Part shown: positions 1-59,810 of the stretch, one piece after another
Numbering within the stretch: position 1 is the stretch's first letter
Layout: the number at the start of each line of letters is the position of its first letter
IMG/VR virus record: IMGVR_UViG_3300046787_000377
Coordinates: 1 to 59,810 of that record
DNA: 59,810 nucleotides
Direction: 5' to 3' (one strand)
From: a virus
Taxonomy: Duplodnaviria; Caudoviricetes
Notes under the pieces: model-generated
Databases searched by the model: none
Told to the model about the DNA's origin: nothing
The model's input: only the letters and a program-made list of their open reading frames with translations
Position numbers and translations under genes: made by a program

Positions 1-1
1 T

Positions 2-973
2 ACGTTACCAGTTCATATTATAGAATCTATAAAAAATGGTAATACTAAAATATTACTATCATCTATAGCAGAAGCAACTGAAATAACGAATGATTTTTTT
101 GATAATCTAAAATTAGAATTAAATAGATTTGAATTAAATGAAGACAATTTAATATTGTTAGATTCGAACCAAAACTTTTTGGATGTAACTACAAATTTTA
201 AAATATACACAACATTACATTTTATAGTCATTTGCAATTATCACCCAAACGAATTAAATGATTTAAATTATGTATCAGAATTACCAACGGAATCTGAAGT
301 TTTAAAGATTACACAAAGACGTAACCATTTTATTTGTTTAAATAGAAATTCTCAACGCCCTCACCGGTATTATTTATCGTTATTTTTTGAAAAATACAAA
401 TTGTACGAAAAATCTTTGTTTTCATTATTGTTACCATTACATCAAAATAATTTTGAAAAATTAAAATATTTAGAAGAGTATAAACCATTAGTAATGGAAA
501 AAATTCCATTAGAGTTAGATACTCAAAATAGGTTAAAATCATTGCAAGGATTTCATGTTGGGAATACATTTTTTAAAGACCATTATTTAGATTCGTATTT
601 TAATATCGTAACCGAAACCTGTTTTTCGGAAGGTCAAATATTTTTTACTGAAAAAATATTAAAACCAATTATGTGTTTACAACCATTCATAGTTTTATCA
701 TCACCGAATTATTTAAAAAAATTAAAAGAATTGGGGTTTAAAACATTTGATTCAATTTGGGATGAAAGTTACGATGAAATTGTTGATAATGAAGAGCGAT
801 TAATAAAAATATTTGAATTAATCCTAAAAATAAGTAACTGGTCATTAGAAGAGTGTGAAAAAAACTATAAATCAGTTTTAGATATATGTATATATAATAG
901 AAACCATCTAGCTACTTTTTGGGAAATAGATGAATTCAGTAATATTTTAAATTCAATAAAAAATGAATGGTAA
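2..973 (+). CDS. Putative glycosyltransferase-like protein, 5' partial; paralog of 4209..5621
   Basis: Frame is open from position 2, upstream of the tracked start at 155. Motifs LNRxxRPHR, NIVTET, FFTEKILKPI..QPFI and LKELGFKTF are shared with 4209..5621. Lies in a nucleotide-sugar cluster. Confidence 0.5.
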   Translation, partial: TLPVHIIESIKNGNTKILLSSIAEATEITNDFFDNLKLELNRFELNEDNLILLDSNQNFLDVTTNFKIYTTLHFIVICNYHPNELNDLNYVSELPTESEVLKITQRRNHFICLNRNSQRPHRYYLSLFFEKYKLYEKSLFSLLLPLHQNNFEKLKYLEEYKPLVMEKIPLELDTQNRLKSLQGFHVGNTFFKDHYLDSYFNIVTETCFSEGQIFFTEKILKPIMCLQPFIVLSSPNYLKKLKELGFKTFDSIWDESYDEIVDNEERLIKIFELILKISNWSLEECEKNYKSVLDICIYNRNHLATFWEIDEFSNILNSIKNEW

Positions 974-1928
974 AAAGGTTTTGATAACAGGTGCCAATGG
1001 TTTGGTTGGTAATTATATGGTAGAAAAATGTTTACAACGAGGTGCAATCGTAACCGCAGTAGATATCAATACTCCAGAAAATCAAATAGAAAAATACAAA
1101 CAAAGTGATTATCAGTTTATCAAAGCTGATTTAAGAGAATTCAAAAATTGTAAAAGAGTTGTGGAAGGACAGGATGTTATTTTCCACATTGCAGGTGTAA
1201 AGGGTTCTCCAAAAAGAGCAGCAGAACAACCTGCTGATTATTTTGTACCAATGTTGCAGTTTAACACCAATATGATGGAAGCTGCACGTTTAGAAAATGT
1301 AGAATGGTATGTTTATACATCGACAGTTGGAGTATATCAACCAGCGGAAGTATTTTACGAAGATGATGTTTGGAAAACGTTCCCATCAGAAAAAGATAAA
1401 TACGCAGGTTGGGCAAAAAGACTTGGAGAACTTCAAGCAGAAGTATATTCGGTATCATATAATTGGAATCAAGCATCAATTGTAAGACCTGCAAACATTT
1501 ATGGTAGACACGATAACTTCGGACCAGAATCTACTGTCATTGCATCACTAATCAAACGTTTATTTGGTGAAAAAGAACATCCATTGGTATGCTGGGGTGA
1601 TGGTTCACCTATTAGAGATTTTATCTATGCAGGAGATGTTGCCGATGGTATTATTCAAGCATATGAAGGTAAAATTACACAACCTATAAATTTAGGTAGT
1701 GGAACTGGTGTAACAATTAAAGAACTTGCAGAAACTCTTGTAGAAATATATGAAGAGATGTATGGTGAAAAAGTTGAAATAAATTGGGACCCTACTAAAC
1801 CAAATGGAGATGAAAAAAGATTAATGAGTACGGAACGTGCTGAATCATTTGGAATTAAACAAAAAATATCCTTAAAGACAGGATTAAGACATACAATAGA
1901 TTATTATTTAAACGAATACAAAAAATAA
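963..1928 (+). CDS. NAD-dependent epimerase/dehydratase (GDP-fucose synthase-like extended SDR)
   Basis: GANGLVG Rossmann motif, YAGWAK catalytic-type region, RPANIYG, WGDGSPIRDFIY. Confidence 0.85.
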   Translation: MNGKKVLITGANGLVGNYMVEKCLQRGAIVTAVDINTPENQIEKYKQSDYQFIKADLREFKNCKRVVEGQDVIFHIAGVKGSPKRAAEQPADYFVPMLQFNTNMMEAARLENVEWYVYTSTVGVYQPAEVFYEDDVWKTFPSEKDKYAGWAKRLGELQAEVYSVSYNWNQASIVRPANIYGRHDNFGPESTVIASLIKRLFGEKEHPLVCWGDGSPIRDFIYAGDVADGIIQAYEGKITQPINLGSGTGVTIKELAETLVEIYEEMYGEKVEINWDPTKPNGDEKRLMSTERAESFGIKQKISLKTGLRHTIDYYLNEYKK

Positions 1929-1931
1929 GTT

Positions 1932-2924
1932 ATGAAAAAAACGGATAAAATTTTAGTGACTGGTGCAAGTGGATTTATAGGTTCACATTTACTACGTTTA
2001 CTTTGGGAAAAGGGTTATAGAAATTTAAGAGCAACTGCTCATAGTAGAAATTTAAGAAACGATTTTGAAGGAACATCTGAAATTGCATTTTATAAAGGAA
2101 GTTTACAAGATGCTAAATTTTGTAAAGAAGTTTCAGAGGAAGTTGATGTAGTATTTCATTGTGCAGCAAATACATCCAATGCATTAGATACGAAAGAAAA
2201 TCCGTTATTACACGTTACTCCAAACGTAGAAATGAATGTAAATTTAATGGAACAAAGTTGGAGAAATGGTGTTAAGAAATTCTTATTTATTTCATCGAAT
2301 ACAGTTTATCCTGATATGAAGGATGAATTTTGTACGGAAGATATAAACATTCATGCAACACCAACATTTCCAATTTACGGAGCAGTTGGTAATATGAAAA
2401 GATATGGTGAATTACTTTGTGATTATTTTTCACATCAAATTCACAACCCAATGCAATGTTTAATTGTTAGACCATCAAACGCGTTTGGACCGAATGATAA
2501 ATTTGATTTTGAAAAGTGTCACGTTACTCCTGCAAACATCCGTAAAGTAGCAGATGGATTAGACCCAATACCAGTATGGGGTGATGGAACTGAAATCAGA
2601 GATTTATTACACGTAGAAGATATGGCCGATGGATTTATTTGGGTTGCTGAAAATAATGATACCTACAACATATTCAATGTTGCATATGGTAAAGGATTTA
2701 GTGTAAATGAAGTATTAGGTTGGTTGAAAGAATTAGATAATAATGATAAACCAGTTGAATATGTAAGTAACAAAGCACCTATGATTCCGGTTCGTTTATT
2801 ATCATCTAAAAAAATAAATGAAGCAGGTTGGAAACCTAAACGAGATTTAAAGGAAGCTCTAAAAGAAACATTGGAGTGGTATAAGCAAAACAAAAAACAA
2901 TTTAATCCAAATTCAAAACCATAA
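1932..2924 (+). CDS. NAD-dependent epimerase/dehydratase (extended SDR)
   Basis: GASGFIG, RPSNAFGPND, WGDGTEIRDLLHVED. Confidence 0.85.
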   Translation: MKKTDKILVTGASGFIGSHLLRLLWEKGYRNLRATAHSRNLRNDFEGTSEIAFYKGSLQDAKFCKEVSEEVDVVFHCAANTSNALDTKENPLLHVTPNVEMNVNLMEQSWRNGVKKFLFISSNTVYPDMKDEFCTEDINIHATPTFPIYGAVGNMKRYGELLCDYFSHQIHNPMQCLIVRPSNAFGPNDKFDFEKCHVTPANIRKVADGLDPIPVWGDGTEIRDLLHVEDMADGFIWVAENNDTYNIFNVAYGKGFSVNEVLGWLKELDNNDKPVEYVSNKAPMIPVRLLSSKKINEAGWKPKRDLKEALKETLEWYKQNKKQFNPNSKP

Positions 2925-3664
2925 TGGTAACCAGAGGTGTATTAGGAATCGGATGTTCTTTTATGTGGGGAGAAGGATTGTATTTTTATAGTAATCTTGC
3001 AAATACTCCACCTTTAAAAGAACAACATGCATTTGATGGTACACAAATATTAACCGAATCTCATATACAATTTAAAAACAAAAATAGATTTTTAAGAATT
3101 GTAGCAGATGAATATGGAATGTGGGATATTTCTAATATTGGAAATGGTGGTTCTAATGTTCGTAATATTAAAGATTATGTAGAGGGTTTTTTAATAAAAC
3201 CGGTTGGTTCTAATATAACTGATTTTGGTTTAGTGATATATCAATTTACCTCACCTGATAGAGATTTTATAAATCAACGTACAACTAAAGAAGGTTGGTT
3301 GACCGGTGACCCAATGCCAATAGAAGACCAATTAGAATTTATAAATAACACCATTACCGAATGGGAATCTAAAGGAGTGAAGGTGGTGACACTTAGTTGG
3401 TATGATGAATTCCCTAATCACCCATTATATCAAAAGTATTTTAAAAATAGACACGTTGATATTGAAGTAGATGGTGATGTTCATAATTCATTCGAATATT
3501 TTTTGCATAAAGACAAATATAACATAACAATATCTTCAGATTTTGCACGAAAGGGGTTTCAAAAAAATGATATACATTTTAATCCTAAGGGTCATAAATG
3601 TATTGCAAAATCAATAATTAAAAAATTAAAAAACGATAATTGGTCACCAACAAATATAATTTAA
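2924..3664 (+). CDS. SGNH/GDSL hydrolase-like protein
   Basis: GCSFMWG (block I), GNGGSN (block II), DIHFNPKGH (DxH block V). Confidence 0.6.
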   Translation: MVTRGVLGIGCSFMWGEGLYFYSNLANTPPLKEQHAFDGTQILTESHIQFKNKNRFLRIVADEYGMWDISNIGNGGSNVRNIKDYVEGFLIKPVGSNITDFGLVIYQFTSPDRDFINQRTTKEGWLTGDPMPIEDQLEFINNTITEWESKGVKVVTLSWYDEFPNHPLYQKYFKNRHVDIEVDGDVHNSFEYFLHKDKYNITISSDFARKGFQKNDIHFNPKGHKCIAKSIIKKLKNDNWSPTNII

Positions 3665-3670
3665 ACTAAA

Positions 3671-4216
3671 ATGAGTACACCAAATTTTACACCATATGTA
3701 GATGCATTGACAAGTGCTATGAAAACGATTATGCAAGATGATTCTACAATTTTCATAGGTCAACAAATTGTATATTATGGAAATCCTATGAGTAAAACTA
3801 TTGAAGGATTACCAAAGGAACGAATGATAGAAACACCAGTTATGGAAGAAACCCAAATGGGTATGACATTGGGTTTAGCTATGAATGGCCACAAAGTAGT
3901 AAGTTTTTATCCACGTTGGGATTTTTTAATATGTGCATCAAACCAACTAATAAATCATTTAGATAAAATAAAATTAATGTCAGATGATAATTGGAATCCA
4001 CATATTTTGATTAGAGTGGGAAAAGGTTCAGATAAACCATTAGACCCAGGTCATCAACATAAAGGAAATTACATTACAGAATTTAAATCGATGTGTCCTC
4101 ATATCGAATTTCACGACTTAAAAACTTGGCAAGATGTTGAGTTGAGTTATAAATACGCAATTGAAAATGTGGGAATCCACCTATTAGTGGAATATCCAGA
4201 ATTATACTATGCATAA
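3671..4216 (+). CDS. Transketolase / pyruvate dehydrogenase E1-beta-like pyrimidine-binding subunit
   Basis: IFIGQ, ETPVMEETQMGMTLGLAMNG, NQLINH, GHQH motifs; lacks the C-terminal domain. Confidence 0.75.
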   Translation: MSTPNFTPYVDALTSAMKTIMQDDSTIFIGQQIVYYGNPMSKTIEGLPKERMIETPVMEETQMGMTLGLAMNGHKVVSFYPRWDFLICASNQLINHLDKIKLMSDDNWNPHILIRVGKGSDKPLDPGHQHKGNYITEFKSMCPHIEFHDLKTWQDVELSYKYAIENVGIHLLVEYPELYYA

Positions 4217-5621
4217 TACCTTAAATAATTTTTATGTAGTTTATGATTTTTTTGGACCAAATGGACATATTCCAAATGCGTTCAATTACTTTTATGCATA
4301 TAAATTTTTTGAAGAAGGTGGTCAAATAAACAATGTAGTTAGTGACCATTTTTTTAAGAATTTTCTACAACCACCTGTATATAATGCTAATTTAAATTTA
4401 AATGTAAATTTATATAAAAAGATATCATTTAATGATTATTACGATATTAGAATAAAGGATGATAAATCATTTATTTATTTAGTAGAACCATTTGGTAGTT
4501 TTGCACAATTCTTAGGAAAACAAACACAATTTTCAGAATGGAATTTTATAGATTTCATTTCAGACCACGCATTAAATGAAATAAAACATACTCCTAGTTT
4601 CTATCTACATATAAATTTTTCAACAGAAGGTGTATTTGAAGAACATTTAATTGTTTACTTATACGAATTATTGAAGAAATACGAAATACCTGCTAATAAG
4701 GTAATATTCACAATATCTAGCGTTGATATTGAAAAAATTCACGATAAAATTTGTATTGAAAATAATATAACCGATAAAATAAAAGTAATTTATTGGGGTT
4801 GGTCATTAAGAATGAAATCATTAGAAATGAAACAACTATATTATGGTATAGAACATAAATTTTGGGAACATGTTAATAATCAAAGTACTATTGTAAAAGA
4901 AGAAGATATTGAGTTGGATAAAATAAGACCATATAAGTTCTTATTTATGAATCGTAGATTAAGACCTCAACGAGTTATATTACTTTCTTTATTAGGAACT
5001 GATTTTATAAATCAAAATTTAGTTTCATATGATATGAAAATGTTTGAAAGAGAAAATGACCTGTCATTTTTTTCACATCATCTAAGAACTAGTCATTTAG
5101 CACTAAATTCATTTAAAGAATTTCAAAATTTAGTAAAATTAGAAAAGAAAACAATTGATTATACTGATTTAGAATCAGTTTGGGGATTTAATTTTGAAAA
5201 TAAAGAACCATATTTAGATTCATACATTCACATATTATCAGAAACTAATTTCTATGAAACTGGTTTGTACTTATCCGAAAAGACGTGGAAACCAATTGGT
5301 CATTTACAACCATTTATAATGGTAAACAAACCTGGTGCACTAAAAGAATTGCACAACTTAGGATTTAAAACTTTCGCTCCATTTATTAATGAAGATTATG
5401 ATAATATTGAAAATGATTCCGAGCGTATGGAATTCATATATTCAGAAATAATGCGATTAAACTCATTATCAATCGAAGAAATCCATAATTGGTATAAGTC
5501 AATTTACGATATACTTATTTACAATAGAAATCTATTATTTGAATATTCAGATAAGAAAGATGAAATTGAAAATACCTTTTTAACAACATTAAAGAAAACA
5601 ATAAATGAAAAATCCCGTTAA
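4209..5621 (+). CDS. Putative glycosyltransferase-like protein
   Basis: NRRLRPQR, HILSET, LSEKTWKPI..QPFI, LGFKTF; paralog of the first ORF. Confidence 0.5.
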   Translation: MHNTLNNFYVVYDFFGPNGHIPNAFNYFYAYKFFEEGGQINNVVSDHFFKNFLQPPVYNANLNLNVNLYKKISFNDYYDIRIKDDKSFIYLVEPFGSFAQFLGKQTQFSEWNFIDFISDHALNEIKHTPSFYLHINFSTEGVFEEHLIVYLYELLKKYEIPANKVIFTISSVDIEKIHDKICIENNITDKIKVIYWGWSLRMKSLEMKQLYYGIEHKFWEHVNNQSTIVKEEDIELDKIRPYKFLFMNRRLRPQRVILLSLLGTDFINQNLVSYDMKMFERENDLSFFSHHLRTSHLALNSFKEFQNLVKLEKKTIDYTDLESVWGFNFENKEPYLDSYIHILSETNFYETGLYLSEKTWKPIGHLQPFIMVNKPGALKELHNLGFKTFAPFINEDYDNIENDSERMEFIYSEIMRLNSLSIEEIHNWYKSIYDILIYNRNLLFEYSDKKDEIENTFLTTLKKTINEKSR

Positions 5622-5724
5622 ATTTATATTAGATTGGTTCAAAAAACGTAAATTGGAAAAACAATACAAAAAACGTTTAGAAGAATTGCGTAAAAGAGAC
5701 CCATTCATTTACAAAAATCACTAA
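5605..5724 (+). CDS. Small basic protein, 39 aa (not in ORF track)
   Basis: Manual translation MKNPVKFILDWFKKRKLEKQYKKRLEELRKRDPFIYKNH; fills the intergenic gap. Confidence 0.6.
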   Translation: MKNPVKFILDWFKKRKLEKQYKKRLEELRKRDPFIYKNH

Positions 5725-5738
5725 TTATTAATTCATTC

Positions 5739-5746
5739 ATATTTAT
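5739..5746 (+). promoter_or_regulatory. Putative late promoter ATA(T/C)TTAT (representative copy)
   Basis: Same motif at 11541, 13849, 16061, 21891, 22287, 25251, 27739, 28201, 32567, 35490, 35544, 39242, 39915, 44625, 45962, 46324, 48709, 49301, 50322 and 58787, each upstream of a start codon. Confidence 0.7.
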
Positions 5747-5770
5747 ATACTAAGATAGAGTATATAGATT

Positions 5771-8700
5771 ATGAACGAACTAAGTAAATACCTAGCAGAA
5801 CAAATTCTATTGACTGAAGAAGAGTTAAAGAATTTTGTAGTAATATATGCAGGTAGATTCCAACCATTTCACAAAGGACACTTTGCAACTTATCAAGGAC
5901 TAGTAAAAAAGTTTGGTAAGGATAGAGTGTTTATCGGTACATCGAATAAAACCGATAATCAAAAATCCCCATTTAACTTTAAGGAAAAGAAAACCATAAT
6001 GACTAAAATGTTTGGTATACCATCAAACAAAATAGTTGAAGTGAAGAATCCTTATGCTCCAACTGAAATACTTAAAAATTTTGATGAAAATACAACCGGA
6101 TTTATTACTGTTGTTGGTGAGAAAGATGAACAACGTTTGGGTGGTAAATACTTTGAAAAATATAAAGGTAAAATAGAATTTGGGTATAAAGATAAAGGAT
6201 ATGTTTATGCTTCACCTGCACAACCAAACGCGGTTAGTGGAACTGATGTTCGTAATTGGTTAAGCAAAGGAACTGATGATGAAAAGAGAAAAAATTTCTT
6301 AAAAGCATACCCAAAATTTGATGAAACAATTTATAAATTCATTACACTTAAATTAGCAAAATTAGGTGAAGGTTTACATGAATCTATAAATGAAGCAAAA
6401 TGGGAAGAAGATACATATAGAAAGTGTATGCTAGGTAAATTACCACTTTCACTTAATATTGTTAAAAAATTAGTAGACCCTATAAGAACAACATCATTAC
6501 ATTCAACTGATGTTGAAAATTTATCAAACGTTGCTGGATTACAAGGAACTAAAAAATCAATTTCCACATTTACTAAAACTACCAAATGGGGAAAATTAGT
6601 TCAAGGAAAAGGTATGCATACAAAAGGTGGTGTAATTGTAGCATTATCAGGAGTAGTATTGGCACAAAGTATAATGGACTTGTGGACCGAACCTGATAAA
6701 CAAGGTAGAAGATGGGTAGAACCAGGAACTGTAATAGATGGGTTGGGTAGAGAAAGAGATGTTGTATTTAATTTTGCACCGGAATTAAAACCATACAAAG
6801 AAAAATGGAGAGAACATTCTTTTGATGGTACAATTACTAATGCAGAAAAAGCTGAATTCATAAAAAAATATTATGATGCAGCTGAAAAATATATGTTGAG
6901 TAAGAAAAAAGAATTTCAAGACAAATACTTAAACTCAAATAAATTATATTATGATTCTGATTGGAATGAAGTAGTTCTTACTGATATTAAAATTGAAAAG
7001 ATTTTAGCAGTTCCTTCTAACTGGAGTGATGATGAAGTTGAAAATGAAAAAACATTAAAACAACTTAAACAAAAATACAAAAATGTAGAAGTTGCAGATA
7101 AAGAATCTGAAATTCAAAACTTTATTAAACGAAATGGTGGAAGTATTGTAGAATCAGTAAATGAAGAAATTACATTAGATGTCAATATTGGTGATACCGT
7201 TTTAATGGGTAAATTTAAGAATAAAAAAGTAGTTGTCAAATCAATCGGTAAAGATGAACATGGAATGCCAACTATTAATGGTAAAAAAGTGGCTACATTC
7301 AGAATAATACCAAAACAAAATATTTTTAAAGAAGTTGCATCTATATCAAACGCAGGTGCAGATTCACAACCGGATGGTGGTTATATACCAAAAGGTAAAA
7401 AACGAAAATTAGGAGCAGATGATGGTGCTAATAGTAGTGATGAGTGGTTCGTAAGAGGTGGGTACACTCAAACCGATTTTCCTAAAGCAGATGCAATATT
7501 TGATAAAGAGGATGAAAATCAATTTACATTTAAAATTAAATCAAAAAATAATGCTAGAAGTGATTTTGATGCAACAACATACCCATATGCACCAACTGAT
7601 ATTGATGTAACAAAACCAGTGGAGAAAATAAAAGTGAAAAAACCTAAAAATAAAAAATTGGATATTGTTAAAGAATTGGTTGATGAATATTCTGAACTAT
7701 TAGATTTATTAGAAGCTTCTTCGGAAGATGAGAAATACACCCATATTGGGTATGGTAAATATAAAGAAAAAGGTAAAGAAAAAGACCAAAATTCTCCTAC
7801 ATTTACTAAAGATGATAGTGGAAAGTATATTCAATCAAAAACTGATACTAAACCTACACAAGATAAACCAACTGGTCAAGCAATACAAGGTGCAGATATG
7901 TTTAAACACGATAAAAGTGTTAAACAAGAACCTACAAAATCTAAAACGGATTGGACAAGTGGAAAAGATGGTTGGGAAATAATTGATGATGAGCGTTCTA
8001 AGGTAAAAAATATTAGACCATACACCGATGAAGAATTACAAGGTGAAACTGGTGAATATTTTGATAACGATGTAACTAAAAACGTTGCACCAACCGCTTT
8101 TAAAGATGAATCTGATATGATTCAAAAAATAAAAGATGCAACTCCAACTTATTTATCATCCGAGCAACTTCAAAATATGAATAACTCCGATGTAGGGGAT
8201 ATTCTTTCTGCAAGCGAAGATGGTGGTAAAGATTCCATGATGAAATTGGGACAAGAACGTGCAATGGATTATGGTAAAGATTGGAATAGATTAATAAAAG
8301 GTATTCAGACCGGGAACGATGTACCACCACCAATTGCATTAAAAGATAAAAATGGTGAACTACACTTAGTTGCAGGAAATACTCGTTTAATGTCATTTAC
8401 TGCCAATGGTAAAAACCTACCCGTAAAGGTAATAGATTACGATGGTGAGTTTAACTATGACGATAAAGGGGATTCACAATCAACTGAACCTAAACGTTCT
8501 ATATCAAAGAATATACAACGAAAAATTAGTGGTTGGGCAGAAAAAGAAAAAGAATTTTTTACTAAATCTCAAGATAAACCTAATTCAGAAACTCGTAGAA
8601 CAATTGGTGAAGCATTAAGAGATAAAGCAAAAGGAGCCGGGAAAGCAATTGCACATGGATTTAAACATGAGGCACATTTATTTAAAGAAGCAGCAAATGC

Positions 8701-11524
8701 AGTTAAAAAATTCTCAACTGGTAAAGAACTAAGTGATTCTGATAAAAAAGCAGTGAAGGATGTTGCTATAAAAGTAGTAACAACCGCAGTTACTGCAGCT
8801 GCAATGGGTGGGTTAGCAGGTGGAACAATTGCTTTTGCAAAATTAGTGGCCATTGAGTTAGTACCTCACGTAGCAATTGAAACTTTAGCAGTAGGTGCTG
8901 GTAAAGCTGCATTATTTGCAGATACAAACGAAGATGAAAGAATGTTGATGGGATTTATGGAAAAGATTATTGATGGGATAGAATCAATGGAAATACCAGA
9001 TGATGTGATGGAAAAAATTGTGGATTCATATAATGAAAAAAAGAACGTATCGGAAATGAGTCATTCACAATTAAATCAAATTGAAAAATATGCAGAAAAA
9101 CAATTATCACCAGAAGATATTGAATTTACTAAACATTTTTTTGATAGAGTAAATGATACCCGTAATGGTAAAGAAATATCTGATGCAGAATTGACAGGAT
9201 TTTTTAAACGTTTATCTCGTCACAAAAAACAATTTAAAGAATTCTTAGACAAATATCAACAAATCGTTGTTAAAGATAAACGAAATGGTATAAACATTCC
9301 TTTTGTTAAACAAGCAAATCAAATTATTGCAAAAACTATAATGAGAAAAGATAATTTCCAAACATCAAATCCAACTTTAGCAGTTGAGATTGCAGTACAA
9401 ATAGATAAAATTCCCGGTGGATTAGCAAAAGGATTAACATTAAATGATATTGCTAAAAAACACAATGTGTCGATTGAAGATATAACTAACGAATTTAAAA
9501 AAGGTTATAAAGTAGAAAGAGAACATACAACTGATAGTGATGTTGCTAAAGAAATAGCAATGGACCATTTGTTTGAAGACCCTAAGTATTATGATAAATT
9601 AGCAAAAATTGAAGAGGCAGGTAGAGTTCCACAGAGTTTTAATTATGGAACTGGATGGGATTACCATACTGCGATTGGTACTAATCCAAATAAATATAAA
9701 GGTAAAGCAAATTTTCCAACTAAATATTCTGGCCAACCTGATTTAGAAGATAACTCTGATGATGTTAATGAATTAACTAAGGGAGAAGTTTTTGGTGGAA
9801 CTTTAAAAATTGGTGGTCAGCCAGTTAAAGTAGAAGTAGAATTGATGGGTTCTGATAATAAAAAGAAAGTATTCATAACAAAAGTACTTCATATTGATAG
9901 TAAATATCGTTCTAAACTACCTTCAAATGGAATATTAGAAATACCTGCTAGAATATTTAGAACTCCTGGTGGTGGGTGGTATAAAATCAAAACACCATCA
10001 GCGTTTGAATCGGTAAACGAATTAACTTACAAAGAAAAGCAAATTAAAACGGGAAATCCTGCTAATATATTTTATGCATTCTATAAAGGGAAATTTGATG
10101 TAGTTTATTGGGCTATGAATCCTAGTTCTTTATATGATATGTATTGGGATGAATTCAAAGTAAGAAGACCGGCAGGTTCTAAATTCAAATTAAATCCGGA
10201 GTTTATGATTGTTCCTAAAAAAGAATATGATAAACATCCAGAACATTATAGTAAATTAAAACCATATGTAGATAAGTTTTGGGATAAATTAAAAAATGAA
10301 TCGGTAAATGAATCACTTTTAATTGAAGGTGGTGCATATGGGCATATGAATCATCCATTTGATACTGAAATTAATTTAACATTTGGACAACTTAAAGATA
10401 TTGTAAATCGTGCATTAGAAGGTAACTTAGAATTGGCTAGAGAAAAAACTGATGGACAAGCATTGGCAATCAGTTGGGTAAACGGAAAATTAGTAGCAGC
10501 AAGAAATAAAGGTCATTTAGCTAATAGAGGTGCTAATGCATTAGATATTAGTGGAATTGCTACTAAGTTTGCTGGAAGAGGTGAGTTAGAAAAAGCATAT
10601 AATTTTGCAATGCAAGATTTGACAAAAGCTATTAAATCACTTTCGGATAAACAAAAAGAAAAGATTTTTAAAAATGGTGCATGTTTTATGAATATTGAGG
10701 TAATATATCCAACTTCAGTAAATGTGATTCCATATGGTCAACCTCTATTAGTATTTCACGGAACGATGGAATATGATGAAAGTGGTAACGCAATTGGTGA
10801 AGACCAACAATCCGGTAGAATATTGGGTGGTATGATTAAACAAATCGAACAAAATGTACAAGATAATTATACATTACAAGGACCACCGGTATTAAAATTA
10901 CCTAAATCACAAGACCTTTCATCTAAAAAACCAAAGTATCTTGCTAAGATTTCAAAATTACAAAAAGAATTTGGATTGGGTGATACTGCAGGTGTTGCAG
11001 AATACCACCAAGCATGGTGGGAAAACTTTGTAGATAAAAAATCACCATCTATTTTAGATAATACTACTAAAATTGGATTAGTTAAAAGATGGGCATTTGG
11101 TGAAAAGGGTTTCCGTATAGATAAGAATACAATTTCTGATGAGAAAACTCTTGCATGGGCAACTAAAATAGATAAAGAAGACCACAAAAAAATTACCAAA
11201 GAAAATCTTATGAAATTTGAAGATATATTCTTAGGTGTGGGTGCAGAAGTTTTATCATTCACAGCATCGGTATTAACTGTGAATCCAGATAAGGCTGTTA
11301 GGGATATGAAAAAACGTTTAGAACAAACAATTAAAGATGTCGAAGTAAGCGGTGACCCTAAGAAGATAGAAAAATTAAAATTAGAACTAAAAAGATTAAA
11401 TGCAATCGGTGGACCTGATAAGATAGTTCCAATTGAAGGGATTGTGTTTATTTATAATGGACAAACATTTAAATTAACTGGTGCGTTTGCATCATTAAAT
11501 CAACTTTTAGGAATTTTTTATTAA
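5771..11524 (+). CDS. Multidomain putative internal head polyprotein: HIGH-family nucleotidyltransferase, ParB/Srx-like, DUF5661-like and C-terminal ligase-like domains
   Basis: GRFQPFHKGH at the N-terminus; PPPI..LVAGNTR; EHT..AKEIAMDHLFEDPKYYDKL; EKTDG...EGIV...FK; ES(V/I)NE linkers; late-promoter motif at 5739. Confidence 0.65.
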   Translation: MNELSKYLAEQILLTEEELKNFVVIYAGRFQPFHKGHFATYQGLVKKFGKDRVFIGTSNKTDNQKSPFNFKEKKTIMTKMFGIPSNKIVEVKNPYAPTEILKNFDENTTGFITVVGEKDEQRLGGKYFEKYKGKIEFGYKDKGYVYASPAQPNAVSGTDVRNWLSKGTDDEKRKNFLKAYPKFDETIYKFITLKLAKLGEGLHESINEAKWEEDTYRKCMLGKLPLSLNIVKKLVDPIRTTSLHSTDVENLSNVAGLQGTKKSISTFTKTTKWGKLVQGKGMHTKGGVIVALSGVVLAQSIMDLWTEPDKQGRRWVEPGTVIDGLGRERDVVFNFAPELKPYKEKWREHSFDGTITNAEKAEFIKKYYDAAEKYMLSKKKEFQDKYLNSNKLYYDSDWNEVVLTDIKIEKILAVPSNWSDDEVENEKTLKQLKQKYKNVEVADKESEIQNFIKRNGGSIVESVNEEITLDVNIGDTVLMGKFKNKKVVVKSIGKDEHGMPTINGKKVATFRIIPKQNIFKEVASISNAGADSQPDGGYIPKGKKRKLGADDGANSSDEWFVRGGYTQTDFPKADAIFDKEDENQFTFKIKSKNNARSDFDATTYPYAPTDIDVTKPVEKIKVKKPKNKKLDIVKELVDEYSELLDLLEASSEDEKYTHIGYGKYKEKGKEKDQNSPTFTKDDSGKYIQSKTDTKPTQDKPTGQAIQGADMFKHDKSVKQEPTKSKTDWTSGKDGWEIIDDERSKVKNIRPYTDEELQGETGEYFDNDVTKNVAPTAFKDESDMIQKIKDATPTYLSSEQLQNMNNSDVGDILSASEDGGKDSMMKLGQERAMDYGKDWNRLIKGIQTGNDVPPPIALKDKNGELHLVAGNTRLMSFTANGKNLPVKVIDYDGEFNYDDKGDSQSTEPKRSISKNIQRKISGWAEKEKEFFTKSQDKPNSETRRTIGEALRDKAKGAGKAIAHGFKHEAHLFKEAANAVKKFSTGKELSDSDKKAVKDVAIKVVTTAVTAAAMGGLAGGTIAFAKLVAIELVPHVAIETLAVGAGKAALFADTNEDERMLMGFMEKIIDGIESMEIPDDVMEKIVDSYNEKKNVSEMSHSQLNQIEKYAEKQLSPEDIEFTKHFFDRVNDTRNGKEISDAELTGFFKRLSRHKKQFKEFLDKYQQIVVKDKRNGINIPFVKQANQIIAKTIMRKDNFQTSNPTLAVEIAVQIDKIPGGLAKGLTLNDIAKKHNVSIEDITNEFKKGYKVEREHTTDSDVAKEIAMDHLFEDPKYYDKLAKIEEAGRVPQSFNYGTGWDYHTAIGTNPNKYKGKANFPTKYSGQPDLEDNSDDVNELTKGEVFGGTLKIGGQPVKVEVELMGSDNKKKVFITKVLHIDSKYRSKLPSNGILEIPARIFRTPGGGWYKIKTPSAFESVNELTYKEKQIKTGNPANIFYAFYKGKFDVVYWAMNPSSLYDMYWDEFKVRRPAGSKFKLNPEFMIVPKKEYDKHPEHYSKLKPYVDKFWDKLKNESVNESLLIEGGAYGHMNHPFDTEINLTFGQLKDIVNRALEGNLELAREKTDGQALAISWVNGKLVAARNKGHLANRGANALDISGIATKFAGRGELEKAYNFAMQDLTKAIKSLSDKQKEKIFKNGACFMNIEVIYPTSVNVIPYGQPLLVFHGTMEYDESGNAIGEDQQSGRILGGMIKQIEQNVQDNYTLQGPPVLKLPKSQDLSSKKPKYLAKISKLQKEFGLGDTAGVAEYHQAWWENFVDKKSPSILDNTTKIGLVKRWAFGEKGFRIDKNTISDEKTLAWATKIDKEDHKKITKENLMKFEDIFLGVGAEVLSFTASVLTVNPDKAVRDMKKRLEQTIKDVEVSGDPKKIEKLKLELKRLNAIGGPDKIVPIEGIVFIYNGQTFKLTGAFASLNQLLGIFY

Positions 11525-11582
11525 AAATATCTCTTTCGCCATATTTATCTATATAAAAATAAAAACCTAATATATAATAATA

Positions 11583-12242
11583 ATGGCGAAAGAGTTTAAA
11601 AAGAAATATATGCATCCAACTCGTAGAAAGTTGGTTGATATGGTGTTACATGGACAAGAATATGAAACTAACACCCAAATAGGTTGGAATGCTGAAAAAA
11701 TAGAACGTAAAGTTGGTGATGTTTGGGAAGATGAACATCATAGATACGAAAAGAAAGAAGGGTTTACTTTAAAAACTTCTAAAAACTCTGAAGCATTCGA
11801 AGAACTTCGCAAATGGAAAGATGAACAATCTCGTTGTAAAGGTTCGGATTGTACCACAATCAAATTTACCCCTACACATAAAAAATTAATTCAAAAGACT
11901 GGATATTGTGCTAATTGTTTAGCAAAAATCGAAAGTGAAATCCGTGCATTAGGATTTTGGGAACAATACGAAGATTATAAAATATATACTCGTATGTTAA
12001 TTGAGGGTAAAATTAAATTAGAAGAACTTCAACAGGCTTATAGTGATGTGAAACCTTATTACGAATATGTAAATGAGGATGGTAGTACTGAAAAATGGGA
12101 ATTACCACAACCAGTAGAAGAAGTAAAAGCTGAACTAATGGAAATGATTGAGTTTGGTAAAACTGAATTACAAGCAGTAGAGAAATTTAGAAATAAAGCT
12201 TTCGAAATTTTAAAAGAAAACAAATTAGAACACTATTTGTAG
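11583..12242 (+). CDS. Hypothetical protein upstream of terminase, with possible Zn-binding Cys pairs
   Basis: CKGSDC and CANC motifs; abuts the terminase gene. Confidence 0.5.
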   Translation: MAKEFKKKYMHPTRRKLVDMVLHGQEYETNTQIGWNAEKIERKVGDVWEDEHHRYEKKEGFTLKTSKNSEAFEELRKWKDEQSRCKGSDCTTIKFTPTHKKLIQKTGYCANCLAKIESEIRALGFWEQYEDYKIYTRMLIEGKIKLEELQQAYSDVKPYYEYVNEDGSTEKWELPQPVEEVKAELMEMIEFGKTELQAVEKFRNKAFEILKENKLEHYL

Positions 12243-12243
12243 T

Positions 12244-13830
12244 ATGGCAGGTGCTTCATTAAAAGATATAATTAAAATTGAGTATCAGAAATGTGCTGGT
12301 GACCCGATATATTTCATGCGTAAGTATTGTATGATTCAACATCCGGTACGAGGTAAAATTCCATTTCATTTATATCCATTTCAGGAAGATACTCTAACCG
12401 ATTTCAAAAATAATCGTTATAACATCGTATTAAAATCACGTCAGACAGGTATATCTACCTTAGTTGCGGGATTCTCTCTTTGGAAGATGTTATTTAATCA
12501 AGATTTTAACGTATTGGTAATTGCAACTAAACAAGAAGTTGCTAAAAACCTTATCACAAAGATTAGGGTAATGAATCAATACCTTCCAAGTTGGTTAAAA
12601 CAAACCACAGTTGAAGATAATAAACTTTCCCTACGTTACTCAAATGGTTCACAGGCAAAAGCAACTTCTGCAGCAGGAGATGCTGGTCGTTCTGAAGCCC
12701 TATCGCTATTAGTATTTGACGAGGCAGCCTTTATTGATAGTATTGAGGAGATTTGGATATCTGCCCAATCTACATTATCAACGGGTGGTAACGCAATTAT
12801 CCTTTCTACACCAAATGGTGTGGGTAATTTCTTTCATAGAACGTGGGTAGGTGCAGAAGAGGGTAGAAACGGATTCAATACTATTCGTTTACACTGGTCA
12901 GTACACCCTGAGCGTGCTCAACCGTGGAGAGATGAACAAGAAAGGTTATTAGGACCAAAAGGTGCAGCACAAGAATGTGATTGTGATTTCGTAAGTTCCG
13001 GTGATACGGTCATTGACCCTGCATTATTACAATTTTATAGAGAAACATATTGTCAAGAACCTTTAGAGAAGACTGGATTCGATGGAAACCTTTGGAAATG
13101 GGAATATCCTGATTATAATCAATCATATATGGTTGTTGCCGACGTTGCTCGTGGAGATGGTGGGGATTATTCCACTGCACAGGTATTTGATGTAGTAAAT
13201 TCGACACAAGTTGCAGAGTATAAGGGGAAATTGGATACAAAAGATTTTGGAAACTTCTTAGTTTCACTATCAACCGATTACAACAATGCATTATTAGTTG
13301 TGGAGAACGCAAATATTGGTTGGGCCGTTATTCAACAAGTAATTGATAGGAGTTATGGAAACTTATTTTATATGAGTAAGGATTTAAAATATGTAGATGT
13401 TGCCCATCAGATGACAAATAAGTTTAGAGCAGAAGAACGAGGTATGGTTGCTGGGTTCTCTACCACCTCTAAAACCCGTCCATTAATTATTTCTAAGTTA
13501 GATGATTACCTAAGAGAAAAATCCTTTACAATCCGTTCTACAAGGTTAATTGATGAACTATTTACATTTATTTGGAATGGTAATCGAGCAGAAGCAATGA
13601 AAGGTTACAATGATGACTTAGTTATGGCCCTTTCGATTGGATTATGGGTTAGGGATACTGCATTAAGATTAAGACAAGAAGGTATAGATTTAACTAAACA
13701 AGCATTAGGTGGTATAAATCAAAGTATAACACAAGTTGATGGGTTCGGTGGTAATAGTTCTTTTGATGAAAACCCTTGGCAAATGAGAGTTGGTAATCAA
13801 ACCGAAGATTTGTCGTGGTTACTAAAATAA
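12244..13830 (+). CDS. terL: Terminase large subunit (T4 gp17-like)
   Basis: KSRQTGIST Walker A, LLVFDEAAF Walker B, STPNG, nuclease motifs ADVARG and DDLVMA. Confidence 0.95.
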   Translation: MAGASLKDIIKIEYQKCAGDPIYFMRKYCMIQHPVRGKIPFHLYPFQEDTLTDFKNNRYNIVLKSRQTGISTLVAGFSLWKMLFNQDFNVLVIATKQEVAKNLITKIRVMNQYLPSWLKQTTVEDNKLSLRYSNGSQAKATSAAGDAGRSEALSLLVFDEAAFIDSIEEIWISAQSTLSTGGNAIILSTPNGVGNFFHRTWVGAEEGRNGFNTIRLHWSVHPERAQPWRDEQERLLGPKGAAQECDCDFVSSGDTVIDPALLQFYRETYCQEPLEKTGFDGNLWKWEYPDYNQSYMVVADVARGDGGDYSTAQVFDVVNSTQVAEYKGKLDTKDFGNFLVSLSTDYNNALLVVENANIGWAVIQQVIDRSYGNLFYMSKDLKYVDVAHQMTNKFRAEERGMVAGFSTTSKTRPLIISKLDDYLREKSFTIRSTRLIDELFTFIWNGNRAEAMKGYNDDLVMALSIGLWVRDTALRLRQEGIDLTKQALGGINQSITQVDGFGGNSSFDENPWQMRVGNQTEDLSWLLK

Positions 13831-13877
13831 TTAAATAAAAAAATGTATATATTTATAGTGTATAGGAGAAACATACC

Positions 13878-14300
13878 ATGATAAAGTTAAAAAACATTTA
13901 TAAGGAAGAAGTAGAGGATTACCCATTCGACCAACCAGAACATAGTATTTACGATTATGATGAATTGGATGTTGAAGATGAAGATGAGGAAGATTTTTTA
14001 AATTTTCTTAAATCATACACAACTGAATTAAAAGAAGCAAATTGTAATTGTGTGTTCGAAGCAGAATATCAAGGAAGAGATGTGAAGTTGGGTAAACCAA
14101 TGCAAGGTGATGTTAAGAAATTTAAAGTTTATGTTAAAAACCCAAAGACCGGAAAAGTAGTTAAAGTAAACTTTGGTCAACCGGGAATGAACATTAAGAA
14201 AAATAACCCCGAAAGAAGAAAATCTTTTAGAGCAAGACATAATTGTGACCAACCAGGTCCAAGAACAAAAGCACGTTACTGGTCTTGCAGAAAATGGTAA
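13878..14300 (+). CDS. Putative head-associated protein (acidic N-terminus, basic C-terminal domain)
   Basis: C-terminal KVNFG..RRKSFRARHNC..ARYWSCRKW; AGGAG SD; between terminase and portal. Confidence 0.55.
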   Translation: MIKLKNIYKEEVEDYPFDQPEHSIYDYDELDVEDEDEEDFLNFLKSYTTELKEANCNCVFEAEYQGRDVKLGKPMQGDVKKFKVYVKNPKTGKVVKVNFGQPGMNIKKNNPERRKSFRARHNCDQPGPRTKARYWSCRKW

Positions 14301-14311
14301 AATAATAAAAT

Positions 14312-16042
14312 ATGGCAGATACTTCATTTTTTGGTAGGTTAAGAAAACTCTTTTCCCAAAAGGCTATCGTTACAGTTACGCCCGATGGTAAGAGAAAAGT
14401 TTTTGACTTCGATGAAAGACAAGAAACAAACCTATCATCATTAAGAGATAGATACACAAAGATTCAAAAATCTTTCTATGAACAAGCAGGTGGTGCACAA
14501 TCAATGGCATACCAACAAGTTCGTAGAGAAGTTTTTAGAGATTACGATGCTATGGACCAAGACCCGATTATTGCATCGGCTTTGGATATCTATGCAGATG
14601 AATCTACTTTGAAGAACGAATTTGGTGATATGTTAATCATCCGTTCTGATAATCCACGTGTTCAAGAATTATTAGAGAACTTATATTACGATATTTTAAA
14701 TATTGAATTTAGTTTATGGCCGTGGGTTCGTAATATGTGTAAGTATGGTGATTTTTTCTTAGGATTGGAAATCGCAGATGGTAAGGGTATCGTAAACGTA
14801 ACCCCATATTCACAATACAACACCGAAAGAATCGAAGGACACGACCCTACAAACCCACATATGGTAAAATTCAGAGTAATGGATGATGCTATTGGTAAAG
14901 TAGATTACGATAACTTTGAAATGGCTCACTTCCGTTTACTGTCAGATACTAACTGGTTACCATATGGTAAATCTATGGTAGAAAATGGTAGAAGATTGTG
15001 GAAACAATTATCTCTAATGGAAGATGCGATGTTAATCCATCGTATTATGAGAGCACCTGAAAAAAGAGTGTTTAAAATTGATATAGGTAATATCAATCCA
15101 ACTGAAGTTGATAATTACATGCAACGTATTATTAGCAAAATGAAAAAAGTTCCTTTTGTTAATAAAGAAACCGGTGATTATAACTTAAAATATAATATGC
15201 AAAACTTAACGGAAGATTTTTATCTACCGGTAAGAGGAGGTGACAGTGGAACTAACATTGAAAATCTAAGTGGTTTAGAATACACTGCAACCGAAGATAT
15301 TGAATACTTAAAAGGTAAATTATTTGCTGCATTAAAAATTCCAAAAGCATATTTGGGATATGAAGAAAATGTAAATGGTAAAGCAACCCTTGCAGCAGAA
15401 GATGTTCGTTTCGCACGAACCATCGAAAGAATCCAAAAAATGGTTACATCTGAATTATCAAGAATTGGTGTTATACACTTATTCGGTAATGGTATACAAG
15501 ATGCAGAAATGACTAATTTCGAAATTAGTTTAGTAAATCCATCTACAATCTACGAACAAGAAAAAGTAAACCTATGGTCTGAAAAGATTCGTTTGGCAAC
15601 TGATATGCAATCTTTAAAAATGCTATCTAAGGATTGGATATATGATAATATTTTCAAAATGTCTGAATCTGAACAAACTGAACAACGTGGTAAGATTGTA
15701 GAAGATATTAAAGATACATTCCGTTACAATTCAATTGAAAATGAAGGTAATGACCCTGCTAACCCACCAAAACAAACTGATGTTGAGGAAAGTTTAGAAA
15801 ACTTAAAGAGTGAACTTAAAGCAAATGTGGGAAGACCTCGTGAAGGTAACACCTATGGTAAAGATAAACATCCATATGGTAGAGACCCATTAGGTGATAA
15901 TGAGAGAACTGCAAAACGTAGTAGAACTTCAGAACACAAAGCCAAAAGTTTTATCAATGGTATTGCATCAAAACGTAAGTTTTTACATGAAATGAAAGAT
16001 ATGTTAGATGAAACTAACATTATCGATGATACGGAAAATTAA
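14312..16042 (+). CDS. Portal protein (T4 gp20-like)
   Basis: LMEDAMLIHRIMRAPEKRVFKIDIGN, EDFYLPVRGG, LFAALKIPKAYL. Confidence 0.95.
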   Translation: MADTSFFGRLRKLFSQKAIVTVTPDGKRKVFDFDERQETNLSSLRDRYTKIQKSFYEQAGGAQSMAYQQVRREVFRDYDAMDQDPIIASALDIYADESTLKNEFGDMLIIRSDNPRVQELLENLYYDILNIEFSLWPWVRNMCKYGDFFLGLEIADGKGIVNVTPYSQYNTERIEGHDPTNPHMVKFRVMDDAIGKVDYDNFEMAHFRLLSDTNWLPYGKSMVENGRRLWKQLSLMEDAMLIHRIMRAPEKRVFKIDIGNINPTEVDNYMQRIISKMKKVPFVNKETGDYNLKYNMQNLTEDFYLPVRGGDSGTNIENLSGLEYTATEDIEYLKGKLFAALKIPKAYLGYEENVNGKATLAAEDVRFARTIERIQKMVTSELSRIGVIHLFGNGIQDAEMTNFEISLVNPSTIYEQEKVNLWSEKIRLATDMQSLKMLSKDWIYDNIFKMSESEQTEQRGKIVEDIKDTFRYNSIENEGNDPANPPKQTDVEESLENLKSELKANVGRPREGNTYGKDKHPYGRDPLGDNERTAKRSRTSEHKAKSFINGIASKRKFLHEMKDMLDETNIIDDTEN

Positions 16043-16108
16043 TTTAACTTATAATTTTTAATATTTATATAGAGAAATTTTGAGTCTATCAAAATAAGGA
16101 TTAAAAAA

Positions 16109-16981
16109 ATGAAAAAAATAAAACATTCGAAATTCAAAAATACAGGGTTCTTATTTGAATTATTAACACGTCAAATAACGTTGGAAATATTAAACAACGC
16201 ACCTGAAGAAAAAGCCAAAAGAATAGTACAAGAATTCTTTGGTGGAAAAACTGAATTGGCTAAGGAATTACGCTTATTTAATTTGTTAATAAACGAAAAG
16301 TATAATTCAGAGAGTAAAGCAGAAAAGTATATTGATGCTATTATCGAAACTCGTACAAAATTAGATGAAAATAAACTTGCAAGAGAAAAATATAATCTTG
16401 TAAAGTCAATTAAAGAAAATTTCGAATTAGATTCATTCTTATCATCTCCAGTATCTAACTATAAAGTATTGGCATCAGTTCATAAGATATTTGAAGCAAA
16501 GATACAAGATGTAACTAATGTTAAAGATGTATTTGATGCTAAATTGACATTAATCGAACATATATCTACAACAACTCCATCTTTAAAACAAAAAGAAGAT
16601 AAGTTGATGGAAGATTATAGAAAACAAGAGAAAGATTTAAGATTACTTACATATAAAATTCTTGTTGAAACATTTAATAAGAAATATACCAACTTAAATG
16701 ATGACCAAAAGGATATTTTAAGAGAGTATATTAACAATGTAAACAACACTTCTAAATTTGGTGAATATTATGATTCTAAATTGAAGGTTGTTGTAACTGA
16801 ATTACACAAACTTTATTCCGAAGTTAATGATAAAATCACAAAGATTAAGTTGAAAGAAACTATTAATGTTATGAAACAACAGAAAATTGGTAAAAAAGTT
16901 ACCGATGAACAAGTTTCTGCATTGATGATGTCATATGAATTAATAAAGGAAATAAAAAATGTTAAAGAAAGAAAATCTTAA
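16109..16981 (+). CDS. Conserved head-region hypothetical protein
   Basis: Long helical ORF after portal, with late-promoter motif and SD. Confidence 0.6.
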   Translation: MKKIKHSKFKNTGFLFELLTRQITLEILNNAPEEKAKRIVQEFFGGKTELAKELRLFNLLINEKYNSESKAEKYIDAIIETRTKLDENKLAREKYNLVKSIKENFELDSFLSSPVSNYKVLASVHKIFEAKIQDVTNVKDVFDAKLTLIEHISTTTPSLKQKEDKLMEDYRKQEKDLRLLTYKILVETFNKKYTNLNDDQKDILREYINNVNNTSKFGEYYDSKLKVVVTELHKLYSEVNDKITKIKLKETINVMKQQKIGKKVTDEQVSALMMSYELIKEIKNVKERKS

Positions 16982-17816
16982 ATCGTATATAGACGAACTT
17001 ATTAAGGAAGTTGAAGAGGAGTTAGAAGAAGCCAATGTGACAGGTAATGTCGATGGATATCAGACTCCTTTTGCTTTTTCTGGTAAGAGTGCTTCTCAAA
17101 AACGAAAAAAAACAGCAACTCAATTGGGATACACGTTGGTAAATAACGATGTTAAAAATATTGATGAAGTAAACGAAGCAACAGCATCTGAAATCATAAA
17201 AGATTTAGATAAAGTACGAAACGATTTAATTAAAAAAGTAGATGTATTAATTGCTAAAAAGAAAAAACTTTATTCTAATGTTGATATTGAATCACCAATG
17301 AGTGCAGATGAGAAACAATTAGATAAAGATATACAATCTATATTTTCACAAATCCAACAAATAATTCAGCAAAAAAGAAAAATAAAAGAATCAGTAAACG
17401 AAGACAAAGTTTATATTGATTTTTTAAATAAGAAAAAAGGATTCAAGCAAGATAGAATTAAATTCAATTCATATGAAGAAGCTGTAAAGTGGGCAAGAAA
17501 AAATTTTGATAAGTTTGACCCTGATATGATTAAATACGAATCAGTAAACGAAGGTAAATCAAAAAGACCTGTGAATCGTTGGTTAGAATTGAAAAATGAT
17601 GAATCTATGCATGCTAATAAGAAGTTAGCAGTAGGATTGAAAGAATTAAAACATCAGTTAAGTGAGGTTGAAAAGTTTTTTCGTTGGTATAACCAAATTA
17701 AAACAATGAATGAGTTATCATCGGATGTTTTTTGGAAAAGAACTCACGGTCATATTTATAAGATAAAGGAAAGACTGATTAATATCGCAAAAACAATACA
17801 GGAGATAGAAAAATAA
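16959..17816 (+). CDS. Putative prohead core/internal protein with EVNE/ESVNE-delimited modules
   Basis: EVNE plus two ESVNE linkers; head module context. Confidence 0.55.
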   Translation: MLKKENLKSYIDELIKEVEEELEEANVTGNVDGYQTPFAFSGKSASQKRKKTATQLGYTLVNNDVKNIDEVNEATASEIIKDLDKVRNDLIKKVDVLIAKKKKLYSNVDIESPMSADEKQLDKDIQSIFSQIQQIIQQKRKIKESVNEDKVYIDFLNKKKGFKQDRIKFNSYEEAVKWARKNFDKFDPDMIKYESVNEGKSKRPVNRWLELKNDESMHANKKLAVGLKELKHQLSEVEKFFRWYNQIKTMNELSSDVFWKRTHGHIYKIKERLINIAKTIQEIEK

Positions 17817-18289
17817 TGAAAATATCAAGAGCAAGATTAAAAGAAATTGTAAAAGAAGTGATGGTAGAAGAAACTGAATACCAGCAATTCTTTCAAAAAG
17901 CATTAGATAAGGCTGGTAAATCAATACCAGATATGTCGGAAGAAGAAAAGAAAGCTTTCTTTGATAAAATAGATTCTGCGTGGAATGGTAAGGGTGAAAA
18001 GAATGAGGAATTAGTTGGTGGTCAAAAAAAATTAGATATTGATAAAGATGGTGATATTGGAAGTGATGATTTAGCAGATTTAAGAGCCGGTAAAAAAGCA
18101 AATGAATCTATAAATGAAGAAGATATTAATTGGGGTGCAACCGAAAACGCAATCATTAACTTTCTAAAAGCAAATACAAAAATTTTAGATAAAAGAGTTA
18201 AAGATAGAGATACTGATGGTGTTAAAAAGGGATTACAATCAATCATTGATGGTTTAACTAACGCACAACGCAGTTTAAAATTAAAATAA
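17816..18289 (+). CDS. Putative prohead core/internal protein
   Basis: MKISRARLKEIVKE leader, EF-hand-like DIDKDGDIGSDD, ESINE linker. Confidence 0.55.
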   Translation: MKISRARLKEIVKEVMVEETEYQQFFQKALDKAGKSIPDMSEEEKKAFFDKIDSAWNGKGEKNEELVGGQKKLDIDKDGDIGSDDLADLRAGKKANESINEEDINWGATENAIINFLKANTKILDKRVKDRDTDGVKKGLQSIIDGLTNAQRSLKLK

Positions 18290-18294
18290 CAACA

Positions 18295-18471
18295 ATGACT
18301 AAAAAAAGATTGTTAGAAATAATTGACGAAGAAATCCTTAAAGTAAAATGGGGGTTTGTAAACGAAGAAATTACTAGTGAGGATGAAAAACTTATTAGAG
18401 ATATTATTCGCAAAGAAGTTTCTGCAATATTTTTTGACTTATTTAAAAAACGAAACGTTTGGGGAGCATAA
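18295..18471 (+). CDS. Small head-region protein, 58 aa (not in ORF track)
   Basis: Manual translation MTKKRLLEIIDEEILKVKWGFVNEEITSEDEKLIRDIIRKEVSAIFFDLFKKRNVWGA; its stop overlaps the protease ATG (TAATG). Confidence 0.65.
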   Translation: MTKKRLLEIIDEEILKVKWGFVNEEITSEDEKLIRDIIRKEVSAIFFDLFKKRNVWGA

Positions 18472-19064
18472 TGAAAAATTTATTAATTGAGACTAATCTT
18501 TTTGAGGGTAGAATCAACGAAGATGCATCTGGTAGAACACTTGTTAAAGGTGTATTACAAAGAGCAGTAGCAGAAAATCAAAATGGTAGAGTATATCCAA
18601 GAGAAATTTTGATGCGTGAAGCAAAGAAATATGAAGTTCTTATCAAAGAGAGAAGAGCATTAGGGGAATTAGACCATCCAGATTCATCGGTAATCAATCT
18701 AAAGAACGTTTCTCATAACATTAGAGAAATATGGTGGGAAGGTGATGATTTATGCGGAACAGTAGAAATCTTACCAACACCATCAGGTAACATATTAAAA
18801 GAATTATTAAGAGCAGGAATCCTATTAGGTATTTCATCTCGAGGTATGGGTTCAGTATCACCAATGGGTGAGGGTAAAGTAAAAGTTGGCGATGACTTTG
18901 AATTGATTGGGTGGGATTTCGTATCTAACCCATCTACTCATGGTGCATTTATGACACCAATGAACGAATCCGTAAACAAACAATTACAAGAACAAGCGAT
19001 AGTATGTGGTGATTTTTGTAAGGCACAAGACCTTATGAGAGAAATCATTACTGAATTATCATAA
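18471..19064 (+). CDS. Prohead protease (T4 gp21-like)
   Basis: NQNGRVYP, ALGELDHP, GISSRGMGS, DFVSNPST; start moved to the ATG at 18471. Confidence 0.93.
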   Translation: MKNLLIETNLFEGRINEDASGRTLVKGVLQRAVAENQNGRVYPREILMREAKKYEVLIKERRALGELDHPDSSVINLKNVSHNIREIWWEGDDLCGTVEILPTPSGNILKELLRAGILLGISSRGMGSVSPMGEGKVKVGDDFELIGWDFVSNPSTHGAFMTPMNESVNKQLQEQAIVCGDFCKAQDLMREIITELS

Positions 19065-19076
19065 AGGAATAATAAA

Positions 19077-19517
19077 ATGGGATTTAGTATACAAGATTAC
19101 TTAAAGAACAATAAGATTGAATTGGGTAGTATTCAAAAAGAAGTTGGTGATACCCCATATAAGGGTGGTCATAACGATATTCGTAAGACTAACTACGATG
19201 TGAAGATAAAAGAAGATGGTAAATTAGATTTATATACACATAAAACTATAATGACAGAAGGTAAATCTTTGATTAAAGAAGCTTCTGAAATTAAATTTAA
19301 CGAATTAGATTCTACTAAACAAAAGCAAGTAAACGCATTTGTAAAATTTTTTGGTGGTAAAATCAATACAATTTGGGATGGTATACATGGAAATATTGTT
19401 GATATTAAAATGTCAGAAAAAAATTGGAGAATGGATACTCAAGATTTGAAAGATTTGATTTCATTAAAAATACGTTGGATAGAATTTGATAACCAAACGG
19501 TCTCAATAGGATTTTAA
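19077..19517 (+). CDS. Hypothetical head-region protein
   Basis: ORF with SD (AAGGA); LIKE-type site in the middle. Confidence 0.5.
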   Translation: MGFSIQDYLKNNKIELGSIQKEVGDTPYKGGHNDIRKTNYDVKIKEDGKLDLYTHKTIMTEGKSLIKEASEIKFNELDSTKQKQVNAFVKFFGGKINTIWDGIHGNIVDIKMSEKNWRMDTQDLKDLISLKIRWIEFDNQTVSIGF

Positions 19518-19535
19518 AATATAGGAATAATAAAG

Positions 19536-20765
19536 ATGATTAAATTACACAATTTACTTAATGAAGAAACTTTTACCGCTACTAACAAAGCAAGTGGTAA
19601 AACATCAGTATTTAAATCAAAAGATAGTAGAGATGCTGCAATTAAAGCAGGAACTCACTCTGAAAAAGAAGATAGTAAATCAGATAAATCTGTTGGTAGT
19701 TCTTCAAAGGTAAATATCTTTGATAAACCAACAAAATCAGAACCTAAATCGGCATCAACATCTACTCCATCTAAAATGGGTGTAGATTCGGTAGTATATA
19801 ATACGAGAACTAAAACAGTTGGTATTGTAAGAATGGCTGATGAAAGAGGTGAAACTAAAACTGATGCAGATGGTAATGTAAATACATCTGAATTAGAACC
19901 ATACAACCCAACCAAGTATCCACATCAAAAAGATGCTAAAGTTGCACCATCTACTCAAAAAGAAGTAGATAAGAGAGGTTTATGGAATCCATTTGCACAA
20001 GATAAAGAAACTTCTAAAGAAGAACCTACTCAAACTGTAGCAGAACCTAAAAAGAAAAGACCGGGCAACCCATCGGTAAATAAAGAAGCTAAAAAGTTAG
20101 CGGATAAGTTTGGTATTAATCCAAATAAGATGAGTAAAGAAGATTACATCACTAAGATGTATCAAGCAGCAGTTTCTGCATTAACTGATTCAAATTTCCA
20201 TAGTGAAGCAAGAGAATTAGTTGCAGCAATTGAAGGAAAACCTGAATGGGCTAAAAGACCGGTGTATCCATCTTTACAAGACCCCGACTTTAAAGAGAAA
20301 ATGAAAGCTATTCGTACTAATTCGGCTGATAGTTCGATTTATATGAATGCAAAAGATGAAGTTGATGAATATGGTACGGAAGTATCACAAGCATCAGGAT
20401 GGGATGGTGTTGATGCAGCTGATGGTATTGCATTTACATTAAGAATGAACGGATTCCACAAACAAGCCGATATGATTCAATCTGTATTTGATAATAAACC
20501 ATATATGAAGAATGAAGGTAGAATTTCATTAAGTAAAATGATGAATGAATCAGAAGCAGAAGAAATTGCTAGTTTAACTGGTTTAAGAACACAGGCTGTT
20601 AAAAAATTCATTGATGATAACAACATTGACGATAGAAAATTATTAGCATATCTTAAAATTAAAGGTCCAAAGACATTAAGTAATAGAATGGATATGTCAA
20701 CTGCAATTGTAGGTAAACCGAATAACAAATTTGCACAAGGAATTATCAAAGCATTTCAAAAATAA
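19536..20765 (+). CDS. Putative internal head protein (multi-module)
   Basis: MIKLHNLLNE leader; internal ISLSKMMNE resembles the leader of the next gene. Confidence 0.5.
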   Translation: MIKLHNLLNEETFTATNKASGKTSVFKSKDSRDAAIKAGTHSEKEDSKSDKSVGSSSKVNIFDKPTKSEPKSASTSTPSKMGVDSVVYNTRTKTVGIVRMADERGETKTDADGNVNTSELEPYNPTKYPHQKDAKVAPSTQKEVDKRGLWNPFAQDKETSKEEPTQTVAEPKKKRPGNPSVNKEAKKLADKFGINPNKMSKEDYITKMYQAAVSALTDSNFHSEARELVAAIEGKPEWAKRPVYPSLQDPDFKEKMKAIRTNSADSSIYMNAKDEVDEYGTEVSQASGWDGVDAADGIAFTLRMNGFHKQADMIQSVFDNKPYMKNEGRISLSKMMNESEAEEIASLTGLRTQAVKKFIDDNNIDDRKLLAYLKIKGPKTLSNRMDMSTAIVGKPNNKFAQGIIKAFQK

Positions 20766-20783
20766 ATAATAGTAGGAGAATAG

Positions 20784-21878
20784 ATGATAAGTTTATCAAA
20801 AATAGTTAAAGAAGGTGAAGAACCAAAGAAATTTTCTAATGAAGTAAAAAAACATTTTTTAGAAATCGTTTCTACATACAACAAGTATCAAGAAATGATG
20901 GATAGAAAATCGGATATTGCTGAAATTGCAGAAATTTTAGGTGGAATTACTGAAGCAGCTAGAGAATTAGCGATAAACGAATCAGATGATTGGTTCGATG
21001 CTCAAACTGTTAAAAGAAATATGAGTGAATTGGCTAAATTAGGTGGCCAATTTGATAAAGTAGCAATCGAAGCAAAAAACTTAGACCAAAGATTACATGG
21101 ATTATACGAAGATATGGGTCATATCCTATCTCGTTACTATAAAATTGGTGAAGTTAGTGAAGAAACGATGAAACAACGTTTGGGTATCAAAGAAGCATCT
21201 CCTTGTTGGGATGGATACAAACAAGTTGGAATGAAGACCAAAGATGGTAAAGAAGTTCCTAATTGTGTACCTGCAAATGAATCAATTAAAGAATCTACTG
21301 ATTGTGGATGTAATTCGGTAAACGAAGCATTCGTAAAAGGCAAAACTTATGGTGGAACTAAATGTGAAGGTGGATGTTATGTGGGTAAACAAGGTTTAAT
21401 GAAACTAATTAAAATTTCTAAAGATAATCCAGAAAATGTATTTATGTTTAGAGATGATAACTATTCAGGAATACAACCACATTTCATTAAGAATGGTGTA
21501 ATTGCAAAAGCAAATACAATTAATCCATCTTATGATTTAGAAAAAAGTAAAGTAAGAAATTTAAAAATCGGTAACGATGTTATTCTTGCAGTTAGATTAT
21601 TTGAATCAGTAAACGAAGCAGCATTTGGATATAAAGACTCATCTGCATCATACATTGATAAACATAAAGATGAATACAAAACAGCAGAAAAAATGAATAA
21701 AGGAAACGAACAATCGTTTTATGATTCATTATCTGCATTAGAAGAGAAATTAGGTCATCCTAAGTATATGATATTCTTATCAAATGCGTTAAGAGGATAC
21801 AAAGTTGATATGTATAAAGACCCAAAAATTAAAAATCAACAAGAAGCAGAAGAAGCATTGTTCCTTTTAAGCAAATAA
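20784..21878 (+). CDS. Putative internal head polyprotein
   Basis: MISLSKIVKE leader; ESIKE, NSVNE and ESVNE linkers; CWDGYKQVG..VPNCVP mini-module. Confidence 0.55.
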   Translation: MISLSKIVKEGEEPKKFSNEVKKHFLEIVSTYNKYQEMMDRKSDIAEIAEILGGITEAARELAINESDDWFDAQTVKRNMSELAKLGGQFDKVAIEAKNLDQRLHGLYEDMGHILSRYYKIGEVSEETMKQRLGIKEASPCWDGYKQVGMKTKDGKEVPNCVPANESIKESTDCGCNSVNEAFVKGKTYGGTKCEGGCYVGKQGLMKLIKISKDNPENVFMFRDDNYSGIQPHFIKNGVIAKANTINPSYDLEKSKVRNLKIGNDVILAVRLFESVNEAAFGYKDSSASYIDKHKDEYKTAEKMNKGNEQSFYDSLSALEEKLGHPKYMIFLSNALRGYKVDMYKDPKIKNQQEAEEALFLLSK

Positions 21879-21936
21879 TTTTTAAAAGACATACTTATTC
21901 TCAAATAGTTACATCAAAACAATTTAAATTAAGTTA

Positions 21937-22239
21937 ATGAGCGGATTATCAAGAGTTACAGTAGAAGTTCGTAATGGAGACATTGCAAAGGCTTTAAAGA
22001 AATTCAAAAAGAAGGTAAACGAGTCTGGACATCTTTTAGAATTAAGAGAAAGAAAAGAATACGTTAAACCTACAACCAAAAGAAGGTTGCAAAAACAAAA
22101 AGCTGTTAGAGAGGAACAAAAAAGAGTTGCTCTTATGAAAATAGCAGAAGGTGATAGAACAATACGTTTCTTCACTAAAAAAAGAAAGAAAAAGGGTAAA
22201 GACGAACAAAAACCCCAAAAAGATAAAAATTTTGAATAA
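21937..22239 (+). CDS. rpsU: Ribosomal protein bS21 with basic C-terminal extension
   Basis: VEVRNGDIAKALKKFKKKV..G.L.ELRERKEYVKPTTKRR matches the bS21 signature. Confidence 0.88.
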   Translation: MSGLSRVTVEVRNGDIAKALKKFKKKVNESGHLLELRERKEYVKPTTKRRLQKQKAVREEQKRVALMKIAEGDRTIRFFTKKRKKKGKDEQKPQKDKNFE

Positions 22240-22304
22240 AATTTTTATAAAAATGTAATAAATTTAATGTTTCTATAAACATTTATATATTTATTTTCAA
22301 ATAG

Positions 22305-22430
22305 TCCACCTCTATTGTGGATTTAACTCAATGTTGGTTAATGAATACCTACGATTATATGTAAGGTCACCGAACAACTAACCTAACAATTCTATTGAAA
22401 ATTCAACTCAATATTTTCAGAAAACGTAAA
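22305..22430 (+). promoter_or_regulatory. Candidate structured 5' leader of the scaffold/capsid operon
   Basis: Complementary stems TCCAC/GTGGA, TGTTGGTTA/TAACCTAACA, ACCTAC/GTAAGGT and TGAAAAT/ATTTTCA. Confidence 0.45.
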
Positions 22431-22443
22431 GGAAAGTAAACAA

Positions 22444-23532
22444 ATGGCAAACTCAAAATTGTTAAAAGATGCAATTGCTGATGCTAAAGCCGTACGTGAA
22501 ACTGCTATTGCTAACGCTAAAATCGCATTAGAAGAAGCTTTTACTCCAAGATTACAATCAATCTTATCTAAAAAACTTACCGCTGAAATGGAAGGTGAAG
22601 AAGAAGAAACTGATGTAAATGAAGAGTATGGTGCTGATGATGTAGATGCAAACGATTCAACAGAAATCGGAGCAGGCGAAGGACAAACAGGTAGTGGAAC
22701 TGATGGTGATGCACCACAAGGTATCGCAACTGATGCTCACACTGAATTAGGTGACACAGAAAAAGAAACAGCTGAACCAGGTAAAGAGGATGAAAACATG
22801 CCTCTTGCAGAAGGTGAAGAAGATGAAAACCAAGATGGTGTTATTGATGACCCAACGGGTGCAGTAACCGAAGAAGAAGACGAAGACGAATTAGATTTAG
22901 AATCAATCATCAGAGAATTAGAAGATGAATTGGGTGCTGAATCTGACGAAGTTTCTGAAGAAGATGAAATGGAAGCTCCAGCAGTTGAAGAAGAAGAAGA
23001 AGCTTCTCCAGCAGTTGAAGAAGAAGAAGAATCTCAAGAAGCTGAAGTATCGGAAGAAGACGAAATCGACTTGGAAGAAATCTTACGTGAAATGGGATAC
23101 GGAGATGATGCAGAAGAAAAAGTTGAAGAAAGTGAAGAAGAATCTGATAATGTAGCCGAAATGGAAGCAGAATTAGAAGAAGCTTACAAAGTAATCAAAT
23201 CTTTGAAATCTACAATCAACGAAGTAAACTTGTTAAACGCAAAGTTACTTTACACTAATAAATTATTCCGTTCTTATGATTTAACAAACGAACAAAAACA
23301 CAAAGTTGTTGAAACATTAGACAGAACTCAAAATGTTAGAGAAGTAAAATTAGTTTTCGCTACATTAGCTGAATCAATGAAAATTGGTGGAACTGCTAAG
23401 AAAGTAAAAACAAACAAAATAACTGAATCATTCGCATCTAAGAAAGTTGCTTCAACTGCACCAAAGGCTGCAATTATCAACGAATCAAACGATATGGCTG
23501 AAAGATTTAAAAAGTTAGCAAACATTAAATAA
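22444..23532 (+). CDS. Prohead scaffolding/core protein (gp22-like)
   Basis: Highly acidic coiled-coil protein immediately upstream of the capsid gene. Confidence 0.8.
   Translation: MANSKLLKDAIADAKAVRETAIANAKIALEEAFTPRLQSILSKKLTAEMEGEEEETDVNEEYGADDVDANDSTEIGAGEGQTGSGTDGDAPQGIATDAHTELGDTEKETAEPGKEDENMPLAEGEEDENQDGVIDDPTGAVTEEEDEDELDLESIIRELEDELGAESDEVSEEDEMEAPAVEEEEEASPAVEEEEESQEAEVSEEDEIDLEEILREMGYGDDAEEKVEESEEESDNVAEMEAELEEAYKVIKSLKSTINEVNLLNAKLLYTNKLFRSYDLTNEQKHKVVETLDRTQNVREVKLVFATLAESMKIGGTAKKVKTNKITESFASKKVASTAPKAAIINESNDMAERFKKLANIK
22976..23031 (+). repeat. Tandem duplication with 30-bp period in the scaffold gene (PAVEEEEE x2)
   Basis: ctccagcagttgaagaagaagaagaa at 22976 and 23006. 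Confidence 0.85.
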
Positions 23533-23566
23533 ACAAACAAAAAATTCTAAGGAGAGAAAAAATAAA

Positions 23567-25177
23567 ATGGCAAATTTTAATTTATCAAAACTTATGGAAG
23601 GCAAGAACCCACAGTCAGTAATGTTGGCTGAAACACGTCAATTACGTGGTAAATGGGAGAAAACTGGTCTTTTAGAAGGTTTAAAGGAGAGAGAATCTTC
23701 TCAAGTAGCAGTTCTTTTAGAGAACCAAGCTAAACAATTATTGGATGAAGCAACTGCAACAGGTACTTCTGCAGGTTCAGAAGAGTGGAGTGGTGTAGCT
23801 TTACCATTGGTAAGACGTATTTTTGGTGAAATCGCAGCGAAAGAATTCGTTTCAGTTCAACCAATGAACTTACCATCAGGTCTTATCTTCTATCTAGATT
23901 TCAAATACGGAACAGCAGTTCAAGGTTCTAAATTCAATGGTAAATCATTGTTTGGTGGTAACGGAACTTCTAACTTCGATGGTGATTTCGGTAGAACTAA
24001 AGAAGCTGTAAACGGTCTTTATGGTGAAGGAAGATATTCTTACACAATCAACGACCAATCAGTATCAGTATCAACTGGTAACCAAACTTATACAACAGCA
24101 TCATGGGCTGATGTAAATTATGATGCATCTTTATCTGCTTCAATCGCTGCAGGTCAAGTTGCTAAAATCGTAGTTGCAAAATCAAACATCAACTCAGCAG
24201 CTGATTTTGATGCAGTACGTTCATTCTACATCTCTGCATCAGGTTTCTCTGCAGCAGATACATTCTACCCATTGCATAGCCAAGTAGTATCTTCAAACGT
24301 AGAATTCTTTGCAAAAGTTGCTACAGTAGCTACTAAAACTGCATTGACAGTTAATTATTCTTTGGCACCAACTGATACAACTCGTGGTGATTTCGAAGAT
24401 GCTAACCCAACTGAACCAGCAACTGATTTAGGTATTCCAGAAGTAGATTTGGAATTACGTTCAGAGGCTATCGTTGCTAAGACTCGTAAGTTAAAGGCTG
24501 TGTGGACTCCAGAGTTGGCACAAGACTTAAACGCTTACCACTCAATTGATGCAGAAGCTGAATTAACTTCTATGTTATCTGAATACATCTCATTAGAGAT
24601 TGATTTAGAAATCTTAGATATGTTAAAAGCTAACGCTTTAACAACTGAGTACTGGTCAGCAACAATCGGTGAAGAATTCAATGGTTCAACTTGGACTGCA
24701 GGTTCTTCTTCATTGGCATACCAAAAGAACACATGGTTCCAGACTTTAGGAACTAAGATTAATAAGGTATCTAACAAGATTCACCAATTAACATTAAGAG
24801 GTGGTGCAAACTTTATCGTTGTATCTCCAGATGTTGCTACAATCTTAGAATCAATTCCTGGATTCACAGTAAACGCAGACAAAGATGCTACATCTTTCGC
24901 AGCAGGTGTTTCTCAAGTAGGTTCATTGGCTTCACGTTATACAGTTTACAAAAACCCTTATATGACTTCTAACGAAATCTTATTAGGATTCAAAGGTTCT
25001 AGTTTCTTAGAGACTGGTGCTGTATACGCTCCATATGTACCATTGATTATGACTCCATTAGTGTACGACCCAACTAACTTCACGCCAAGACGTGGTGTTA
25101 TGACTCGTTACGCTAAGAAGATGGTCCGCCCAGAATTCTACGGCAAGATTTACATCAAAGATTTAGCTTCAGTTTAA
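23567..25177 (+). CDS. Major capsid protein (T4 gp23-like)
   Basis: VSVQPMNLPSGLIFYL, KTRKLKAVWTPELAQDLNAYH, YAPYVPL, GVMTRYA. Confidence 0.97.
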   Translation: MANFNLSKLMEGKNPQSVMLAETRQLRGKWEKTGLLEGLKERESSQVAVLLENQAKQLLDEATATGTSAGSEEWSGVALPLVRRIFGEIAAKEFVSVQPMNLPSGLIFYLDFKYGTAVQGSKFNGKSLFGGNGTSNFDGDFGRTKEAVNGLYGEGRYSYTINDQSVSVSTGNQTYTTASWADVNYDASLSASIAAGQVAKIVVAKSNINSAADFDAVRSFYISASGFSAADTFYPLHSQVVSSNVEFFAKVATVATKTALTVNYSLAPTDTTRGDFEDANPTEPATDLGIPEVDLELRSEAIVAKTRKLKAVWTPELAQDLNAYHSIDAEAELTSMLSEYISLEIDLEILDMLKANALTTEYWSATIGEEFNGSTWTAGSSSLAYQKNTWFQTLGTKINKVSNKIHQLTLRGGANFIVVSPDVATILESIPGFTVNADKDATSFAAGVSQVGSLASRYTVYKNPYMTSNEILLGFKGSSFLETGAVYAPYVPLIMTPLVYDPTNFTPRRGVMTRYAKKMVRPEFYGKIYIKDLASV

Positions 25178-25211
25178 TCTTAATGTAATCGAACTAACGA
25201 TTCAATAATAG

Positions 25212-25240
25212 AAAAGGGAAACTTCGGTTTCCCTTTTTTT
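25212..25240 (+). terminator. Intrinsic terminator with C(UUCG)G tetraloop
   Basis: aaaagggaaac-ttcg-gtttccc-ttttttt after the capsid gene. Confidence 0.9.
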
Positions 25241-25284
25241 ATGCATGATGATATTTATACTAAAATAATACGAAATATTATATT

Positions 25285-25737
25285 ATGTACATAGAAGAAA
25301 TAGCTTGGCAACATTACCAAAATCTACCACATATTGCTAGATTACCATTAAATGAACAAATACGAATGTATAATATGTATTTAATGGAAGTGACAGAAAC
25401 TAGAATAGCTTATTTACATCATGAGATGGCTAATCCACAAAGTTTAGGTGGTGGGAACGATGTAGTTGTAGAAGAAAGTGATTTACCTTCCGGATGTATT
25501 GAATTTGTAAACAACACATCTGATGGAACTAGTTGCACATTTTGGATTGAAACATCTGCCCCAACTAATTACACAATAACATGGGGTGATGGTGAAACAT
25601 CTACCGGTGAAGTAAATGGTGTAGATAGACTTGAAGTAAATTATAGTTATGCAGATAGTTTTACGGAATATACCGCTAGAATATGTTTCGATGATATAAG
25701 TTTAGTAACTTATTTAGAATTCAACGGAGACGATTAA
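25285..25737 (+). CDS. Protein with PKD/Ig-like C-terminal domain (possible decoration protein)
   Basis: YTITWGDGETS PKD-type motif; late-promoter motif at 25251. Confidence 0.5.
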   Translation: MYIEEIAWQHYQNLPHIARLPLNEQIRMYNMYLMEVTETRIAYLHHEMANPQSLGGGNDVVVEESDLPSGCIEFVNNTSDGTSCTFWIETSAPTNYTITWGDGETSTGEVNGVDRLEVNYSYADSFTEYTARICFDDISLVTYLEFNGDD

Positions 25738-25749
25738 AAATAAAATATT

Positions 25750-26607
25750 ATGTCAGCAACAGTAACTTCATTTACAGGTTTACAAAACCTAACAAATATA
25801 CAACAATTTAAAGCAGATTACAATAGTTTAACATCTATTGATTTATCAGGAATGTCATCACTTACTCTTGTAGATATAAGTGATAACGATATACCTGATA
25901 GTTCTACCAGTAGTTTAACATCTGTTAATTTAAGTGGATGTACAACATTAGAACAACTTTATATTGATGATAGTGATTTTTCAGCAGGACTACCTGATTT
26001 ATCAGACTGTACATCTTTGAAATATATAGATGCTGACCAATCTAATTTAGTAGGTTCAATTGATTTATCTAATTTAACTACATTAGAAGGTTTTGATTTT
26101 AATGGTAATTTAGGATTAACCGAAGTGATTATATCACAAACACAACCATTGGGTGAAAATGGAAATAGTATATCATTGGGTAATTGTGCTTTAACTCAAA
26201 CCGCAGTAGATAATATACTTGTAGCATTAGCTAGTGGAAGTATTTCAAGTGGAGATATTGATGTTGATAATGATAGTGGTGGAACTAATGCAGCTCCTAG
26301 TCAAATAGGAAGAGATTCACTTTTTATTCTTGACTCGAGAGGCTGGGGTATTAGTGTCGCAGATGGAAACCACACTATGTTGACAGTATCATATGATTTA
26401 CTCGAAGCTAATATATGTGCCGCTAGTAATACTGATTACGTTTACATCACATCCGGTTCAACATTAGAAGTTGGTAACATATTATATCGAAATTCAGATG
26501 CATATCTACCCGCAAACGATGGTTGGTGGAGACTTGATGGTGATGGTTCAATTAAATTTGAAGTAAGTGGTAGTGGTGAAATAATATCCGTTGCACCTTG
26601 TGTATAA
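25750..26607 (+). CDS. Leucine-rich repeat protein
   Basis: Repeats LTSIDLSGMSSL, LTSVNLSGCTTL, LPDLSDCTSL, IDLSNLTTL. Confidence 0.75.
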   Translation: MSATVTSFTGLQNLTNIQQFKADYNSLTSIDLSGMSSLTLVDISDNDIPDSSTSSLTSVNLSGCTTLEQLYIDDSDFSAGLPDLSDCTSLKYIDADQSNLVGSIDLSNLTTLEGFDFNGNLGLTEVIISQTQPLGENGNSISLGNCALTQTAVDNILVALASGSISSGDIDVDNDSGGTNAAPSQIGRDSLFILDSRGWGISVADGNHTMLTVSYDLLEANICAASNTDYVYITSGSTLEVGNILYRNSDAYLPANDGWWRLDGDGSIKFEVSGSGEIISVAPCV

Positions 26608-26627
26608 AAAATAAATTAAAATTAATT

Positions 26628-26653
26628 AAGGGATGCAAATCATCCCTTTTTTT
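26628..26653 (+). terminator. Intrinsic terminator
   Basis: aagggatg-caaat-catccc followed by a T tract. Confidence 0.85.
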
Positions 26654-26694
26654 ATGTCCATAACTAGTTGATTATCAATAGCCAAAAATAATTG

Positions 26695-26753
26695 AAAAAA
26701 AAGTGATAAAATATTTGGAAAATTGGTAAAAAATGTGTAGTTTAGCTATGTAA
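26695..26753 (+). promoter_or_regulatory. Putative Bacteroidota-type (host sigma) early promoter 1
   Basis: TTTG at 26714 with TAGTTTAG/TAGCTATG downstream; repeated at 27317-27375. Confidence 0.5.
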
Positions 26754-26784
26754 GATTAAGAGATAAACAATTAAAACATAAAAT

Positions 26785-27015
26785 ATGAAAATTAGAGAAT
26801 TTTATTTAGAAACCTATCCAACTGATGATTTGGGATTAGAACTTAATGAAACCCCAACCTTTTCTGGTTTATTAAATCAATTGATTGTTGGTGGTGATGT
26901 TTATAACTACATCGGTGTTGGTGATAGTATCATTAGAGAACGATTGTTTGAACGATTGGCTGAGGAATTAGAAGTTAGTTATGATTATGTTTATAATTTG
27001 TGGTTAAACGCTTAA
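26785..27015 (+). CDS. Small hypothetical protein (early island)
   Basis: 76-aa ORF, A-rich leader without SD. Confidence 0.65.
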   Translation: MKIREFYLETYPTDDLGLELNETPTFSGLLNQLIVGGDVYNYIGVGDSIIRERLFERLAEELEVSYDYVYNLWLNA

Positions 27016-27027
27016 AATATAAAAGAT

Positions 27028-27318
27028 ATGAAAACGCAATTTGAAATTTGGTTAGATGGAGTTAATAAGGAATTTGAAGGTAAAGTGTATAGTTGGACAC
27101 CCTTAACTGCTAAAAAAGGTTCTAAATTTATGAAAATCCAACATACAAATCACGTTTGGGGATTTGTTTCGATGTATGATGGTGAGTTTCAAGGTATTCC
27201 AATCAAAAAAGGTGATTTAATGAAACCAGCAAGTTGGAGAGCTCCCGCTAAACATAGTAGAGGAAATATATTTGATGGAACTGCCAAATATAAATGGACA
27301 GGTCCAGAATATTTGTAA
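27028..27318 (+). CDS. Small phage protein (early island)
   Basis: KGDLMKPASWRAPAKHSRGNIF motif, recalled from small phage proteins. Confidence 0.65.
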   Translation: MKTQFEIWLDGVNKEFEGKVYSWTPLTAKKGSKFMKIQHTNHVWGFVSMYDGEFQGIPIKKGDLMKPASWRAPAKHSRGNIFDGTAKYKWTGPEYL

Positions 27319-27375
27319 AAAAAAGTGGTAAAAAATTTGGAAATATCAAATAAATTACCGATATTAGCTTTGTAA
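27317..27375 (+). promoter_or_regulatory. Putative Bacteroidota-type early promoter 2
   Basis: TTTG at 27336 and TAGCTTTG (TAnnTTTG consensus) at 27365. Confidence 0.55.
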
Positions 27376-27406
27376 TAAGAAATTAAACATTTAAAACATA
27401 AAAGAC

Positions 27407-27673
27407 ATGAATTATTCAGAATTATCAAAATTATCAGTAGAAGAATTAAGAAACATCAACCAAATGGTTATTGAGTTGATTAAATCAAAACGTACTATTG
27501 AATCCTTAGAAAAGAAAATGGGATTGCAAGTAGGTATGAAAGTGACAGTAAATCACCCTAAGTTAATGGGTAGAGAGTTGGAGGTTACTAAAATTAACCG
27601 AACAAAAGCGAATCTAAGAGTAATCGGTGGGTTCGCATCATACAATGTTCCGGTTTCGATGATTGTGTATTAG
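27407..27673 (+). CDS. Small protein with SH3/KOW-like C-terminus (early island)
   Basis: LQVGMKVTV..EVTKINRTKA..YNVPVSMI. Confidence 0.6.
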   Translation: MNYSELSKLSVEELRNINQMVIELIKSKRTIESLEKKMGLQVGMKVTVNHPKLMGRELEVTKINRTKANLRVIGGFASYNVPVSMIVY

Positions 27674-27704
27674 GTTTAGTTGTTTTTCATATATTTTTTA
27701 GTTT

Positions 27705-27728
27705 AGGGAGAGAAATCTCCCTTTTTTT
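27705..27728 (+). terminator. Intrinsic terminator with GAAA loop
   Basis: agggaga-gaaa-tctccc followed by a T tract. Confidence 0.85.
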
Positions 27729-27768
27729 ATGCACTATTATACTTATTACTATAAAGGAACAAAAATAA

Positions 27769-28140
27769 ATGGAACAATTAGCATCAATCTTCTTTCATAG
27801 TAGAACACAAACACATCAATTTCATACTTTGGTATCAGGACCAGGTTCTCTTGCACTTCATTTAGCATTAGAAGGTTACTATACTGAAATTATTCCTCTT
27901 TTAGATGGATTAATCGAAGCATATCAGGGTAAATACGGATTAATAAACTATAAACAAGTAAACGGAAACGATTCAGATGCTTCAAAGGAAAATATAATTG
28001 CTTACTTTGATAAATTGATTAAATTTTTAGAGAATGAAAGACAATCAGAAAAGTTAAAAGATAGTTGGATTCAAAATGAATTAGATAATATCGCTAAACT
28101 ATTATATTCTACAAAATATAAATTAGTAAACTTAGGATAA
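27769..28140 (+). CDS. Ferritin/Dps-like four-helix protein (DUF5856-like)
   Basis: HQFH..HLALEGYY..LIEAYQGKYG..TKYKL. Confidence 0.65.
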   Translation: MEQLASIFFHSRTQTHQFHTLVSGPGSLALHLALEGYYTEIIPLLDGLIEAYQGKYGLINYKQVNGNDSDASKENIIAYFDKLIKFLENERQSEKLKDSWIQNELDNIAKLLYSTKYKLVNLG

Positions 28141-28161
28141 TAAAATATAATCGATAATACG

Positions 28162-28192
28162 AAAGGGAGTGGAGCAATTCACTCCCTTTTTT
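28162..28192 (+). terminator. Intrinsic terminator with GCAA loop
   Basis: aaagggagtgga-gcaa-ttcactccc followed by a T tract. Confidence 0.85.
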
Positions 28193-28239
28193 GTTATTTT
28201 ATATTTATATGTGAATAATTGTATTAAGGAGAGTAAAAT

Positions 28240-29391
28240 ATGTCTCAATCTAGAGTATGGACGGGTGTAGCAACATTTGTTACGGGTAGTTCAACCCCAT
28301 TTGGTATTTATGATAGTGATTCGGAATTCGTTTCTGATGCACCAAAAGTTGCAACATGGTGTGCACAACGTTTGGGATATCCAATTGTTGATATTGAACT
28401 ATTATCGAGTAGTTTCTTTGCTGTTTTTGAAGAAGCAGTAAGTGAGTACTCTGCACAAGTCAATCAATTTAATATAAGACAAAATTTAGGTTCATTACAA
28501 GGACAACAACTAAGTAATGATTTCTCTTCTGCATCTGTTTTAGGTAGTGAACTACATAACGTAATTAGTATTGCAGATTCATATGGTACTCTTGCAGGTG
28601 TAGGTGGTAATGTTGATGTTAAGAGTGGTTCTATCGATATGACTAAAGGTAGACAAGATTATGATTTACAAGCTCTTTGGGGTGATGTGAGTGAAAGTGG
28701 GGAAAGAATTGATATAACAAGAGTATTCCACGAACCAACACCTGCAATCAATAGATTCTTTGACCCTTATTCAGTAAGTGGACAAGGTACATTAAACTTA
28801 ATCGATGAATTTGGATTTGGTTCATTCTCTCCAGCAGCACAATTTATATTAATGCCAATGTATGAGGATATGTTAAGAATCCAAGCAATTGAATTCAACG
28901 ACCAAATTCGTAAATCTGCACATACATTCAATATTACTAATAACAAATTACAAATTTTCCCAATTCCAACTGCAAATAGTAAACTTTGGTTTGAATATAT
29001 TGTAAAAAAGGATTTTAGAGAAGGTGCAACAGTTGTAAGACCAAATGTAGTTAGTGATTACTCAAATGTTGGATATAATTTCAAAAGTTACTCATCTATA
29101 AACGATGTAGGTAAACAATGGATTAGAAAATACACCCTTGCACTTGCAAAAGAATTATTAGGTGCAATTAGAGAGAAATATTCTACAATTCCAATTCCTG
29201 GTTCTGATGTTTCATTAGATGGTGCAGCATTAAGAGCAGAAGCACAAACTGAAAAAGAAGGATTGATGACTCAATTAAGAGAAAATTTGGAAGAAGTTAG
29301 TAAAAAACAAAGAATGGAAAATGAATCTAATATCATAGACCATCAACAAAAAATATTAAATAAAGTTCCATTAGCAATATACATAGGATAA
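28240..29391 (+). CDS. Neck protein / head-tail adaptor (gp13-like)
   Basis: RLGYPIVDIEL, WIRKYTLALAKELLG.IREKY, LDGAAL. Confidence 0.8.
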   Translation: MSQSRVWTGVATFVTGSSTPFGIYDSDSEFVSDAPKVATWCAQRLGYPIVDIELLSSSFFAVFEEAVSEYSAQVNQFNIRQNLGSLQGQQLSNDFSSASVLGSELHNVISIADSYGTLAGVGGNVDVKSGSIDMTKGRQDYDLQALWGDVSESGERIDITRVFHEPTPAINRFFDPYSVSGQGTLNLIDEFGFGSFSPAAQFILMPMYEDMLRIQAIEFNDQIRKSAHTFNITNNKLQIFPIPTANSKLWFEYIVKKDFREGATVVRPNVVSDYSNVGYNFKSYSSINDVGKQWIRKYTLALAKELLGAIREKYSTIPIPGSDVSLDGAALRAEAQTEKEGLMTQLRENLEEVSKKQRMENESNIIDHQQKILNKVPLAIYIG

Positions 29392-29395
29392 TTAT

Positions 29396-29950
29396 ATGGC
29401 AAAATTTTTCCATAGTAAAGATTTAGATTTTATAAAGACAATCGCTGAAGAAGTGGTGGATTATGTAGTGCAACAAGCAGTTACATTATTCAAAGTTTCA
29501 GTAGGGGAATCTAAAACAAATTTATATGGTGAATCAATAGGTAAAGTATACCATGCACCAGCAAATTTGATGTGTATAATACAAAGAGATGAAGTAAATC
29601 AAAATTATGATGAATTTGGACCAGATAGTACCAACACAATTGAATTTCGGTTTATGAGACATCGTTTAAGAACTCATGAAATCCCAAAAATAACAGCAGT
29701 AAATGGGTCTGAAGTACCTGCAGATGCAATTCAAAATACACTTACTGGTTATCCAGAGATAGGTGATGTTATTTTATTTGATGGATACTACTATGAACTT
29801 AACAATATACAAGAAACAGTGTTAGTAGGTGGTTCACCGACAATATATGACCCACAAACAAATACCTTTGAAGATGCTAGAATGCAATTAATCGCAACTG
29901 GTTTCTTAGTAAGACGTTCACAAATACAAATTGAGGAGAGAACATACTAA
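29396..29950 (+). CDS. Neck / head-closure protein (gp14-like)
   Basis: NLYGES, PEIGDVI..YYEL; gene order. Confidence 0.65.
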   Translation: MAKFFHSKDLDFIKTIAEEVVDYVVQQAVTLFKVSVGESKTNLYGESIGKVYHAPANLMCIIQRDEVNQNYDEFGPDSTNTIEFRFMRHRLRTHEIPKITAVNGSEVPADAIQNTLTGYPEIGDVILFDGYYYELNNIQETVLVGGSPTIYDPQTNTFEDARMQLIATGFLVRRSQIQIEERTY

Positions 29951-31065
29951 TGTCAATAGACCCATTAAAAAGACCGGTAAATAGAGCAGAACAACTTAAA
30001 ACTGAACCCCAACAACATAAAGGGGTTAAGTTGTATGATGTTGATTTGGCTATTGCTGAACATATGATGGATGTTGTTGTCCCAACCGTCGAAGTATTAA
30101 ATGAAAAAGTAAAAGTACCTGTATTATACGGAAATCCTGAAAGATGGAAAAGTATAAAGAAGGATGGATTTCTAAGAGATAAAAATGGCCAAATACAATT
30201 ACCATTAATTGTATTCAAACGAAATTCTATAGCAAGAGATGAGTCTATTGCTAGTTCTATGAATAGACATTTGATTTATCCAACTGTCACACAATATTCT
30301 AAGAAACATAAATACGATAAGTTCACTTTAATGAGTGGAACTAAAAGACCGGTAGAACAATACAATATAACAATGCCGGATTATGTAACTGTTACATATG
30401 AGGTAAATGTATGGACGGATTATACCGAACATATGAATAAAATATTAGAAGCGTTTCAATATGCAACGGACGAATATTGGGGTGATAAGAATGGATTTAA
30501 ATTTAGAGTAAGAATTGATTCATTTGATAATCAACAAGAAGTGGGTGATAATTCTCAAAGAGTAGTTAGGAGTACATTCAGTATGACAGTAAATGCATAC
30601 TTACTACCTGAAAAATTTGATAATCAATCAACTACTAAAAAATCACTTTCACCTAAAAAAGTAGTTTGGGGTGTAGAAACCGATTTAACTGGTAATTCTC
30701 ATACTAACTATTCATCTAAAAATGAAGTGGTGTATAATGAGTATAGTGATATATTAGATTTTATCACTATTAGGGGTTCATATGAGGGTACTTTTGTAAA
30801 TAGTAACACAATTACGTTGGATAATGTAAAAATCCCCGAATGCCCGCCAGAATTGAGAAGTACGTTTGATGACACTAATTGGTTTAGAGTTTATATTAAC
30901 GGAGTATTTATCAGACCTGGAGTATATACCTACACTTACAATGTAAGTACTAAAAGTGTAACATTTACATTTAATACAAACGCTCCAGCATCAGCAACTC
31001 AATTAGGTTATATTTTAGAAAATACCGATGAATTTTATGTAACAGGTAAATTTATAGAATTATGA
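29950..31065 (+). CDS. Tail terminator / sheath stabilizer (gp15-like)
   Basis: KVPVLYGNPERW, LPLI, PDYVTVTYEV.VWT; gene order. Confidence 0.65.
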   Translation: MSIDPLKRPVNRAEQLKTEPQQHKGVKLYDVDLAIAEHMMDVVVPTVEVLNEKVKVPVLYGNPERWKSIKKDGFLRDKNGQIQLPLIVFKRNSIARDESIASSMNRHLIYPTVTQYSKKHKYDKFTLMSGTKRPVEQYNITMPDYVTVTYEVNVWTDYTEHMNKILEAFQYATDEYWGDKNGFKFRVRIDSFDNQQEVGDNSQRVVRSTFSMTVNAYLLPEKFDNQSTTKKSLSPKKVVWGVETDLTGNSHTNYSSKNEVVYNEYSDILDFITIRGSYEGTFVNSNTITLDNVKIPECPPELRSTFDDTNWFRVYINGVFIRPGVYTYTYNVSTKSVTFTFNTNAPASATQLGYILENTDEFYVTGKFIEL

Positions 31066-31508
31066 TTACTCCATTAGGTGATATAAATCGTTTATTAAAA
31101 CAAATGCACGAACCGGATGAATTTCGTTTGGCTCCGTATGATTTATCTCATAAACTTTATTGGATGTTTATTCTTAGAAATGCTGTAATTAAAGATTTAG
31201 CACCAAATTTACGAAAAAATGTAAAAGAACATGCTCGATTTGATGTATTTGTAAACGGACAATTTATTGGACCACGAGATTATATAATAGAACAATTTGG
31301 TGGTCATATTTTAGTAAAATTTAAACGTTCTAATTTTGATTACACATTAGAAGATAATGATACTATAAAATTAGAAGGTGATTTCGAATTAACGGAAACA
31401 TCTGAAATATTACAAGAACTTAGTATTCCATCGGCACTAAGATATTTGAGTACAGAAAATGATACTGATATTATGCAAGAATCTGGAGATAAATTATTTT
31501 TGATATAA
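31062..31508 (+). CDS. Hypothetical virion protein
   Basis: DVFVNG beta domain similar to the C-terminus of the previous ORF. Confidence 0.5.
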   Translation: MITPLGDINRLLKQMHEPDEFRLAPYDLSHKLYWMFILRNAVIKDLAPNLRKNVKEHARFDVFVNGQFIGPRDYIIEQFGGHILVKFKRSNFDYTLEDNDTIKLEGDFELTETSEILQELSIPSALRYLSTENDTDIMQESGDKLFLI

Positions 31509-31873
31509 TGAGACAGAAACCTAATATACCAAAAATGCCTACAAACGATAGGAGTAGATTCAAAACGTTAGTTAATGAGATAATTGATGATAACGCATTG
31601 TATCCACATAATGTTGACCAGATAATATTGTTAGATGGGTTGGTTACATTAGTATTATGGGATAAAAGATTTGTATTTGAGGAAATGAAAGTAGATAATC
31701 CAAAAGATTATACTGATATTTATTTACAAGGTATTAAACAAAGTAGTAATATTTATGATATTGGCATTAATGGTGATAATATCGTAATTACCTTTGGTCA
31801 ACAAATAGCTTTGTTCCAAAATCAATTAACAATTAATGACTTTTTAGTAAAAGGTAAAATAGTGAGTATTTAA
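31508..31873 (+). CDS. Hypothetical virion protein
   Basis: Translationally coupled ORF; DIYLQG beta domain. Confidence 0.5.
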   Translation: MRQKPNIPKMPTNDRSRFKTLVNEIIDDNALYPHNVDQIILLDGLVTLVLWDKRFVFEEMKVDNPKDYTDIYLQGIKQSSNIYDIGINGDNIVITFGQQIALFQNQLTINDFLVKGKIVSI

Positions 31874-31876
31874 GAT

Positions 31877-32548
31877 ATGGCTACACTTATTCAAAGTAAA
31901 CAAATAGAAGGCGTTGTAACCGCATCGGTAATCGATGGGGTTTTTGTAGTATCTGGTTCACAAATATTGACTGGTTCATTATTTGTAGATGGTGATATTA
32001 CCGCTTCCAATATAGTTCAAGCTTCTCAATTTGTTGGAGATGGTAGTCGATTAACAGGTGTTGTTGCTGAGGGAACTGGTATTAACATTATAAGTGGTTC
32101 GATTGATGCAGTTGTAACTGAATTAAGAATTACCGGTAGTGGTGCACCTTTATCTATAACAAACTCAAATACTGCTTCAATTGAAATTAAATCACCATAT
32201 GAAGTTGGTGGTTTGTTTAGAATATACGATAACTACGAAAGTTTAATATCATCATCTGTTAGTTACTTTACTGATGGACAAATTGTATATGTAAAGGATA
32301 CTAACACTCTTTATCAATCAGAAATAACTTATGCTGATTTTACAAATACATTTACCGATACAATAGAATGGAATACTTACACTTTTGCTATAGGTGATTC
32401 TTCGGTAAATGCTGGTAATGGGTTATCCAAATCAGTTTCAGATGGGATTACTACGTTATCCTTAAATACTGGTTCGATACATTTCAGTACTGCAGTGGAA
32501 TATATAATTTCATCTGGCTCTTACATGATTGATGCCGGCACAATTTAA
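31877..32548 (+). CDS. Fibre-associated protein
   Basis: FVGDGSRLTG fibre motif; C-terminal IDAGTI. Confidence 0.55.
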   Translation: MATLIQSKQIEGVVTASVIDGVFVVSGSQILTGSLFVDGDITASNIVQASQFVGDGSRLTGVVAEGTGINIISGSIDAVVTELRITGSGAPLSITNSNTASIEIKSPYEVGGLFRIYDNYESLISSSVSYFTDGQIVYVKDTNTLYQSEITYADFTNTFTDTIEWNTYTFAIGDSSVNAGNGLSKSVSDGITTLSLNTGSIHFSTAVEYIISSGSYMIDAGTI

Positions 32549-32675
32549 TCAAAGACAAATATTTTTATATTTATACATAATCAACGCTAGATAGTGTTCT
32601 TTCATTAGGCATATGTCCTTAAAACTCAAAAAAAAAGTTATACAAATTAACAAAAACTAAAAAAGGAAAAAATAA

Positions 32676-35420
32676 ATGGCACAAATAATCAAACATAGAC
32701 GTGGTTCGTTAGAATCCGTATCAAGTGCTACTAAAAGAGCCGGTGAATTGTTAGTTGTAACGGGTTCGGCAGGAATTACGGCAACTAATGGTAACTCTAT
32801 CTTATTCGTAGGTATTGATGGCTCGACAGTAACACCAGCAAACAAAATATTACAAGGTACTTCAGTTCCGAACTTATCCGGAGCTTCATATGATACATCG
32901 ATAGATGGTATTCCTTATTACGATACCTCTGCAGAGAAAATGTACATCTTAAATAAAGGTGGAAACGTTGAAATTAAAGCAACTGCTAATACAGGTGGGA
33001 CTGGAATCGTTTCCGGTTCAGGACAAGTAACAGCATTGTTACCAACCGGAACTGTGAGTGGTTCATCTCAAGTAACAATTTCTTCTACAACTGGATATAC
33101 TGATTTCAGTTCTTCTTTAAATAGTAGATTGGTAACTGCTTCAACTAACATAACTGAATTATATACAACTGCATCTGACCACGAAACAAGAATTGATTCG
33201 ATTGAATCATCCATCGGTGGTGCAAGTGGTATTGGATTAAGAGTTTCTTCATTAGAAGCTTTTACTGGTTCGCAAGAAACTAAAAATTCTACATTAGCAA
33301 CTTATACAGCATCGGTAACATCTGATTTATCAGCAATCCGTACCTTTACTGCATCTCAAGAGGCTAAAGATTCTACATTAGCAACTTATACCGGTTCATT
33401 AGATACTAAATTATCTACATTAGGAACGTATACTGGTTCATTAGATACTAAATTATCTACATTAGCAACTTATACTGCTTCAGTTGATGGTGATTTAACA
33501 GAATTGTTTACATCTGCATCTAACGCTAAAACAACACTTAATGGAATACAAAGTTATACATCATCATTAAGAACTGCATTTACTGCAAGTGGAACTGATG
33601 TAATATTCAGTAATGATGTAACTATTCCTGGTAATTTAATAGTAGCAGGTACTCAAACTATTGTAGATTCTACGACTGTCCAAATTGGTGATAATATCAT
33701 TGAATTAAATGGTTCAGCTGCAGCAAATGGTGGTTTGTATGTAAAAGATGCTACAAATCCTAATACTGAAACAGGTTCGATAATTTGGGATTCTACAAAT
33801 GATTACTGGAAAGCAGGTGTTAAAGATTCAGAAATTAAAATTTTATTAGCAGGTGGTGATAGTGTAATTAGTGGTTCATCTCAAGTAACATTATCATCTA
33901 CAACTGGATATTCTGATTTCAGTTCTTCTTTAGCATCTAAAGATACTGAATTATTTGGAACAGCATCTGACCATGAAACTAGAATCGATTCAATTGAGGC
34001 TTCAATTGGTGGTGCAAGTGGTATCGGTCAAAGAGTTTCTTCATTGGAAGCATTTAGTGGTTCTCAAGAAAGTAAAGATTCTACATTAGCAACTTATACA
34101 GGTTCAGTAACTACACGTTTTAATACTTTAGCTACATATACTGGTTCAGTTGACACCAATCTTACCGCATTAAATTCATTTAGTTCATCAATCAACACAA
34201 CGATTAAAACTAAATTAGATGCTGAAGGTGTAATTAGTGGTTCATCTCAAGTTAATGCAGATTCAATTACTAATTTTGATACTAATGTAAAAGACAAATT
34301 AGATGCTGAAGGTGTAATTAGTGGTTCATCTCAATTAAATAATACAACTATAAGTGGATTAAAAGTAACCGGTGGTGAAATTAGTGGTTCATTTAGTGGT
34401 TCATTTAAAGGTGATGGTTCTCAATTAACAGGTATTGCAACTGATTTAAGAATTAGTGGTTCGACTGGTAATGATACATTATCTTTGTTATCAGATACAT
34501 TATTAGTAACAGGTTCAACTGGTATTAGTACTGCAATCACAAATAATACAATTACAATTAGTGGTACTAATGCAAGTACATCTGCTAAAGGTGTTGCTTC
34601 ATTCGATGCTGATGATTTTTCAGTAACAACTGGTAATGTATCAATAAAAGATGGTGGTGTTAGAGCTACTAACTTAAATGCAGATGTTGCTGGAACTGGT
34701 CTTTCATTGGATGGTACTGATAATTCATTAGAAGTTGATTATGGTTCAACAGCAGGTACTGCAGTAGAAGGTAACACTTCATTGACAGTTCAAGGAACAA
34801 CAAATGAAATTTCAGTAAGTGGTGGTTCAATTACATTAGGTAATGGTGGTACTATTACTATCGGTTTACCTGATTCAGTAACAATTCTTACTGCATCTAT
34901 CGATAATGACTTAACAGTTGGTGGTAACGTTGAAATCGTTGGTAATTTGTATGTTCAAGGAACTACAACTACAATTGATTCTACAACTATCCAAATTGGT
35001 GATAATATCATTGAATTAAATGGTTCAGCTGCAGCAAATGGTGGATTATTAGTAAAAGATGCTACAAGTCCTAATACTGCATCTGGTTCTTTATTATGGG
35101 ATTCGACTAACGATTATTGGAAAGGTGGTGCTAAGGATTCTGAAAAAGAATTTGCTAGATTTAACGCTACTCCAACATCTGGTTCAGTACAAGTAGTAGG
35201 TGCAAGTGGATTATTAGTTGATTCTGATATTTCAGATGATGGTGTTAAGGTAACAATTGGTTCAGATTTAGTTATCAATGGTTTAACTGCAAATACATTC
35301 GTTGTATCAAACGGAAGTAAAAAGTTAATTTCAGTAGCACCTTCAAACGCTGGTGATTTAATACAATGGAATGGTTCATCATTCGTTGCTTCAAACGAAA
35401 TTGATGGTGGAACTTTCTAA
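32676..35420 (+). CDS. Ser/Thr-rich tail fibre protein
   Basis: N-terminal IKHRRG, 14-aa STLATYTGS repeats, duplicated IGDNIIELNG module, C-terminal IDGGTF. Confidence 0.75.
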   Translation: MAQIIKHRRGSLESVSSATKRAGELLVVTGSAGITATNGNSILFVGIDGSTVTPANKILQGTSVPNLSGASYDTSIDGIPYYDTSAEKMYILNKGGNVEIKATANTGGTGIVSGSGQVTALLPTGTVSGSSQVTISSTTGYTDFSSSLNSRLVTASTNITELYTTASDHETRIDSIESSIGGASGIGLRVSSLEAFTGSQETKNSTLATYTASVTSDLSAIRTFTASQEAKDSTLATYTGSLDTKLSTLGTYTGSLDTKLSTLATYTASVDGDLTELFTSASNAKTTLNGIQSYTSSLRTAFTASGTDVIFSNDVTIPGNLIVAGTQTIVDSTTVQIGDNIIELNGSAAANGGLYVKDATNPNTETGSIIWDSTNDYWKAGVKDSEIKILLAGGDSVISGSSQVTLSSTTGYSDFSSSLASKDTELFGTASDHETRIDSIEASIGGASGIGQRVSSLEAFSGSQESKDSTLATYTGSVTTRFNTLATYTGSVDTNLTALNSFSSSINTTIKTKLDAEGVISGSSQVNADSITNFDTNVKDKLDAEGVISGSSQLNNTTISGLKVTGGEISGSFSGSFKGDGSQLTGIATDLRISGSTGNDTLSLLSDTLLVTGSTGISTAITNNTITISGTNASTSAKGVASFDADDFSVTTGNVSIKDGGVRATNLNADVAGTGLSLDGTDNSLEVDYGSTAGTAVEGNTSLTVQGTTNEISVSGGSITLGNGGTITIGLPDSVTILTASIDNDLTVGGNVEIVGNLYVQGTTTTIDSTTIQIGDNIIELNGSAAANGGLLVKDATSPNTASGSLLWDSTNDYWKGGAKDSEKEFARFNATPTSGSVQVVGASGLLVDSDISDDGVKVTIGSDLVINGLTANTFVVSNGSKKLISVAPSNAGDLIQWNGSSFVASNEIDGGTF

Positions 35421-35440
35421 GAGTAAAACATAAAAAAATA

Positions 35441-35473
35441 AGAATCCCTCACAATAGTGGGGGATTTTTTTTT
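35441..35473 (+). terminator. Intrinsic terminator
   Basis: aatccctcac-aata-gtgggggatt followed by a T tract. Confidence 0.8.
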
Positions 35474-35578
35474 AACTTTTACTTTTACAATACTTATATA
35501 AGTGTAAATGGCATTATGCATAGGGTAAATTTACCAATTATTTATATTTATATAAAATAAAATAGGAAATCATAATAA

Positions 35579-38500
35579 ATGGCTGCAATATTAAAATTAA
35601 GAAGAGGGTCTACCACTCCAACTTCATTGGAACAATCTGAACTATTTTACAATAGTACATTGGATACATTACAAGTTGGTAAAAGTAGTGCAAATAACGA
35701 TAATATTACGTTAGTAAAATTAACTGATGCAAATACAGGTTCATTACATTTAACAGGTGATGTTACTGCATCAAATTTACTCTTATCTGGTAATGCAACT
35801 ATTTATGGAAATATTACATTTAGTGGTTCGTTAATAACAATCGGAAATGAAAATACTGATAACATCGTAATTTCAGGTGAATTAAGTAGTTCTATAATAC
35901 CAAATAATGATAATTCATTTGATTTAGGTGCATCTGATAAAAGATATCGTAATGTATACGCTACCAATTTAAATGGTAGTATTACGGATATCAATATATT
36001 ACAATTTACAGCATCTGAAGAAACCAAAAATTCTACACTTGCAACATACACTGGTTCAGTAAATACTACACTAAGTAATTTAGCTACTAAAAACGATACA
36101 TTAGGAACTTACACAGGTTCTATTGACACTAAATTTACAACATTAGGAACTTACACAGGTTCAATTGATACTAAATGGAGTACTATTGAAAACGTAACTT
36201 CTTCAATATTAGAACATACTGAATCTATAAACAATAAATTTACCACATTGAGTACATATACTCAATCAGTAGATAACTCATTACAATTACTTAACACATT
36301 CAGTGCATCAGAGGAAGATAAAAATTCTACACTTGCATCATATACTGCTTCAGTAGATTTGGATATTACTGAATTATATTCTACTGCTTCAAATCATGAA
36401 AGTAGAATTGTTTATTTAAGTAGTAGTTTTTCACAATCGGTTGATGATAGATTAGACCAATTAGAAGTAAATAGTGGTAGTGTAAATAACTCAATATCAC
36501 TTTTAAATACATTTAGTGCATCTGAAGAAACTAAAAATTCTACACTTGCATCATATACTGCTTCAGTAGATTCAGATATTACTGAATTATATACAACTGC
36601 ATCCGACCACGAAATTAGAATTGATGGTATACAAGATTATACATCATCACTAAAAACTGCATTGGAATTGACAGGTTCTAACGTAACGATTTTAGGTAAT
36701 TTAAATGTAAAAGGAACACAAACTGTCATAAATTCAACGCTTGTTCAATTAGATGAGAACGTTATCAAACTAAATGGTACTGGTGCGGTAAATGGTGGTT
36801 TATTAGTAAAAGACCCAACTTCACCAAATACATTAAGTGGTTCTCTATTATGGGATACTACTAATGATTATTGGAAGGCTGGTCCATTAAATCAAGAATC
36901 AAAGATTTTATTGGCAGGTGGTGATAATATTGTATCTAGTTCTGCTCAAGTCGTAGATGCACTTAAATCAACTTTCTTAGAAATAAATGGTGATAATGTA
37001 GTATCTGGTTCATCTCAAATAAATTTAACTCAAACTACCAACTATGTTAGTGGTATTAAAGATAGATTAAATATAGAGGGTGTATTTAGTGGTTCATCAC
37101 AAGTAATTATATCGGAATCTGCTGATTATGTATCATCAATCAAACATAGATTGAACATAGAAAGTGTAATATCATCATCTATACAAGTAGATGTTTTAAA
37201 TACAACAAATTTTACAGCATACTCAAGTTCAGTAGATGATAAATTAGTTCAACTAGCAAACGATAGTGCATCACAAGATAGTAGATTAGATAATTTAGAA
37301 TTATTTAGTTCATCTGAAGAAACTAAAAATTCTACTCTTGCTACTTATACTGGTTCAATAGATACAAAATGGAGTACAATAGAAAATGTAACTTCATCTT
37401 TAATTAACGCTACTGCATCATACGAAACAAAAGGTAGAGATATCGTTTCTGGTTCATCACAACTTACTTCATCATATGATTTAAGATATGCAAATTCTGC
37501 ATCATTTAAACAATTAATTGGTGAGTGGGATTTCGGTACACAAGGTTCACTTAGAGATGCAGCATTTTATAGTGTAACATCTTCTGCACAATTAGATACC
37601 GGTTCTATTACATCTGCTTCATTGAACGATACGTTTATATTCACAGCTGGTGCAACCAAAGAATATGTAAACTGGAGAACCGAAGCAATATTAGATGCTA
37701 TTGGTGCTGCAGATATTACTGCAGTTGAAGCAGGTAATGGTTTGAGTGGTGGAGGTGTAACGGGTGATGTAACGTTATCGTTAAATACTGGTTCTACACA
37801 TTTTACTGATGGTGTAAAAACTAAATTAAACTTAGATGGTGTAATTAGTGGGTCATCACAAATTGTTAGTATATTAGGGCCACTTAATTCATTTAGTGAA
37901 TCTCAAGAATTAAAAGATTCTACATTAGGAACGTATACTGGTTCTATTGACACTAAATTTACAACATTAGGAACTTACACAGGTTCAGTTGATACCAAAT
38001 TTTCTACATTAGGAACTTATACTGGTTCAGTTGATACCAAATTTTCTACATTAGGAACTTATACTGGTTCGGTAAATACACAATTAATCGAATTATATAC
38101 AACTGCATCTAATCATGAAACTAGAGTTGATAGTTTAGAAAGTTGGAGTGCATCATTAGATACCTTATTTGTTACTGAAGTTGAATTAACAAATTTATCA
38201 GCATCCATAGATAGTAGATTGGATAATGTAGAAATATTTAGTTCATCAATTAGTACAACAATTAAAACTAAATTAGATGCTGAAGGTGTAATTAGTGGTT
38301 CATCGCAATTAACAAGTTCTTACGATACTAGATATGTAACATTAGATGGTGACCAAACTATAAATGGAACTAAAACATTCAATGATATTGTTGTAAACGG
38401 AACAGGTTCATTTGCTTATATAACTTCAGTTGCCGGTGATGCAAAAATCATTGGTGATGCATTTATTTATTTAAATAACGATACTCCAACTCAAAGATAT

Positions 38501-39241
38501 GCCGGAATAGTAGTTTTAGATTCAGGTTCTGCAAATACTACAGCATCATTCTACTTTGATGGTGAAACAAATGATTGGGGATACGAATATTCCTCATCTA
38601 CTGGTGTTGATTATGCAGTAACAATATTTGGTCCTGAATATACAACAAAAGGTTCACCTACTTACTTAACAACTAATAAAATTCCTAAAGCAGTTGATAA
38701 TCATCATTTAAATGATTCTAATATTACTGATACTGGTACGTTAATTACATTAGGTTCTAATTCAGTTGTAACAGGTACACTTCTTGCTACTGGCACGACA
38801 TTAATATCAGGTTCATCTCAAGTAACACTATCATCTACAACAGGTGGTGGTACAACTGCTAATGTTCGTTTCGGTTCATTGGGAATTGGTATGGATGCAT
38901 CAGGTACAACTGGTAGAATTGATGCAACAAACGATATCGTAGCATATTCTTCATCGGATAGAAGATTTAAAGAAAATATCACACCAATTGAAAATGCATT
39001 AGATAAAATTAATCAAATTGGTGGATATGAGTTCGATTGGAAGGAAGAAAATAAAATTGAGCACGGATACGAAGGACATGATTTAGGAGTTATTGCACAA
39101 GAGATTGAAGCAATCGCACCTGAATTAGTTCAAACTCGTGAAAATGGCTATAAAGCAGTTAAATATGATAAGTTAGTATCAGTATTGATACAGGCTGTAA
39201 AAGAACTTTCTGCAAAAGTAACTGAATTGGAAAACAAATAG
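35579..39241 (+). CDS. Long tail fibre with C-terminal peptidase S74 intramolecular chaperone
   Basis: SSDRRFKENI..GYEFDWK..GVIAQEIE..VKYDKLV; repeat-rich shaft. Confidence 0.85.
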   Translation: MAAILKLRRGSTTPTSLEQSELFYNSTLDTLQVGKSSANNDNITLVKLTDANTGSLHLTGDVTASNLLLSGNATIYGNITFSGSLITIGNENTDNIVISGELSSSIIPNNDNSFDLGASDKRYRNVYATNLNGSITDINILQFTASEETKNSTLATYTGSVNTTLSNLATKNDTLGTYTGSIDTKFTTLGTYTGSIDTKWSTIENVTSSILEHTESINNKFTTLSTYTQSVDNSLQLLNTFSASEEDKNSTLASYTASVDLDITELYSTASNHESRIVYLSSSFSQSVDDRLDQLEVNSGSVNNSISLLNTFSASEETKNSTLASYTASVDSDITELYTTASDHEIRIDGIQDYTSSLKTALELTGSNVTILGNLNVKGTQTVINSTLVQLDENVIKLNGTGAVNGGLLVKDPTSPNTLSGSLLWDTTNDYWKAGPLNQESKILLAGGDNIVSSSAQVVDALKSTFLEINGDNVVSGSSQINLTQTTNYVSGIKDRLNIEGVFSGSSQVIISESADYVSSIKHRLNIESVISSSIQVDVLNTTNFTAYSSSVDDKLVQLANDSASQDSRLDNLELFSSSEETKNSTLATYTGSIDTKWSTIENVTSSLINATASYETKGRDIVSGSSQLTSSYDLRYANSASFKQLIGEWDFGTQGSLRDAAFYSVTSSAQLDTGSITSASLNDTFIFTAGATKEYVNWRTEAILDAIGAADITAVEAGNGLSGGGVTGDVTLSLNTGSTHFTDGVKTKLNLDGVISGSSQIVSILGPLNSFSESQELKDSTLGTYTGSIDTKFTTLGTYTGSVDTKFSTLGTYTGSVDTKFSTLGTYTGSVNTQLIELYTTASNHETRVDSLESWSASLDTLFVTEVELTNLSASIDSRLDNVEIFSSSISTTIKTKLDAEGVISGSSQLTSSYDTRYVTLDGDQTINGTKTFNDIVVNGTGSFAYITSVAGDAKIIGDAFIYLNNDTPTQRYAGIVVLDSGSANTTASFYFDGETNDWGYEYSSSTGVDYAVTIFGPEYTTKGSPTYLTTNKIPKAVDNHHLNDSNITDTGTLITLGSNSVVTGTLLATGTTLISGSSQVTLSSTTGGGTTANVRFGSLGIGMDASGTTGRIDATNDIVAYSSSDRRFKENITPIENALDKINQIGGYEFDWKEENKIEHGYEGHDLGVIAQEIEAIAPELVQTRENGYKAVKYDKLVSVLIQAVKELSAKVTELENK
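37920..38073 (+). repeat. 42-bp coding tandem repeats (about 3.5 units)
   Basis: ctacattaggaacttatactggttcagttgataccaaatttt repeated, encoding STLGTYTGSVDTKF. Confidence 0.9.
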
Positions 39242-39268
39242 ATATTTATAGTAAATAAAACTAAACTT

Positions 39269-39907
39269 ATGGCACAAATCATCAAATTTAAACGTTCCAC
39301 CACCAGTGGGGCAGTTCCCGGTACTGGTTCGTTAGAGTATGGTGAGATTGCTATGAACGTTACTGATGGTAAAGTTTTCTTTAAAAAAGGAAATGATACT
39401 ATACAGGAATTAGTTGCAACTAATACTGATAAACCTATCACAGGTTCAATAAATTTAACTGGTGCAGTTACTGCATCTTATTTTGTTGGAGATGGTAGTA
39501 GATTAGAAAATATTACAGTAGCACAAGCAGCAACAATTCAACGTTCATTTACAAACTCATCTACATGGGTTGTAAACCACAATTTAGATACCCCAAATGC
39601 AATTGCACAAGTATATGATACCGATGGTTATCAAATCATTCCAGCATCATTAAGACATACCAATAATAACACCATTACTATAACTTTATCATCTGCTCAA
39701 AGTGGATATGTAGTTGTGGCAAAGGGTGGTCATATTGTAAGTGGGTCAGTTGATGCAAATAACGTTAGTGGATTAAGTGATTCAATAACAAATCAAGTAA
39801 ATGTGTTAGGATTATTTAGTGGTTCTGCACAAATTAGTTTGAGTGGTGATGTGACCGGAACTGCAGCAGCAACAACAATAACACAAATAGACGGTGGTTC
39901 TATTTAA
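39269..39907 (+). CDS. Short fibre/adaptor protein
   Basis: IKFKRS..GEIAMNVTDGKVF N-terminal module; VNHNL and AKGGHIVSGS; C-terminal IDGGSI. Confidence 0.65.
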   Translation: MAQIIKFKRSTTSGAVPGTGSLEYGEIAMNVTDGKVFFKKGNDTIQELVATNTDKPITGSINLTGAVTASYFVGDGSRLENITVAQAATIQRSFTNSSTWVVNHNLDTPNAIAQVYDTDGYQIIPASLRHTNNNTITITLSSAQSGYVVVAKGGHIVSGSVDANNVSGLSDSITNQVNVLGLFSGSAQISLSGDVTGTAAATTITQIDGGSI

Positions 39908-39950
39908 AAAATATATATTTATTATAAGTTAAATAATTAAGGAAAAAGAG

Positions 39951-41462
39951 ATGATAATACATAGTCCAATAGTTTCAGGTTCACTAACATTCGCTAATGG
40001 TGCGACGTTCACCTTACCAACCGGTGGTGTGTATAGTGGTTCATTTAGTGGTTCATATCAAGGTGCAAACTTTGCAGGTGGTACATTTACCGGTAATGGT
40101 AGTGCATTAACGTTTGGAGGGACTGGAATCGTTTCTGGTTCATCACAACTTACTACTGAATTCGATGCTAGATACCTAAACACAAGTGGTGATGGGATAG
40201 TTTCATCATCAGCACAAGTAACTGAATTGTTACCAACTGGCACTGTGAGTGGTTCATCTCAAATCGTTAGTATACTAATTCCGTTAAATACATTTAGTGC
40301 ATCCGAAGAAACTAAAAATTCTACTCTTGCTACATACACAGGTTCAGTAGATACTAAAAACTCAACATTAGGAACTTATACTGCATCGTTAGAAACTAAA
40401 AACTCTACTCTTGCAACTTATACCGGTTCGGTAGATACTAAATTTTCTACTCTTGCAACTTATACCGGCTCAATAGATACTACTATTAAAACTAAATTAG
40501 ATGCTGATTTAGTAGTGAGTGGTTCTGCATCTGCAGTTAAAACTTTCTTATCATTAGGAAATGTAACTAATGAAAGTAAAGCAACGATGTTTACATCACC
40601 TACTTTCACTGGAACTCCTGTTGCACCAACCGCAGCCTCAAATACAAATTCAACTCAAATTGCTACTACAGCATACGTTCAACAAGAATTGACTGATTTA
40701 ATTGGTGGTGCTAATGAAGCATTTGATACTTTATTGGAAATATCTGCTTCACTTGCATCAGGTGATTCAACATTAAATACATTAGTTTCTGGTAAATTAA
40801 CAAAATCATCTAACTTATCAGATTTAACCGATGCATCGGCAGCTAGAACAAATTTAGGTCTTGTTATCGGTACTAATGTTCAAGCATATAATTCTACTTT
40901 AGCAGCAGTTGCAGGTGGAACATATAGTGGTGATGATTCTATTACTACAATAGGAACGGTCACTGCTGGTAATGTAACTGCTATTTTACCAACAGGTACT
41001 ATAAGTGGTTCATCTCAAGTAACTCTATCATCTACAACAGGCGGTGGTACTTCTGCAAATGTTCAATTTAACTCTTTGGGTATAGGAATGGCAGCATCAA
41101 CTACCACTGGTAGAATTGATGCAACAAACGATATCGTGGCGTATTCATCTTCAGATATTCGTTTCAAGGAAAATATCAAACCAATTGAAAATGCTTTAGA
41201 AAAGATTTCTAAGATTAGTGGTAACACCTATGATTGGAAAGAAGAAAATAAAATTGAGCACGGATATGAAGGAAACGATGTGGGTGTTATCGCTCAAGAG
41301 ATAGAAGAAGTTCTTCCACAATTAGTTCAAACTCGTGAGAGTGGGTTTAAAGCCGTTAAGTATGATAAATTAGTTGCTTTATTGATTGAGGGTATTAAAG
41401 AACAACAATCTCAAATCGAAGAATTAAAAAACAAAATTGAAAAATTAGAAAACGGAAAATAA
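39951..41462 (+). CDS. Tail fibre with C-terminal peptidase S74 chaperone
   Basis: SPTFTGTPVAPTA..TQIATTAYV fibre repeat; SSDIRFKENI..GVIAQE. Confidence 0.85.
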   Translation: MIIHSPIVSGSLTFANGATFTLPTGGVYSGSFSGSYQGANFAGGTFTGNGSALTFGGTGIVSGSSQLTTEFDARYLNTSGDGIVSSSAQVTELLPTGTVSGSSQIVSILIPLNTFSASEETKNSTLATYTGSVDTKNSTLGTYTASLETKNSTLATYTGSVDTKFSTLATYTGSIDTTIKTKLDADLVVSGSASAVKTFLSLGNVTNESKATMFTSPTFTGTPVAPTAASNTNSTQIATTAYVQQELTDLIGGANEAFDTLLEISASLASGDSTLNTLVSGKLTKSSNLSDLTDASAARTNLGLVIGTNVQAYNSTLAAVAGGTYSGDDSITTIGTVTAGNVTAILPTGTISGSSQVTLSSTTGGGTSANVQFNSLGIGMAASTTTGRIDATNDIVAYSSSDIRFKENIKPIENALEKISKISGNTYDWKEENKIEHGYEGNDVGVIAQEIEEVLPQLVQTRESGFKAVKYDKLVALLIEGIKEQQSQIEELKNKIEKLENGK

Positions 41463-41469
41463 TTCCAAC

Positions 41470-41487
41470 ACTCCTTATATAAGGAGT
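41470..41487. repeat. Perfect 18-bp palindrome
   Basis: ACTCCTTATATAAGGAGT. Confidence 0.85.
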
Positions 41488-41531
41488 TTCTAATTTAAGT
41501 AATTATATAATGAAATTGGTAAGTCATACAT

Positions 41532-43640
41532 ATGGCACAAGTATTAAAGTTAAAAAGAACTGCAGTTCAGGGTAAAGTACCTACAACCAGCTCCTTAGAA
41601 TTAGGAGAATTGGCTATAAATACTTATGATGGTAAAATATATTTTGAAAAGGATAATGGTACACCATCTATTCAAACAATATTAGTTACCGACACAACTG
41701 CAACTGGTTCGATTAATTTAATCGGTGCCGTAACTGCTTCATATTTCAGAGGTGATGGTTCTCAAATAACCAATCTACCTGCATCTGATATATCTCAAGT
41801 TGCAACTATAAATTACGCTTTTTTCAATTCATCAAATATATCGGTTAGTCATAATTTTAATTCACGAAATGTAATAATTTCGGTATATGATTTAAATTAT
41901 GCACAAATCATACCTGCTTCTGTAACTCTTACTGATTTAAACACTGCAACAATAACCTTATCATCTGCTCAAAGTGGATATGCAGTTGTAGCAAAAGGTG
42001 GACATATTGTAAGTGGTTCGGCAGATGATTCGAATAGATTAAATGGACAATCTGGGTCATATTATTTAGATTTTACAAACCACACAAATGTTCCAAACGG
42101 ATTAATTAGTGGTTCATCTCAAGTAATTTCAATTTTAGGTTCTTTAAATGATTATACATCATCTCAAGATAGTAAAAATTCCACATTAGGAACTTATACA
42201 GGCTCAGTTGATATTACATTAACAACATTAGATACTAAAAATTCTACACTCGCAACATACACAGGTTCAATTGATGCTAAAAATTCAACATTAGCAACCT
42301 ACACAGGTTCAATTGATGCAAAATGGAGTACCTTAGAAAATGTAACAGCATCTTTAATTAATGCTACATCTTCATATGAAACAAAAGGTAGAGGAATTGT
42401 TTCGGGTTCTTCACAAATAATTGGTATATTAGATTCAGTAAACACATATTCCGCATCATTAAAAACAGCATTAGAATTAACAGGTTCAAATGTTGTAGTT
42501 TTGGGGAATCTAAGTGTTAGAGGTACAACAACTACAATCGATTCAACAACTATTAAATTAGGTGATAATATCATTGAATTGAATGGAACGGGTGCTACGA
42601 ATGGTGGATTATTAGTAAAGGATGAAACTGGTTCAAATACAATAACTGGTTCTTTACTATGGGATTCGACTAACGATTATTGGAAGGCTGGACAACTAAA
42701 TAATGAATCTAAACTTTTATTAGCAGGTGGTGATAATATCGTTAGTGGTTCAACTCAAATAGATTTAACACAAACTAATGGATATACATCATTTAGTTCA
42801 TCATTAGATGGTAGAATTATATCATTAGCTAATTATACATCATCACAAGATAGTAAAAATTCCACATTAGGAACTTATACCGGTTCAATTGATACTAAAA
42901 ATACTACATTAGGTACATATACTGGTTCAGTTGATACAAAATGGAGTACATTAGAAAATGTAACTTCATCTTTAATTAATGCAACAGCATCATACGAAAC
43001 CAAAGGAAATGGTATCATATCATCTTCTGCACAAATTGTTTCATCATTAAATAATCAATCGGTTGATTTTGGAACTGGTTCGATAACAGCATCTTATTTT
43101 GTTGGAGATGGTAGTGGTATTACAAATGTTGTAACTGAAATTGCAGAAGTTGCAACTGTTACTTCATCATTTGATAATCAATCAACGATAGTAGTAACCC
43201 ACAATTTTAATACTAAGAATGTAATAGTTTCAGTTTATGGAACTAATGATTCTCAAATCATACCATCATCAGTAACACTTACTAATAACAATACGGCAAC
43301 AATCGGATTATCATCTGCTGATAGTGGATATATAGTAGTTGCAAAGGGTGGTCATATTGTAAGTGGTTCTACTGAATGGAATAGTGTTGTAAACAAACCC
43401 AATGGATTAGTTAGTGGGTCTACACAAATAACGAATTTAACAACCTATAAAGAAACAGTATCTGGTAATTCTACTTATTTAATCACACATAGTTTAGATG
43501 AAGAATACCCATTAGTTCAGGCTTGGAATACATCAAATAAAAGACAAGAACTACCTTCTATTATAGAATCAACTTCAGCAAACGTATTATCTGTAACATT
43601 TAGTTCTACGTTTAGTGGTTTAATTATAATTAAAAAATAA
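41532..43640 (+). CDS. Tail fibre protein
   Basis: LKLKRT..GELAINTYDGKIY N-terminal module; 14-aa repeats; two AKGGHIVSGS domains. Confidence 0.75.
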   Translation: MAQVLKLKRTAVQGKVPTTSSLELGELAINTYDGKIYFEKDNGTPSIQTILVTDTTATGSINLIGAVTASYFRGDGSQITNLPASDISQVATINYAFFNSSNISVSHNFNSRNVIISVYDLNYAQIIPASVTLTDLNTATITLSSAQSGYAVVAKGGHIVSGSADDSNRLNGQSGSYYLDFTNHTNVPNGLISGSSQVISILGSLNDYTSSQDSKNSTLGTYTGSVDITLTTLDTKNSTLATYTGSIDAKNSTLATYTGSIDAKWSTLENVTASLINATSSYETKGRGIVSGSSQIIGILDSVNTYSASLKTALELTGSNVVVLGNLSVRGTTTTIDSTTIKLGDNIIELNGTGATNGGLLVKDETGSNTITGSLLWDSTNDYWKAGQLNNESKLLLAGGDNIVSGSTQIDLTQTNGYTSFSSSLDGRIISLANYTSSQDSKNSTLGTYTGSIDTKNTTLGTYTGSVDTKWSTLENVTSSLINATASYETKGNGIISSSAQIVSSLNNQSVDFGTGSITASYFVGDGSGITNVVTEIAEVATVTSSFDNQSTIVVTHNFNTKNVIVSVYGTNDSQIIPSSVTLTNNNTATIGLSSADSGYIVVAKGGHIVSGSTEWNSVVNKPNGLVSGSTQITNLTTYKETVSGNSTYLITHSLDEEYPLVQAWNTSNKRQELPSIIESTSANVLSVTFSSTFSGLIIIKK

Positions 43641-43645
43641 AAGTT

Positions 43646-44641
43646 ATGTATGATGTATATTATACAACTGGTGGTGGACCTTGGGTCAATGCCGGTTCTG
43701 ATATATGGGTAAATCTTTGGATGGAGTTAGTTACTCCTAAATTAGATGTTAAACCTATTCTTTTAATTCATCGTAATAAACCAACCGGACATGAAGATTA
43801 CCAATTTCCAATAGAAACGTATTGGCATGGGGATGATATTCAAAAATTTGAAGATTTATGTAATGGTGCACGTAGAATTAACATTTTACATGGACATTAT
43901 ACTCCAATGAAACCCATAGTTGATAATAAAGATAAAATACATTCAAATATACTACATAATTCAGTAGACCATATTTTAAAATCACAAATATTAAGTGATG
44001 TACCGATTGGGTGGCATCCATATTTAAGTTCTGATTGGGAATCCGATGTAATTAATTGGTCTAAAACCAATATTTGGGTTGGATTATATAAGATATTACA
44101 TGAAAATACAAATATACCTAATTTTTACGAATTTAAATTAGATTTACCACTTTCAACTTCAAATAGAATAGGATTTGCTGCTAGAAGTGAGGGAAGAAAA
44201 AACCCACATTATTTAGATGGATTACCATCATATGTTTTTACAAATTCGGTAGAATTTAATTTACTTTGGAAAAATGGTGTAAAGATAGATTTATCAAAAT
44301 CTAAGATATATCATTATAATTCAGAATTTAAAGATAAATTTTATAATATGGATTGGGGAATCTCACATTCTGCGTTTACATCCGAACCATTTGGGTATTC
44401 CATATTTGAAGCAGTAGATAGAGGTAAACTACCCATAATACACTCAAATTGGTGTAAAGATTTTGAGTATCCATATCGTGCATCATCTAAAAAGGAATTT
44501 AGTGATATTTATAGTGAGATTACTTTACAATCACACGAAACGAAATTATTTTGGTTTAACAAAATAAAAACGTTTATGAAACGAAATTTTACTGATAAAG
44601 ATTATTGGATAGAATCTTTATTGGATATTTATAACATATAG
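43646..44641 (+). CDS. Glycosyltransferase (GT-B, GT4-like)
   Basis: N-terminal TGGG; RSEGRKN; EPFGYSIFEA (ExFG..xE). Confidence 0.7.
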   Translation: MYDVYYTTGGGPWVNAGSDIWVNLWMELVTPKLDVKPILLIHRNKPTGHEDYQFPIETYWHGDDIQKFEDLCNGARRINILHGHYTPMKPIVDNKDKIHSNILHNSVDHILKSQILSDVPIGWHPYLSSDWESDVINWSKTNIWVGLYKILHENTNIPNFYEFKLDLPLSTSNRIGFAARSEGRKNPHYLDGLPSYVFTNSVEFNLLWKNGVKIDLSKSKIYHYNSEFKDKFYNMDWGISHSAFTSEPFGYSIFEAVDRGKLPIIHSNWCKDFEYPYRASSKKEFSDIYSEITLQSHETKLFWFNKIKTFMKRNFTDKDYWIESLLDIYNI

Positions 44642-44648
44642 GAGAAAT

Positions 44649-45935
44649 ATGCCAACATTAACATCAGGTAATACATTAAGTTTAAACTCATTAGGTTCAG
44701 CAACCGGAGTAGCAGCAGGTGCACGAGCATTATCTGCAGCAAAGGGAAATACAACAGGTCCAATCGCAATGTCATCATTCGCAATTGATTCAGTTGATTC
44801 AGTTAGTGGTTTTACTTATGCAGTAGAAGGAACTACTGAAACTTACACAATAGGTTTTAGTGGTGCTGGTTCAAATTTTAATAGAATAAGTGGTAGAGCA
44901 GCAAACTTTACATGGAGTGTACCTGCAGGTTCTTTTATTACATTGGGAACAAATAGTGGTGCAAGTGCTACATTTAGTGTATCTAATATGAACCCACAAG
45001 CTCCTAGTTCTCAAGCAGTATTACAATCTATCCAAACTAATACTATTAGATGTGTATTCAATGATGGATTTAATGACCACATCGGTTCTGGTAACGGATA
45101 TGGTGCAAATAGAGACAAAACAGTATATTCGGTAGATTCATATGATGGTAATTCGGTTGCACTTTGTTTAACATCGGATTCTCCAATTTTAATGGCAGAT
45201 GGAAGTATAAAAGAAATCGGTGAAATTGAAGAAGGTGATGTATTAAAAGGATACTCAATTGGTGGTTTAGATGAAAATTCAGATGGAACATTCTATGACT
45301 GGTCAACATCTACACTAAGTACAACTCCTAAAGATGTGACTGTTGTAAATGTAGTATATTCTTTCACAGGAAAATATTATAGTATTAACAACGGACAAAT
45401 TACTGCAACATCAGAACACCCAATGTTAGTTAAAGAATTATCAAGTGGTGATTATAAATTTAAACAAATATTCTTATTAGAAGTTGGTGATAAATTAATT
45501 AAATCAACTGAAACTGGAGTAGAAGAAATTGAAATAACATCTATTACATTAGAGAATGAAACAACTGAAATCGTTTCAATTGATGTTGAAGAAAACGATA
45601 CTTACTTAGTTAATGGATATATCACTCATAATAAAGGTGGTAACTCACATTCTGATTTAGGTGCACCGAATGCTCCAACGGGATTAGCATATTCATCTCC
45701 ACGTATCGATTGGACTGCAGTGACAGGAACTGGTACGACAGGTGTTACTGCGTATGATGTTCAAATAGATAATAACTCTGATTTCAGTTCTCCTGAAATT
45801 AATTATAGTGAGTGGAGTACTACTGGATTAGAAGTTAATACACTTTTAACTTCGGGAACATGGTATTGTAGAGTAAGAGCAATTGACCATGGATTGAAAA
45901 GTAACTGGTCTACAACTTTAACATTTAGTAGATAA
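44649..45935 (+). CDS. Putative tail-tip protein with Hint (intein-like) domain and C-terminal fibronectin type III-like domain
   Basis: Cys173 CLTSDSPILMADG, TSEHPM, YLVNGYITHN328-K; C-terminal PNAPTGL..W..Y...WYCRVRA. Confidence 0.8.
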   Translation: MPTLTSGNTLSLNSLGSATGVAAGARALSAAKGNTTGPIAMSSFAIDSVDSVSGFTYAVEGTTETYTIGFSGAGSNFNRISGRAANFTWSVPAGSFITLGTNSGASATFSVSNMNPQAPSSQAVLQSIQTNTIRCVFNDGFNDHIGSGNGYGANRDKTVYSVDSYDGNSVALCLTSDSPILMADGSIKEIGEIEEGDVLKGYSIGGLDENSDGTFYDWSTSTLSTTPKDVTVVNVVYSFTGKYYSINNGQITATSEHPMLVKELSSGDYKFKQIFLLEVGDKLIKSTETGVEEIEITSITLENETTEIVSIDVEENDTYLVNGYITHNKGGNSHSDLGAPNAPTGLAYSSPRIDWTAVTGTGTTGVTAYDVQIDNNSDFSSPEINYSEWSTTGLEVNTLLTSGTWYCRVRAIDHGLKSNWSTTLTFSR

Positions 45936-46005
45936 TAATTTTACGTTTCGGAACTTTTCGTATATTTATATATATAATTAATTACAAACAATATAATATA
46001 TCAAA

Positions 46006-46275
46006 ATGGCAGAAGAAATTAAGTTTACGGAAGATGAGGTTAAACAAATCAATCAATTAAGATTCGATGTGGGTGCAGTTTTTACCCAATTAGGTCAAAT
46101 TCAAATTGAAAAAAGAAAGAGACTTGAGGAATTAGAACAAAATGAAGAAAGTATATTATCTAAATATACTGAATTGGTTGCAAAAGAAGATACTCTATTC
46201 AAAGAGTTAAACGAGAAGTACGGAGATGGTGATTATGACCCTACAACAGGAATATTCACCCCGCTAGAAAAATAA
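46006..46275 (+). CDS. Small coiled-coil protein
   Basis: LGQI..LNEKYGDG.YDPTTG.F; late-promoter motif. Confidence 0.6.
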   Translation: MAEEIKFTEDEVKQINQLRFDVGAVFTQLGQIQIEKRKRLEELEQNEESILSKYTELVAKEDTLFKELNEKYGDGDYDPTTGIFTPLEK

Positions 46276-46371
46276 TAACATCGTTACACATATCAAAAAA
46301 TAATATTTTAGAAAAAGTAATTTATACTTATATGTGTATCATTACACAAACTTTAATTAGGAGTAAATAAA

Positions 46372-48684
46372 ATGGCAGAAAAGATTGTATCACCTGGTGT
46401 ATTCACAAGAGAAAATGACCTTTCATTCTTAGCACAGGGAATTGGAGAAATAGGAGCAGCAATAGTAGGACCTTTTGCTAAAGGACCGGCGTTCTTACCA
46501 ACTGTGGTTAATACACAATCAGAATTTGAGGAAATATTCGGTACACCTGATGGAACATACTATACAGGGTACGCAGTTCAAAATTATTTAAGAGAAGCAG
46601 GGACAGTAACTATTGTTCGTGTAGGCCACGTTGGTGGATATTCTCACGTTGACCCAATTGCTATTGCAGTTAGTGGTTCAACTGCACAAGGTGGAATAAA
46701 AATTATAGGTTCGTTACACGTAACGAATGAAAATAATGAAGATGTAGGTTTAACCGGTTCGGTAATCACATCAAGTCCATCAGCATCAGCATTCCAAATT
46801 AGTGGTTCAACACTTGGATATAATCAATCTGCATCAATTGACCCTGCAGCAGGTAATGATTTATCTGATGTATTTGGAGAATCTCCATTTGGAAGTAAAA
46901 ATGCATATACATACACTTATTTTGAAAAAACTGCTACAACTGCAGTTGCTAATGATTTAGTATCTGGTTCAAGTGTAGTATTAGTACAATTACCAACTCA
47001 AGAATTTACAGAAGATATCACATTCGCATCTACTCCGTGGATTAAATCTCAATTGATTAGTGGTGAAAGACATGAATTATTCCGTTTCCATACATTAGGA
47101 GATGGTAACCCATACAACACACAATATAAAATTGGTATTTCAAACGTAAGAGCAGCAGGTGATTCTGCAGCAACTGATTACTCTACATTTACTGTAACAG
47201 TTCGTGGTTTTGCAGATACTGATAAGAAAAAAGTTGTATTAGAAACATATAACAATGTAACATTAGACCCTGCATCATCTAACTACATCGCAAGAGTAAT
47301 TGGTGACAGAAATGTAACAATTGATGAAAATGGTAAACAAAATGAAACGGGTGATTATGCAAATCGTTCTAAGTTCATTAGAGTAGAAGTTAGAGAAGAT
47401 GGTACGTTCCCAATTATAGCTGGTCCGTTTGCACATGGTGCATATACTAACCCAATTTTTGTTGATGGTAACGAATCTATCGTTCCTGCAGTAACTTACT
47501 CAACTGGTTCTGCAGTAAATACATCATCATCTACAACTAGATTCTCTGGTATTGATTTAGAATCTGCTGGAACTAGAATAAACAATTTACAATATTTGAA
47601 ACCACTTCCTTTAAATGCAGAAACTGGTGCTAACGTTGATTTTGGTTTAGATACACTTTTAGATTTAGAATTAACTACTCCAATAACTGCTAACGATGTT
47701 TCTAAAAGACAATTCATCGTTGCTTTTCAAGGTGGATTTGATGGTGTAACTCCAACAAGAACAATTGATAAAGGTAGTGATATAAGTGAAGGAAACTCAC
47801 AAGGATTCGATTTATCTACTTCAGTAGCAAGTGGTTCAGTTGCTTACAAAAAAGCAATCGATTCGGTATCTAATCCTGATGATTTTGATATCAACTTAAT
47901 CGCAGCACCTGGTGTTGTAAGAGAAAATCATCCATATGTATTCGATTACATTTCTGAAATGTGTGAGAATAGAGAAGATGTATTCTTCATTGGTGATGTA
48001 GTAGGACAAAATTCTACCATTGGAACTGCAGTAGACCAGGCAGGAGCAGTAGATTCTAACTATGTTGGAACATACTACCCGTGGGTTAAGACAATCGATA
48101 GAAACACAAATAAATTAACTGCAGTACCACCATCAGTATTGATGCCAGGTATATACGCAGCGAACGATGCAGTTGCAGCAGAATGGTTTGCACCAGCAGG
48201 TTTGAATAGAGGTGGTATCGTTGGAGCAGTTTCAGTATTGAATAGATTAACACATTCCGAAAGAGATGAATTATATGAAGGTAAAGTAAACCCAATCGCT
48301 TCTTTCCCTGGTGAGGGTATCGTGGCATTTGGACAGAAAACTTTACAAGAAAAATCATCTGCATTAGATAGAATTAACGTAAGAAGATTACTTATCAAAG
48401 TTAAGAAGTATATCGCTTCTACTTCAAGATACTTAGTGTTCGAACAAAATACAGCAACAACACGTTCAAGATTCTTAAATACAGTAAATCCATATTTAGA
48501 GGGTATCCAACAAAGACAAGGTTTATTTGCATTTAGAGTAGTGATGGATGAATCAAACAACACTCCTGATGTAATCGATAGAAACATCTTAGCAGGTCAA
48601 ATTTTCTTACAACCTACTAAAACTGCTGAATTTATCGTATTAGATTTCAACATCTTACCAACAGGAGCATCATTCTCAGCGTAA
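46372..48684 (+). CDS. Tail sheath protein (gp18-like)
   Basis: SPGVFTRE, WFAPAGLNRG, GQKTL, DRINVRRL, FEQN. Confidence 0.95.
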   Translation: MAEKIVSPGVFTRENDLSFLAQGIGEIGAAIVGPFAKGPAFLPTVVNTQSEFEEIFGTPDGTYYTGYAVQNYLREAGTVTIVRVGHVGGYSHVDPIAIAVSGSTAQGGIKIIGSLHVTNENNEDVGLTGSVITSSPSASAFQISGSTLGYNQSASIDPAAGNDLSDVFGESPFGSKNAYTYTYFEKTATTAVANDLVSGSSVVLVQLPTQEFTEDITFASTPWIKSQLISGERHELFRFHTLGDGNPYNTQYKIGISNVRAAGDSAATDYSTFTVTVRGFADTDKKKVVLETYNNVTLDPASSNYIARVIGDRNVTIDENGKQNETGDYANRSKFIRVEVREDGTFPIIAGPFAHGAYTNPIFVDGNESIVPAVTYSTGSAVNTSSSTTRFSGIDLESAGTRINNLQYLKPLPLNAETGANVDFGLDTLLDLELTTPITANDVSKRQFIVAFQGGFDGVTPTRTIDKGSDISEGNSQGFDLSTSVASGSVAYKKAIDSVSNPDDFDINLIAAPGVVRENHPYVFDYISEMCENREDVFFIGDVVGQNSTIGTAVDQAGAVDSNYVGTYYPWVKTIDRNTNKLTAVPPSVLMPGIYAANDAVAAEWFAPAGLNRGGIVGAVSVLNRLTHSERDELYEGKVNPIASFPGEGIVAFGQKTLQEKSSALDRINVRRLLIKVKKYIASTSRYLVFEQNTATTRSRFLNTVNPYLEGIQQRQGLFAFRVVMDESNNTPDVIDRNILAGQIFLQPTKTAEFIVLDFNILPTGASFSA

Positions 48685-48740
48685 ACAATTAAAAAAAAGA
48701 GAAACATTATATTTATTAGTATAATAGGAGAAAAATAAAA

Positions 48741-49229
48741 ATGGCAGAAGTATTAGAATTTAACGACATGTTTTATACCAATTTCGAACCAAAAATGAAG
48801 AATCGCTTCATTATGGAAGTCGGTGGTATCCCTGCATATCTTATCAAAACAGCAAATAGACCTTCAATTCAATTTGAAAAGGTAACCTTAGACCATATAA
48901 ATGTTAAAAGACAATTAAAAGGTAAAGGTGAGTGGCAAGATATCGAAATCACTCTTTATGACCCAATTGTACCATCAGGTGCACAAGCGGTAATGGAGTG
49001 GGTACGTTTATCACACGAATCATTAACAGGTCGTGATGGATATGCTGATTTCTATAAAAAAGATATCGATTTGTATATGTTAGGACCAGTTGGTGATAAA
49101 ATTGAACAATGGAAAATCAAAGGTGCATTTATTACCAATGCAACGTTCAACGATTTAGATTGGGCTTCAAATGACCCATCTGATATCACATTAACAATAG
49201 CATATGATTACGCTATATTAGAATTCTAA
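48741..49229 (+). CDS. Tail tube protein (gp19-like)
   Basis: NRF..RPS..KGKGEWQDIEITLYD..W.IKGAF..LTIAYDYA. Confidence 0.9.
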   Translation: MAEVLEFNDMFYTNFEPKMKNRFIMEVGGIPAYLIKTANRPSIQFEKVTLDHINVKRQLKGKGEWQDIEITLYDPIVPSGAQAVMEWVRLSHESLTGRDGYADFYKKDIDLYMLGPVGDKIEQWKIKGAFITNATFNDLDWASNDPSDITLTIAYDYAILEF

Positions 49230-49253
49230 TACAAAGTTAAAAATAAAAATAAG

Positions 49254-49281
49254 AAAGGAGATAGTAATATCTCCTTTTTTT
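49254..49281 (+). terminator. Intrinsic terminator with GTAA loop
   Basis: aaaggagata-gtaa-tatctcc followed by a T tract. Confidence 0.85.
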
Positions 49282-49335
49282 ATAACTTTTTTTAATTTAT
49301 ATATTTATATACAAATAACAAAATAAAGGTTAATT

Positions 49336-50088
49336 ATGTCACAATATGATTTCGCAACCGAAATAGTTGCTCTACCATCGGAAGGTAAGTGTTATCCAGA
49401 GAGTAATCCACTTTCATCTGGACAAATCGAATTAAAGTATATGACTGCAAGAGAAGAAGAAATTCTTTCAACACAAAGTTTAATTAAAAAGGGTGTTGTA
49501 TTGGATAAATTGTTCGAAGCAATTATAGTAGATAAAAAAATAAATCCAGATGATATTCTTTTAGGTGATAAAAATGCTATTATGTTAGCAACTCGTATTT
49601 TAGGTTATGGGCCTGAATATAAAGTAGAAGTTGTTTTAGATAATGGTGATAAAGAAGAAGTTGTAGTTGATTTAGGTAAAGTTCAAACAAAAGAAATTGA
49701 TTTTACTAAATTATCAAAAGAAAATCGTTACACTTTTAAAACATCAACTGGTAATGAAATAGTATTTAAATTACTAACTCATGGTGATGAGAAAAAAATT
49801 GATATGGATGTTAAAGCAATGCAACGTCTAAGTAAAGATGGTGGCAGTGAATTAACAACTAGATATCGTTACATGATTCTATCAATTGATGGTAAGGAAG
49901 ATACTAAAAGTATTACCGATTTTATTAATAACCGATTCCTTGCAAGAGATACTAAAGCTTTTAGAGAACATTTGAAAGAATTACAACCTGACATCAAAAT
50001 GGAATTTGATTTCACCAACCCAGAGACGGGAGAAACGGAGGTACGCCCAATTCCTATGGGTGTAGGGTTTTTTTGGCCTACCGAATAA
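49336..50088 (+). CDS. Baseplate hub assembly / tail chaperone (T4 gp26-like)
   Basis: LPSEG..MTAREEEIL; ends FFWP; between tube and tape measure. Confidence 0.75.
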   Translation: MSQYDFATEIVALPSEGKCYPESNPLSSGQIELKYMTAREEEILSTQSLIKKGVVLDKLFEAIIVDKKINPDDILLGDKNAIMLATRILGYGPEYKVEVVLDNGDKEEVVVDLGKVQTKEIDFTKLSKENRYTFKTSTGNEIVFKLLTHGDEKKIDMDVKAMQRLSKDGGSELTTRYRYMILSIDGKEDTKSITDFINNRFLARDTKAFREHLKELQPDIKMEFDFTNPETGETEVRPIPMGVGFFWPTE

Positions 50089-50299
50089 CTATGGGGTTTA
50101 CCTACATAAACAAATTTTTGAATTATGTTATTATGGAAATGGGTTTACACAAATGGATGTATATCGTTTACCAGTTCATCTTAGAAATTTCTACTACAAA
50201 CAGTTGGTTGATGCTAAGAAAAAAGAACAAGATGATATGAAAAAAACATCAAAACCCACAAATAATAGTAACGGACCTAATATAAGAGTGAGGAAATAA
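50075..50299 (+). CDS. gp51-like chaperone domain, probably expressed by frameshift from the upstream ORF (not in ORF track)
   Basis: +1 frame is open from the T7 run: GLPNNYGVYLHKQIFELCYYGNGFTQMDVYRLPVHLRNFYYKQL...; first ATG only at 50153. Confidence 0.6.
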   Translation, partial: GLPNNYGVYLHKQIFELCYYGNGFTQMDVYRLPVHLRNFYYKQLVDAKKKEQDDMKKTSKPTNNSNGPNIRVRK

Positions 50300-50314
50300 T
50301 TCCTCACTTTTTTT
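50287..50314 (+). terminator. Intrinsic terminator
   Basis: agtgaggaa-ataa-ttcctcact followed by a T tract. Confidence 0.85.
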
Positions 50315-50350
50315 ATGCTCTATATTTATAGTAGTATAATTGGAGACGAT

Positions 50351-50617
50351 ATGAAAATTACAAACGAAGATAGAAAATTATTTAAGGAAACCTATACAAA
50401 ATACAAACTAAAAGAAGGTATTTTAAGTAGAATATTCTTGCGTGTATTAAAAAGTAATATAAAAAATGATAAAGGTATCCAATCTGCAATTAAAGATGCG
50501 GATGCATCATTACAAAACGCACAAAAAAAGATTGAAGATAGATTTAACGGAGATAAAGAGCAAGTAAAACAAGCAATACCAGATAATGTAAGAAAATATT
50601 TGGGATTTGATTATTAA
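50351..50617 (+). CDS. Hypothetical protein
   Basis: Start moved to 50351, downstream of a GGAG SD and the promoter motif at 50322. Confidence 0.6.
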   Translation: MKITNEDRKLFKETYTKYKLKEGILSRIFLRVLKSNIKNDKGIQSAIKDADASLQNAQKKIEDRFNGDKEQVKQAIPDNVRKYLGFDY

Positions 50618-50619
50618 TT

Positions 50620-53151
50620 ATGGCTAATAGACAAACACAAGAAGAAAGAGAATATCAAGATAGTTTGAAGATTACTCAAAGTATGTTGGGTGATATTTCT
50701 CGTGCAATGGCCGACACTGCAAATTCTGCCGATGGTAGAAATAGAGCATTAGAACAACAAATAGATATAACTAGAGATATAATACATAATTTAAGTGATG
50801 TTAAAGATTATGAAAAAACAATAAATCAAATATTAACTCAACAAACTCAAATCAATAATACAAATTATGGTATTAATGAACGATTAAGACAAGTTCAATT
50901 AGCACAATTAGATGCTGCGTTAGGAATATTGAGAGCAGGAGAAGATACTGAAAACGTATTTAGAAGAGTAAATAGTATAACAGGTGAAACAACCGATAAA
51001 TTTAGTTCTGGCATTGATGATATAATGTCTAAATTAGAAGATATTCCGATTGTAGGTAAAACTTTAAAAAACTTTTTCCAACCATTTGCAGATTCTGCTA
51101 AATCTGTTATCAGTAAAACCGCAGATAAATTTACAAACGGATTTACAACTGCTTTTGCAAGTGCTCGAGCAGGTGGTGTATCATTCACAAGTTCATTAGG
51201 CCAAGGTATTAGTGGTGGTGTTAAGGGTATGAGTAGTATGATAGGTGTTGTCGGTAAATTATTGGCAGCAATAAATCCAGTCGTATTAGCGGTAATAGCA
51301 ATTGGATTAGCAGCATATGCAGGATATAAACGATTCGTAGAATTAGATGCTGCAGCAAAAGGTTTTAGAGAAGAAACGGGATTATTAAATTCACAAACAC
51401 GTGGATTACAAAGTAACATAAAGTCAGTATCGAATGAATTTGCAGGATTGGGAGTTTCAGCAGAAGATGTTGGAAAATCAGCCGCAGCATTCACAAATGA
51501 ATTCGCTGGATTAGAACAACCATCTAAGGCAGTTTTAGGTTCGATGGTTTCTCTTAACAAAAATTTTGGTATAGGAGTCGAAGAAGGTGCACAATTAAAT
51601 AAAGTATTTCAAAATATTGGTGGATTATCTGCCGCACAATCTCAAGCATTAATTGGTCAAACTGCTGAAATGGCTAGAATGGCCGGAGTTGCACCACAAA
51701 AAGTGATAAGAGATATGGCAGAGAATTCTGAAACTGCGTATCGTTATTTCAATGGTTCACCGAAAGAACTTGCAAAGGCAGCAGTTCAAGCAGCAAAATT
51801 AGGAACATCAATTGCTCAAGCAGGAAAAGTTGCAGATGGGTTGTTAGATTTTGAAAGTAGTATTACTGCAGAATTAGAGGCAAGTGCTTTATTAGGTACT
51901 AATATTAATTTAGGTCAAGCACGTTACCTAGCAGCAAATGGAAAAATATTAGAATCACAACAGGCAGTTTTAGATGAAGTTGCAGGTATCGGTGATTTAA
52001 CAAAATTAAACACATATGAACAAGAAGCTCTTGCAAAGGCTACTAATATGGAGTTTGGCGATTTAGTAAATCAACAAAGAATTAGAGAAAGATTTGGTAA
52101 ACTAAATGAAGAACAATTAGCAGCAGCAAATGCTTTGGTTGATAGTGGTAGAGATATATCAGAATTAACTGATAAAGATTTAGCAGCTCAAACACAACGT
52201 TTGGCTTCACAAAAAGAAATGCAAAGTTATATGGATGATATGCAAAACACATCCGGTGCGTTATCTACTGCATTTATGGATATGTTTGAACCTGTAACAT
52301 CGTTTGTTATGCCGGTTTTGGGTGATTTATTTAAAATTTTATCTAAGGTATTGTTACCTATATTTAGAATTATTGGTATTGTATTTAAAGCAGTATTTAA
52401 ACCATTAAAAGCAATTTATGATTTAGTATCTGCAATTGTAATGCCATTTATAGAAATTACATCTGCTATAATAGATGCATTAATAACACCATTTGAAACT
52501 GCACTTGATGCATTAGACCCATTATTTACAAAAATTTCACAATTAAAAGATGTAACAATGCGTGCCGCTGGTCCTATTATGAATGTATTCAAAGCAATAG
52601 CTAGTGTAGTTGGTGGTGTTTTGGGTGGTGCAATTGGATTGGTTGTAGATACATTAGTTACTGGAATTGATATAATATTCAAAGGAATTTCAGCAATAGG
52701 TTCATTTATAAATGATTACTTAGTACAACCGATTATGTCGGTTGTAAATACAATTGGTGGTGCATTTAGTTCTATTGGTAATTTTGTAGGAATTTCTGGA
52801 GAATCTACAAATAATACCGGTAGTACAACTACACCTTCTATAAATGATGGAGTAGTTCAAGATGGTAAGGTAGTTTCGACTAATCCATTAGATACCATAA
52901 TTGCAATGAAGAAACCAGAAGAACTTGCAAATACTGGTATTACTAATCAAACATCTTCTAATATTTCTAACACCACCATTCAACCAACACCTACGATTGA
53001 TATTTCGGCGTTGGTAAATAAAATGGATGAGATGATACAAGCAGTATCTGCAAATAGAGATGTGTATATGGATAGAGAAAAAGTTTCATCTGCTGTAGTA
53101 ACATCATCAGAAAAAAGTTCACAAAATAGATTTGGATTAATGGGAGCGTAA
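50620..53151 (+). CDS. Tape measure protein
   Basis: Ala/Gly-rich helical protein with amphipathic repeats, downstream of the tail chaperones. Confidence 0.8.
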   Translation: MANRQTQEEREYQDSLKITQSMLGDISRAMADTANSADGRNRALEQQIDITRDIIHNLSDVKDYEKTINQILTQQTQINNTNYGINERLRQVQLAQLDAALGILRAGEDTENVFRRVNSITGETTDKFSSGIDDIMSKLEDIPIVGKTLKNFFQPFADSAKSVISKTADKFTNGFTTAFASARAGGVSFTSSLGQGISGGVKGMSSMIGVVGKLLAAINPVVLAVIAIGLAAYAGYKRFVELDAAAKGFREETGLLNSQTRGLQSNIKSVSNEFAGLGVSAEDVGKSAAAFTNEFAGLEQPSKAVLGSMVSLNKNFGIGVEEGAQLNKVFQNIGGLSAAQSQALIGQTAEMARMAGVAPQKVIRDMAENSETAYRYFNGSPKELAKAAVQAAKLGTSIAQAGKVADGLLDFESSITAELEASALLGTNINLGQARYLAANGKILESQQAVLDEVAGIGDLTKLNTYEQEALAKATNMEFGDLVNQQRIRERFGKLNEEQLAAANALVDSGRDISELTDKDLAAQTQRLASQKEMQSYMDDMQNTSGALSTAFMDMFEPVTSFVMPVLGDLFKILSKVLLPIFRIIGIVFKAVFKPLKAIYDLVSAIVMPFIEITSAIIDALITPFETALDALDPLFTKISQLKDVTMRAAGPIMNVFKAIASVVGGVLGGAIGLVVDTLVTGIDIIFKGISAIGSFINDYLVQPIMSVVNTIGGAFSSIGNFVGISGESTNNTGSTTTPSINDGVVQDGKVVSTNPLDTIIAMKKPEELANTGITNQTSSNISNTTIQPTPTIDISALVNKMDEMIQAVSANRDVYMDREKVSSAVVTSSEKSSQNRFGLMGA

Positions 53152-53153
53152 AT

Positions 53154-55610
53154 ATGCCAACAATATTAGAATTATTTAGAGGTTCAAGTAAAGATATATC
53201 TCCAAAGATAACAGACCAAACTCCCATACAAGAGAGATTTAGTGGTTCTACTCAAGAAAGTGCGATACAACCAACTAGAGATACTGTCTTAAAAGGGCCG
53301 CGTGATGTTATCCGATTTATTGCCGGTAGATTAACTACTGGTATTCGTTTTACAAGTAAAGTAGAATTAAACAATCCTCTAATATATGGTAATCAAGCAA
53401 TCCGTATAGCAACACGTAGTACACCAGATGTTGAAAAGATGAAACAAGCTACGAATGGTGATGCTGCAACAGGTGGTTTAATTGGTAAAGCTTTAGGATT
53501 TGTTACTGATGGGTTTATTGGTAAAATAGCATTCGGTGGTAGAGTATCATCTTTGAGTGAAGCTAGAAATGCTGTAAATTCACGTTTAGGAATTCCTCAA
53601 AATTTAATTCCAACTGCAGTAATAAACGCAGGTGAGTTACAAACATCGGACGAGCCAAACACAATGATTACTCTTGCCAAAATCAAAAAAGATGGTGCCG
53701 GAACGGAATTAGGTAAATTTCTAAAAAATACTGGTGGAGGTAATCCTAAAACATTAGGTAGACAAATTTTAGGACAGGGTATAACATTAGGAAAGGCTCA
53801 AATCAGAAAAGACCTTTTTGGCTCACCGGCTACAACTGGTATTAATAATCCAACTCCGTATCTTTCTTCTTATGGTATTTTTGAATACACATCAAAATCA
53901 CCATATTCATCTCAAATAAATAATCAAAAATTTGGTGATAAAAAATTACCTACTGCAACAGATACCGAAGCTACTAATATTACTAAAAAAGTAACACAAC
54001 TTCGTGAAGATGCAAAAAAGAAATTAGGTGAAACCAAAGCAAATTCAACTGCTTTATTAAAGCAAAAATTAACTGGTAAAGAATCCAAACCCGAAATAGA
54101 TAAGGCAGTTGAATCGGAAACAAAAGAAACATCTGCTACTCAAGAAAAATATACTGAACAATTATCAAATTATAAAACTGAAACTATAAAAGATTTGGCA
54201 ATACGTGATAAATATGCAATAGATTTATCATTAGTATCACCAATAAAAGGAATTCGTAGAAAGCAAGGTAATAATCCAGGTAGATTTGGTAAAACTGAAT
54301 ACGCATTCGAAGACCCAAAAAATAGAACTGGATTCATCATGCCAAATGACCCTACTAGAAACTATACTAAAGTAGTAGCTTCAGGTACTCAATCTAAAAG
54401 AACAATATTAAATGGTAAAGGTTTAAGTAATAAAGAAGATTCATTAAATAAACTTTTAAAGGGTAAACAATCAACCGATAGTGATTTCGGTGATTTTATA
54501 CCACTAAGAATGTCATCTGCAATAGATACGGATTCATTTGTGTATTTTAGAGCTATCATAACCGGATTAACTGAAACTAGTTCACCATCGTGGGAAAGTT
54601 CAAAATTTGTAGGTAATCCATATAATTTTTACACTTATAGTGGGGTAGAACGAAGTATTAGTTTTACATTAAGAACTTATTGTATGAGTTCAACTGAACT
54701 TGCCTTAATGTGGGAACGTTTAGAATGGTTGACTAGTCAAACTTATCCATTAATTAAAAATAAAATGGTTCAAGCTCCATTTATGAAAATGACTATTGGT
54801 AGTATTTATAAAAATAAAATTGGATTTATAAATTCTTTATCATACACCATTAATGATGATGTGACGTGGGAAACTGAAATAAAGGATAACTGGTTACCAA
54901 AAGTAGTTGATGTTCAAATAGAATTTAAATTAGTAGAAAGTGCTGGTGCTGAAAAAGGTAATCTTTATAACTATGCACTAACATCGGAAGCAAGAGCTCG
55001 TATTGATAATTCACGTAAAGAAGGTGAGGTGATAGGACAAGACCCAATTACACAACCACAAACGGCTAAATCAGTTGATATCAAAAAAGTAAAAGGTTTA
55101 GAAGATACTAAACTACCAGTTCCAAAGGTAGATAGTGCCGGTGTTCCTCAATCTCAACCACCTGCATCTAAAACTGATAATACACCGAAGGATATAAACA
55201 CAGGTAAACCAGCGGATACACCAAAAACGGCAGAAAACCCTACAACAGTAGACGAAGCTCTTAAAAAAGTAGAATCGGAAATAAGTAAGATAATTGCTGA
55301 TATACCAAAAGAATTCAGTGAATATCCAGAATGGACATACGGAACGTTCAGACATAGCAAAATAGTAGCTGGTAAATCAGGTAAAATTTCAAATATTAAA
55401 AAAATAGATGAAAAAACCTATTATTTTAGGGTAACTGATTCAAATGGAAATGAAGATGATTATGTGGCAGAATACATAGATGCTAACAATGCAAGAAGAA
55501 TTGCTTATTTCGTATGGTCTGCACAAAATGGTGGAAATGACCCAATATCATTATTATCTAACGAGGGTGATGAAGAAGTTTCAAGTTTAACTGGTTATGC
55601 TCAAAATTAA
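53154..55610 (+). CDS. Tail/baseplate protein with tube-like domain
   Basis: FRAIITGLTE..W...GNPYNFYTYSGVERSISF..P.MKMTIG. Confidence 0.6.
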   Translation: MPTILELFRGSSKDISPKITDQTPIQERFSGSTQESAIQPTRDTVLKGPRDVIRFIAGRLTTGIRFTSKVELNNPLIYGNQAIRIATRSTPDVEKMKQATNGDAATGGLIGKALGFVTDGFIGKIAFGGRVSSLSEARNAVNSRLGIPQNLIPTAVINAGELQTSDEPNTMITLAKIKKDGAGTELGKFLKNTGGGNPKTLGRQILGQGITLGKAQIRKDLFGSPATTGINNPTPYLSSYGIFEYTSKSPYSSQINNQKFGDKKLPTATDTEATNITKKVTQLREDAKKKLGETKANSTALLKQKLTGKESKPEIDKAVESETKETSATQEKYTEQLSNYKTETIKDLAIRDKYAIDLSLVSPIKGIRRKQGNNPGRFGKTEYAFEDPKNRTGFIMPNDPTRNYTKVVASGTQSKRTILNGKGLSNKEDSLNKLLKGKQSTDSDFGDFIPLRMSSAIDTDSFVYFRAIITGLTETSSPSWESSKFVGNPYNFYTYSGVERSISFTLRTYCMSSTELALMWERLEWLTSQTYPLIKNKMVQAPFMKMTIGSIYKNKIGFINSLSYTINDDVTWETEIKDNWLPKVVDVQIEFKLVESAGAEKGNLYNYALTSEARARIDNSRKEGEVIGQDPITQPQTAKSVDIKKVKGLEDTKLPVPKVDSAGVPQSQPPASKTDNTPKDINTGKPADTPKTAENPTTVDEALKKVESEISKIIADIPKEFSEYPEWTYGTFRHSKIVAGKSGKISNIKKIDEKTYYFRVTDSNGNEDDYVAEYIDANNARRIAYFVWSAQNGGNDPISLLSNEGDEEVSSLTGYAQN

Positions 55611-55624
55611 AAATAGTAATAATT

Positions 55625-55912
55625 ATGTCAAGATATACAAATAATCAAATACAAAAACTAAAAGATGGTAGAAATGTATATAGAACTAAAATCTATCCAA
55701 ATATACCTTTATCCGATAGTGACATTTACGCAGTGACTCAGACAGGTGATAGATTAGATACACTTGCACATCAATTTTTTGGAGATGCATCCTTATGGTG
55801 GATTATAGCAACGACTAATAACATTCACGACGCACCATTCGCAATCGCAGATGGTACGATTTTAAGAATTCCAATGAATTACACCGAAATAATTAATAAT
55901 TTTACAAAATAA
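55625..55912 (+). CDS. LysM-like baseplate wedge protein (gp53-like)
   Basis: GDRLDTLAHQFFGDASLWWIIA..N..GTILRIP. Confidence 0.8.
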   Translation: MSRYTNNQIQKLKDGRNVYRTKIYPNIPLSDSDIYAVTQTGDRLDTLAHQFFGDASLWWIIATTNNIHDAPFAIADGTILRIPMNYTEIINNFTK

Positions 55913-55919
55913 TAAGCAA

Positions 55920-58397
55920 ATGCCAGGTTCTTTTCCACAATATTCAGACATATATCCAGGATTAACCACTTTATTAAAAAATAGGGGTGGTAACAATAGT
56001 CCAGTAACCAATATAATTGGAGGTGGGGTTAGTGGATTATCTACATGGATTCGATTAATCTCATCGGTTGAGGCCGGATTGGTAATGGAAAGTATCCAAG
56101 ATACAAGTGGAGATTTTCAATTTAATTATGGTGCGGATACATCAACCTATAAAGGACCAGGTGTTATCGGTCGCAATTTTTCAGGGACTGCTGTTAGAAT
56201 AACAAATGGAAATGACAGAGCATTAAGACCCTCACCCATTATAACTGGTATGAGCATGGATGAGAAAGCCGAAGGTGGTTCTCGACTTGCTAAAATTTCA
56301 ATAACCGCATTCACCTTAAAACAGGCAGAACAACTTTCTGAATATTTTTTAGAACCAGGATTTCATTTATTATGTGAATGGGGATGGAATACTCAACAAT
56401 CAGTTTCTCAAAAATGTGGAGGTGGTGGTAAACTTGGTGTGTGTGATATCATACAATATGATAATTGGCCTCACATAAAAGAAAAACGAGAAAAATCTGG
56501 ATTTACATACGATGCTTTTTTGGGTATTGTAACTGGTGGTGGTATTTCATTTGGTGATAATGAAACATATGTATTAGAAGTACAAGTAACATCGGTTGGT
56601 AATGTTGCTGAATATATGCAAACTCATAGAGATGCAAATTCAACTGATAAAGCAAAAAAAGATTCAAGTGGAACATTTAGTGCACAAGAAGTAGATTCTG
56701 CAGTTGGTGCTGGTAAAATTGGACGAGCATTATTCATGCAAATGTTTAATGAGTTACCTGGACACAAAAGGACACCATTAGTTAAACAACTAATAAATAA
56801 TCCTAATCTTTCTAACGAAGGTAACTTTGTAAATATGGATAAGGTTGTTAAAGAAGAACTAACGGATGCCTTATCAGAAGCAGGTGAGGTTACTTCAGAT
56901 GATGAATCGGTAGAAATTACTATTCCAAAGGATATGCCATTACTGGCTGAAGATAGATTTATTCGATTCGAACTTGCAGTTGAAATTATAAATTCATATC
57001 CGATGAAACTAGCTCCACAAACAACTACATGTCCCAAAGCATCTAGAGACCAACGAATTAATATTAGTGAGACAGTTTGTGCTGGGTTTCCACATATGTT
57101 TTCAACTGATAAATCTAAATTATTTATACCCAACACTACTGCACCTAATTTTCATTTGAAAAAAGCATTATCTGCTAAAGAAGAAACTACCGAGTTTATA
57201 GTATTCAATGATTTAAATGCAGAAGTAAATTTAGCAAACTTACACCCATTAACTGGTAACACAATATTTAAAGAAACTCAAAATAAAACTAAAAAAGATT
57301 TTGCAACAGGACAAGATAGACCGGCACCATATGCATTCCCTGCTACATACGGATTGAAAAAATCATTTGGAAAGGTTGATAGTTCATTTGAGCCTATAAT
57401 AGAAAAACCATATTTTTGGGGATATTTAAAAAACTTATACATAAATTTTGATTTTTTTGTGGAATGTATTTCTAAACCAAATTTTGTGGTTAGAGATGTT
57501 TTCTATGAAATGTTGAATGGAATGTCCTCAGCGTGTAATTCATTATGGAAATTTCAAATCATGGAAAAGCCAAATAAAGCAACTGGTGATTTAGAATTAG
57601 CTGTTGTAGATTTAAATTTTGGAGGTATTGTAAGTATGGACGGTATAACTACATTTCAAGCAAGAGGAGTTACATCACCATTTGTAAGTTGTGATTTTAA
57701 TGTAGAAGTTCCTGGTGCAATGATGTCATCAATCGTTCAGAAAAAATTAAATTCTGGTTTTGAACATAGTCCAGAATTAAACCCACGTCCAATGCTGGGC
57801 AATGTATTTAGTAAACGAGAAGATAAAGCGGGAACTATACTTCAGGGATTAAAAGTATTAGAAAAAGAAACCGCAGTTCCAAAGGATACAAATACACCAA
57901 CAACTGAAAAATCAGCAGAAGAATTAGAACTAGAAGCAAAAGCATTAAATTATGAATACTACACCAAAACTGGTGCGGTATTTCCCAAAATACAAGATAG
58001 ATTAGGTGAAATAGATTTGAAAAAAGAATTTTATGATTTCTATAAAGGTAACGATGGTTCAATAGAACGTAGTATTATGGTTGGTGCTTGGAATGATACC
58101 GCAGCATTAAGACAAGTTTTCTTAGTTGATAAAGGTATCGCACAAGGTGGTAAAAGTGGAAGAGGTGGTAAGGATAATAACAACAATAATCCACCATTTG
58201 GAGTTGCCTCATTTAATTTTAGAGTTCATGGTGCTAGTGGATTTAAAGTAGGTGATAAATTTAGAATAGATGGATTACCTAAACAATTTGGTGCACCTAG
58301 CTTTTTTCAAATAGTTAAAGTAGACCACGTTATTGAGGGAATGAATTGGTGGACAGATGTTAAGGGAGAATTACGTGTCATAGGAGATGAAAAATAA
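55920..58397 (+). CDS. Putative baseplate hub protein
   Basis: EWGWN; C-terminal GASGFKVGDKFRIDGLP..FQIVKVDH...W.T; follows the LysM gene. Confidence 0.55.
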   Translation: MPGSFPQYSDIYPGLTTLLKNRGGNNSPVTNIIGGGVSGLSTWIRLISSVEAGLVMESIQDTSGDFQFNYGADTSTYKGPGVIGRNFSGTAVRITNGNDRALRPSPIITGMSMDEKAEGGSRLAKISITAFTLKQAEQLSEYFLEPGFHLLCEWGWNTQQSVSQKCGGGGKLGVCDIIQYDNWPHIKEKREKSGFTYDAFLGIVTGGGISFGDNETYVLEVQVTSVGNVAEYMQTHRDANSTDKAKKDSSGTFSAQEVDSAVGAGKIGRALFMQMFNELPGHKRTPLVKQLINNPNLSNEGNFVNMDKVVKEELTDALSEAGEVTSDDESVEITIPKDMPLLAEDRFIRFELAVEIINSYPMKLAPQTTTCPKASRDQRINISETVCAGFPHMFSTDKSKLFIPNTTAPNFHLKKALSAKEETTEFIVFNDLNAEVNLANLHPLTGNTIFKETQNKTKKDFATGQDRPAPYAFPATYGLKKSFGKVDSSFEPIIEKPYFWGYLKNLYINFDFFVECISKPNFVVRDVFYEMLNGMSSACNSLWKFQIMEKPNKATGDLELAVVDLNFGGIVSMDGITTFQARGVTSPFVSCDFNVEVPGAMMSSIVQKKLNSGFEHSPELNPRPMLGNVFSKREDKAGTILQGLKVLEKETAVPKDTNTPTTEKSAEELELEAKALNYEYYTKTGAVFPKIQDRLGEIDLKKEFYDFYKGNDGSIERSIMVGAWNDTAALRQVFLVDKGIAQGGKSGRGGKDNNNNNPPFGVASFNFRVHGASGFKVGDKFRIDGLPKQFGAPSFFQIVKVDHVIEGMNWWTDVKGELRVIGDEK

Positions 58398-58783
58398 TGG
58401 GAATGTTAGAATCATATAAAAAGTTAGTTACTAAAAGTCCTATACCAGACGATAATATACGAACTCATGCTGTAAATCCAACTGAATCAGATTATACTCG
58501 TGGGTTTATATCAAGATATTTTGCACAAAAAGTAACCGATGTAAATTCTCCGATATTTGAGGTAGATGAGAGGGTATTTTCTAGATTACAAAATAATCAA
58601 ATGTATGTTGTAGTATCTTTAAAATGGAGAATAAAAGGACCAAAGCAAACTATATATAGAGAAGATGGACAAGTATTTGATGTAAGTGTATCTGAATCAA
58701 ATAGAAGAGCTATTTTAATACACTATGATAAGATACCTAAGTTAAAACTATATTTACCAAATCTTTTACAATTTTACAAATAA
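58397..58783 (+). CDS. Hypothetical protein
   Basis: PTESDYTRGFISRYF; translationally coupled to the previous ORF. Confidence 0.55.
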   Translation: MGMLESYKKLVTKSPIPDDNIRTHAVNPTESDYTRGFISRYFAQKVTDVNSPIFEVDERVFSRLQNNQMYVVVSLKWRIKGPKQTIYREDGQVFDVSVSESNRRAILIHYDKIPKLKLYLPNLLQFYK

Positions 58784-58814
58784 TATATATTTATATAAAA
58801 TAAACAAATAAGTT

Positions 58815-59588
58815 ATGGCATACAAACACCTTACAACGGAAGAACTTCAACAAATGTCATTTGATTGGAGATATCGTGGATTCACTGTTTTAGAATTACT
58901 TACTGAAACCGAAGTGGATGAAATCAACGCAGAATTAGATAGATTACGTGTAGAACGTAATGAAAGAGAACCAGGAAAATGGCAAGAATTCGAACCTATT
59001 ATGTATCCACATAAAGAATCAGATAAAATTGCTAAATTGTTTTCACATCCAAAAATTATGGAAGCAGCTGAATTCCTTATGGAAGGTAGAGTTGTTGGAT
59101 TACAAACTTGGGGGTATTATAAACCAAAAGGTGAATTGGGTAGAGATATGCATCAAAACGCATTCTACACTGGTTGTGGCCACAATGAGATTATTAATAC
59201 TGCATTGGCGTTAGATAATCACGACCCTGAAAACGGAGCAGTATGGAACTATGAAGGTTCACATAGATTACCAGTTTTACCAATCGAAGATAACGAAGAA
59301 AGAAAAGCAACTAATACTGATAACTGGAGAAGTGAAAGAGGTAAGAGTTGTGTAATGCCTGAAGGACATGATTTCCGTAAGGTAGAAGGTTATTTGAAAA
59401 AAGGACAAGTTGCGTTATTACACTCACACGTAGTACATGGTTCAGAACCAAACAGAGATACAACTAGAATGAGAAGAAATTTCTTAGGTGGGTATCTTAA
59501 AGAAGGTGCGTATTTCCATCCTGGCAATCAAATGAAGCGTGAACCAATCAATATGTATGACCTTAGAAAAAAACATTGGGGAGAGTAA
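58815..59588 (+). CDS. PhyH-family Fe(II)/2-oxoglutarate dioxygenase with atypical HQN motif
   Basis: KPKG..HQN, ALD...ENG....GSH, HGS..N....RR. Confidence 0.85.
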   Translation: MAYKHLTTEELQQMSFDWRYRGFTVLELLTETEVDEINAELDRLRVERNEREPGKWQEFEPIMYPHKESDKIAKLFSHPKIMEAAEFLMEGRVVGLQTWGYYKPKGELGRDMHQNAFYTGCGHNEIINTALALDNHDPENGAVWNYEGSHRLPVLPIEDNEERKATNTDNWRSERGKSCVMPEGHDFRKVEGYLKKGQVALLHSHVVHGSEPNRDTTRMRRNFLGGYLKEGAYFHPGNQMKREPINMYDLRKKHWGE

Positions 59589-59810
59589 ATATAAACACAT
59601 TTATGTGTTTGGATGTTCGCATTCATTAAATACTAATTCGATTGATTCTAATTGTAAATCATATTCAGAACATTTAGCAGAAAAGTTAAATATACCAAAT
59701 GAAAATGTATATAATTACTCAATAAATGGAAGTTCGAATAGTGAAAATTTATATTATTTAAATTGTATAAATTCAGAATTTTCTTTTTTTCATAGTAACA
59801 ACGATAATAG
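59557..59810 (+). CDS. SGNH-like protein, 3' partial (not in ORF track)
   Basis: Manual translation MTLEKNIGESKYKHIYVFGCSHS...NYSINGSSNS; open to the window end. Confidence 0.55.
   Translation, partial: MTLEKNIGESKYKHIYVFGCSHSLNTNSIDSNCKSYSEHLAEKLNIPNENVYNYSINGSSNSENLYYLNCINSEFSFFHSNNDN

What the first reader, a model, noticed from the sequence alone, without database searches (positions are those of the whole stretch)
5771..21878. Candidate capsid-cargo cassette system: head polyproteins built from modules joined by ES(V/I)NE protease-site linkers
Seen: ESINE/ESVNE recurs at apparent domain boundaries in several head-region ORFs: 6380, 7151, 10007 and 10298 (1917-aa ORF), 17388 and 17538, 18104, and 21603. 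Variants include DDVNE (9764), EVNE, NSVNE, ESIKE, LLNE, LLIE and ESVNK in the protease tail. I did not notice it in the tail or sugar genes. Established: T4 gp21 cleaves after Glu in (I/L)-X-E sites of core and internal proteins, and a gp21 homolog is encoded here (18471). Inference: the phage concatenates unrelated effector domains into prohead-targeted polyproteins that the protease cuts into separate proteins inside the capsid, ready for ejection into the host.
Basis: partly seen in the sequence, partly recalled or inferred. Interest (0 to 1): 0.9.

Follow-up and report, generated by a model that had tools for sequence, protein, structure and literature searches.

The report
Protease-cut cargo polyproteins in phage head
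A T4-like water phage seems to join unrelated protein modules with short cut-here signals for its capsid protease, so that enzymes could be loaded into the head as one long protein and freed as separate pieces; this rests on sequence comparison and still needs a virion proteome.

Summary
ES[VI]NE occurs 8 times, at the stated coordinates, in four head-module ORFs. About 0.06 are expected in the window's 18,945 residues, and codon choice varies between copies.

Comparison with 80 related viral contigs supports the cassette idea:
- Homologues of the 1917-aa ORF run from 639 to 2026 aa, with a constant N-terminal NMNAT-like module and a constant C-terminal module (M6).
- 85 of 217 internal BLAST breakpoints lie within 10 residues of the five linker sites, against 5.5% expected.
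- Two modules have moved between different carrier genes, bounded on both sides by the linker.
- When M6 stands alone it carries a 10-residue leader, MI[KR]Lxx[IL]L[NK]E, in 37 of 51 cases. The same leader heads four other protein families. It resembles the T4 capsid targeting sequence.

A Peptidase_S77 (gp21-type) protease with conserved self-sites lies in the module.

Cleavage, packaging and ejection are inferred, not shown. Some carriers are probably scaffold or core proteins rather than effectors. M6 relatives are fused to RNA-repair-type domains.

Verdict: a new variant of the T4 CTS/internal-protein system. Confidence 0.7.

The parts
5771..11524 (+). 1917-aa modular polyprotein ORF, just upstream of a 219-aa ORF and the large terminase. 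Its N-terminal 10-mer ends in L-A-E at residues 8-10.
5771..6394 (+). Module M1 (aa 1-208): HxGH nucleotidyltransferase, NadM/NMNAT-like. Ends in ESINE (nt 6380-6394).
   Evidence: Pfam CTP_transf_like E=1.6e-8. Best PDB sequence hits are NMN adenylyltransferases, E=3.8e-6. NCBIfam scores lie below the curated cut-offs.
6395..7165 (+). Module M2 (aa 209-465), no family assigned. Ends in ESVNE (nt 7151-7165). In locus L072 it lies next to M6 instead.
7166..9772 (+). Composite middle part (aa 466-1334). It holds a small conserved domain (aa 466-521), a hydrophobic stretch (aa 998-1044), a phrog_23027 block with a sub-threshold RegB_T4 hit (aa 1096-1206), DUF5661 (aa 1226-1282) and a disordered tail ending in DDVNE (nt 9758-9772). 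Weaker Glu-ended boundaries lie near aa 521, 639, 1095, 1206 and 1282.
9773..10021 (+). Module M4 (aa 1335-1417): small beta domain (pLDDT 87-93). Ends in ESVNE (nt 10007-10021).
10022..10312 (+). Module M5 (aa 1418-1514), rare in relatives. Ends in ESVNE (nt 10298-10312).
10313..11524 (+). Module M6 (aa 1515-1917): conserved C-terminal module with invariant Lys in EKTDG, weakly RNA-ligase-like. It begins SLLIE|G, a second Phi-x-E site, and its first 10 residues are disordered in the model.
13878..14300 (+). 140-aa ORF between terminase and portal, with an N-terminal 10-mer (MIKLKNIYKE) of the shared-leader type. Its relatives form the largest leader-bearing family (32 ORFs).
16959..17816 (+). 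285-aa post-portal carrier ORF cut into four pieces by DEVNE (17163), ESVNE (17388) and ESVNE (17538). Relatives are 143-502 aa, with middle pieces gained or lost. Piece aa 74-148 is found inside giant ORFs of five other contigs.
17816..18289 (+). 157-aa ORF with L-K-E at residues 8-10 and ESINE at nt 18104. The site is conserved in relatives.
18471..19064 (+). Prohead protease, Peptidase_S77 (gp21-type). Conserved candidate self-sites: MKxLLIE|T at the N-terminus and [MV]NE|S after the catalytic domain.
19536..20765 (+). 409-aa basic ORF (pI 9.1 after leader removal) with leader MIKLHNLLNE. Candidate internal protein.
20784..21878 (+). 364-aa carrier ORF with leader MISLSKIVKE and linkers ESIKE (21279), NSVNE (21312) and ESVNE (21603). 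Piece aa 182-278 is found in the post-portal ORF of locus L004, bounded by ESVNE and STNE.
22444..23532 (+). 362-aa very acidic, helical ORF directly before the capsid gene. Likely gp22-type scaffold (inferred from position and composition). Carries TDVNE, STINE and AIINE.
23567..25177 (+). Major capsid protein (gp23-like). Conserved Q-L-L-D-E|A at aa 57-61 (nt 23735-23749) is the likely propeptide cleavage site.

Best explanation
The window holds the head-morphogenesis module of a T4-like ('far-T4') aquatic myophage.

ES[VI]NE is the preferred form of a broader site, [VIL]-[NKT]-E followed by S or G. The phage's gp21-type prohead serine protease would cut this site after the Glu.

Proteins would reach the prohead core in one of two ways:
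- by a 10-residue N-terminal leader, M-I-[KRS]-L-x-x-[IL]-[LM]-[NK]-E, which is itself removed at its final Glu and is the counterpart of the T4 capsid targeting sequence; or
- by being fused, through ES[VI]NE-type linkers, behind a protein that is already targeted.

After the shell closes, the activated protease would cut the linkers. Scaffold-like pieces would be cleared. Folded, mostly basic modules would stay with the DNA as separate internal proteins, available for delivery into the next cell. These include an NMNAT-like nucleotidyltransferase and a conserved ligase-like module.

Because every module is bounded by the same short site, genes can gain, lose, reorder or exchange modules without disturbing the others.

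Shown here: the motif and its statistics; module boundaries and swaps at the linkers; the shared leader; the protease family; the conserved sites in the capsid protein and in the protease.

Inferred: cleavage at these sites, packaging of the 1917-aa protein, retention and ejection of its pieces, and the enzymatic roles of the modules.
For: Motif statistics. There are 8 ES[VI]NE against 0.06 expected, all in 4 head ORFs, with synonymous codon variation. In 80 related contigs, 53 of 57 E[ST][VILM]NE fall in the same five head families. The 80 terminases have 1, and the 73 portals and 8 capsid ORFs have none.

Boundaries.
- 85 of 217 internal BLASTP endpoints of the 1917-aa ORF lie within 10 residues of the five sites (39% against 5.5% expected). 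57 of 217 lie within 5 residues.
- Homologues measure 639-2026 aa with constant ends and a variable, reordered middle.
- In 145 fused M6 proteins from two database searches, Glu stands 7 residues before the GAYGH anchor in 72 and 8 residues before in a further 22 (background Glu 6%). Among the 72, P3 is V/I/L in 63, P2 is mostly N/K/T, and P1' is S or G in 58.

Cassette moves.
- Piece 74-148 of ORF 16959 occurs at 75-89% identity inside giant ORFs of 5 contigs, with linker motifs on both sides.
- Piece 182-278 of ORF 20784 occurs in the post-portal ORF of L004 between ESVNE and STNE.

Leader.
- Among 749 ATG-started ORFs, Phi-x-E ends at residue 10 in 84, against 21-33 at residues 8, 9, 11 and 12.
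- The strict leader heads 52 ORFs of 5 unrelated families.
- 37 of 51 stand-alone M6 proteins carry it, and 43 of 51 have Phi-x-E ending at residue 10.
- In L022, P0004 and P0190 the leader is retained internally at a fusion joint.

Protease. Peptidase_S77 E=3.3e-27. LLIE|T and [MV]NE|S are conserved across nearly all of the 33 aligned proteases; exceptions are noted under evidence against. The capsid protein has conserved L-[LIV]-[DS]-E|A.

Structure. The first 10 residues of M6 have pLDDT below 50 next to a confident fold. The sites at aa 1334, 1417 and 1514 lie outside the two confident domains of the second model.

Fragments. Predicted fragments are mostly basic, pI 8.6-9.9.

Literature (passages read):
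- T4 needs only the first 10 residues of IPIII for packaging. Residues 4 and 7 act in targeting, residues 8 and 10 in processing. gp21 itself has LIE-9 (PMC9026906).
- T4 Alt is cut at ITE-6 and LTE-619 (PMC5694885).
Against: No proteomic, biochemical or expression data exist for this phage or any close relative, so cleavage and packaging are untested.

The second model is poor overall (mean pLDDT 58). M5 is not confidently folded, so two of the three structural placements are weak.

The N-terminal 10-mer of the giant ORF (MNELSKYLAE) differs from the MI[KR]L leader. In distant relatives residue 10 is not Glu (for example MNKLTEWLVKP). It may be part of the M1 fold rather than a targeting signal.

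Several module boundaries (aa 1095, 1206, 1282) lack an aliphatic P3.

The loose [VIL]NE also occurs in non-head ORFs.

The cultured relatives immuto and Mel-JY01 (about 53-55% capsid identity) do not show the MI[KR]L leader or the strict pentapeptide pattern, and their proteases lack the LLIE N-terminus.

The counts over related contigs and clusters are not independent events.
Confidence: 0.7

Rival explanations
1. The sites are protease sites, but their purpose is disposal. The carriers are scaffold or core proteins that are chopped up and expelled to make room for DNA, as with T4 gp22, gp67 and gp68. No functional cargo is delivered.
For: ORFs 16959, 17816 and 22444 occupy the gp67/gp68/gp22 positions and are helical or acidic. 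The mobile 75-aa piece of ORF 16959 looks like a coiled-coil spacer. In T4 and SPN3US most propeptide fragments leave the head (PMC9026906; PMC10052503; passages read).
Against: The giant ORF and its relatives carry recognisable enzyme domains: CTP_transf_like in 22 of 34, plus PolyA_pol, HD, AAA_33/Zeta_toxin kinases and DUF5661. M6 is conserved in more than 2000 clusters. Making enzymes only to discard them is unlikely. Predicted fragments are basic, like retained internal proteins.
Confidence: 0.13
2. The giant ORF is a cytoplasmic polyprotein. It would be an expression device for RNA-repair and NAD-type enzymes, cut by the phage protease or another enzyme outside the capsid, and never packaged.
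For: The domains fused to M6 in relatives form a coherent RNA-repair-like set that would work in the cytoplasm. The giant ORF's own N-terminus is not the shared leader.
Against: Stand-alone M6 carries the same leader as head-module ORFs. Modules are exchanged with post-portal and post-protease head ORFs. The gene is syntenic with terminase in all relatives examined. In T4, gp21 matures its substrates in the assembled prohead (PMC9026906).
Confidence: 0.1
3. ES[VI]NE is not cut. It would be a docking or flexible-linker motif (for example binding the scaffold or portal), or a footprint of recombination.
For: No cleavage data exist. The pentapeptide is more specific than the Phi-x-E needed by gp21-type enzymes.
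Against: Codons vary and flanks are unrelated, so DNA-level recombination signals are unlikely. The motif shares P3-P1 with the leader end, the capsid propeptide site and the protease self-sites. At the M6 joint it can be replaced by other [VIL]-x-E forms.
Confidence: 0.05

Closest known systems
T4 internal proteins (IPI-III, Alt) with the capsid targeting sequence, processed by gp21
   Same: A roughly 10-residue N-terminal leader is shared by unrelated proteins and removed at Phi-x-Glu. The protease is of family S77. The genes lie in the head module and the cargo is basic. The leader's conserved positions 4, 7, 8 and 10 match the positions mapped as functional in T4 (PMC9026906 passages).
   Different: In T4 each cargo is a separate gene with its own leader. 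Here up to six or more unrelated modules are strung into one ORF through internal ES[VI]NE linkers, and modules move between carriers. The leader sequence itself is different; similarity to the T4 leader was not tested.
Head-protein processing in giant phages phiKZ, 201phi2-1 and SPN3US (gp175/gp245 proteases)
   Same: A gp21-related protease cuts after Glu at a three-residue motif, often at several sites per protein. Many ejection proteins are processed, and the protease trims its own C-terminus (PMC10052503; PMC5694885; passages read).
   Different: There P3 is A/S/G, and cleavage removes N-terminal propeptides of 20-254 residues from single mature proteins. 'Polyprotein' does not occur in PMC10052503 or in PMC5694885 (search listing). 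Module cassettes are not described in the passages I read.
Polyvalent proteins of phages and conjugative elements (Iyer et al. 2017, PMC5512222)
   Same: Giant phage proteins combine many unrelated domains, are encoded next to virion genes, are predicted to be injected, and have highly mosaic architectures (passages read).
   Different: Those are anchored by MuF, portal or vRNAP domains and are proposed to be processed by embedded zincin-like peptidases. No such domain was found here. A SprT-like domain occurred in 1 of 34 relatives. Here the joints match the prohead protease site.
Polyproteins of eukaryotic RNA viruses and retroviruses
   Same: One ORF is cut by a virus protease at a short consensus between functional units. 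In retroviruses this happens inside the assembled particle (recalled knowledge).
   Different: Analogy only, with no homology. This is a dsDNA tailed phage with a serine protease of the herpesvirus/T4 type.

Membership tests
Substrates of a T4 gp21-type prohead protease | A Peptidase_S77 protease encoded in the same head module | tested here: met
   Pfam PF03420 E=3.3e-27, 95.7 bits against a cut-off of 27; phrog_207 E=2.3e-50
Substrates of a T4 gp21-type prohead protease | Sites with Glu at P1 and an aliphatic residue at P3 | tested here: met
   All 8 pentapeptides. At the M6 joint, 63 of the 72 Glu(-7) sites have V/I/L at P3.
Substrates of a T4 gp21-type prohead protease | Conserved site in the capsid propeptide and self-sites in the protease | tested here: met
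   L-[LIV]-[DS]-E|A in 11 capsid N-termini. LLIE|T and [MV]NE|S across nearly all of the 33 aligned proteases.
Substrates of a T4 gp21-type prohead protease | Cleavage actually occurs at these bonds | not testable with these tools
   Needs virion mass spectrometry or an in vitro assay
T4-type capsid targeting sequence (CTS) proteins | A short N-terminal leader shared by unrelated proteins and ending in a protease site | tested here: met
   52 ORFs in 5 families. Spike at residue 10: 84 against 21-33 at neighbouring residues. 37 of 51 stand-alone M6 proteins.
T4-type capsid targeting sequence (CTS) proteins | The leader is necessary and sufficient for encapsidation | not testable with these tools
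   Experiment needed (leader-reporter fusion)
T4-type capsid targeting sequence (CTS) proteins | Sequence similarity to the T4 leader itself | not tested
   No T4 sequence was fetched; the comparison would rest on recall
Polyvalent proteins (Iyer et al. 2017) | Several unrelated globular domains in one phage polypeptide near virion genes | tested here: met
Polyvalent proteins (Iyer et al. 2017) | Anchor or processing domain (MuF, portal fusion, zincin-like MPTase) | tested here: not met
   None in Pfam scans of the ORF or its modules at E up to 1
ATP-dependent RNA ligase / nucleotidyltransferase superfamily (module M6) | Motif I lysine (KxDG) | tested here: met
   EKTDG with invariant K45, D47 and G48 in 36 sequences. 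C-terminal EG.VF and K.TG are also invariant. Naming them as ligase motifs is from recall.
ATP-dependent RNA ligase / nucleotidyltransferase superfamily (module M6) | Profile or sequence match to a ligase family | tested here: not met
   No ligase family in Pfam at E up to 1. PDB sequence searches gave only spurious eS6 hits.
ATP-dependent RNA ligase / nucleotidyltransferase superfamily (module M6) | Fold similarity to solved ligases | tested here: inconclusive
   The top 8 Foldseek PDB hits are RNA ligases, but the best is E=0.013 with TM 0.15. In BFVD the named ligases score E 0.035-1.3. The VIA-align libraries were unavailable.
NadM-type NMN adenylyltransferase (module M1) | HxGH nucleotidyltransferase motif and family match | tested here: inconclusive
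   GRFQPFHKGH aligns to 2qjt and 1f9a over about 55 residues, E=3.8e-6. tblastn finds phage NMNAT/Nudix genes at 27-31% identity. NCBIfam scores of 20-33 bits are far below cut-offs of 127-449.

The most novel reading that the evidence does not exclude
A very large, uncharacterised family of aquatic-phage proteins are capsid-delivered repair kits. The family spans more than 2,100 clusters at 50% identity, with the M6 ligase-like module always at the C-terminus. On this reading, phages pre-load RNA-repair-type enzymes (ligase-like M6, P-loop kinases, HD phosphohydrolase, CCA-adding-type nucleotidyltransferase) and an NMNAT-like enzyme into the head as protease-separable cassettes. The enzymes would then be present at the moment of DNA entry, to undo anticodon-nuclease or NAD-depleting abortive-infection defences. 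The uniform cut site would make the cargo set freely re-assortable.
Probability: 0.25. Interest if true: 0.85.

Novelty: new variant of a known kind. Interest (0 to 1): 0.72.

Why it matters
T4's capsid targeting sequence is known from one phage group, and it loads one protein per gene. Here the same logic appears in a distant, environmentally abundant T4-like clade and is extended to polyproteins. The modules are separated by a uniform protease site and are visibly shuffled between genes and genomes.

If confirmed, three things follow:
- It would explain how phages diversify their injected protein set quickly.
- It would give a sequence rule (leader plus linker) for predicting virion cargo from metagenomes.
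- It would offer a natural design for loading several proteins into a capsid from one transcript.

It also flags a large unannotated family (M6), and its association with RNA-repair-type domains, as a candidate early counter-defence function.

Tried and rejected
- **Near-identical DNA in GenBank phages:** none found (megablast).
- **DNA-repeat explanation:** rejected on codon variation.
- **M6 identity by sequence:** Pfam, NCBIfam and PADLOC gave nothing meaningful. phmmer and a profile search against PDB sequences gave only spurious ribosomal eS6 hits.
- **VIA-align fold libraries:** not on the machine.
- **Foldseek on the second model (aa 1080-1530):** no match better than E=0.097. The RegB-like idea for aa 1096-1206 therefore rests only on a sub-threshold Pfam hit (E=0.0039, 17.7 bits against a cut-off of 27).
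- **ESM Atlas for M2:** no usable hit.
- **ParB-like segment near aa 850-890:** this was an impression by eye. No Pfam support at E up to 1, so it is dropped.
- **Virion proteomics of cultured relatives:** searches for immuto and Mel-JY01 found no paper with a virion proteome (listing only).
- **S-CREM2:** this T4-like cyanophage has a 'cytidylyltransferase' detected in virions (PMC10665884; passages and table text read). It was not among the 40 of 105 tblastn records listed for M1, and Synechococcus is not among the ten named genera. It is an analogy, not evidence.
- **Prior description:** searches for a prohead-protease polyprotein or cargo cassette found none.
- **Complex prediction (protease with linker):** not sent, because enzyme-substrate pairs are a poor use of that test.
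Full report
**What the window is.** All long ORFs run on the + strand. G+C is about 31%. The only genome held for the window is this 59.8-kb contig.

PHROG and Pfam scans identify:
- the large terminase (12244-13830);
- a T4 gp20-type portal (14312-16042);
- a Peptidase_S77 / gp21-type prohead protease (ATG 18471-19064; Pfam E=3.3e-27; phrog_207 E=2.3e-50);
- a gp23-type capsid protein (23567-25177).

The capsid protein is 53-55% identical to those of Flavobacterium phage immuto, Microcystis phage Mel-JY01 and an uncultured 484-kb phage, and 40% identical to that of Rhodothermus phage RM378. No near-identical DNA exists in the GenBank phage set. The region of the finding is therefore the head module of a distant T4-like myophage.

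**The observation.** It occurs nowhere else in any of the six frames. Composition predicts 0.062 copies for the 18,945 residues of 51 ORFs. In 5000 shuffles of the eight head ORFs the count never exceeded one. Ser, Val/Ile and Asn codons vary synonymously between copies and the flanking DNA is unrelated, so selection acts on the peptide.

The listed variants are present. The looser [VIL]NE is enriched in the head ORFs but is not exclusive to them.

**Relatives.** A scan of IMG/VR with the terminase returned 80 loci at 69-99% identity, the cap of at least 600 matches. ES[VILM]NE recurs in 25 of the 80 (55 copies). When locus ORFs are assigned to window ORFs by BLAST, 53 of 57 E[ST][VILM]NE copies fall in the families of ORFs 5771, 16959, 17816, 19536 and 20784. 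One lies in the 80 terminases, none in the 73 portals or 8 capsid ORFs, and 3 in unassigned ORFs. These contigs are related to each other, so the counts are not independent events.

**Module boundaries.** BLASTP of the 1917-aa ORF against all locus ORFs shows homologues of 639-2026 aa. They share:
- the N-terminal module M1 (aa 1-208);
- a short element after aa 461;
- the C-terminal module M6 (aa 1515-1917).

The middle modules are present, absent or reordered. In L072, for example, M2 lies directly before M6.

Of 217 HSP endpoints internal to both query and subject, 85 lie within 10 residues of the five sites (208, 465, 1334, 1417, 1514), against 5.5% expected. 57 lie within 5 residues, against 2.9% expected. 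Further endpoint clusters at about aa 521, 640, 1090, 1206 and 1282 mark boundaries with weaker Glu-ended sequences.

At the joint before M6, the upstream sequence is unrelated from contig to contig, yet it ends in [VIL]-[NKST]-E followed by [SG]xLLxEG-GAYGHM (54 locus ORFs plus the window's own).

**The wider M6 family.** A profile of M6 searched against 1.84 billion cluster representatives found 2101 proteins at E<=0.001 and 855 at E<=1e-30. In the best 150, M6 is nearly always C-terminal, in proteins of 277-1930 aa.

I pooled fused forms from this search and a second one, giving 145 with the anchor and at least 30 residues upstream:
- Glu stands at position -7 in 72 and at -8 in 22 more (background Glu 6%).
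- Among the 72, P3 is V, I or L in 63.
- P2 is N in 23, K in 21 and T in 11.
- P1' is S in 31 and G in 27.

A second site, L-x-E|G immediately before GAYGH, is present in 71 of 88.

**Cassette exchange between genes.**
- Piece aa 74-148 of post-portal ORF 16959 is bounded by DEVNE and ESVNE. It is found at 75-89% identity inside the giant pre-terminase ORFs of L072, L051, L047, L052 and L048. There it is again bounded by Glu-ended linkers such as ESTNE|A upstream and ES[VIL]NE| downstream. In L048 the downstream boundary is LKTE.
- Piece aa 182-278 of ORF 20784 is bounded by NSVNE and ESVNE. It is found in the post-portal ORF of L004 between ESVNE and STNE.
- The 16959 family ranges from 143 to 502 aa and the 20784 family from 142 to 357 aa, through gain and loss of such pieces.

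Four window ORFs (5771, 17816, 19536, 20784) have [VILM]-x-E ending exactly at residue 10. ORF 13878 has I-Y-K-E there.

Over 749 ATG-started ORFs of the window and the IMG/VR loci, such a site ends at residue 10 in 84. At residues 8, 9, 11 and 12 it ends in 21-33. The consensus M-[IVL]-[KRSI]-[LMI]-x-x-[ILVM]-[ILVM]-[NKS]-E heads 52 ORFs in five families with no mutual BLAST similarity:
- the 13878 family (32 ORFs);
- the 20784 family (10);
- the 19536 family (7);
- stand-alone M6 (2);
- one singleton.

Among 51 stand-alone M6 cluster representatives, 43 have the site at residue 10 and 37 match the strict leader. In L022, P0004 and P0190 the whole leader is retained internally, just before M6. 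That is what an in-frame fusion of two leader-bearing genes would leave.

Passages read in PMC9026906 state three things about T4. The first 10 residues of IPIII suffice for encapsidation. Residues 4 and 7 matter for targeting and residues 8 and 10 for processing. gp21 itself has an N-terminal LIE-9. The conserved positions of the leader found here are 4, 7, 8 and 10.

**Protease and capsid controls.** In the alignment of 33 proteases (the window's and 32 relatives'), the N-terminus reads MKxLLIE|T in nearly all. The catalytic domain ends FMxP[MV]NE|S in most; one row is truncated and a few vary, for example LQES in L065 and MGEG in Mel-JY01.

The capsid protein has a conserved Q-L-[LIV]-[DS]-E|A about 38 residues before the conserved VSVQPM block, in 11 loci including immuto and Mel-JY01. 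By analogy with gp23 (recalled knowledge), this is the propeptide site.

The enzyme's general rule therefore appears to be aliphatic-x-Glu, and ES[VI]NE is a preferred linker form of it.

**Structure.**
- M6, folded with 36 sequences, gave mean pLDDT 84. Residues 1-10 (SLLIEGGAYG) were below 50.
- The segment aa 1080-1530, folded with 23 sequences, gave a poor model overall (mean pLDDT 58). It has two confident domains: DUF5661 (aa about 1219-1284, pLDDT 94-98) and M4 (aa about 1335-1398, pLDDT 87-93).
- DDVNE ends a 48-residue low-confidence stretch directly before M4. ESVNE-1417 and ESVNE-1514 lie in low-confidence segments.
- M5 itself was not confidently folded, so only the placements next to DUF5661, M4 and M6 carry weight.

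**What the modules are.**
- M1 is an HxGH nucleotidyltransferase closest to NadM-type NMN adenylyltransferases. It scores far below the curated family cut-offs.
- M6 has no Pfam, NCBIfam or PDB sequence match. It has an invariant Lys in EKTDG and invariant EG.VF and K.TG near the C-terminus. Its top Foldseek PDB hits are all RNA ligases but weak (best E=0.013, TM 0.15). BFVD likewise gives weak RNA-ligase hits behind the family's own members.
- In 34 long M6-bearing relatives, Pfam finds CTP_transf_like in 22, DUF5661 in 9, PolyA_pol head in 5 (with its RNA-binding domain in 4 and HD in 4), Zeta_toxin-type kinase in 4, AAA_33 in 3, and KTI12, AAA_18 and SprT-like in 1 each. This is an RNA-repair-like assortment. 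The assignment of function is inference.
- aa 1096-1206 gives only a sub-threshold RegB_T4 hit.
- aa 998-1044 is hydrophobic.
- Most predicted fragments are basic.

**Comparison with what is known.**
- The nearest system is T4's CTS-bearing internal proteins cut by gp21. The differences are the polyprotein format, the internal linker and the module traffic.
- Giant phages (phiKZ, SPN3US) cut many head proteins after Glu at several sites. In the passages I read, this serves to remove N-terminal propeptides.
- The polyvalent proteins of Iyer et al. are mosaic, predicted-injected giants. They are anchored by MuF or portal domains and are proposed to be cut by their own metallopeptidase domains. 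Such domains are absent here.
- Five literature searches found no description of prohead-protease-separated cargo polyproteins. Supplements could not be opened.

**Limits.**
- Nothing here shows cleavage, packaging or ejection.
- The giant ORF's own N-terminal 10-mer is not the shared leader, and it is not Glu-ended in distant relatives.
- The cultured relatives immuto and Mel-JY01 lack the MI[KR]L leader, although immuto has its own shared N-termini.
- A virion-associated cytidylyltransferase reported for cyanophage S-CREM2 could not be linked to M1.
- ORF starts come from my own ORF caller.
- The search of earlier findings and the VIA-align libraries were unavailable.

**Verdict.** The cassette-with-protease-linker reading is well supported by comparative sequence evidence. 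Delivery as effectors remains an inference. It is a new variant of the T4 CTS/internal-protein system.

Noticed in passing
window 21937-22239 (+): A ribosomal protein S21 homologue (Pfam PF01165 E=3.9e-15) sits inside the head module, between the cargo ORF 20784 and the scaffold-like ORF. Mel-JY01 has S21 at the same relative place. It carries KKVNE at residues 23-27.
   Followed up: partly
window 32676-43640 (+): ORFs 32676, 35579, 39269, 41532; also 39951: Four tail-fibre-like ORFs start with the same N-terminus (MAQIIKHRRGS, MAAILKLRRGS, MAQIIKFKRST, MAQVLKLKRTA). ORFs 32676, 35579, 39951 and 41532 hold many copies of short repeats (TYTGS 20 times, SGSSQ 15 times in all).
   Followed up: no
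window 17816-18289 (+), aa about 73-85: The segment LDIDKDGDIGSDDL looks like an EF-hand-type calcium loop (recognised from memory, not tested). D.DG.I...DLA.LRA is conserved in 3 relatives.
   Followed up: no
L001 (Flavobacterium phage immuto) 10730-12030 and 6287/16454: Immuto lacks the MI[KR]L leader. Two adjacent ORFs just before its terminase share a different N-terminus (M..NF.L..FL[TV]E|NKLT, Glu at residue 12-13), and two others share MKKSQ[LI]......E. These may be a lineage-specific counterpart of the leader. Its 841-aa ORF (7105-9630) has 7 [LMV]NE, including ESVNE and ESLNE.
   Followed up: partly
window 12244-13830 and 14312-16042, and their homologues in L003-L082: [VILM]NE is under-represented in terminase (8 seen, about 34 expected from composition) and portal (9 seen, about 52 expected) across relatives. 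This would fit avoidance of the protease site, but the homologues are not independent.
   Followed up: partly
window 18295-18471 (+): A 58-aa ORF lies between ORF 17816 and the protease, with Phi-x-E at residues 8 and 12. Its 10 relatives have by far the highest [VILM]NE density (34 per 1000 aa).
   Followed up: no
window 155-5621 (+): Upstream of the giant ORF lie sugar-nucleotide-type genes. ORFs 963 and 1932, for example, start with a GxxGxxG Rossmann N-terminus. They were not analysed further.
   Followed up: no
window 13878-14300 (+): The leader-bearing 140-aa ORF has a Cys- and Arg-rich C-terminal half matching phrog_7595 (E=3.4e-12). It is the most widespread leader family (32 of 52).
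   Followed up: partly

Follow-up and report, generated by a model that had tools for sequence, protein, structure and literature searches.

Shine-Dalgarno motifs of virion genes and a bS21 lacking the anti-SD-masking tyrosine in a phage of probable Bacteroidota host

Gene modules and Shine-Dalgarno motifs

The window, the whole 59,810-nucleotide stretch analysed here (IMGVR_UViG_3300046787_000377), represents ~30% of a ~200-kb T4-like myovirus. Its plus strand carries a nine-gene block (155..13830) with two nucleotide-sugar epimerases, a 1917-aa ORF, TerL and unknowns, a virion module that includes a bS21 gene, and an "island" (26608..27768) of three small genes (26785, 27028 and 27407). We find a Shine-Dalgarno (SD)-type motif, AGGA or GGAG at 4-12 nt before the start codon, ahead of 22 of the 52 genes, against a background of ~3%.

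All of these motifs are on the plus strand, and we give each with its spacer in nt. AGGAG lies at 13864..13868 (spacer 9, gene 13878, kept in 6/7 relatives), 17800..17804 (11, gene 17816), 20774..20778 (5, gene 20784), 29934..29938 (11, gene 29950), 44640..44644 (4, gene 44649), 46359..46363 (8, tail sheath gene 46372), 48726..48730 (10, tail tube gene 48741) and 58382..58386 (10, gene 58397). The longer AAGGAG precedes the major capsid protein (MCP) gene 23567 (23549..23554, spacer 12) and the head-tail adaptor-like gene 28240 (28226..28231, 8), while AAAGGA is found at 16945..16950 (8, gene 16959), 19063..19068 (8, gene 19077), 22428..22433 (10, gene 22444), 27753..27758 (10, gene 27769, phrog_858) and 32662..32667 (8, gene 32676). 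AAGGA occurs at 16096..16100 (8, gene 16109) and 39939..39943 (7, tail-fibre gene 39951), and AGGA at 19523..19526 (9, gene 19536), 29385..29388 (7, gene 29396) and 35564..35567 (11, tail-fibre/baseplate gene 35579). GGAG lies at 53143..53146 (7, gene 53154) and, before the prohead protease, at 18463..18466 (4, ATG at 18471); a protease start at TTG 18459 was rejected since the conserved start is ATG 18471. A prior sequence-only reading had named 15 of these start sites, and each indeed has AGGA or AGGAG 4-12 nt upstream of its ATG; genes 16959, 17816, 18471, 29396, 29950, 53154 and 58397 are additional.

The enrichment is specific to start codons. AGGA falls within -18..-5 of 20 of the 53 ORF starts in the window, compared with 2.08 ± 1.37 expected at random positions (maximum 8 in 2000 draws), and among 270 in-frame ATGs inside ORFs it precedes 7 (2.6%), among the 1279 remaining ATGs 3.2%; up to 20 nt from starts, its first base is confined to -17..-9. 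By gene class, 21/38 virion-module genes carry an SD versus 1/14 of the others (Fisher p=0.0017). About half of the virion-module genes thus have a short SD (AGGAG, AAGGAG, AAAGGA) at canonical spacing, and these include genes for abundant proteins, namely MCP, sheath, tube, adaptor, fibres and head-module proteins; in the 52-gene table of the window, TerL, portal, the tape-measure-like gene and several baseplate genes have none. The earlier proposal of a late/early split holds in that the dichotomy is real and conserved, but the true division runs between the virion module and the rest, with some virion genes SD-less. The nine-gene block has no SD.

Leaders of early and auxiliary genes are A-rich and lack SDs, the kind that SD-blind host ribosomes would read. 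As proposed from sequence, no such motif is present in the leaders of the three island genes or of bS21. The island genes have conserved SD-less leaders of the TTAAAACATAAAAGA type and their own promoter-like regions, with terminator hairpins on the island flanks, and in relatives they are preceded by host-type promoters.

The MCP-gene SD is present in 17/17 close relatives, and SDs are mostly retained at orthologues of 13878, 17816, 20784, 28240, 29396 and 29950, with extension of the motif to AAGGAG and AAAGGAG. The same enrichment, confined to virion genes, is seen in four larger related genomes, each with a bS21 gene, when virion-module homologues are compared with other ORFs: 11/14 versus 12/73 in G001, 10/27 versus 10/246 in G003, 10/26 versus 17/276 in G005, and 8/26 versus 21/231 in G007. 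In G001, SDs precede baseplate wedge and fibre genes and are lacking from genes that include helicase, ThyX, endonuclease, SbcCD and endolysins, with zero SDs among ~49 ORFs in two large blocks. Three cultured Flavobacteriia phages are at SD background (immuto, 6/120 ORFs; phi14:2, 6/106; 11b, 2/56), and an S21 HMM search of these three gives no match.

A late-promoter-like motif distinct from the SD

Many virion genes are preceded, at 16-40 nt, by TATTTATA, an AT-rich, strand-specific intergenic motif with 19 copies on the plus strand and 3 on the minus strand. Intergenic DNA, 2.8 kb in all, holds twelve of the 19 plus-strand copies, a density of 4.24 per kb as against 0.12 per kb in coding DNA. 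The late-promoter-like TATTTAT(A) at 13850..13856 (plus strand) is one example among intergenic copies; further TATTTAT copies are at 5740, 11542, 16062, 25252, 28202, 32568, 35545, 39243, 39916, 45963, 48710, 49302 and 58788. The same motif precedes virion genes of immuto. The T4 late promoter, TATAAATA, which is part of T4 late gene control, is likewise a short AT-rich motif and differs from TATTTATA at two positions.

The SD is tied to start codons rather than to these promoters. It stands a steady 4-12 nt from the ATG while the gap to TATTTAT ranges between 6 and ~90 nt, and it lies inside upstream coding sequence before the operon-internal genes 16959, 17816 and 29950. Seven genes directly behind TATTTAT have no SD in the 52-gene table. 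The steady spacing to ATG and variable distance to TATTTAT, together with complementarity to the CCUCC core, occurrence before internal genes that have no promoter, and lengthening in relatives, make it improbable that the purine motif is some other late-mRNA signal, such as a site for a phage translational activator or repressor, an element for RNase processing or mRNA stability, or a segment of the late transcription start region. What speaks for such a signal is that late leaders are short, with the motif 6-11 nt after TATTTAT at genes 13878, 35579 and 48741, and that Bacteroidia ribosomes are SD-blind by default (PMC13000453).

An arginine-type phage bS21

The bS21 gene (21937..22239, plus strand, 100 aa) sits in the head module between genes 20784 and 22444, with the MCP gene 1.3 kb downstream, and RNA-library contigs from two freshwater runs bridge it to late gene 22444. 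The protein is a true PF01165 member (56.9 bits, cut-off 27) and matches phrog_21469 (3.8e-9) and PDB bS21 chains (E 1e-6). Residues 4-54 of F. johnsoniae chain 7jil_z align with phage residues 9-58, and KAVRE of the phage protein aligns without gaps with KAIYV of PDB chain 9i5v_9, which places codons Arg58-Glu59 (22108..22113, plus strand) at the Bacteroidia signature Tyr54-Ile55. No aromatic residue occurs in the 19 residues after Arg58, and residues 44-100 have a net charge of +14. What is new here, by alignment, is a bS21 with Arg58-Glu59 in place of Tyr54-Ile55 and a strongly basic C-terminal tail.

Tyr54 of the bS21 signature stacks on A1534 and redirects the rRNA tail, with a role for Tyr54/Ile55 (PMC7797042). 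The Y54A substitution in F. johnsoniae raises GFP from an AGGAGGU reporter by 70% and rpsU'-gfp 3-fold, also 3-fold in vitro, and lowers complex formation on SD-less mRNA (KA 19 to 6.1); on the weak-SD mRNA m291, Y54A and deltaC ribosomes form fewer complexes than wild type (PMC9976891). In the bS21-lacking specialised ribosomes and rpsU autoregulation of F. johnsoniae, loss of the Tyr54/C-terminal contacts frees the anti-SD and favours SD messages (McNutt et al. 2023, PMC9976891; Naeem et al. 2026, PMC13000453), as proposed for the window. That host circuit, however, has a single target gene, whose SD is exceptionally long, and rpsU has the only strong SD in F. johnsoniae (PMC13000453), whereas here a phage variant protein would act on ~twenty virion genes. 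The window SDs are 4-6 nt, at -4 to -8.6 (9-nt anti-SD), compared with < -13 kcal/mol predicted for rpsU-type responsive SDs by different methods.

The freshwater Bacteroidetes phages of Chen et al. 2022 resemble the window in having bS21 among TerL, portal, protease and MCP genes, a predicted Bacteroidota host, bS21 expression alongside late structural genes, and a proposed bS21 substitution into host ribosomes that favours phage mRNAs (PMC9723584). They differ in that bS21 is on the opposite strand, not co-oriented as here, and position 54 is aromatic in 61/61 proteins (Tyr in 54), where the window has Arg. Those authors argue that the retained aromatic residue keeps the anti-SD stacked, opposite to the freed anti-SD suggested here, and the available text of that paper holds no SD analysis of phage genes, in contrast to the SD-bearing virion genes of the window (PMC9723584). 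Two other systems are related. Pelagibacter phage HTVC008M is a T4-like myovirus with a bS21 reported in E. coli ribosomes in vivo (Mizuno et al. 2019, via PMC9976891); unlike in the window's probable Bacteroidota host, anti-SD occlusion is not known in its host, and a tblastn search at E 1e-3, which also missed the bS21 of Mel-JY01, finds no similarity. In Francisella tularensis, bS21 paralogues steer virulence-gene translation, so that a bS21 swap again alters mRNA preference, although these are cellular proteins and anti-SD occlusion is uninvolved (PMC9578407).

Loci with an aromatic residue in bS21 are SD-poor (0.04-0.14 of ORFs in 5/6 unique loci; in one such locus, L186, bS21 has protease and TerL as neighbours). 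In IMG/VR, loci with a non-aromatic bS21 are mostly SD-rich, the median values being 0.37-0.44 of ORFs. G003, G005, G007 and the short-R clade encode an Arg-type bS21 yet use far fewer SDs, so an Arg-type bS21 does not by itself bring heavy SD use; relative to ORFs, strong SDs number 8/143 in the short-R clade, 0/47 in L048/L080 and 2/49 in L116-119. The G005 bS21 is 60% identical to that of the window with a similar tail; its MCP gene lacks an SD, and 27/302 ORFs have one. At least AGGA precedes the MCP gene in 19 MCP-lineage fragments that have no bS21 in their sequenced part; these are 4-34% complete, and bS21 can be >100 kb away from the MCP gene, as it is in G005 and G007. There is only one related complete genome without bS21, and the association of bS21 presence with SD use is not significant over n=4 independent contrasts.

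Host and ribosome re-tuning

The host is probably a member of Bacteroidota (class Bacteroidia), as judged from host-type promoters (TTTGG-N-TAnnTTTG) in relatives. Gene-strand intergenic TTTG-N19-21-TAnnTTTG occurs 3 times in G001 (0.04 expected) and 17 times in G003 (0.10 expected), and the logo downstream of 120 intergenic TTTGG sites in G001, G003, G005 and G007 reads CG-TAtATTTG, with G as the 8th base in 54/62 sites, indicative of a Bacteroidota -7 box rather than a sigma-70 -10 box. The relatives thus point to the host phylum proposed from sequence, while exact promoter matches in the window itself are at chance (3 versus 2.48 expected) and two labels conflict: the nearest cultured MCP relative, with bS21 and GGAG before 21/36 CDS, is labelled a Microcystis phage, and a MAG titled Candidatus Pelagibacterales contains a 23-kb contig with synteny.

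These labels would suit host ribosomes that are SD-competent, either non-Bacteroidia (e.g., Pelagibacterales or a cyanobacterium) or of an atypical lineage, with SD strength tuning expression, strong for abundant virion proteins and none for low-level genes, and a non-Tyr bS21 merely reflecting host type. The SD-rich non-aromatic bS21 loci and the placement of SDs on high-copy virion protein genes also fit, but we regard this as quite unlikely. The relatives' promoters conserve the terminal G of TAnnTTTG, non-virion genes are at pure background (as in G003 and the two G001 blocks), SDs in the Microcystis phage precede non-structural genes too, the window has its late promoter motif and head genes in common with a cultured Flavobacterium phage, and mis-binning is the simplest account of the 23-kb contig, whose bin has 0.9 Mb.

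Our preferred reading, which we hold tentatively and at somewhat less than even chances, is that a phage bS21 without the tyrosine exposes the anti-SD late in infection, to the advantage of virion mRNAs with an SD; the link from bS21 to SD use is one that we infer. bS21 would be translated from its own SD-less mRNA, apparently along with the late genes, displace host bS21 on 30S subunits, and fail to retain the 16S 3' tail in the pocket of bS21, bS18 and bS6, whereby the anti-SD is proposed to become free. Such ribosomes would start translation more readily on virion mRNAs with an SD and somewhat less well on host and early phage mRNAs that have none. Alternatively, the SDs are functional and something other than phage bS21 unmasks the anti-SD, which seems unlikely: they could be read by bS21-free host ribosomes, possibly growing as host expression collapses, or another phage factor could strip host bS21, with phage bS21 serving otherwise, e.g., in general ribosome capture, stability or an N-terminal-helix mRNA preference. 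Ribosomes naturally lacking bS21 are present in F. johnsoniae and prefer strong-SD mRNA, and McNutt et al. 2023 raise the idea that phage products might promote exchange of bS21 (PMC9976891); the SD-weak Arg-type clades and the SD-bearing fragments described above show that SD use and bS21 are separable. Against such bS21-independent unmasking, all at least 30%-complete lineage genomes with SD-enriched virion genes (the window, G001, G003, G005 and G007) encode bS21, the bS21-less immuto has no SD enrichment, and the exact loss of Tyr54-Ile55 would be coincidental.

Since the late promoter motif, TATTTATA, would already time the late genes, the layer of SDs and bS21, which would supply yield and selectivity, seems to serve more to raise the output of abundant virion proteins than as the primary switch. 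Late in infection, this phage, whose bS21 lacks the tyrosine that hides the rRNA tail, may re-tune the ribosomes of its host.

Shine-Dalgarno sites before virion genes

The window is an entire IMG/VR virus record of 59,810 bases, 30% complete by CheckV estimate, with a GC content of ~31% and all credible genes on the + strand; a tRNA search finds no tRNA genes in it and an Rfam search no family at gathering score. PHROG searches, which covered 50 of its 53 ORFs (all but 5771-11524, 50073-50240 and 58815-59588), identify on the + strand nucleotide-sugar epimerases (gene starts 963 and 1932), TerL (12244), portal (14312), prohead protease (18459/18471), ribosomal protein S21 (bS21; 21937), the major capsid protein (MCP; 23567), a head-tail adaptor-like protein (28240), tail fibre/baseplate proteins (35579 and 39951), tail sheath (46372), tail tube (48741), a baseplate hub-like protein (49336), a tape-measure-like protein (50620) and a baseplate wedge (55625). 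These assignments mark the window as the late, virion-gene portion of a T4-like myovirus, after ~13 kb of auxiliary genes. A nucleotide search against 50,697 GenBank phages matches one gene only, the MCP of Flavobacterium phage vB_FspM_immuto, at 78% over 1.4 kb; the two MCP proteins are 53% identical, immuto locus L001 has homologues of 13 window genes, and the TATTTATA motif is common to both. The head-module genes and late motif held in common place the window among the Immutovirus-like T4-type myoviruses, with a relationship to immuto that is distant and falls outside a shared genus.

AGGA or AGGAG lies upstream of all fifteen late-gene starts (15/15) for which the sequence-only reading had named it, and seven further genes bring the Shine-Dalgarno (SD) total to 22 of 52 genes, with spacers of 4-12 nt. 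We find AGGA at -18..-5 of 20/53 ORF starts, compared to 2.08 ± 1.37 at random positions (2000 draws, maximum 8), which rejects chance as the source of the excess; the background rate is 2.6% for internal in-frame ATGs (n = 270) and 3.2% for other ATGs (n = 1279). The first base of AGGA near starts is confined to -17 to -9, and in the SD group G reaches its highest frequency, 45-50%, at -12..-10, vs ≤20% throughout in the SD-less group. A promoter element is likewise rejected: AGGA belongs to start codons because it is found before the operon-internal genes 16959, 17816 and 29950, inside the upstream coding region, and because its distance to the TATTTAT motif varies widely while that to the ATG is fixed. 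Given their complementarity to the CCUCC core, placement a few to ~12 nt before the start, enrichment over background and conservation, these motifs are predicted ribosome-pairing sites that would raise initiation through pairing with 16S rRNA.

The leaders of bS21 and of three small genes (26785, 27028 and 27407, hereafter the island) are A-rich and lack an SD, just as claimed earlier, and none of the nine genes before 13.8 kb has one. The proposed split between late and early genes stands insofar as SDs are mostly confined to the virion module (21/38 vs 1/14 other ORFs, Fisher p = 0.0017), but it is not strictly one of late vs early; SDs are absent at TerL, portal, the tape-measure-like gene and several baseplate genes, and seven genes directly behind TATTTAT also lack them. 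High-copy virion proteins are among the SD-bearing genes.

TATTTAT(A) is strand-specific and intergenic and precedes many window genes by 16-100 nt, with 7-nt motif starts at 5740, 11542, 13850, 16062, 25252, 28202, 32568, 35545, 39243, 39916, 45963, 48710, 49302 and 58788; 12 of 19 + strand copies fall within 2.8 kb of intergenic DNA, the - strand holds only 3 copies, and the motif also precedes virion genes of immuto. It looks like a late promoter, and we take it to resemble that of T4. Two neighbouring paralogous epimerase genes (963-1928 and 1932-2924, both phrog_540) stand at the head of the SD-less auxiliary block. A 1917-aa ORF (5771-11524) lies behind a TATTTAT motif without an SD, and shows 74-77% identity to relatives over ~400 residues, and 49% to immuto. 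The first gene with an SD, immediately behind a late motif, encodes a small protein (13878-14300, phrog_7595) that is acidic in its N-terminal half and has a conserved C-terminal part that is basic and contains Cys. For the protease, the longest ORF begins at TTG 18459; all relatives' alignments start four codons on, at ATG 18471, with a conserved GGGGAGC just upstream.

The island genes (within 26608-27768) are bounded by terminator hairpins, have promoter-like regions with 25-nt spacing in the window and keep their SD-less TAAAACATAAAAGA-type leader in relatives. The island appears to be an early or moron cassette that has moved, since in two larger related genomes, G005 (156.6-157.4 kb) and G007 (39.1-39.7 kb), its homologues follow TTG-N20-TATATTTG-type promoters at a distance of >60 kb from the virion genes. 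The earlier guess that host polymerase reads the island gains support from the host-type promoters before these homologues, that is, in the relatives.

A phage bS21 lacking Tyr54

The window bS21 (21937-22239, +) is a PF01165 member (56.9 bits vs a cut-off of 27, model positions 1-53 of 55), also matches phrog_21469 and 24 PDB bS21 sequences at E ≤ 0.01, and is 85-99% identical across several contigs, C-terminal tail included. Its alignment to a Bacteroidia-type PDB chain is gap-free from the KP motif, with KAVRE opposite KAIYV (F. johnsoniae chain 7jil_z residues 4-54 align with window residues 9-58); Arg58-Glu59 therefore takes the place of Tyr54-Ile55, the Bacteroidia-type signature that occludes the anti-SD. 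No aromatic residue follows Arg58 for 19 positions. Residues 44-100 hold 22 K+R vs 8 D+E, a net charge of +14 (+10 to +18 in the window clade) that also appears to depart from the Bacteroidia type.

According to Jha et al. (PMC7797042), Tyr54 is a signature of the phylum, stacked on A1534 at the point where the 16S tail bends towards bS18/bS6, and the C-terminal part of Bacteroidetes bS21 is unusually non-basic. In McNutt et al. (PMC9976891), Y54A increases GFP output by 70% when the reporter carries AGGAGGU and 3-fold for rpsU'-gfp, and in vitro gives 3-fold more protein and less complex formation on SD-less mRNA; the weak-SD mRNA m291 fared worse with Y54A ribosomes. Naeem et al. (PMC13000453) describe rpsU as the single F. 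johnsoniae gene with a strong SD. In Chen et al. (PMC9723584), all 61 phage bS21 proteins carry an aromatic residue at this site and stacking is concluded to be kept, whereas the window has Arg58; the reverse-strand placement in the TerL-portal-protease-MCP block noted in that 2022 study is likewise not seen, as the window bS21 lies within the block on the same strand as its neighbours. That phage bS21 gives an advantage to phage mRNAs has already been proposed in general terms in this literature (the papers above and the huge-phage preprint 10.1101/572362), and in it, as far as covered, we found no Tyr-less bS21 paired with SD-bearing virion genes; supplementary alignments may still hold Tyr-less sequences. 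The phage-bS21 theme itself is known, and a Tyr-less phage bS21 alongside SD-bearing virion genes would be a new form of it.

A tblastn search of 50,697 GenBank phages with the window bS21 gives no match at E 1e-3, a sensitivity miss, because an annotated RpsU occupies this position in Microcystis phage Mel-JY01; a scan of genome contigs with the bS21 alignment finds no relative, the pattern being too phage-specific. Four freshwater metatranscriptome runs contain contigs 90-97% like window 19000-28500, and in two of the four a contig bridges bS21 and late gene 22444. This agrees with co-expression of bS21 with late genes, which Chen et al. (PMC9723584) also describe for their phages, although the contigs are no proof of a single transcript and DNA carry-over is possible. 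RNA contig depths and uncovered parts of 19000-28500 did not enter any gene ranking.

The 204-nt gap between bS21 and gene 22444 (22240-22443) contains TATTTAT-like repeats and a small hairpin, CCACCTCTATTGTGG, and matches no Rfam family; a stretch inside it (ATTTATTTTCAAATAGTCCAC) is similar to one upstream of bS21 (ACTTATTCTCAAATAGTTAC). In nine related loci with bS21 ~60% identical (L007-L010, L012, L014, L018, L021 and L022), AAAGGAGA or TTAGGAGA stands only 1 nt from the bS21 ATG, closer than normal SD use allows, and might be a candidate site of negative feedback when the anti-SD becomes accessible. The window (compare 21912-21936) and its nearest kin have no SD at the bS21 start.

SD use and bS21 among relatives

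IMG/VR was scanned with the bS21 alignment and with the MCP alignment (80 loci each). ORFs in all comparisons are the longest ATG ORFs, chosen greedily without overlap, a crude method applied identically to every genome; the bS21 screen was run on stop-to-stop frames, as an ORF-based screen missed at least 3 genes (L127, L167 and L179). We find that the SD persists at orthologous genes in close relatives despite a diverged surrounding leader, at the MCP gene in 17/17 and mostly at genes 13878, 17816, 20784, 28240, 29396 and 29950 and the protease. In G001, a 91-kb relative with an 85% identical bS21, SDs precede 13/16 head-module ORFs as well as baseplate wedge and fibre genes, and none of ~27 ORFs around the helicase, ThyX and endonuclease genes or of ~22 in the sugar-metabolism block. 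Virion-module enrichment recurs in genomes that, like the window, encode bS21: 11/14 virion-module homologues vs 12/73 other ORFs in G001 (Fisher p = 1e-5), and, in three complete genomes, 10/27 vs 10/246 in G003 (237 kb, p = 2e-6), 10/26 vs 17/276 in G005 (271 kb, p = 1e-5) and 8/26 vs 21/231 in G007 (253 kb, p = 0.004). Immuto, without bS21, shows 1/9 vs 5/111 in the 91 of 160 kb examined (not significant). Cellulophaga phage phi14:2 (6/106 ORFs) and Flavobacterium phage 11b (2/56) are at background level, and an S21 HMM search of these two finds no match.

Strong SDs (AGGAG, GGAGG or GAGGT), counted per ORF by MCP-tree clade, track bS21 only partly. They precede 62/277 ORFs in the window clade (bS21 in all 14 assessable loci; 3 short loci are unassessable), 10/29 in L010/L012 (bS21 present) and 45/158 in the basal clade (bS21 in most). 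Counts are 0/65 in the sister loci (no bS21 near the MCP gene), 4/115 and 3/178 in bS21-less clades A and B (none in the sequenced part) and 0/41 in immuto (none). Other loci carry bS21 with few strong SDs: 8/143 in the short-R clade (7 Arg, 1 His), 0/47 in L048/L080 and 2/49 in L116-119 (both Arg-type), and 1/14 in L115 (Tyr-type). Heavy SD use occurs almost solely where bS21 is present, with L152 the single exception, and bS21, the Arg type included, is not sufficient for it. An independent-pairs test of bS21 vs SD use on the MCP tree yields four contrasts and is not significant. Loci with Tyr or His bS21 are SD-poor (0.04-0.14 of ORFs in 5/6 unique loci), a comparison confounded by host and lineage. 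G005 encodes a window-like bS21 (60% identity, basic tail) 150 kb from its head module; its tube, sheath and protease genes carry SDs, and its MCP gene does not.

Host, rival readings and implications

The promoter pattern TTTG-N19-21-TAnnTTTG is at chance level in the window (3 matches vs 2.48 expected, none intergenic); immuto, the control, has 0 matches in 91 kb, and absence of the pattern is therefore uninformative. Gene-strand intergenic matches number 3 in G001 (0.04 expected) and 17 in G003 (0.10 expected), and host-type sigma-A promoters (-33 TTTG, -7 TAnnTTTG) precede early genes in G001, G003, G005 and G007. Downstream of 120 intergenic TTTGG sites in these four genomes the logo reads CG-TAtATTTG, with G as eighth base in 54/62, which we take to fit the Bacteroidota -7 box and not the sigma-70 -10 hexamer. 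An early promoter family, TTTGG-N5-TCA-N-CG-TAtATTTG, is found in G003 (133-236 kb), G005 and G007 (17, 38 and 13 intergenic TAnnTTTG copies), and could label Bacteroidota phages in metagenomes. From the relatives' promoters we infer a Bacteroidota host for the window. The nearest cultured MCP relative by protein (55%), labelled Microcystis phage Mel-JY01, points against such a host; its RpsU (L184, record 22183-22410; 75 aa) has no Tyr at the site and lies between the protease and MCP genes, and GGAG-type SDs precede 21/36 of its CDS, non-structural ones included. A 23-kb contig syntenic with window 584-7300 (C6 of G036; L293/L296-L300), whose epimerase is 83% identical to window gene 1932-2921 and which carries neighbouring window homologues, belongs to a MAG titled Candidatus Pelagibacterales; mis-binning of a phage contig with a low-GC genome is the probable explanation, and the contig may be a host hint.

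The likeliest reading, which we hold tentatively, is that the SDs enhance translation of the virion genes and that the Tyr-less, basic-tailed phage bS21 would render host ribosomes able to read them. The fuller version, that this bS21 turns SD-blind Bacteroidia ribosomes into SD-reading ones in late infection and so opens a private translation channel, is more tentative still. The ~20 virion mRNAs would then hold the cell's only SDs besides rpsU, and messages without an SD, from the host and from early phage genes, would be disadvantaged simultaneously. Among the weakest links of the favoured reading are the presumed incorporation of phage bS21 into ribosomes and the presumed host; the window SDs are also short relative to those known to respond, and the comparative SD/bS21 pattern is graded, not all-or-none.

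It is unlikely that the SDs are instead read by bS21-free or otherwise altered ribosomes with no need of the phage protein; here 19 MCP-lineage fragments (sequenced 4-34%) with no bS21 in that part still have at least AGGA before the MCP gene, set beside the near-restriction of heavy SD use to bS21-encoding lineages. Rather less probable is a host whose ribosomes are SD-competent, to which the Microcystis label and frequent GGAG of Mel-JY01 are relevant on one side and the Bacteroidota-type promoters of the other relatives on the other. A purine motif acting as a non-SD late signal is very improbable; the CCUCC complementarity and fixed ATG spacing speak against it.

bS21 is the commonest phage-encoded ribosomal protein in viruses, and to our knowledge there are so far only guesses as to its function; likewise, we know of only one gene served by the perfect but hidden anti-SD of Bacteroidia. 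The window joins these two questions in one falsifiable prediction, and supplies a natural "Y54-minus" bS21, ~20 natural SD-bearing leaders and SD-less internal controls that fit existing F. johnsoniae reporter, PURE and cryo-EM systems. If the prediction is false, conserved virion-confined SDs in an SD-blind host still require explaining. If it is true, one protein would provide both a ribosome-level late switch and host shut-off, which would account for SD motifs in some Bacteroidota phages and be a clear example of a virus that resets which mRNAs the host ribosome selects.
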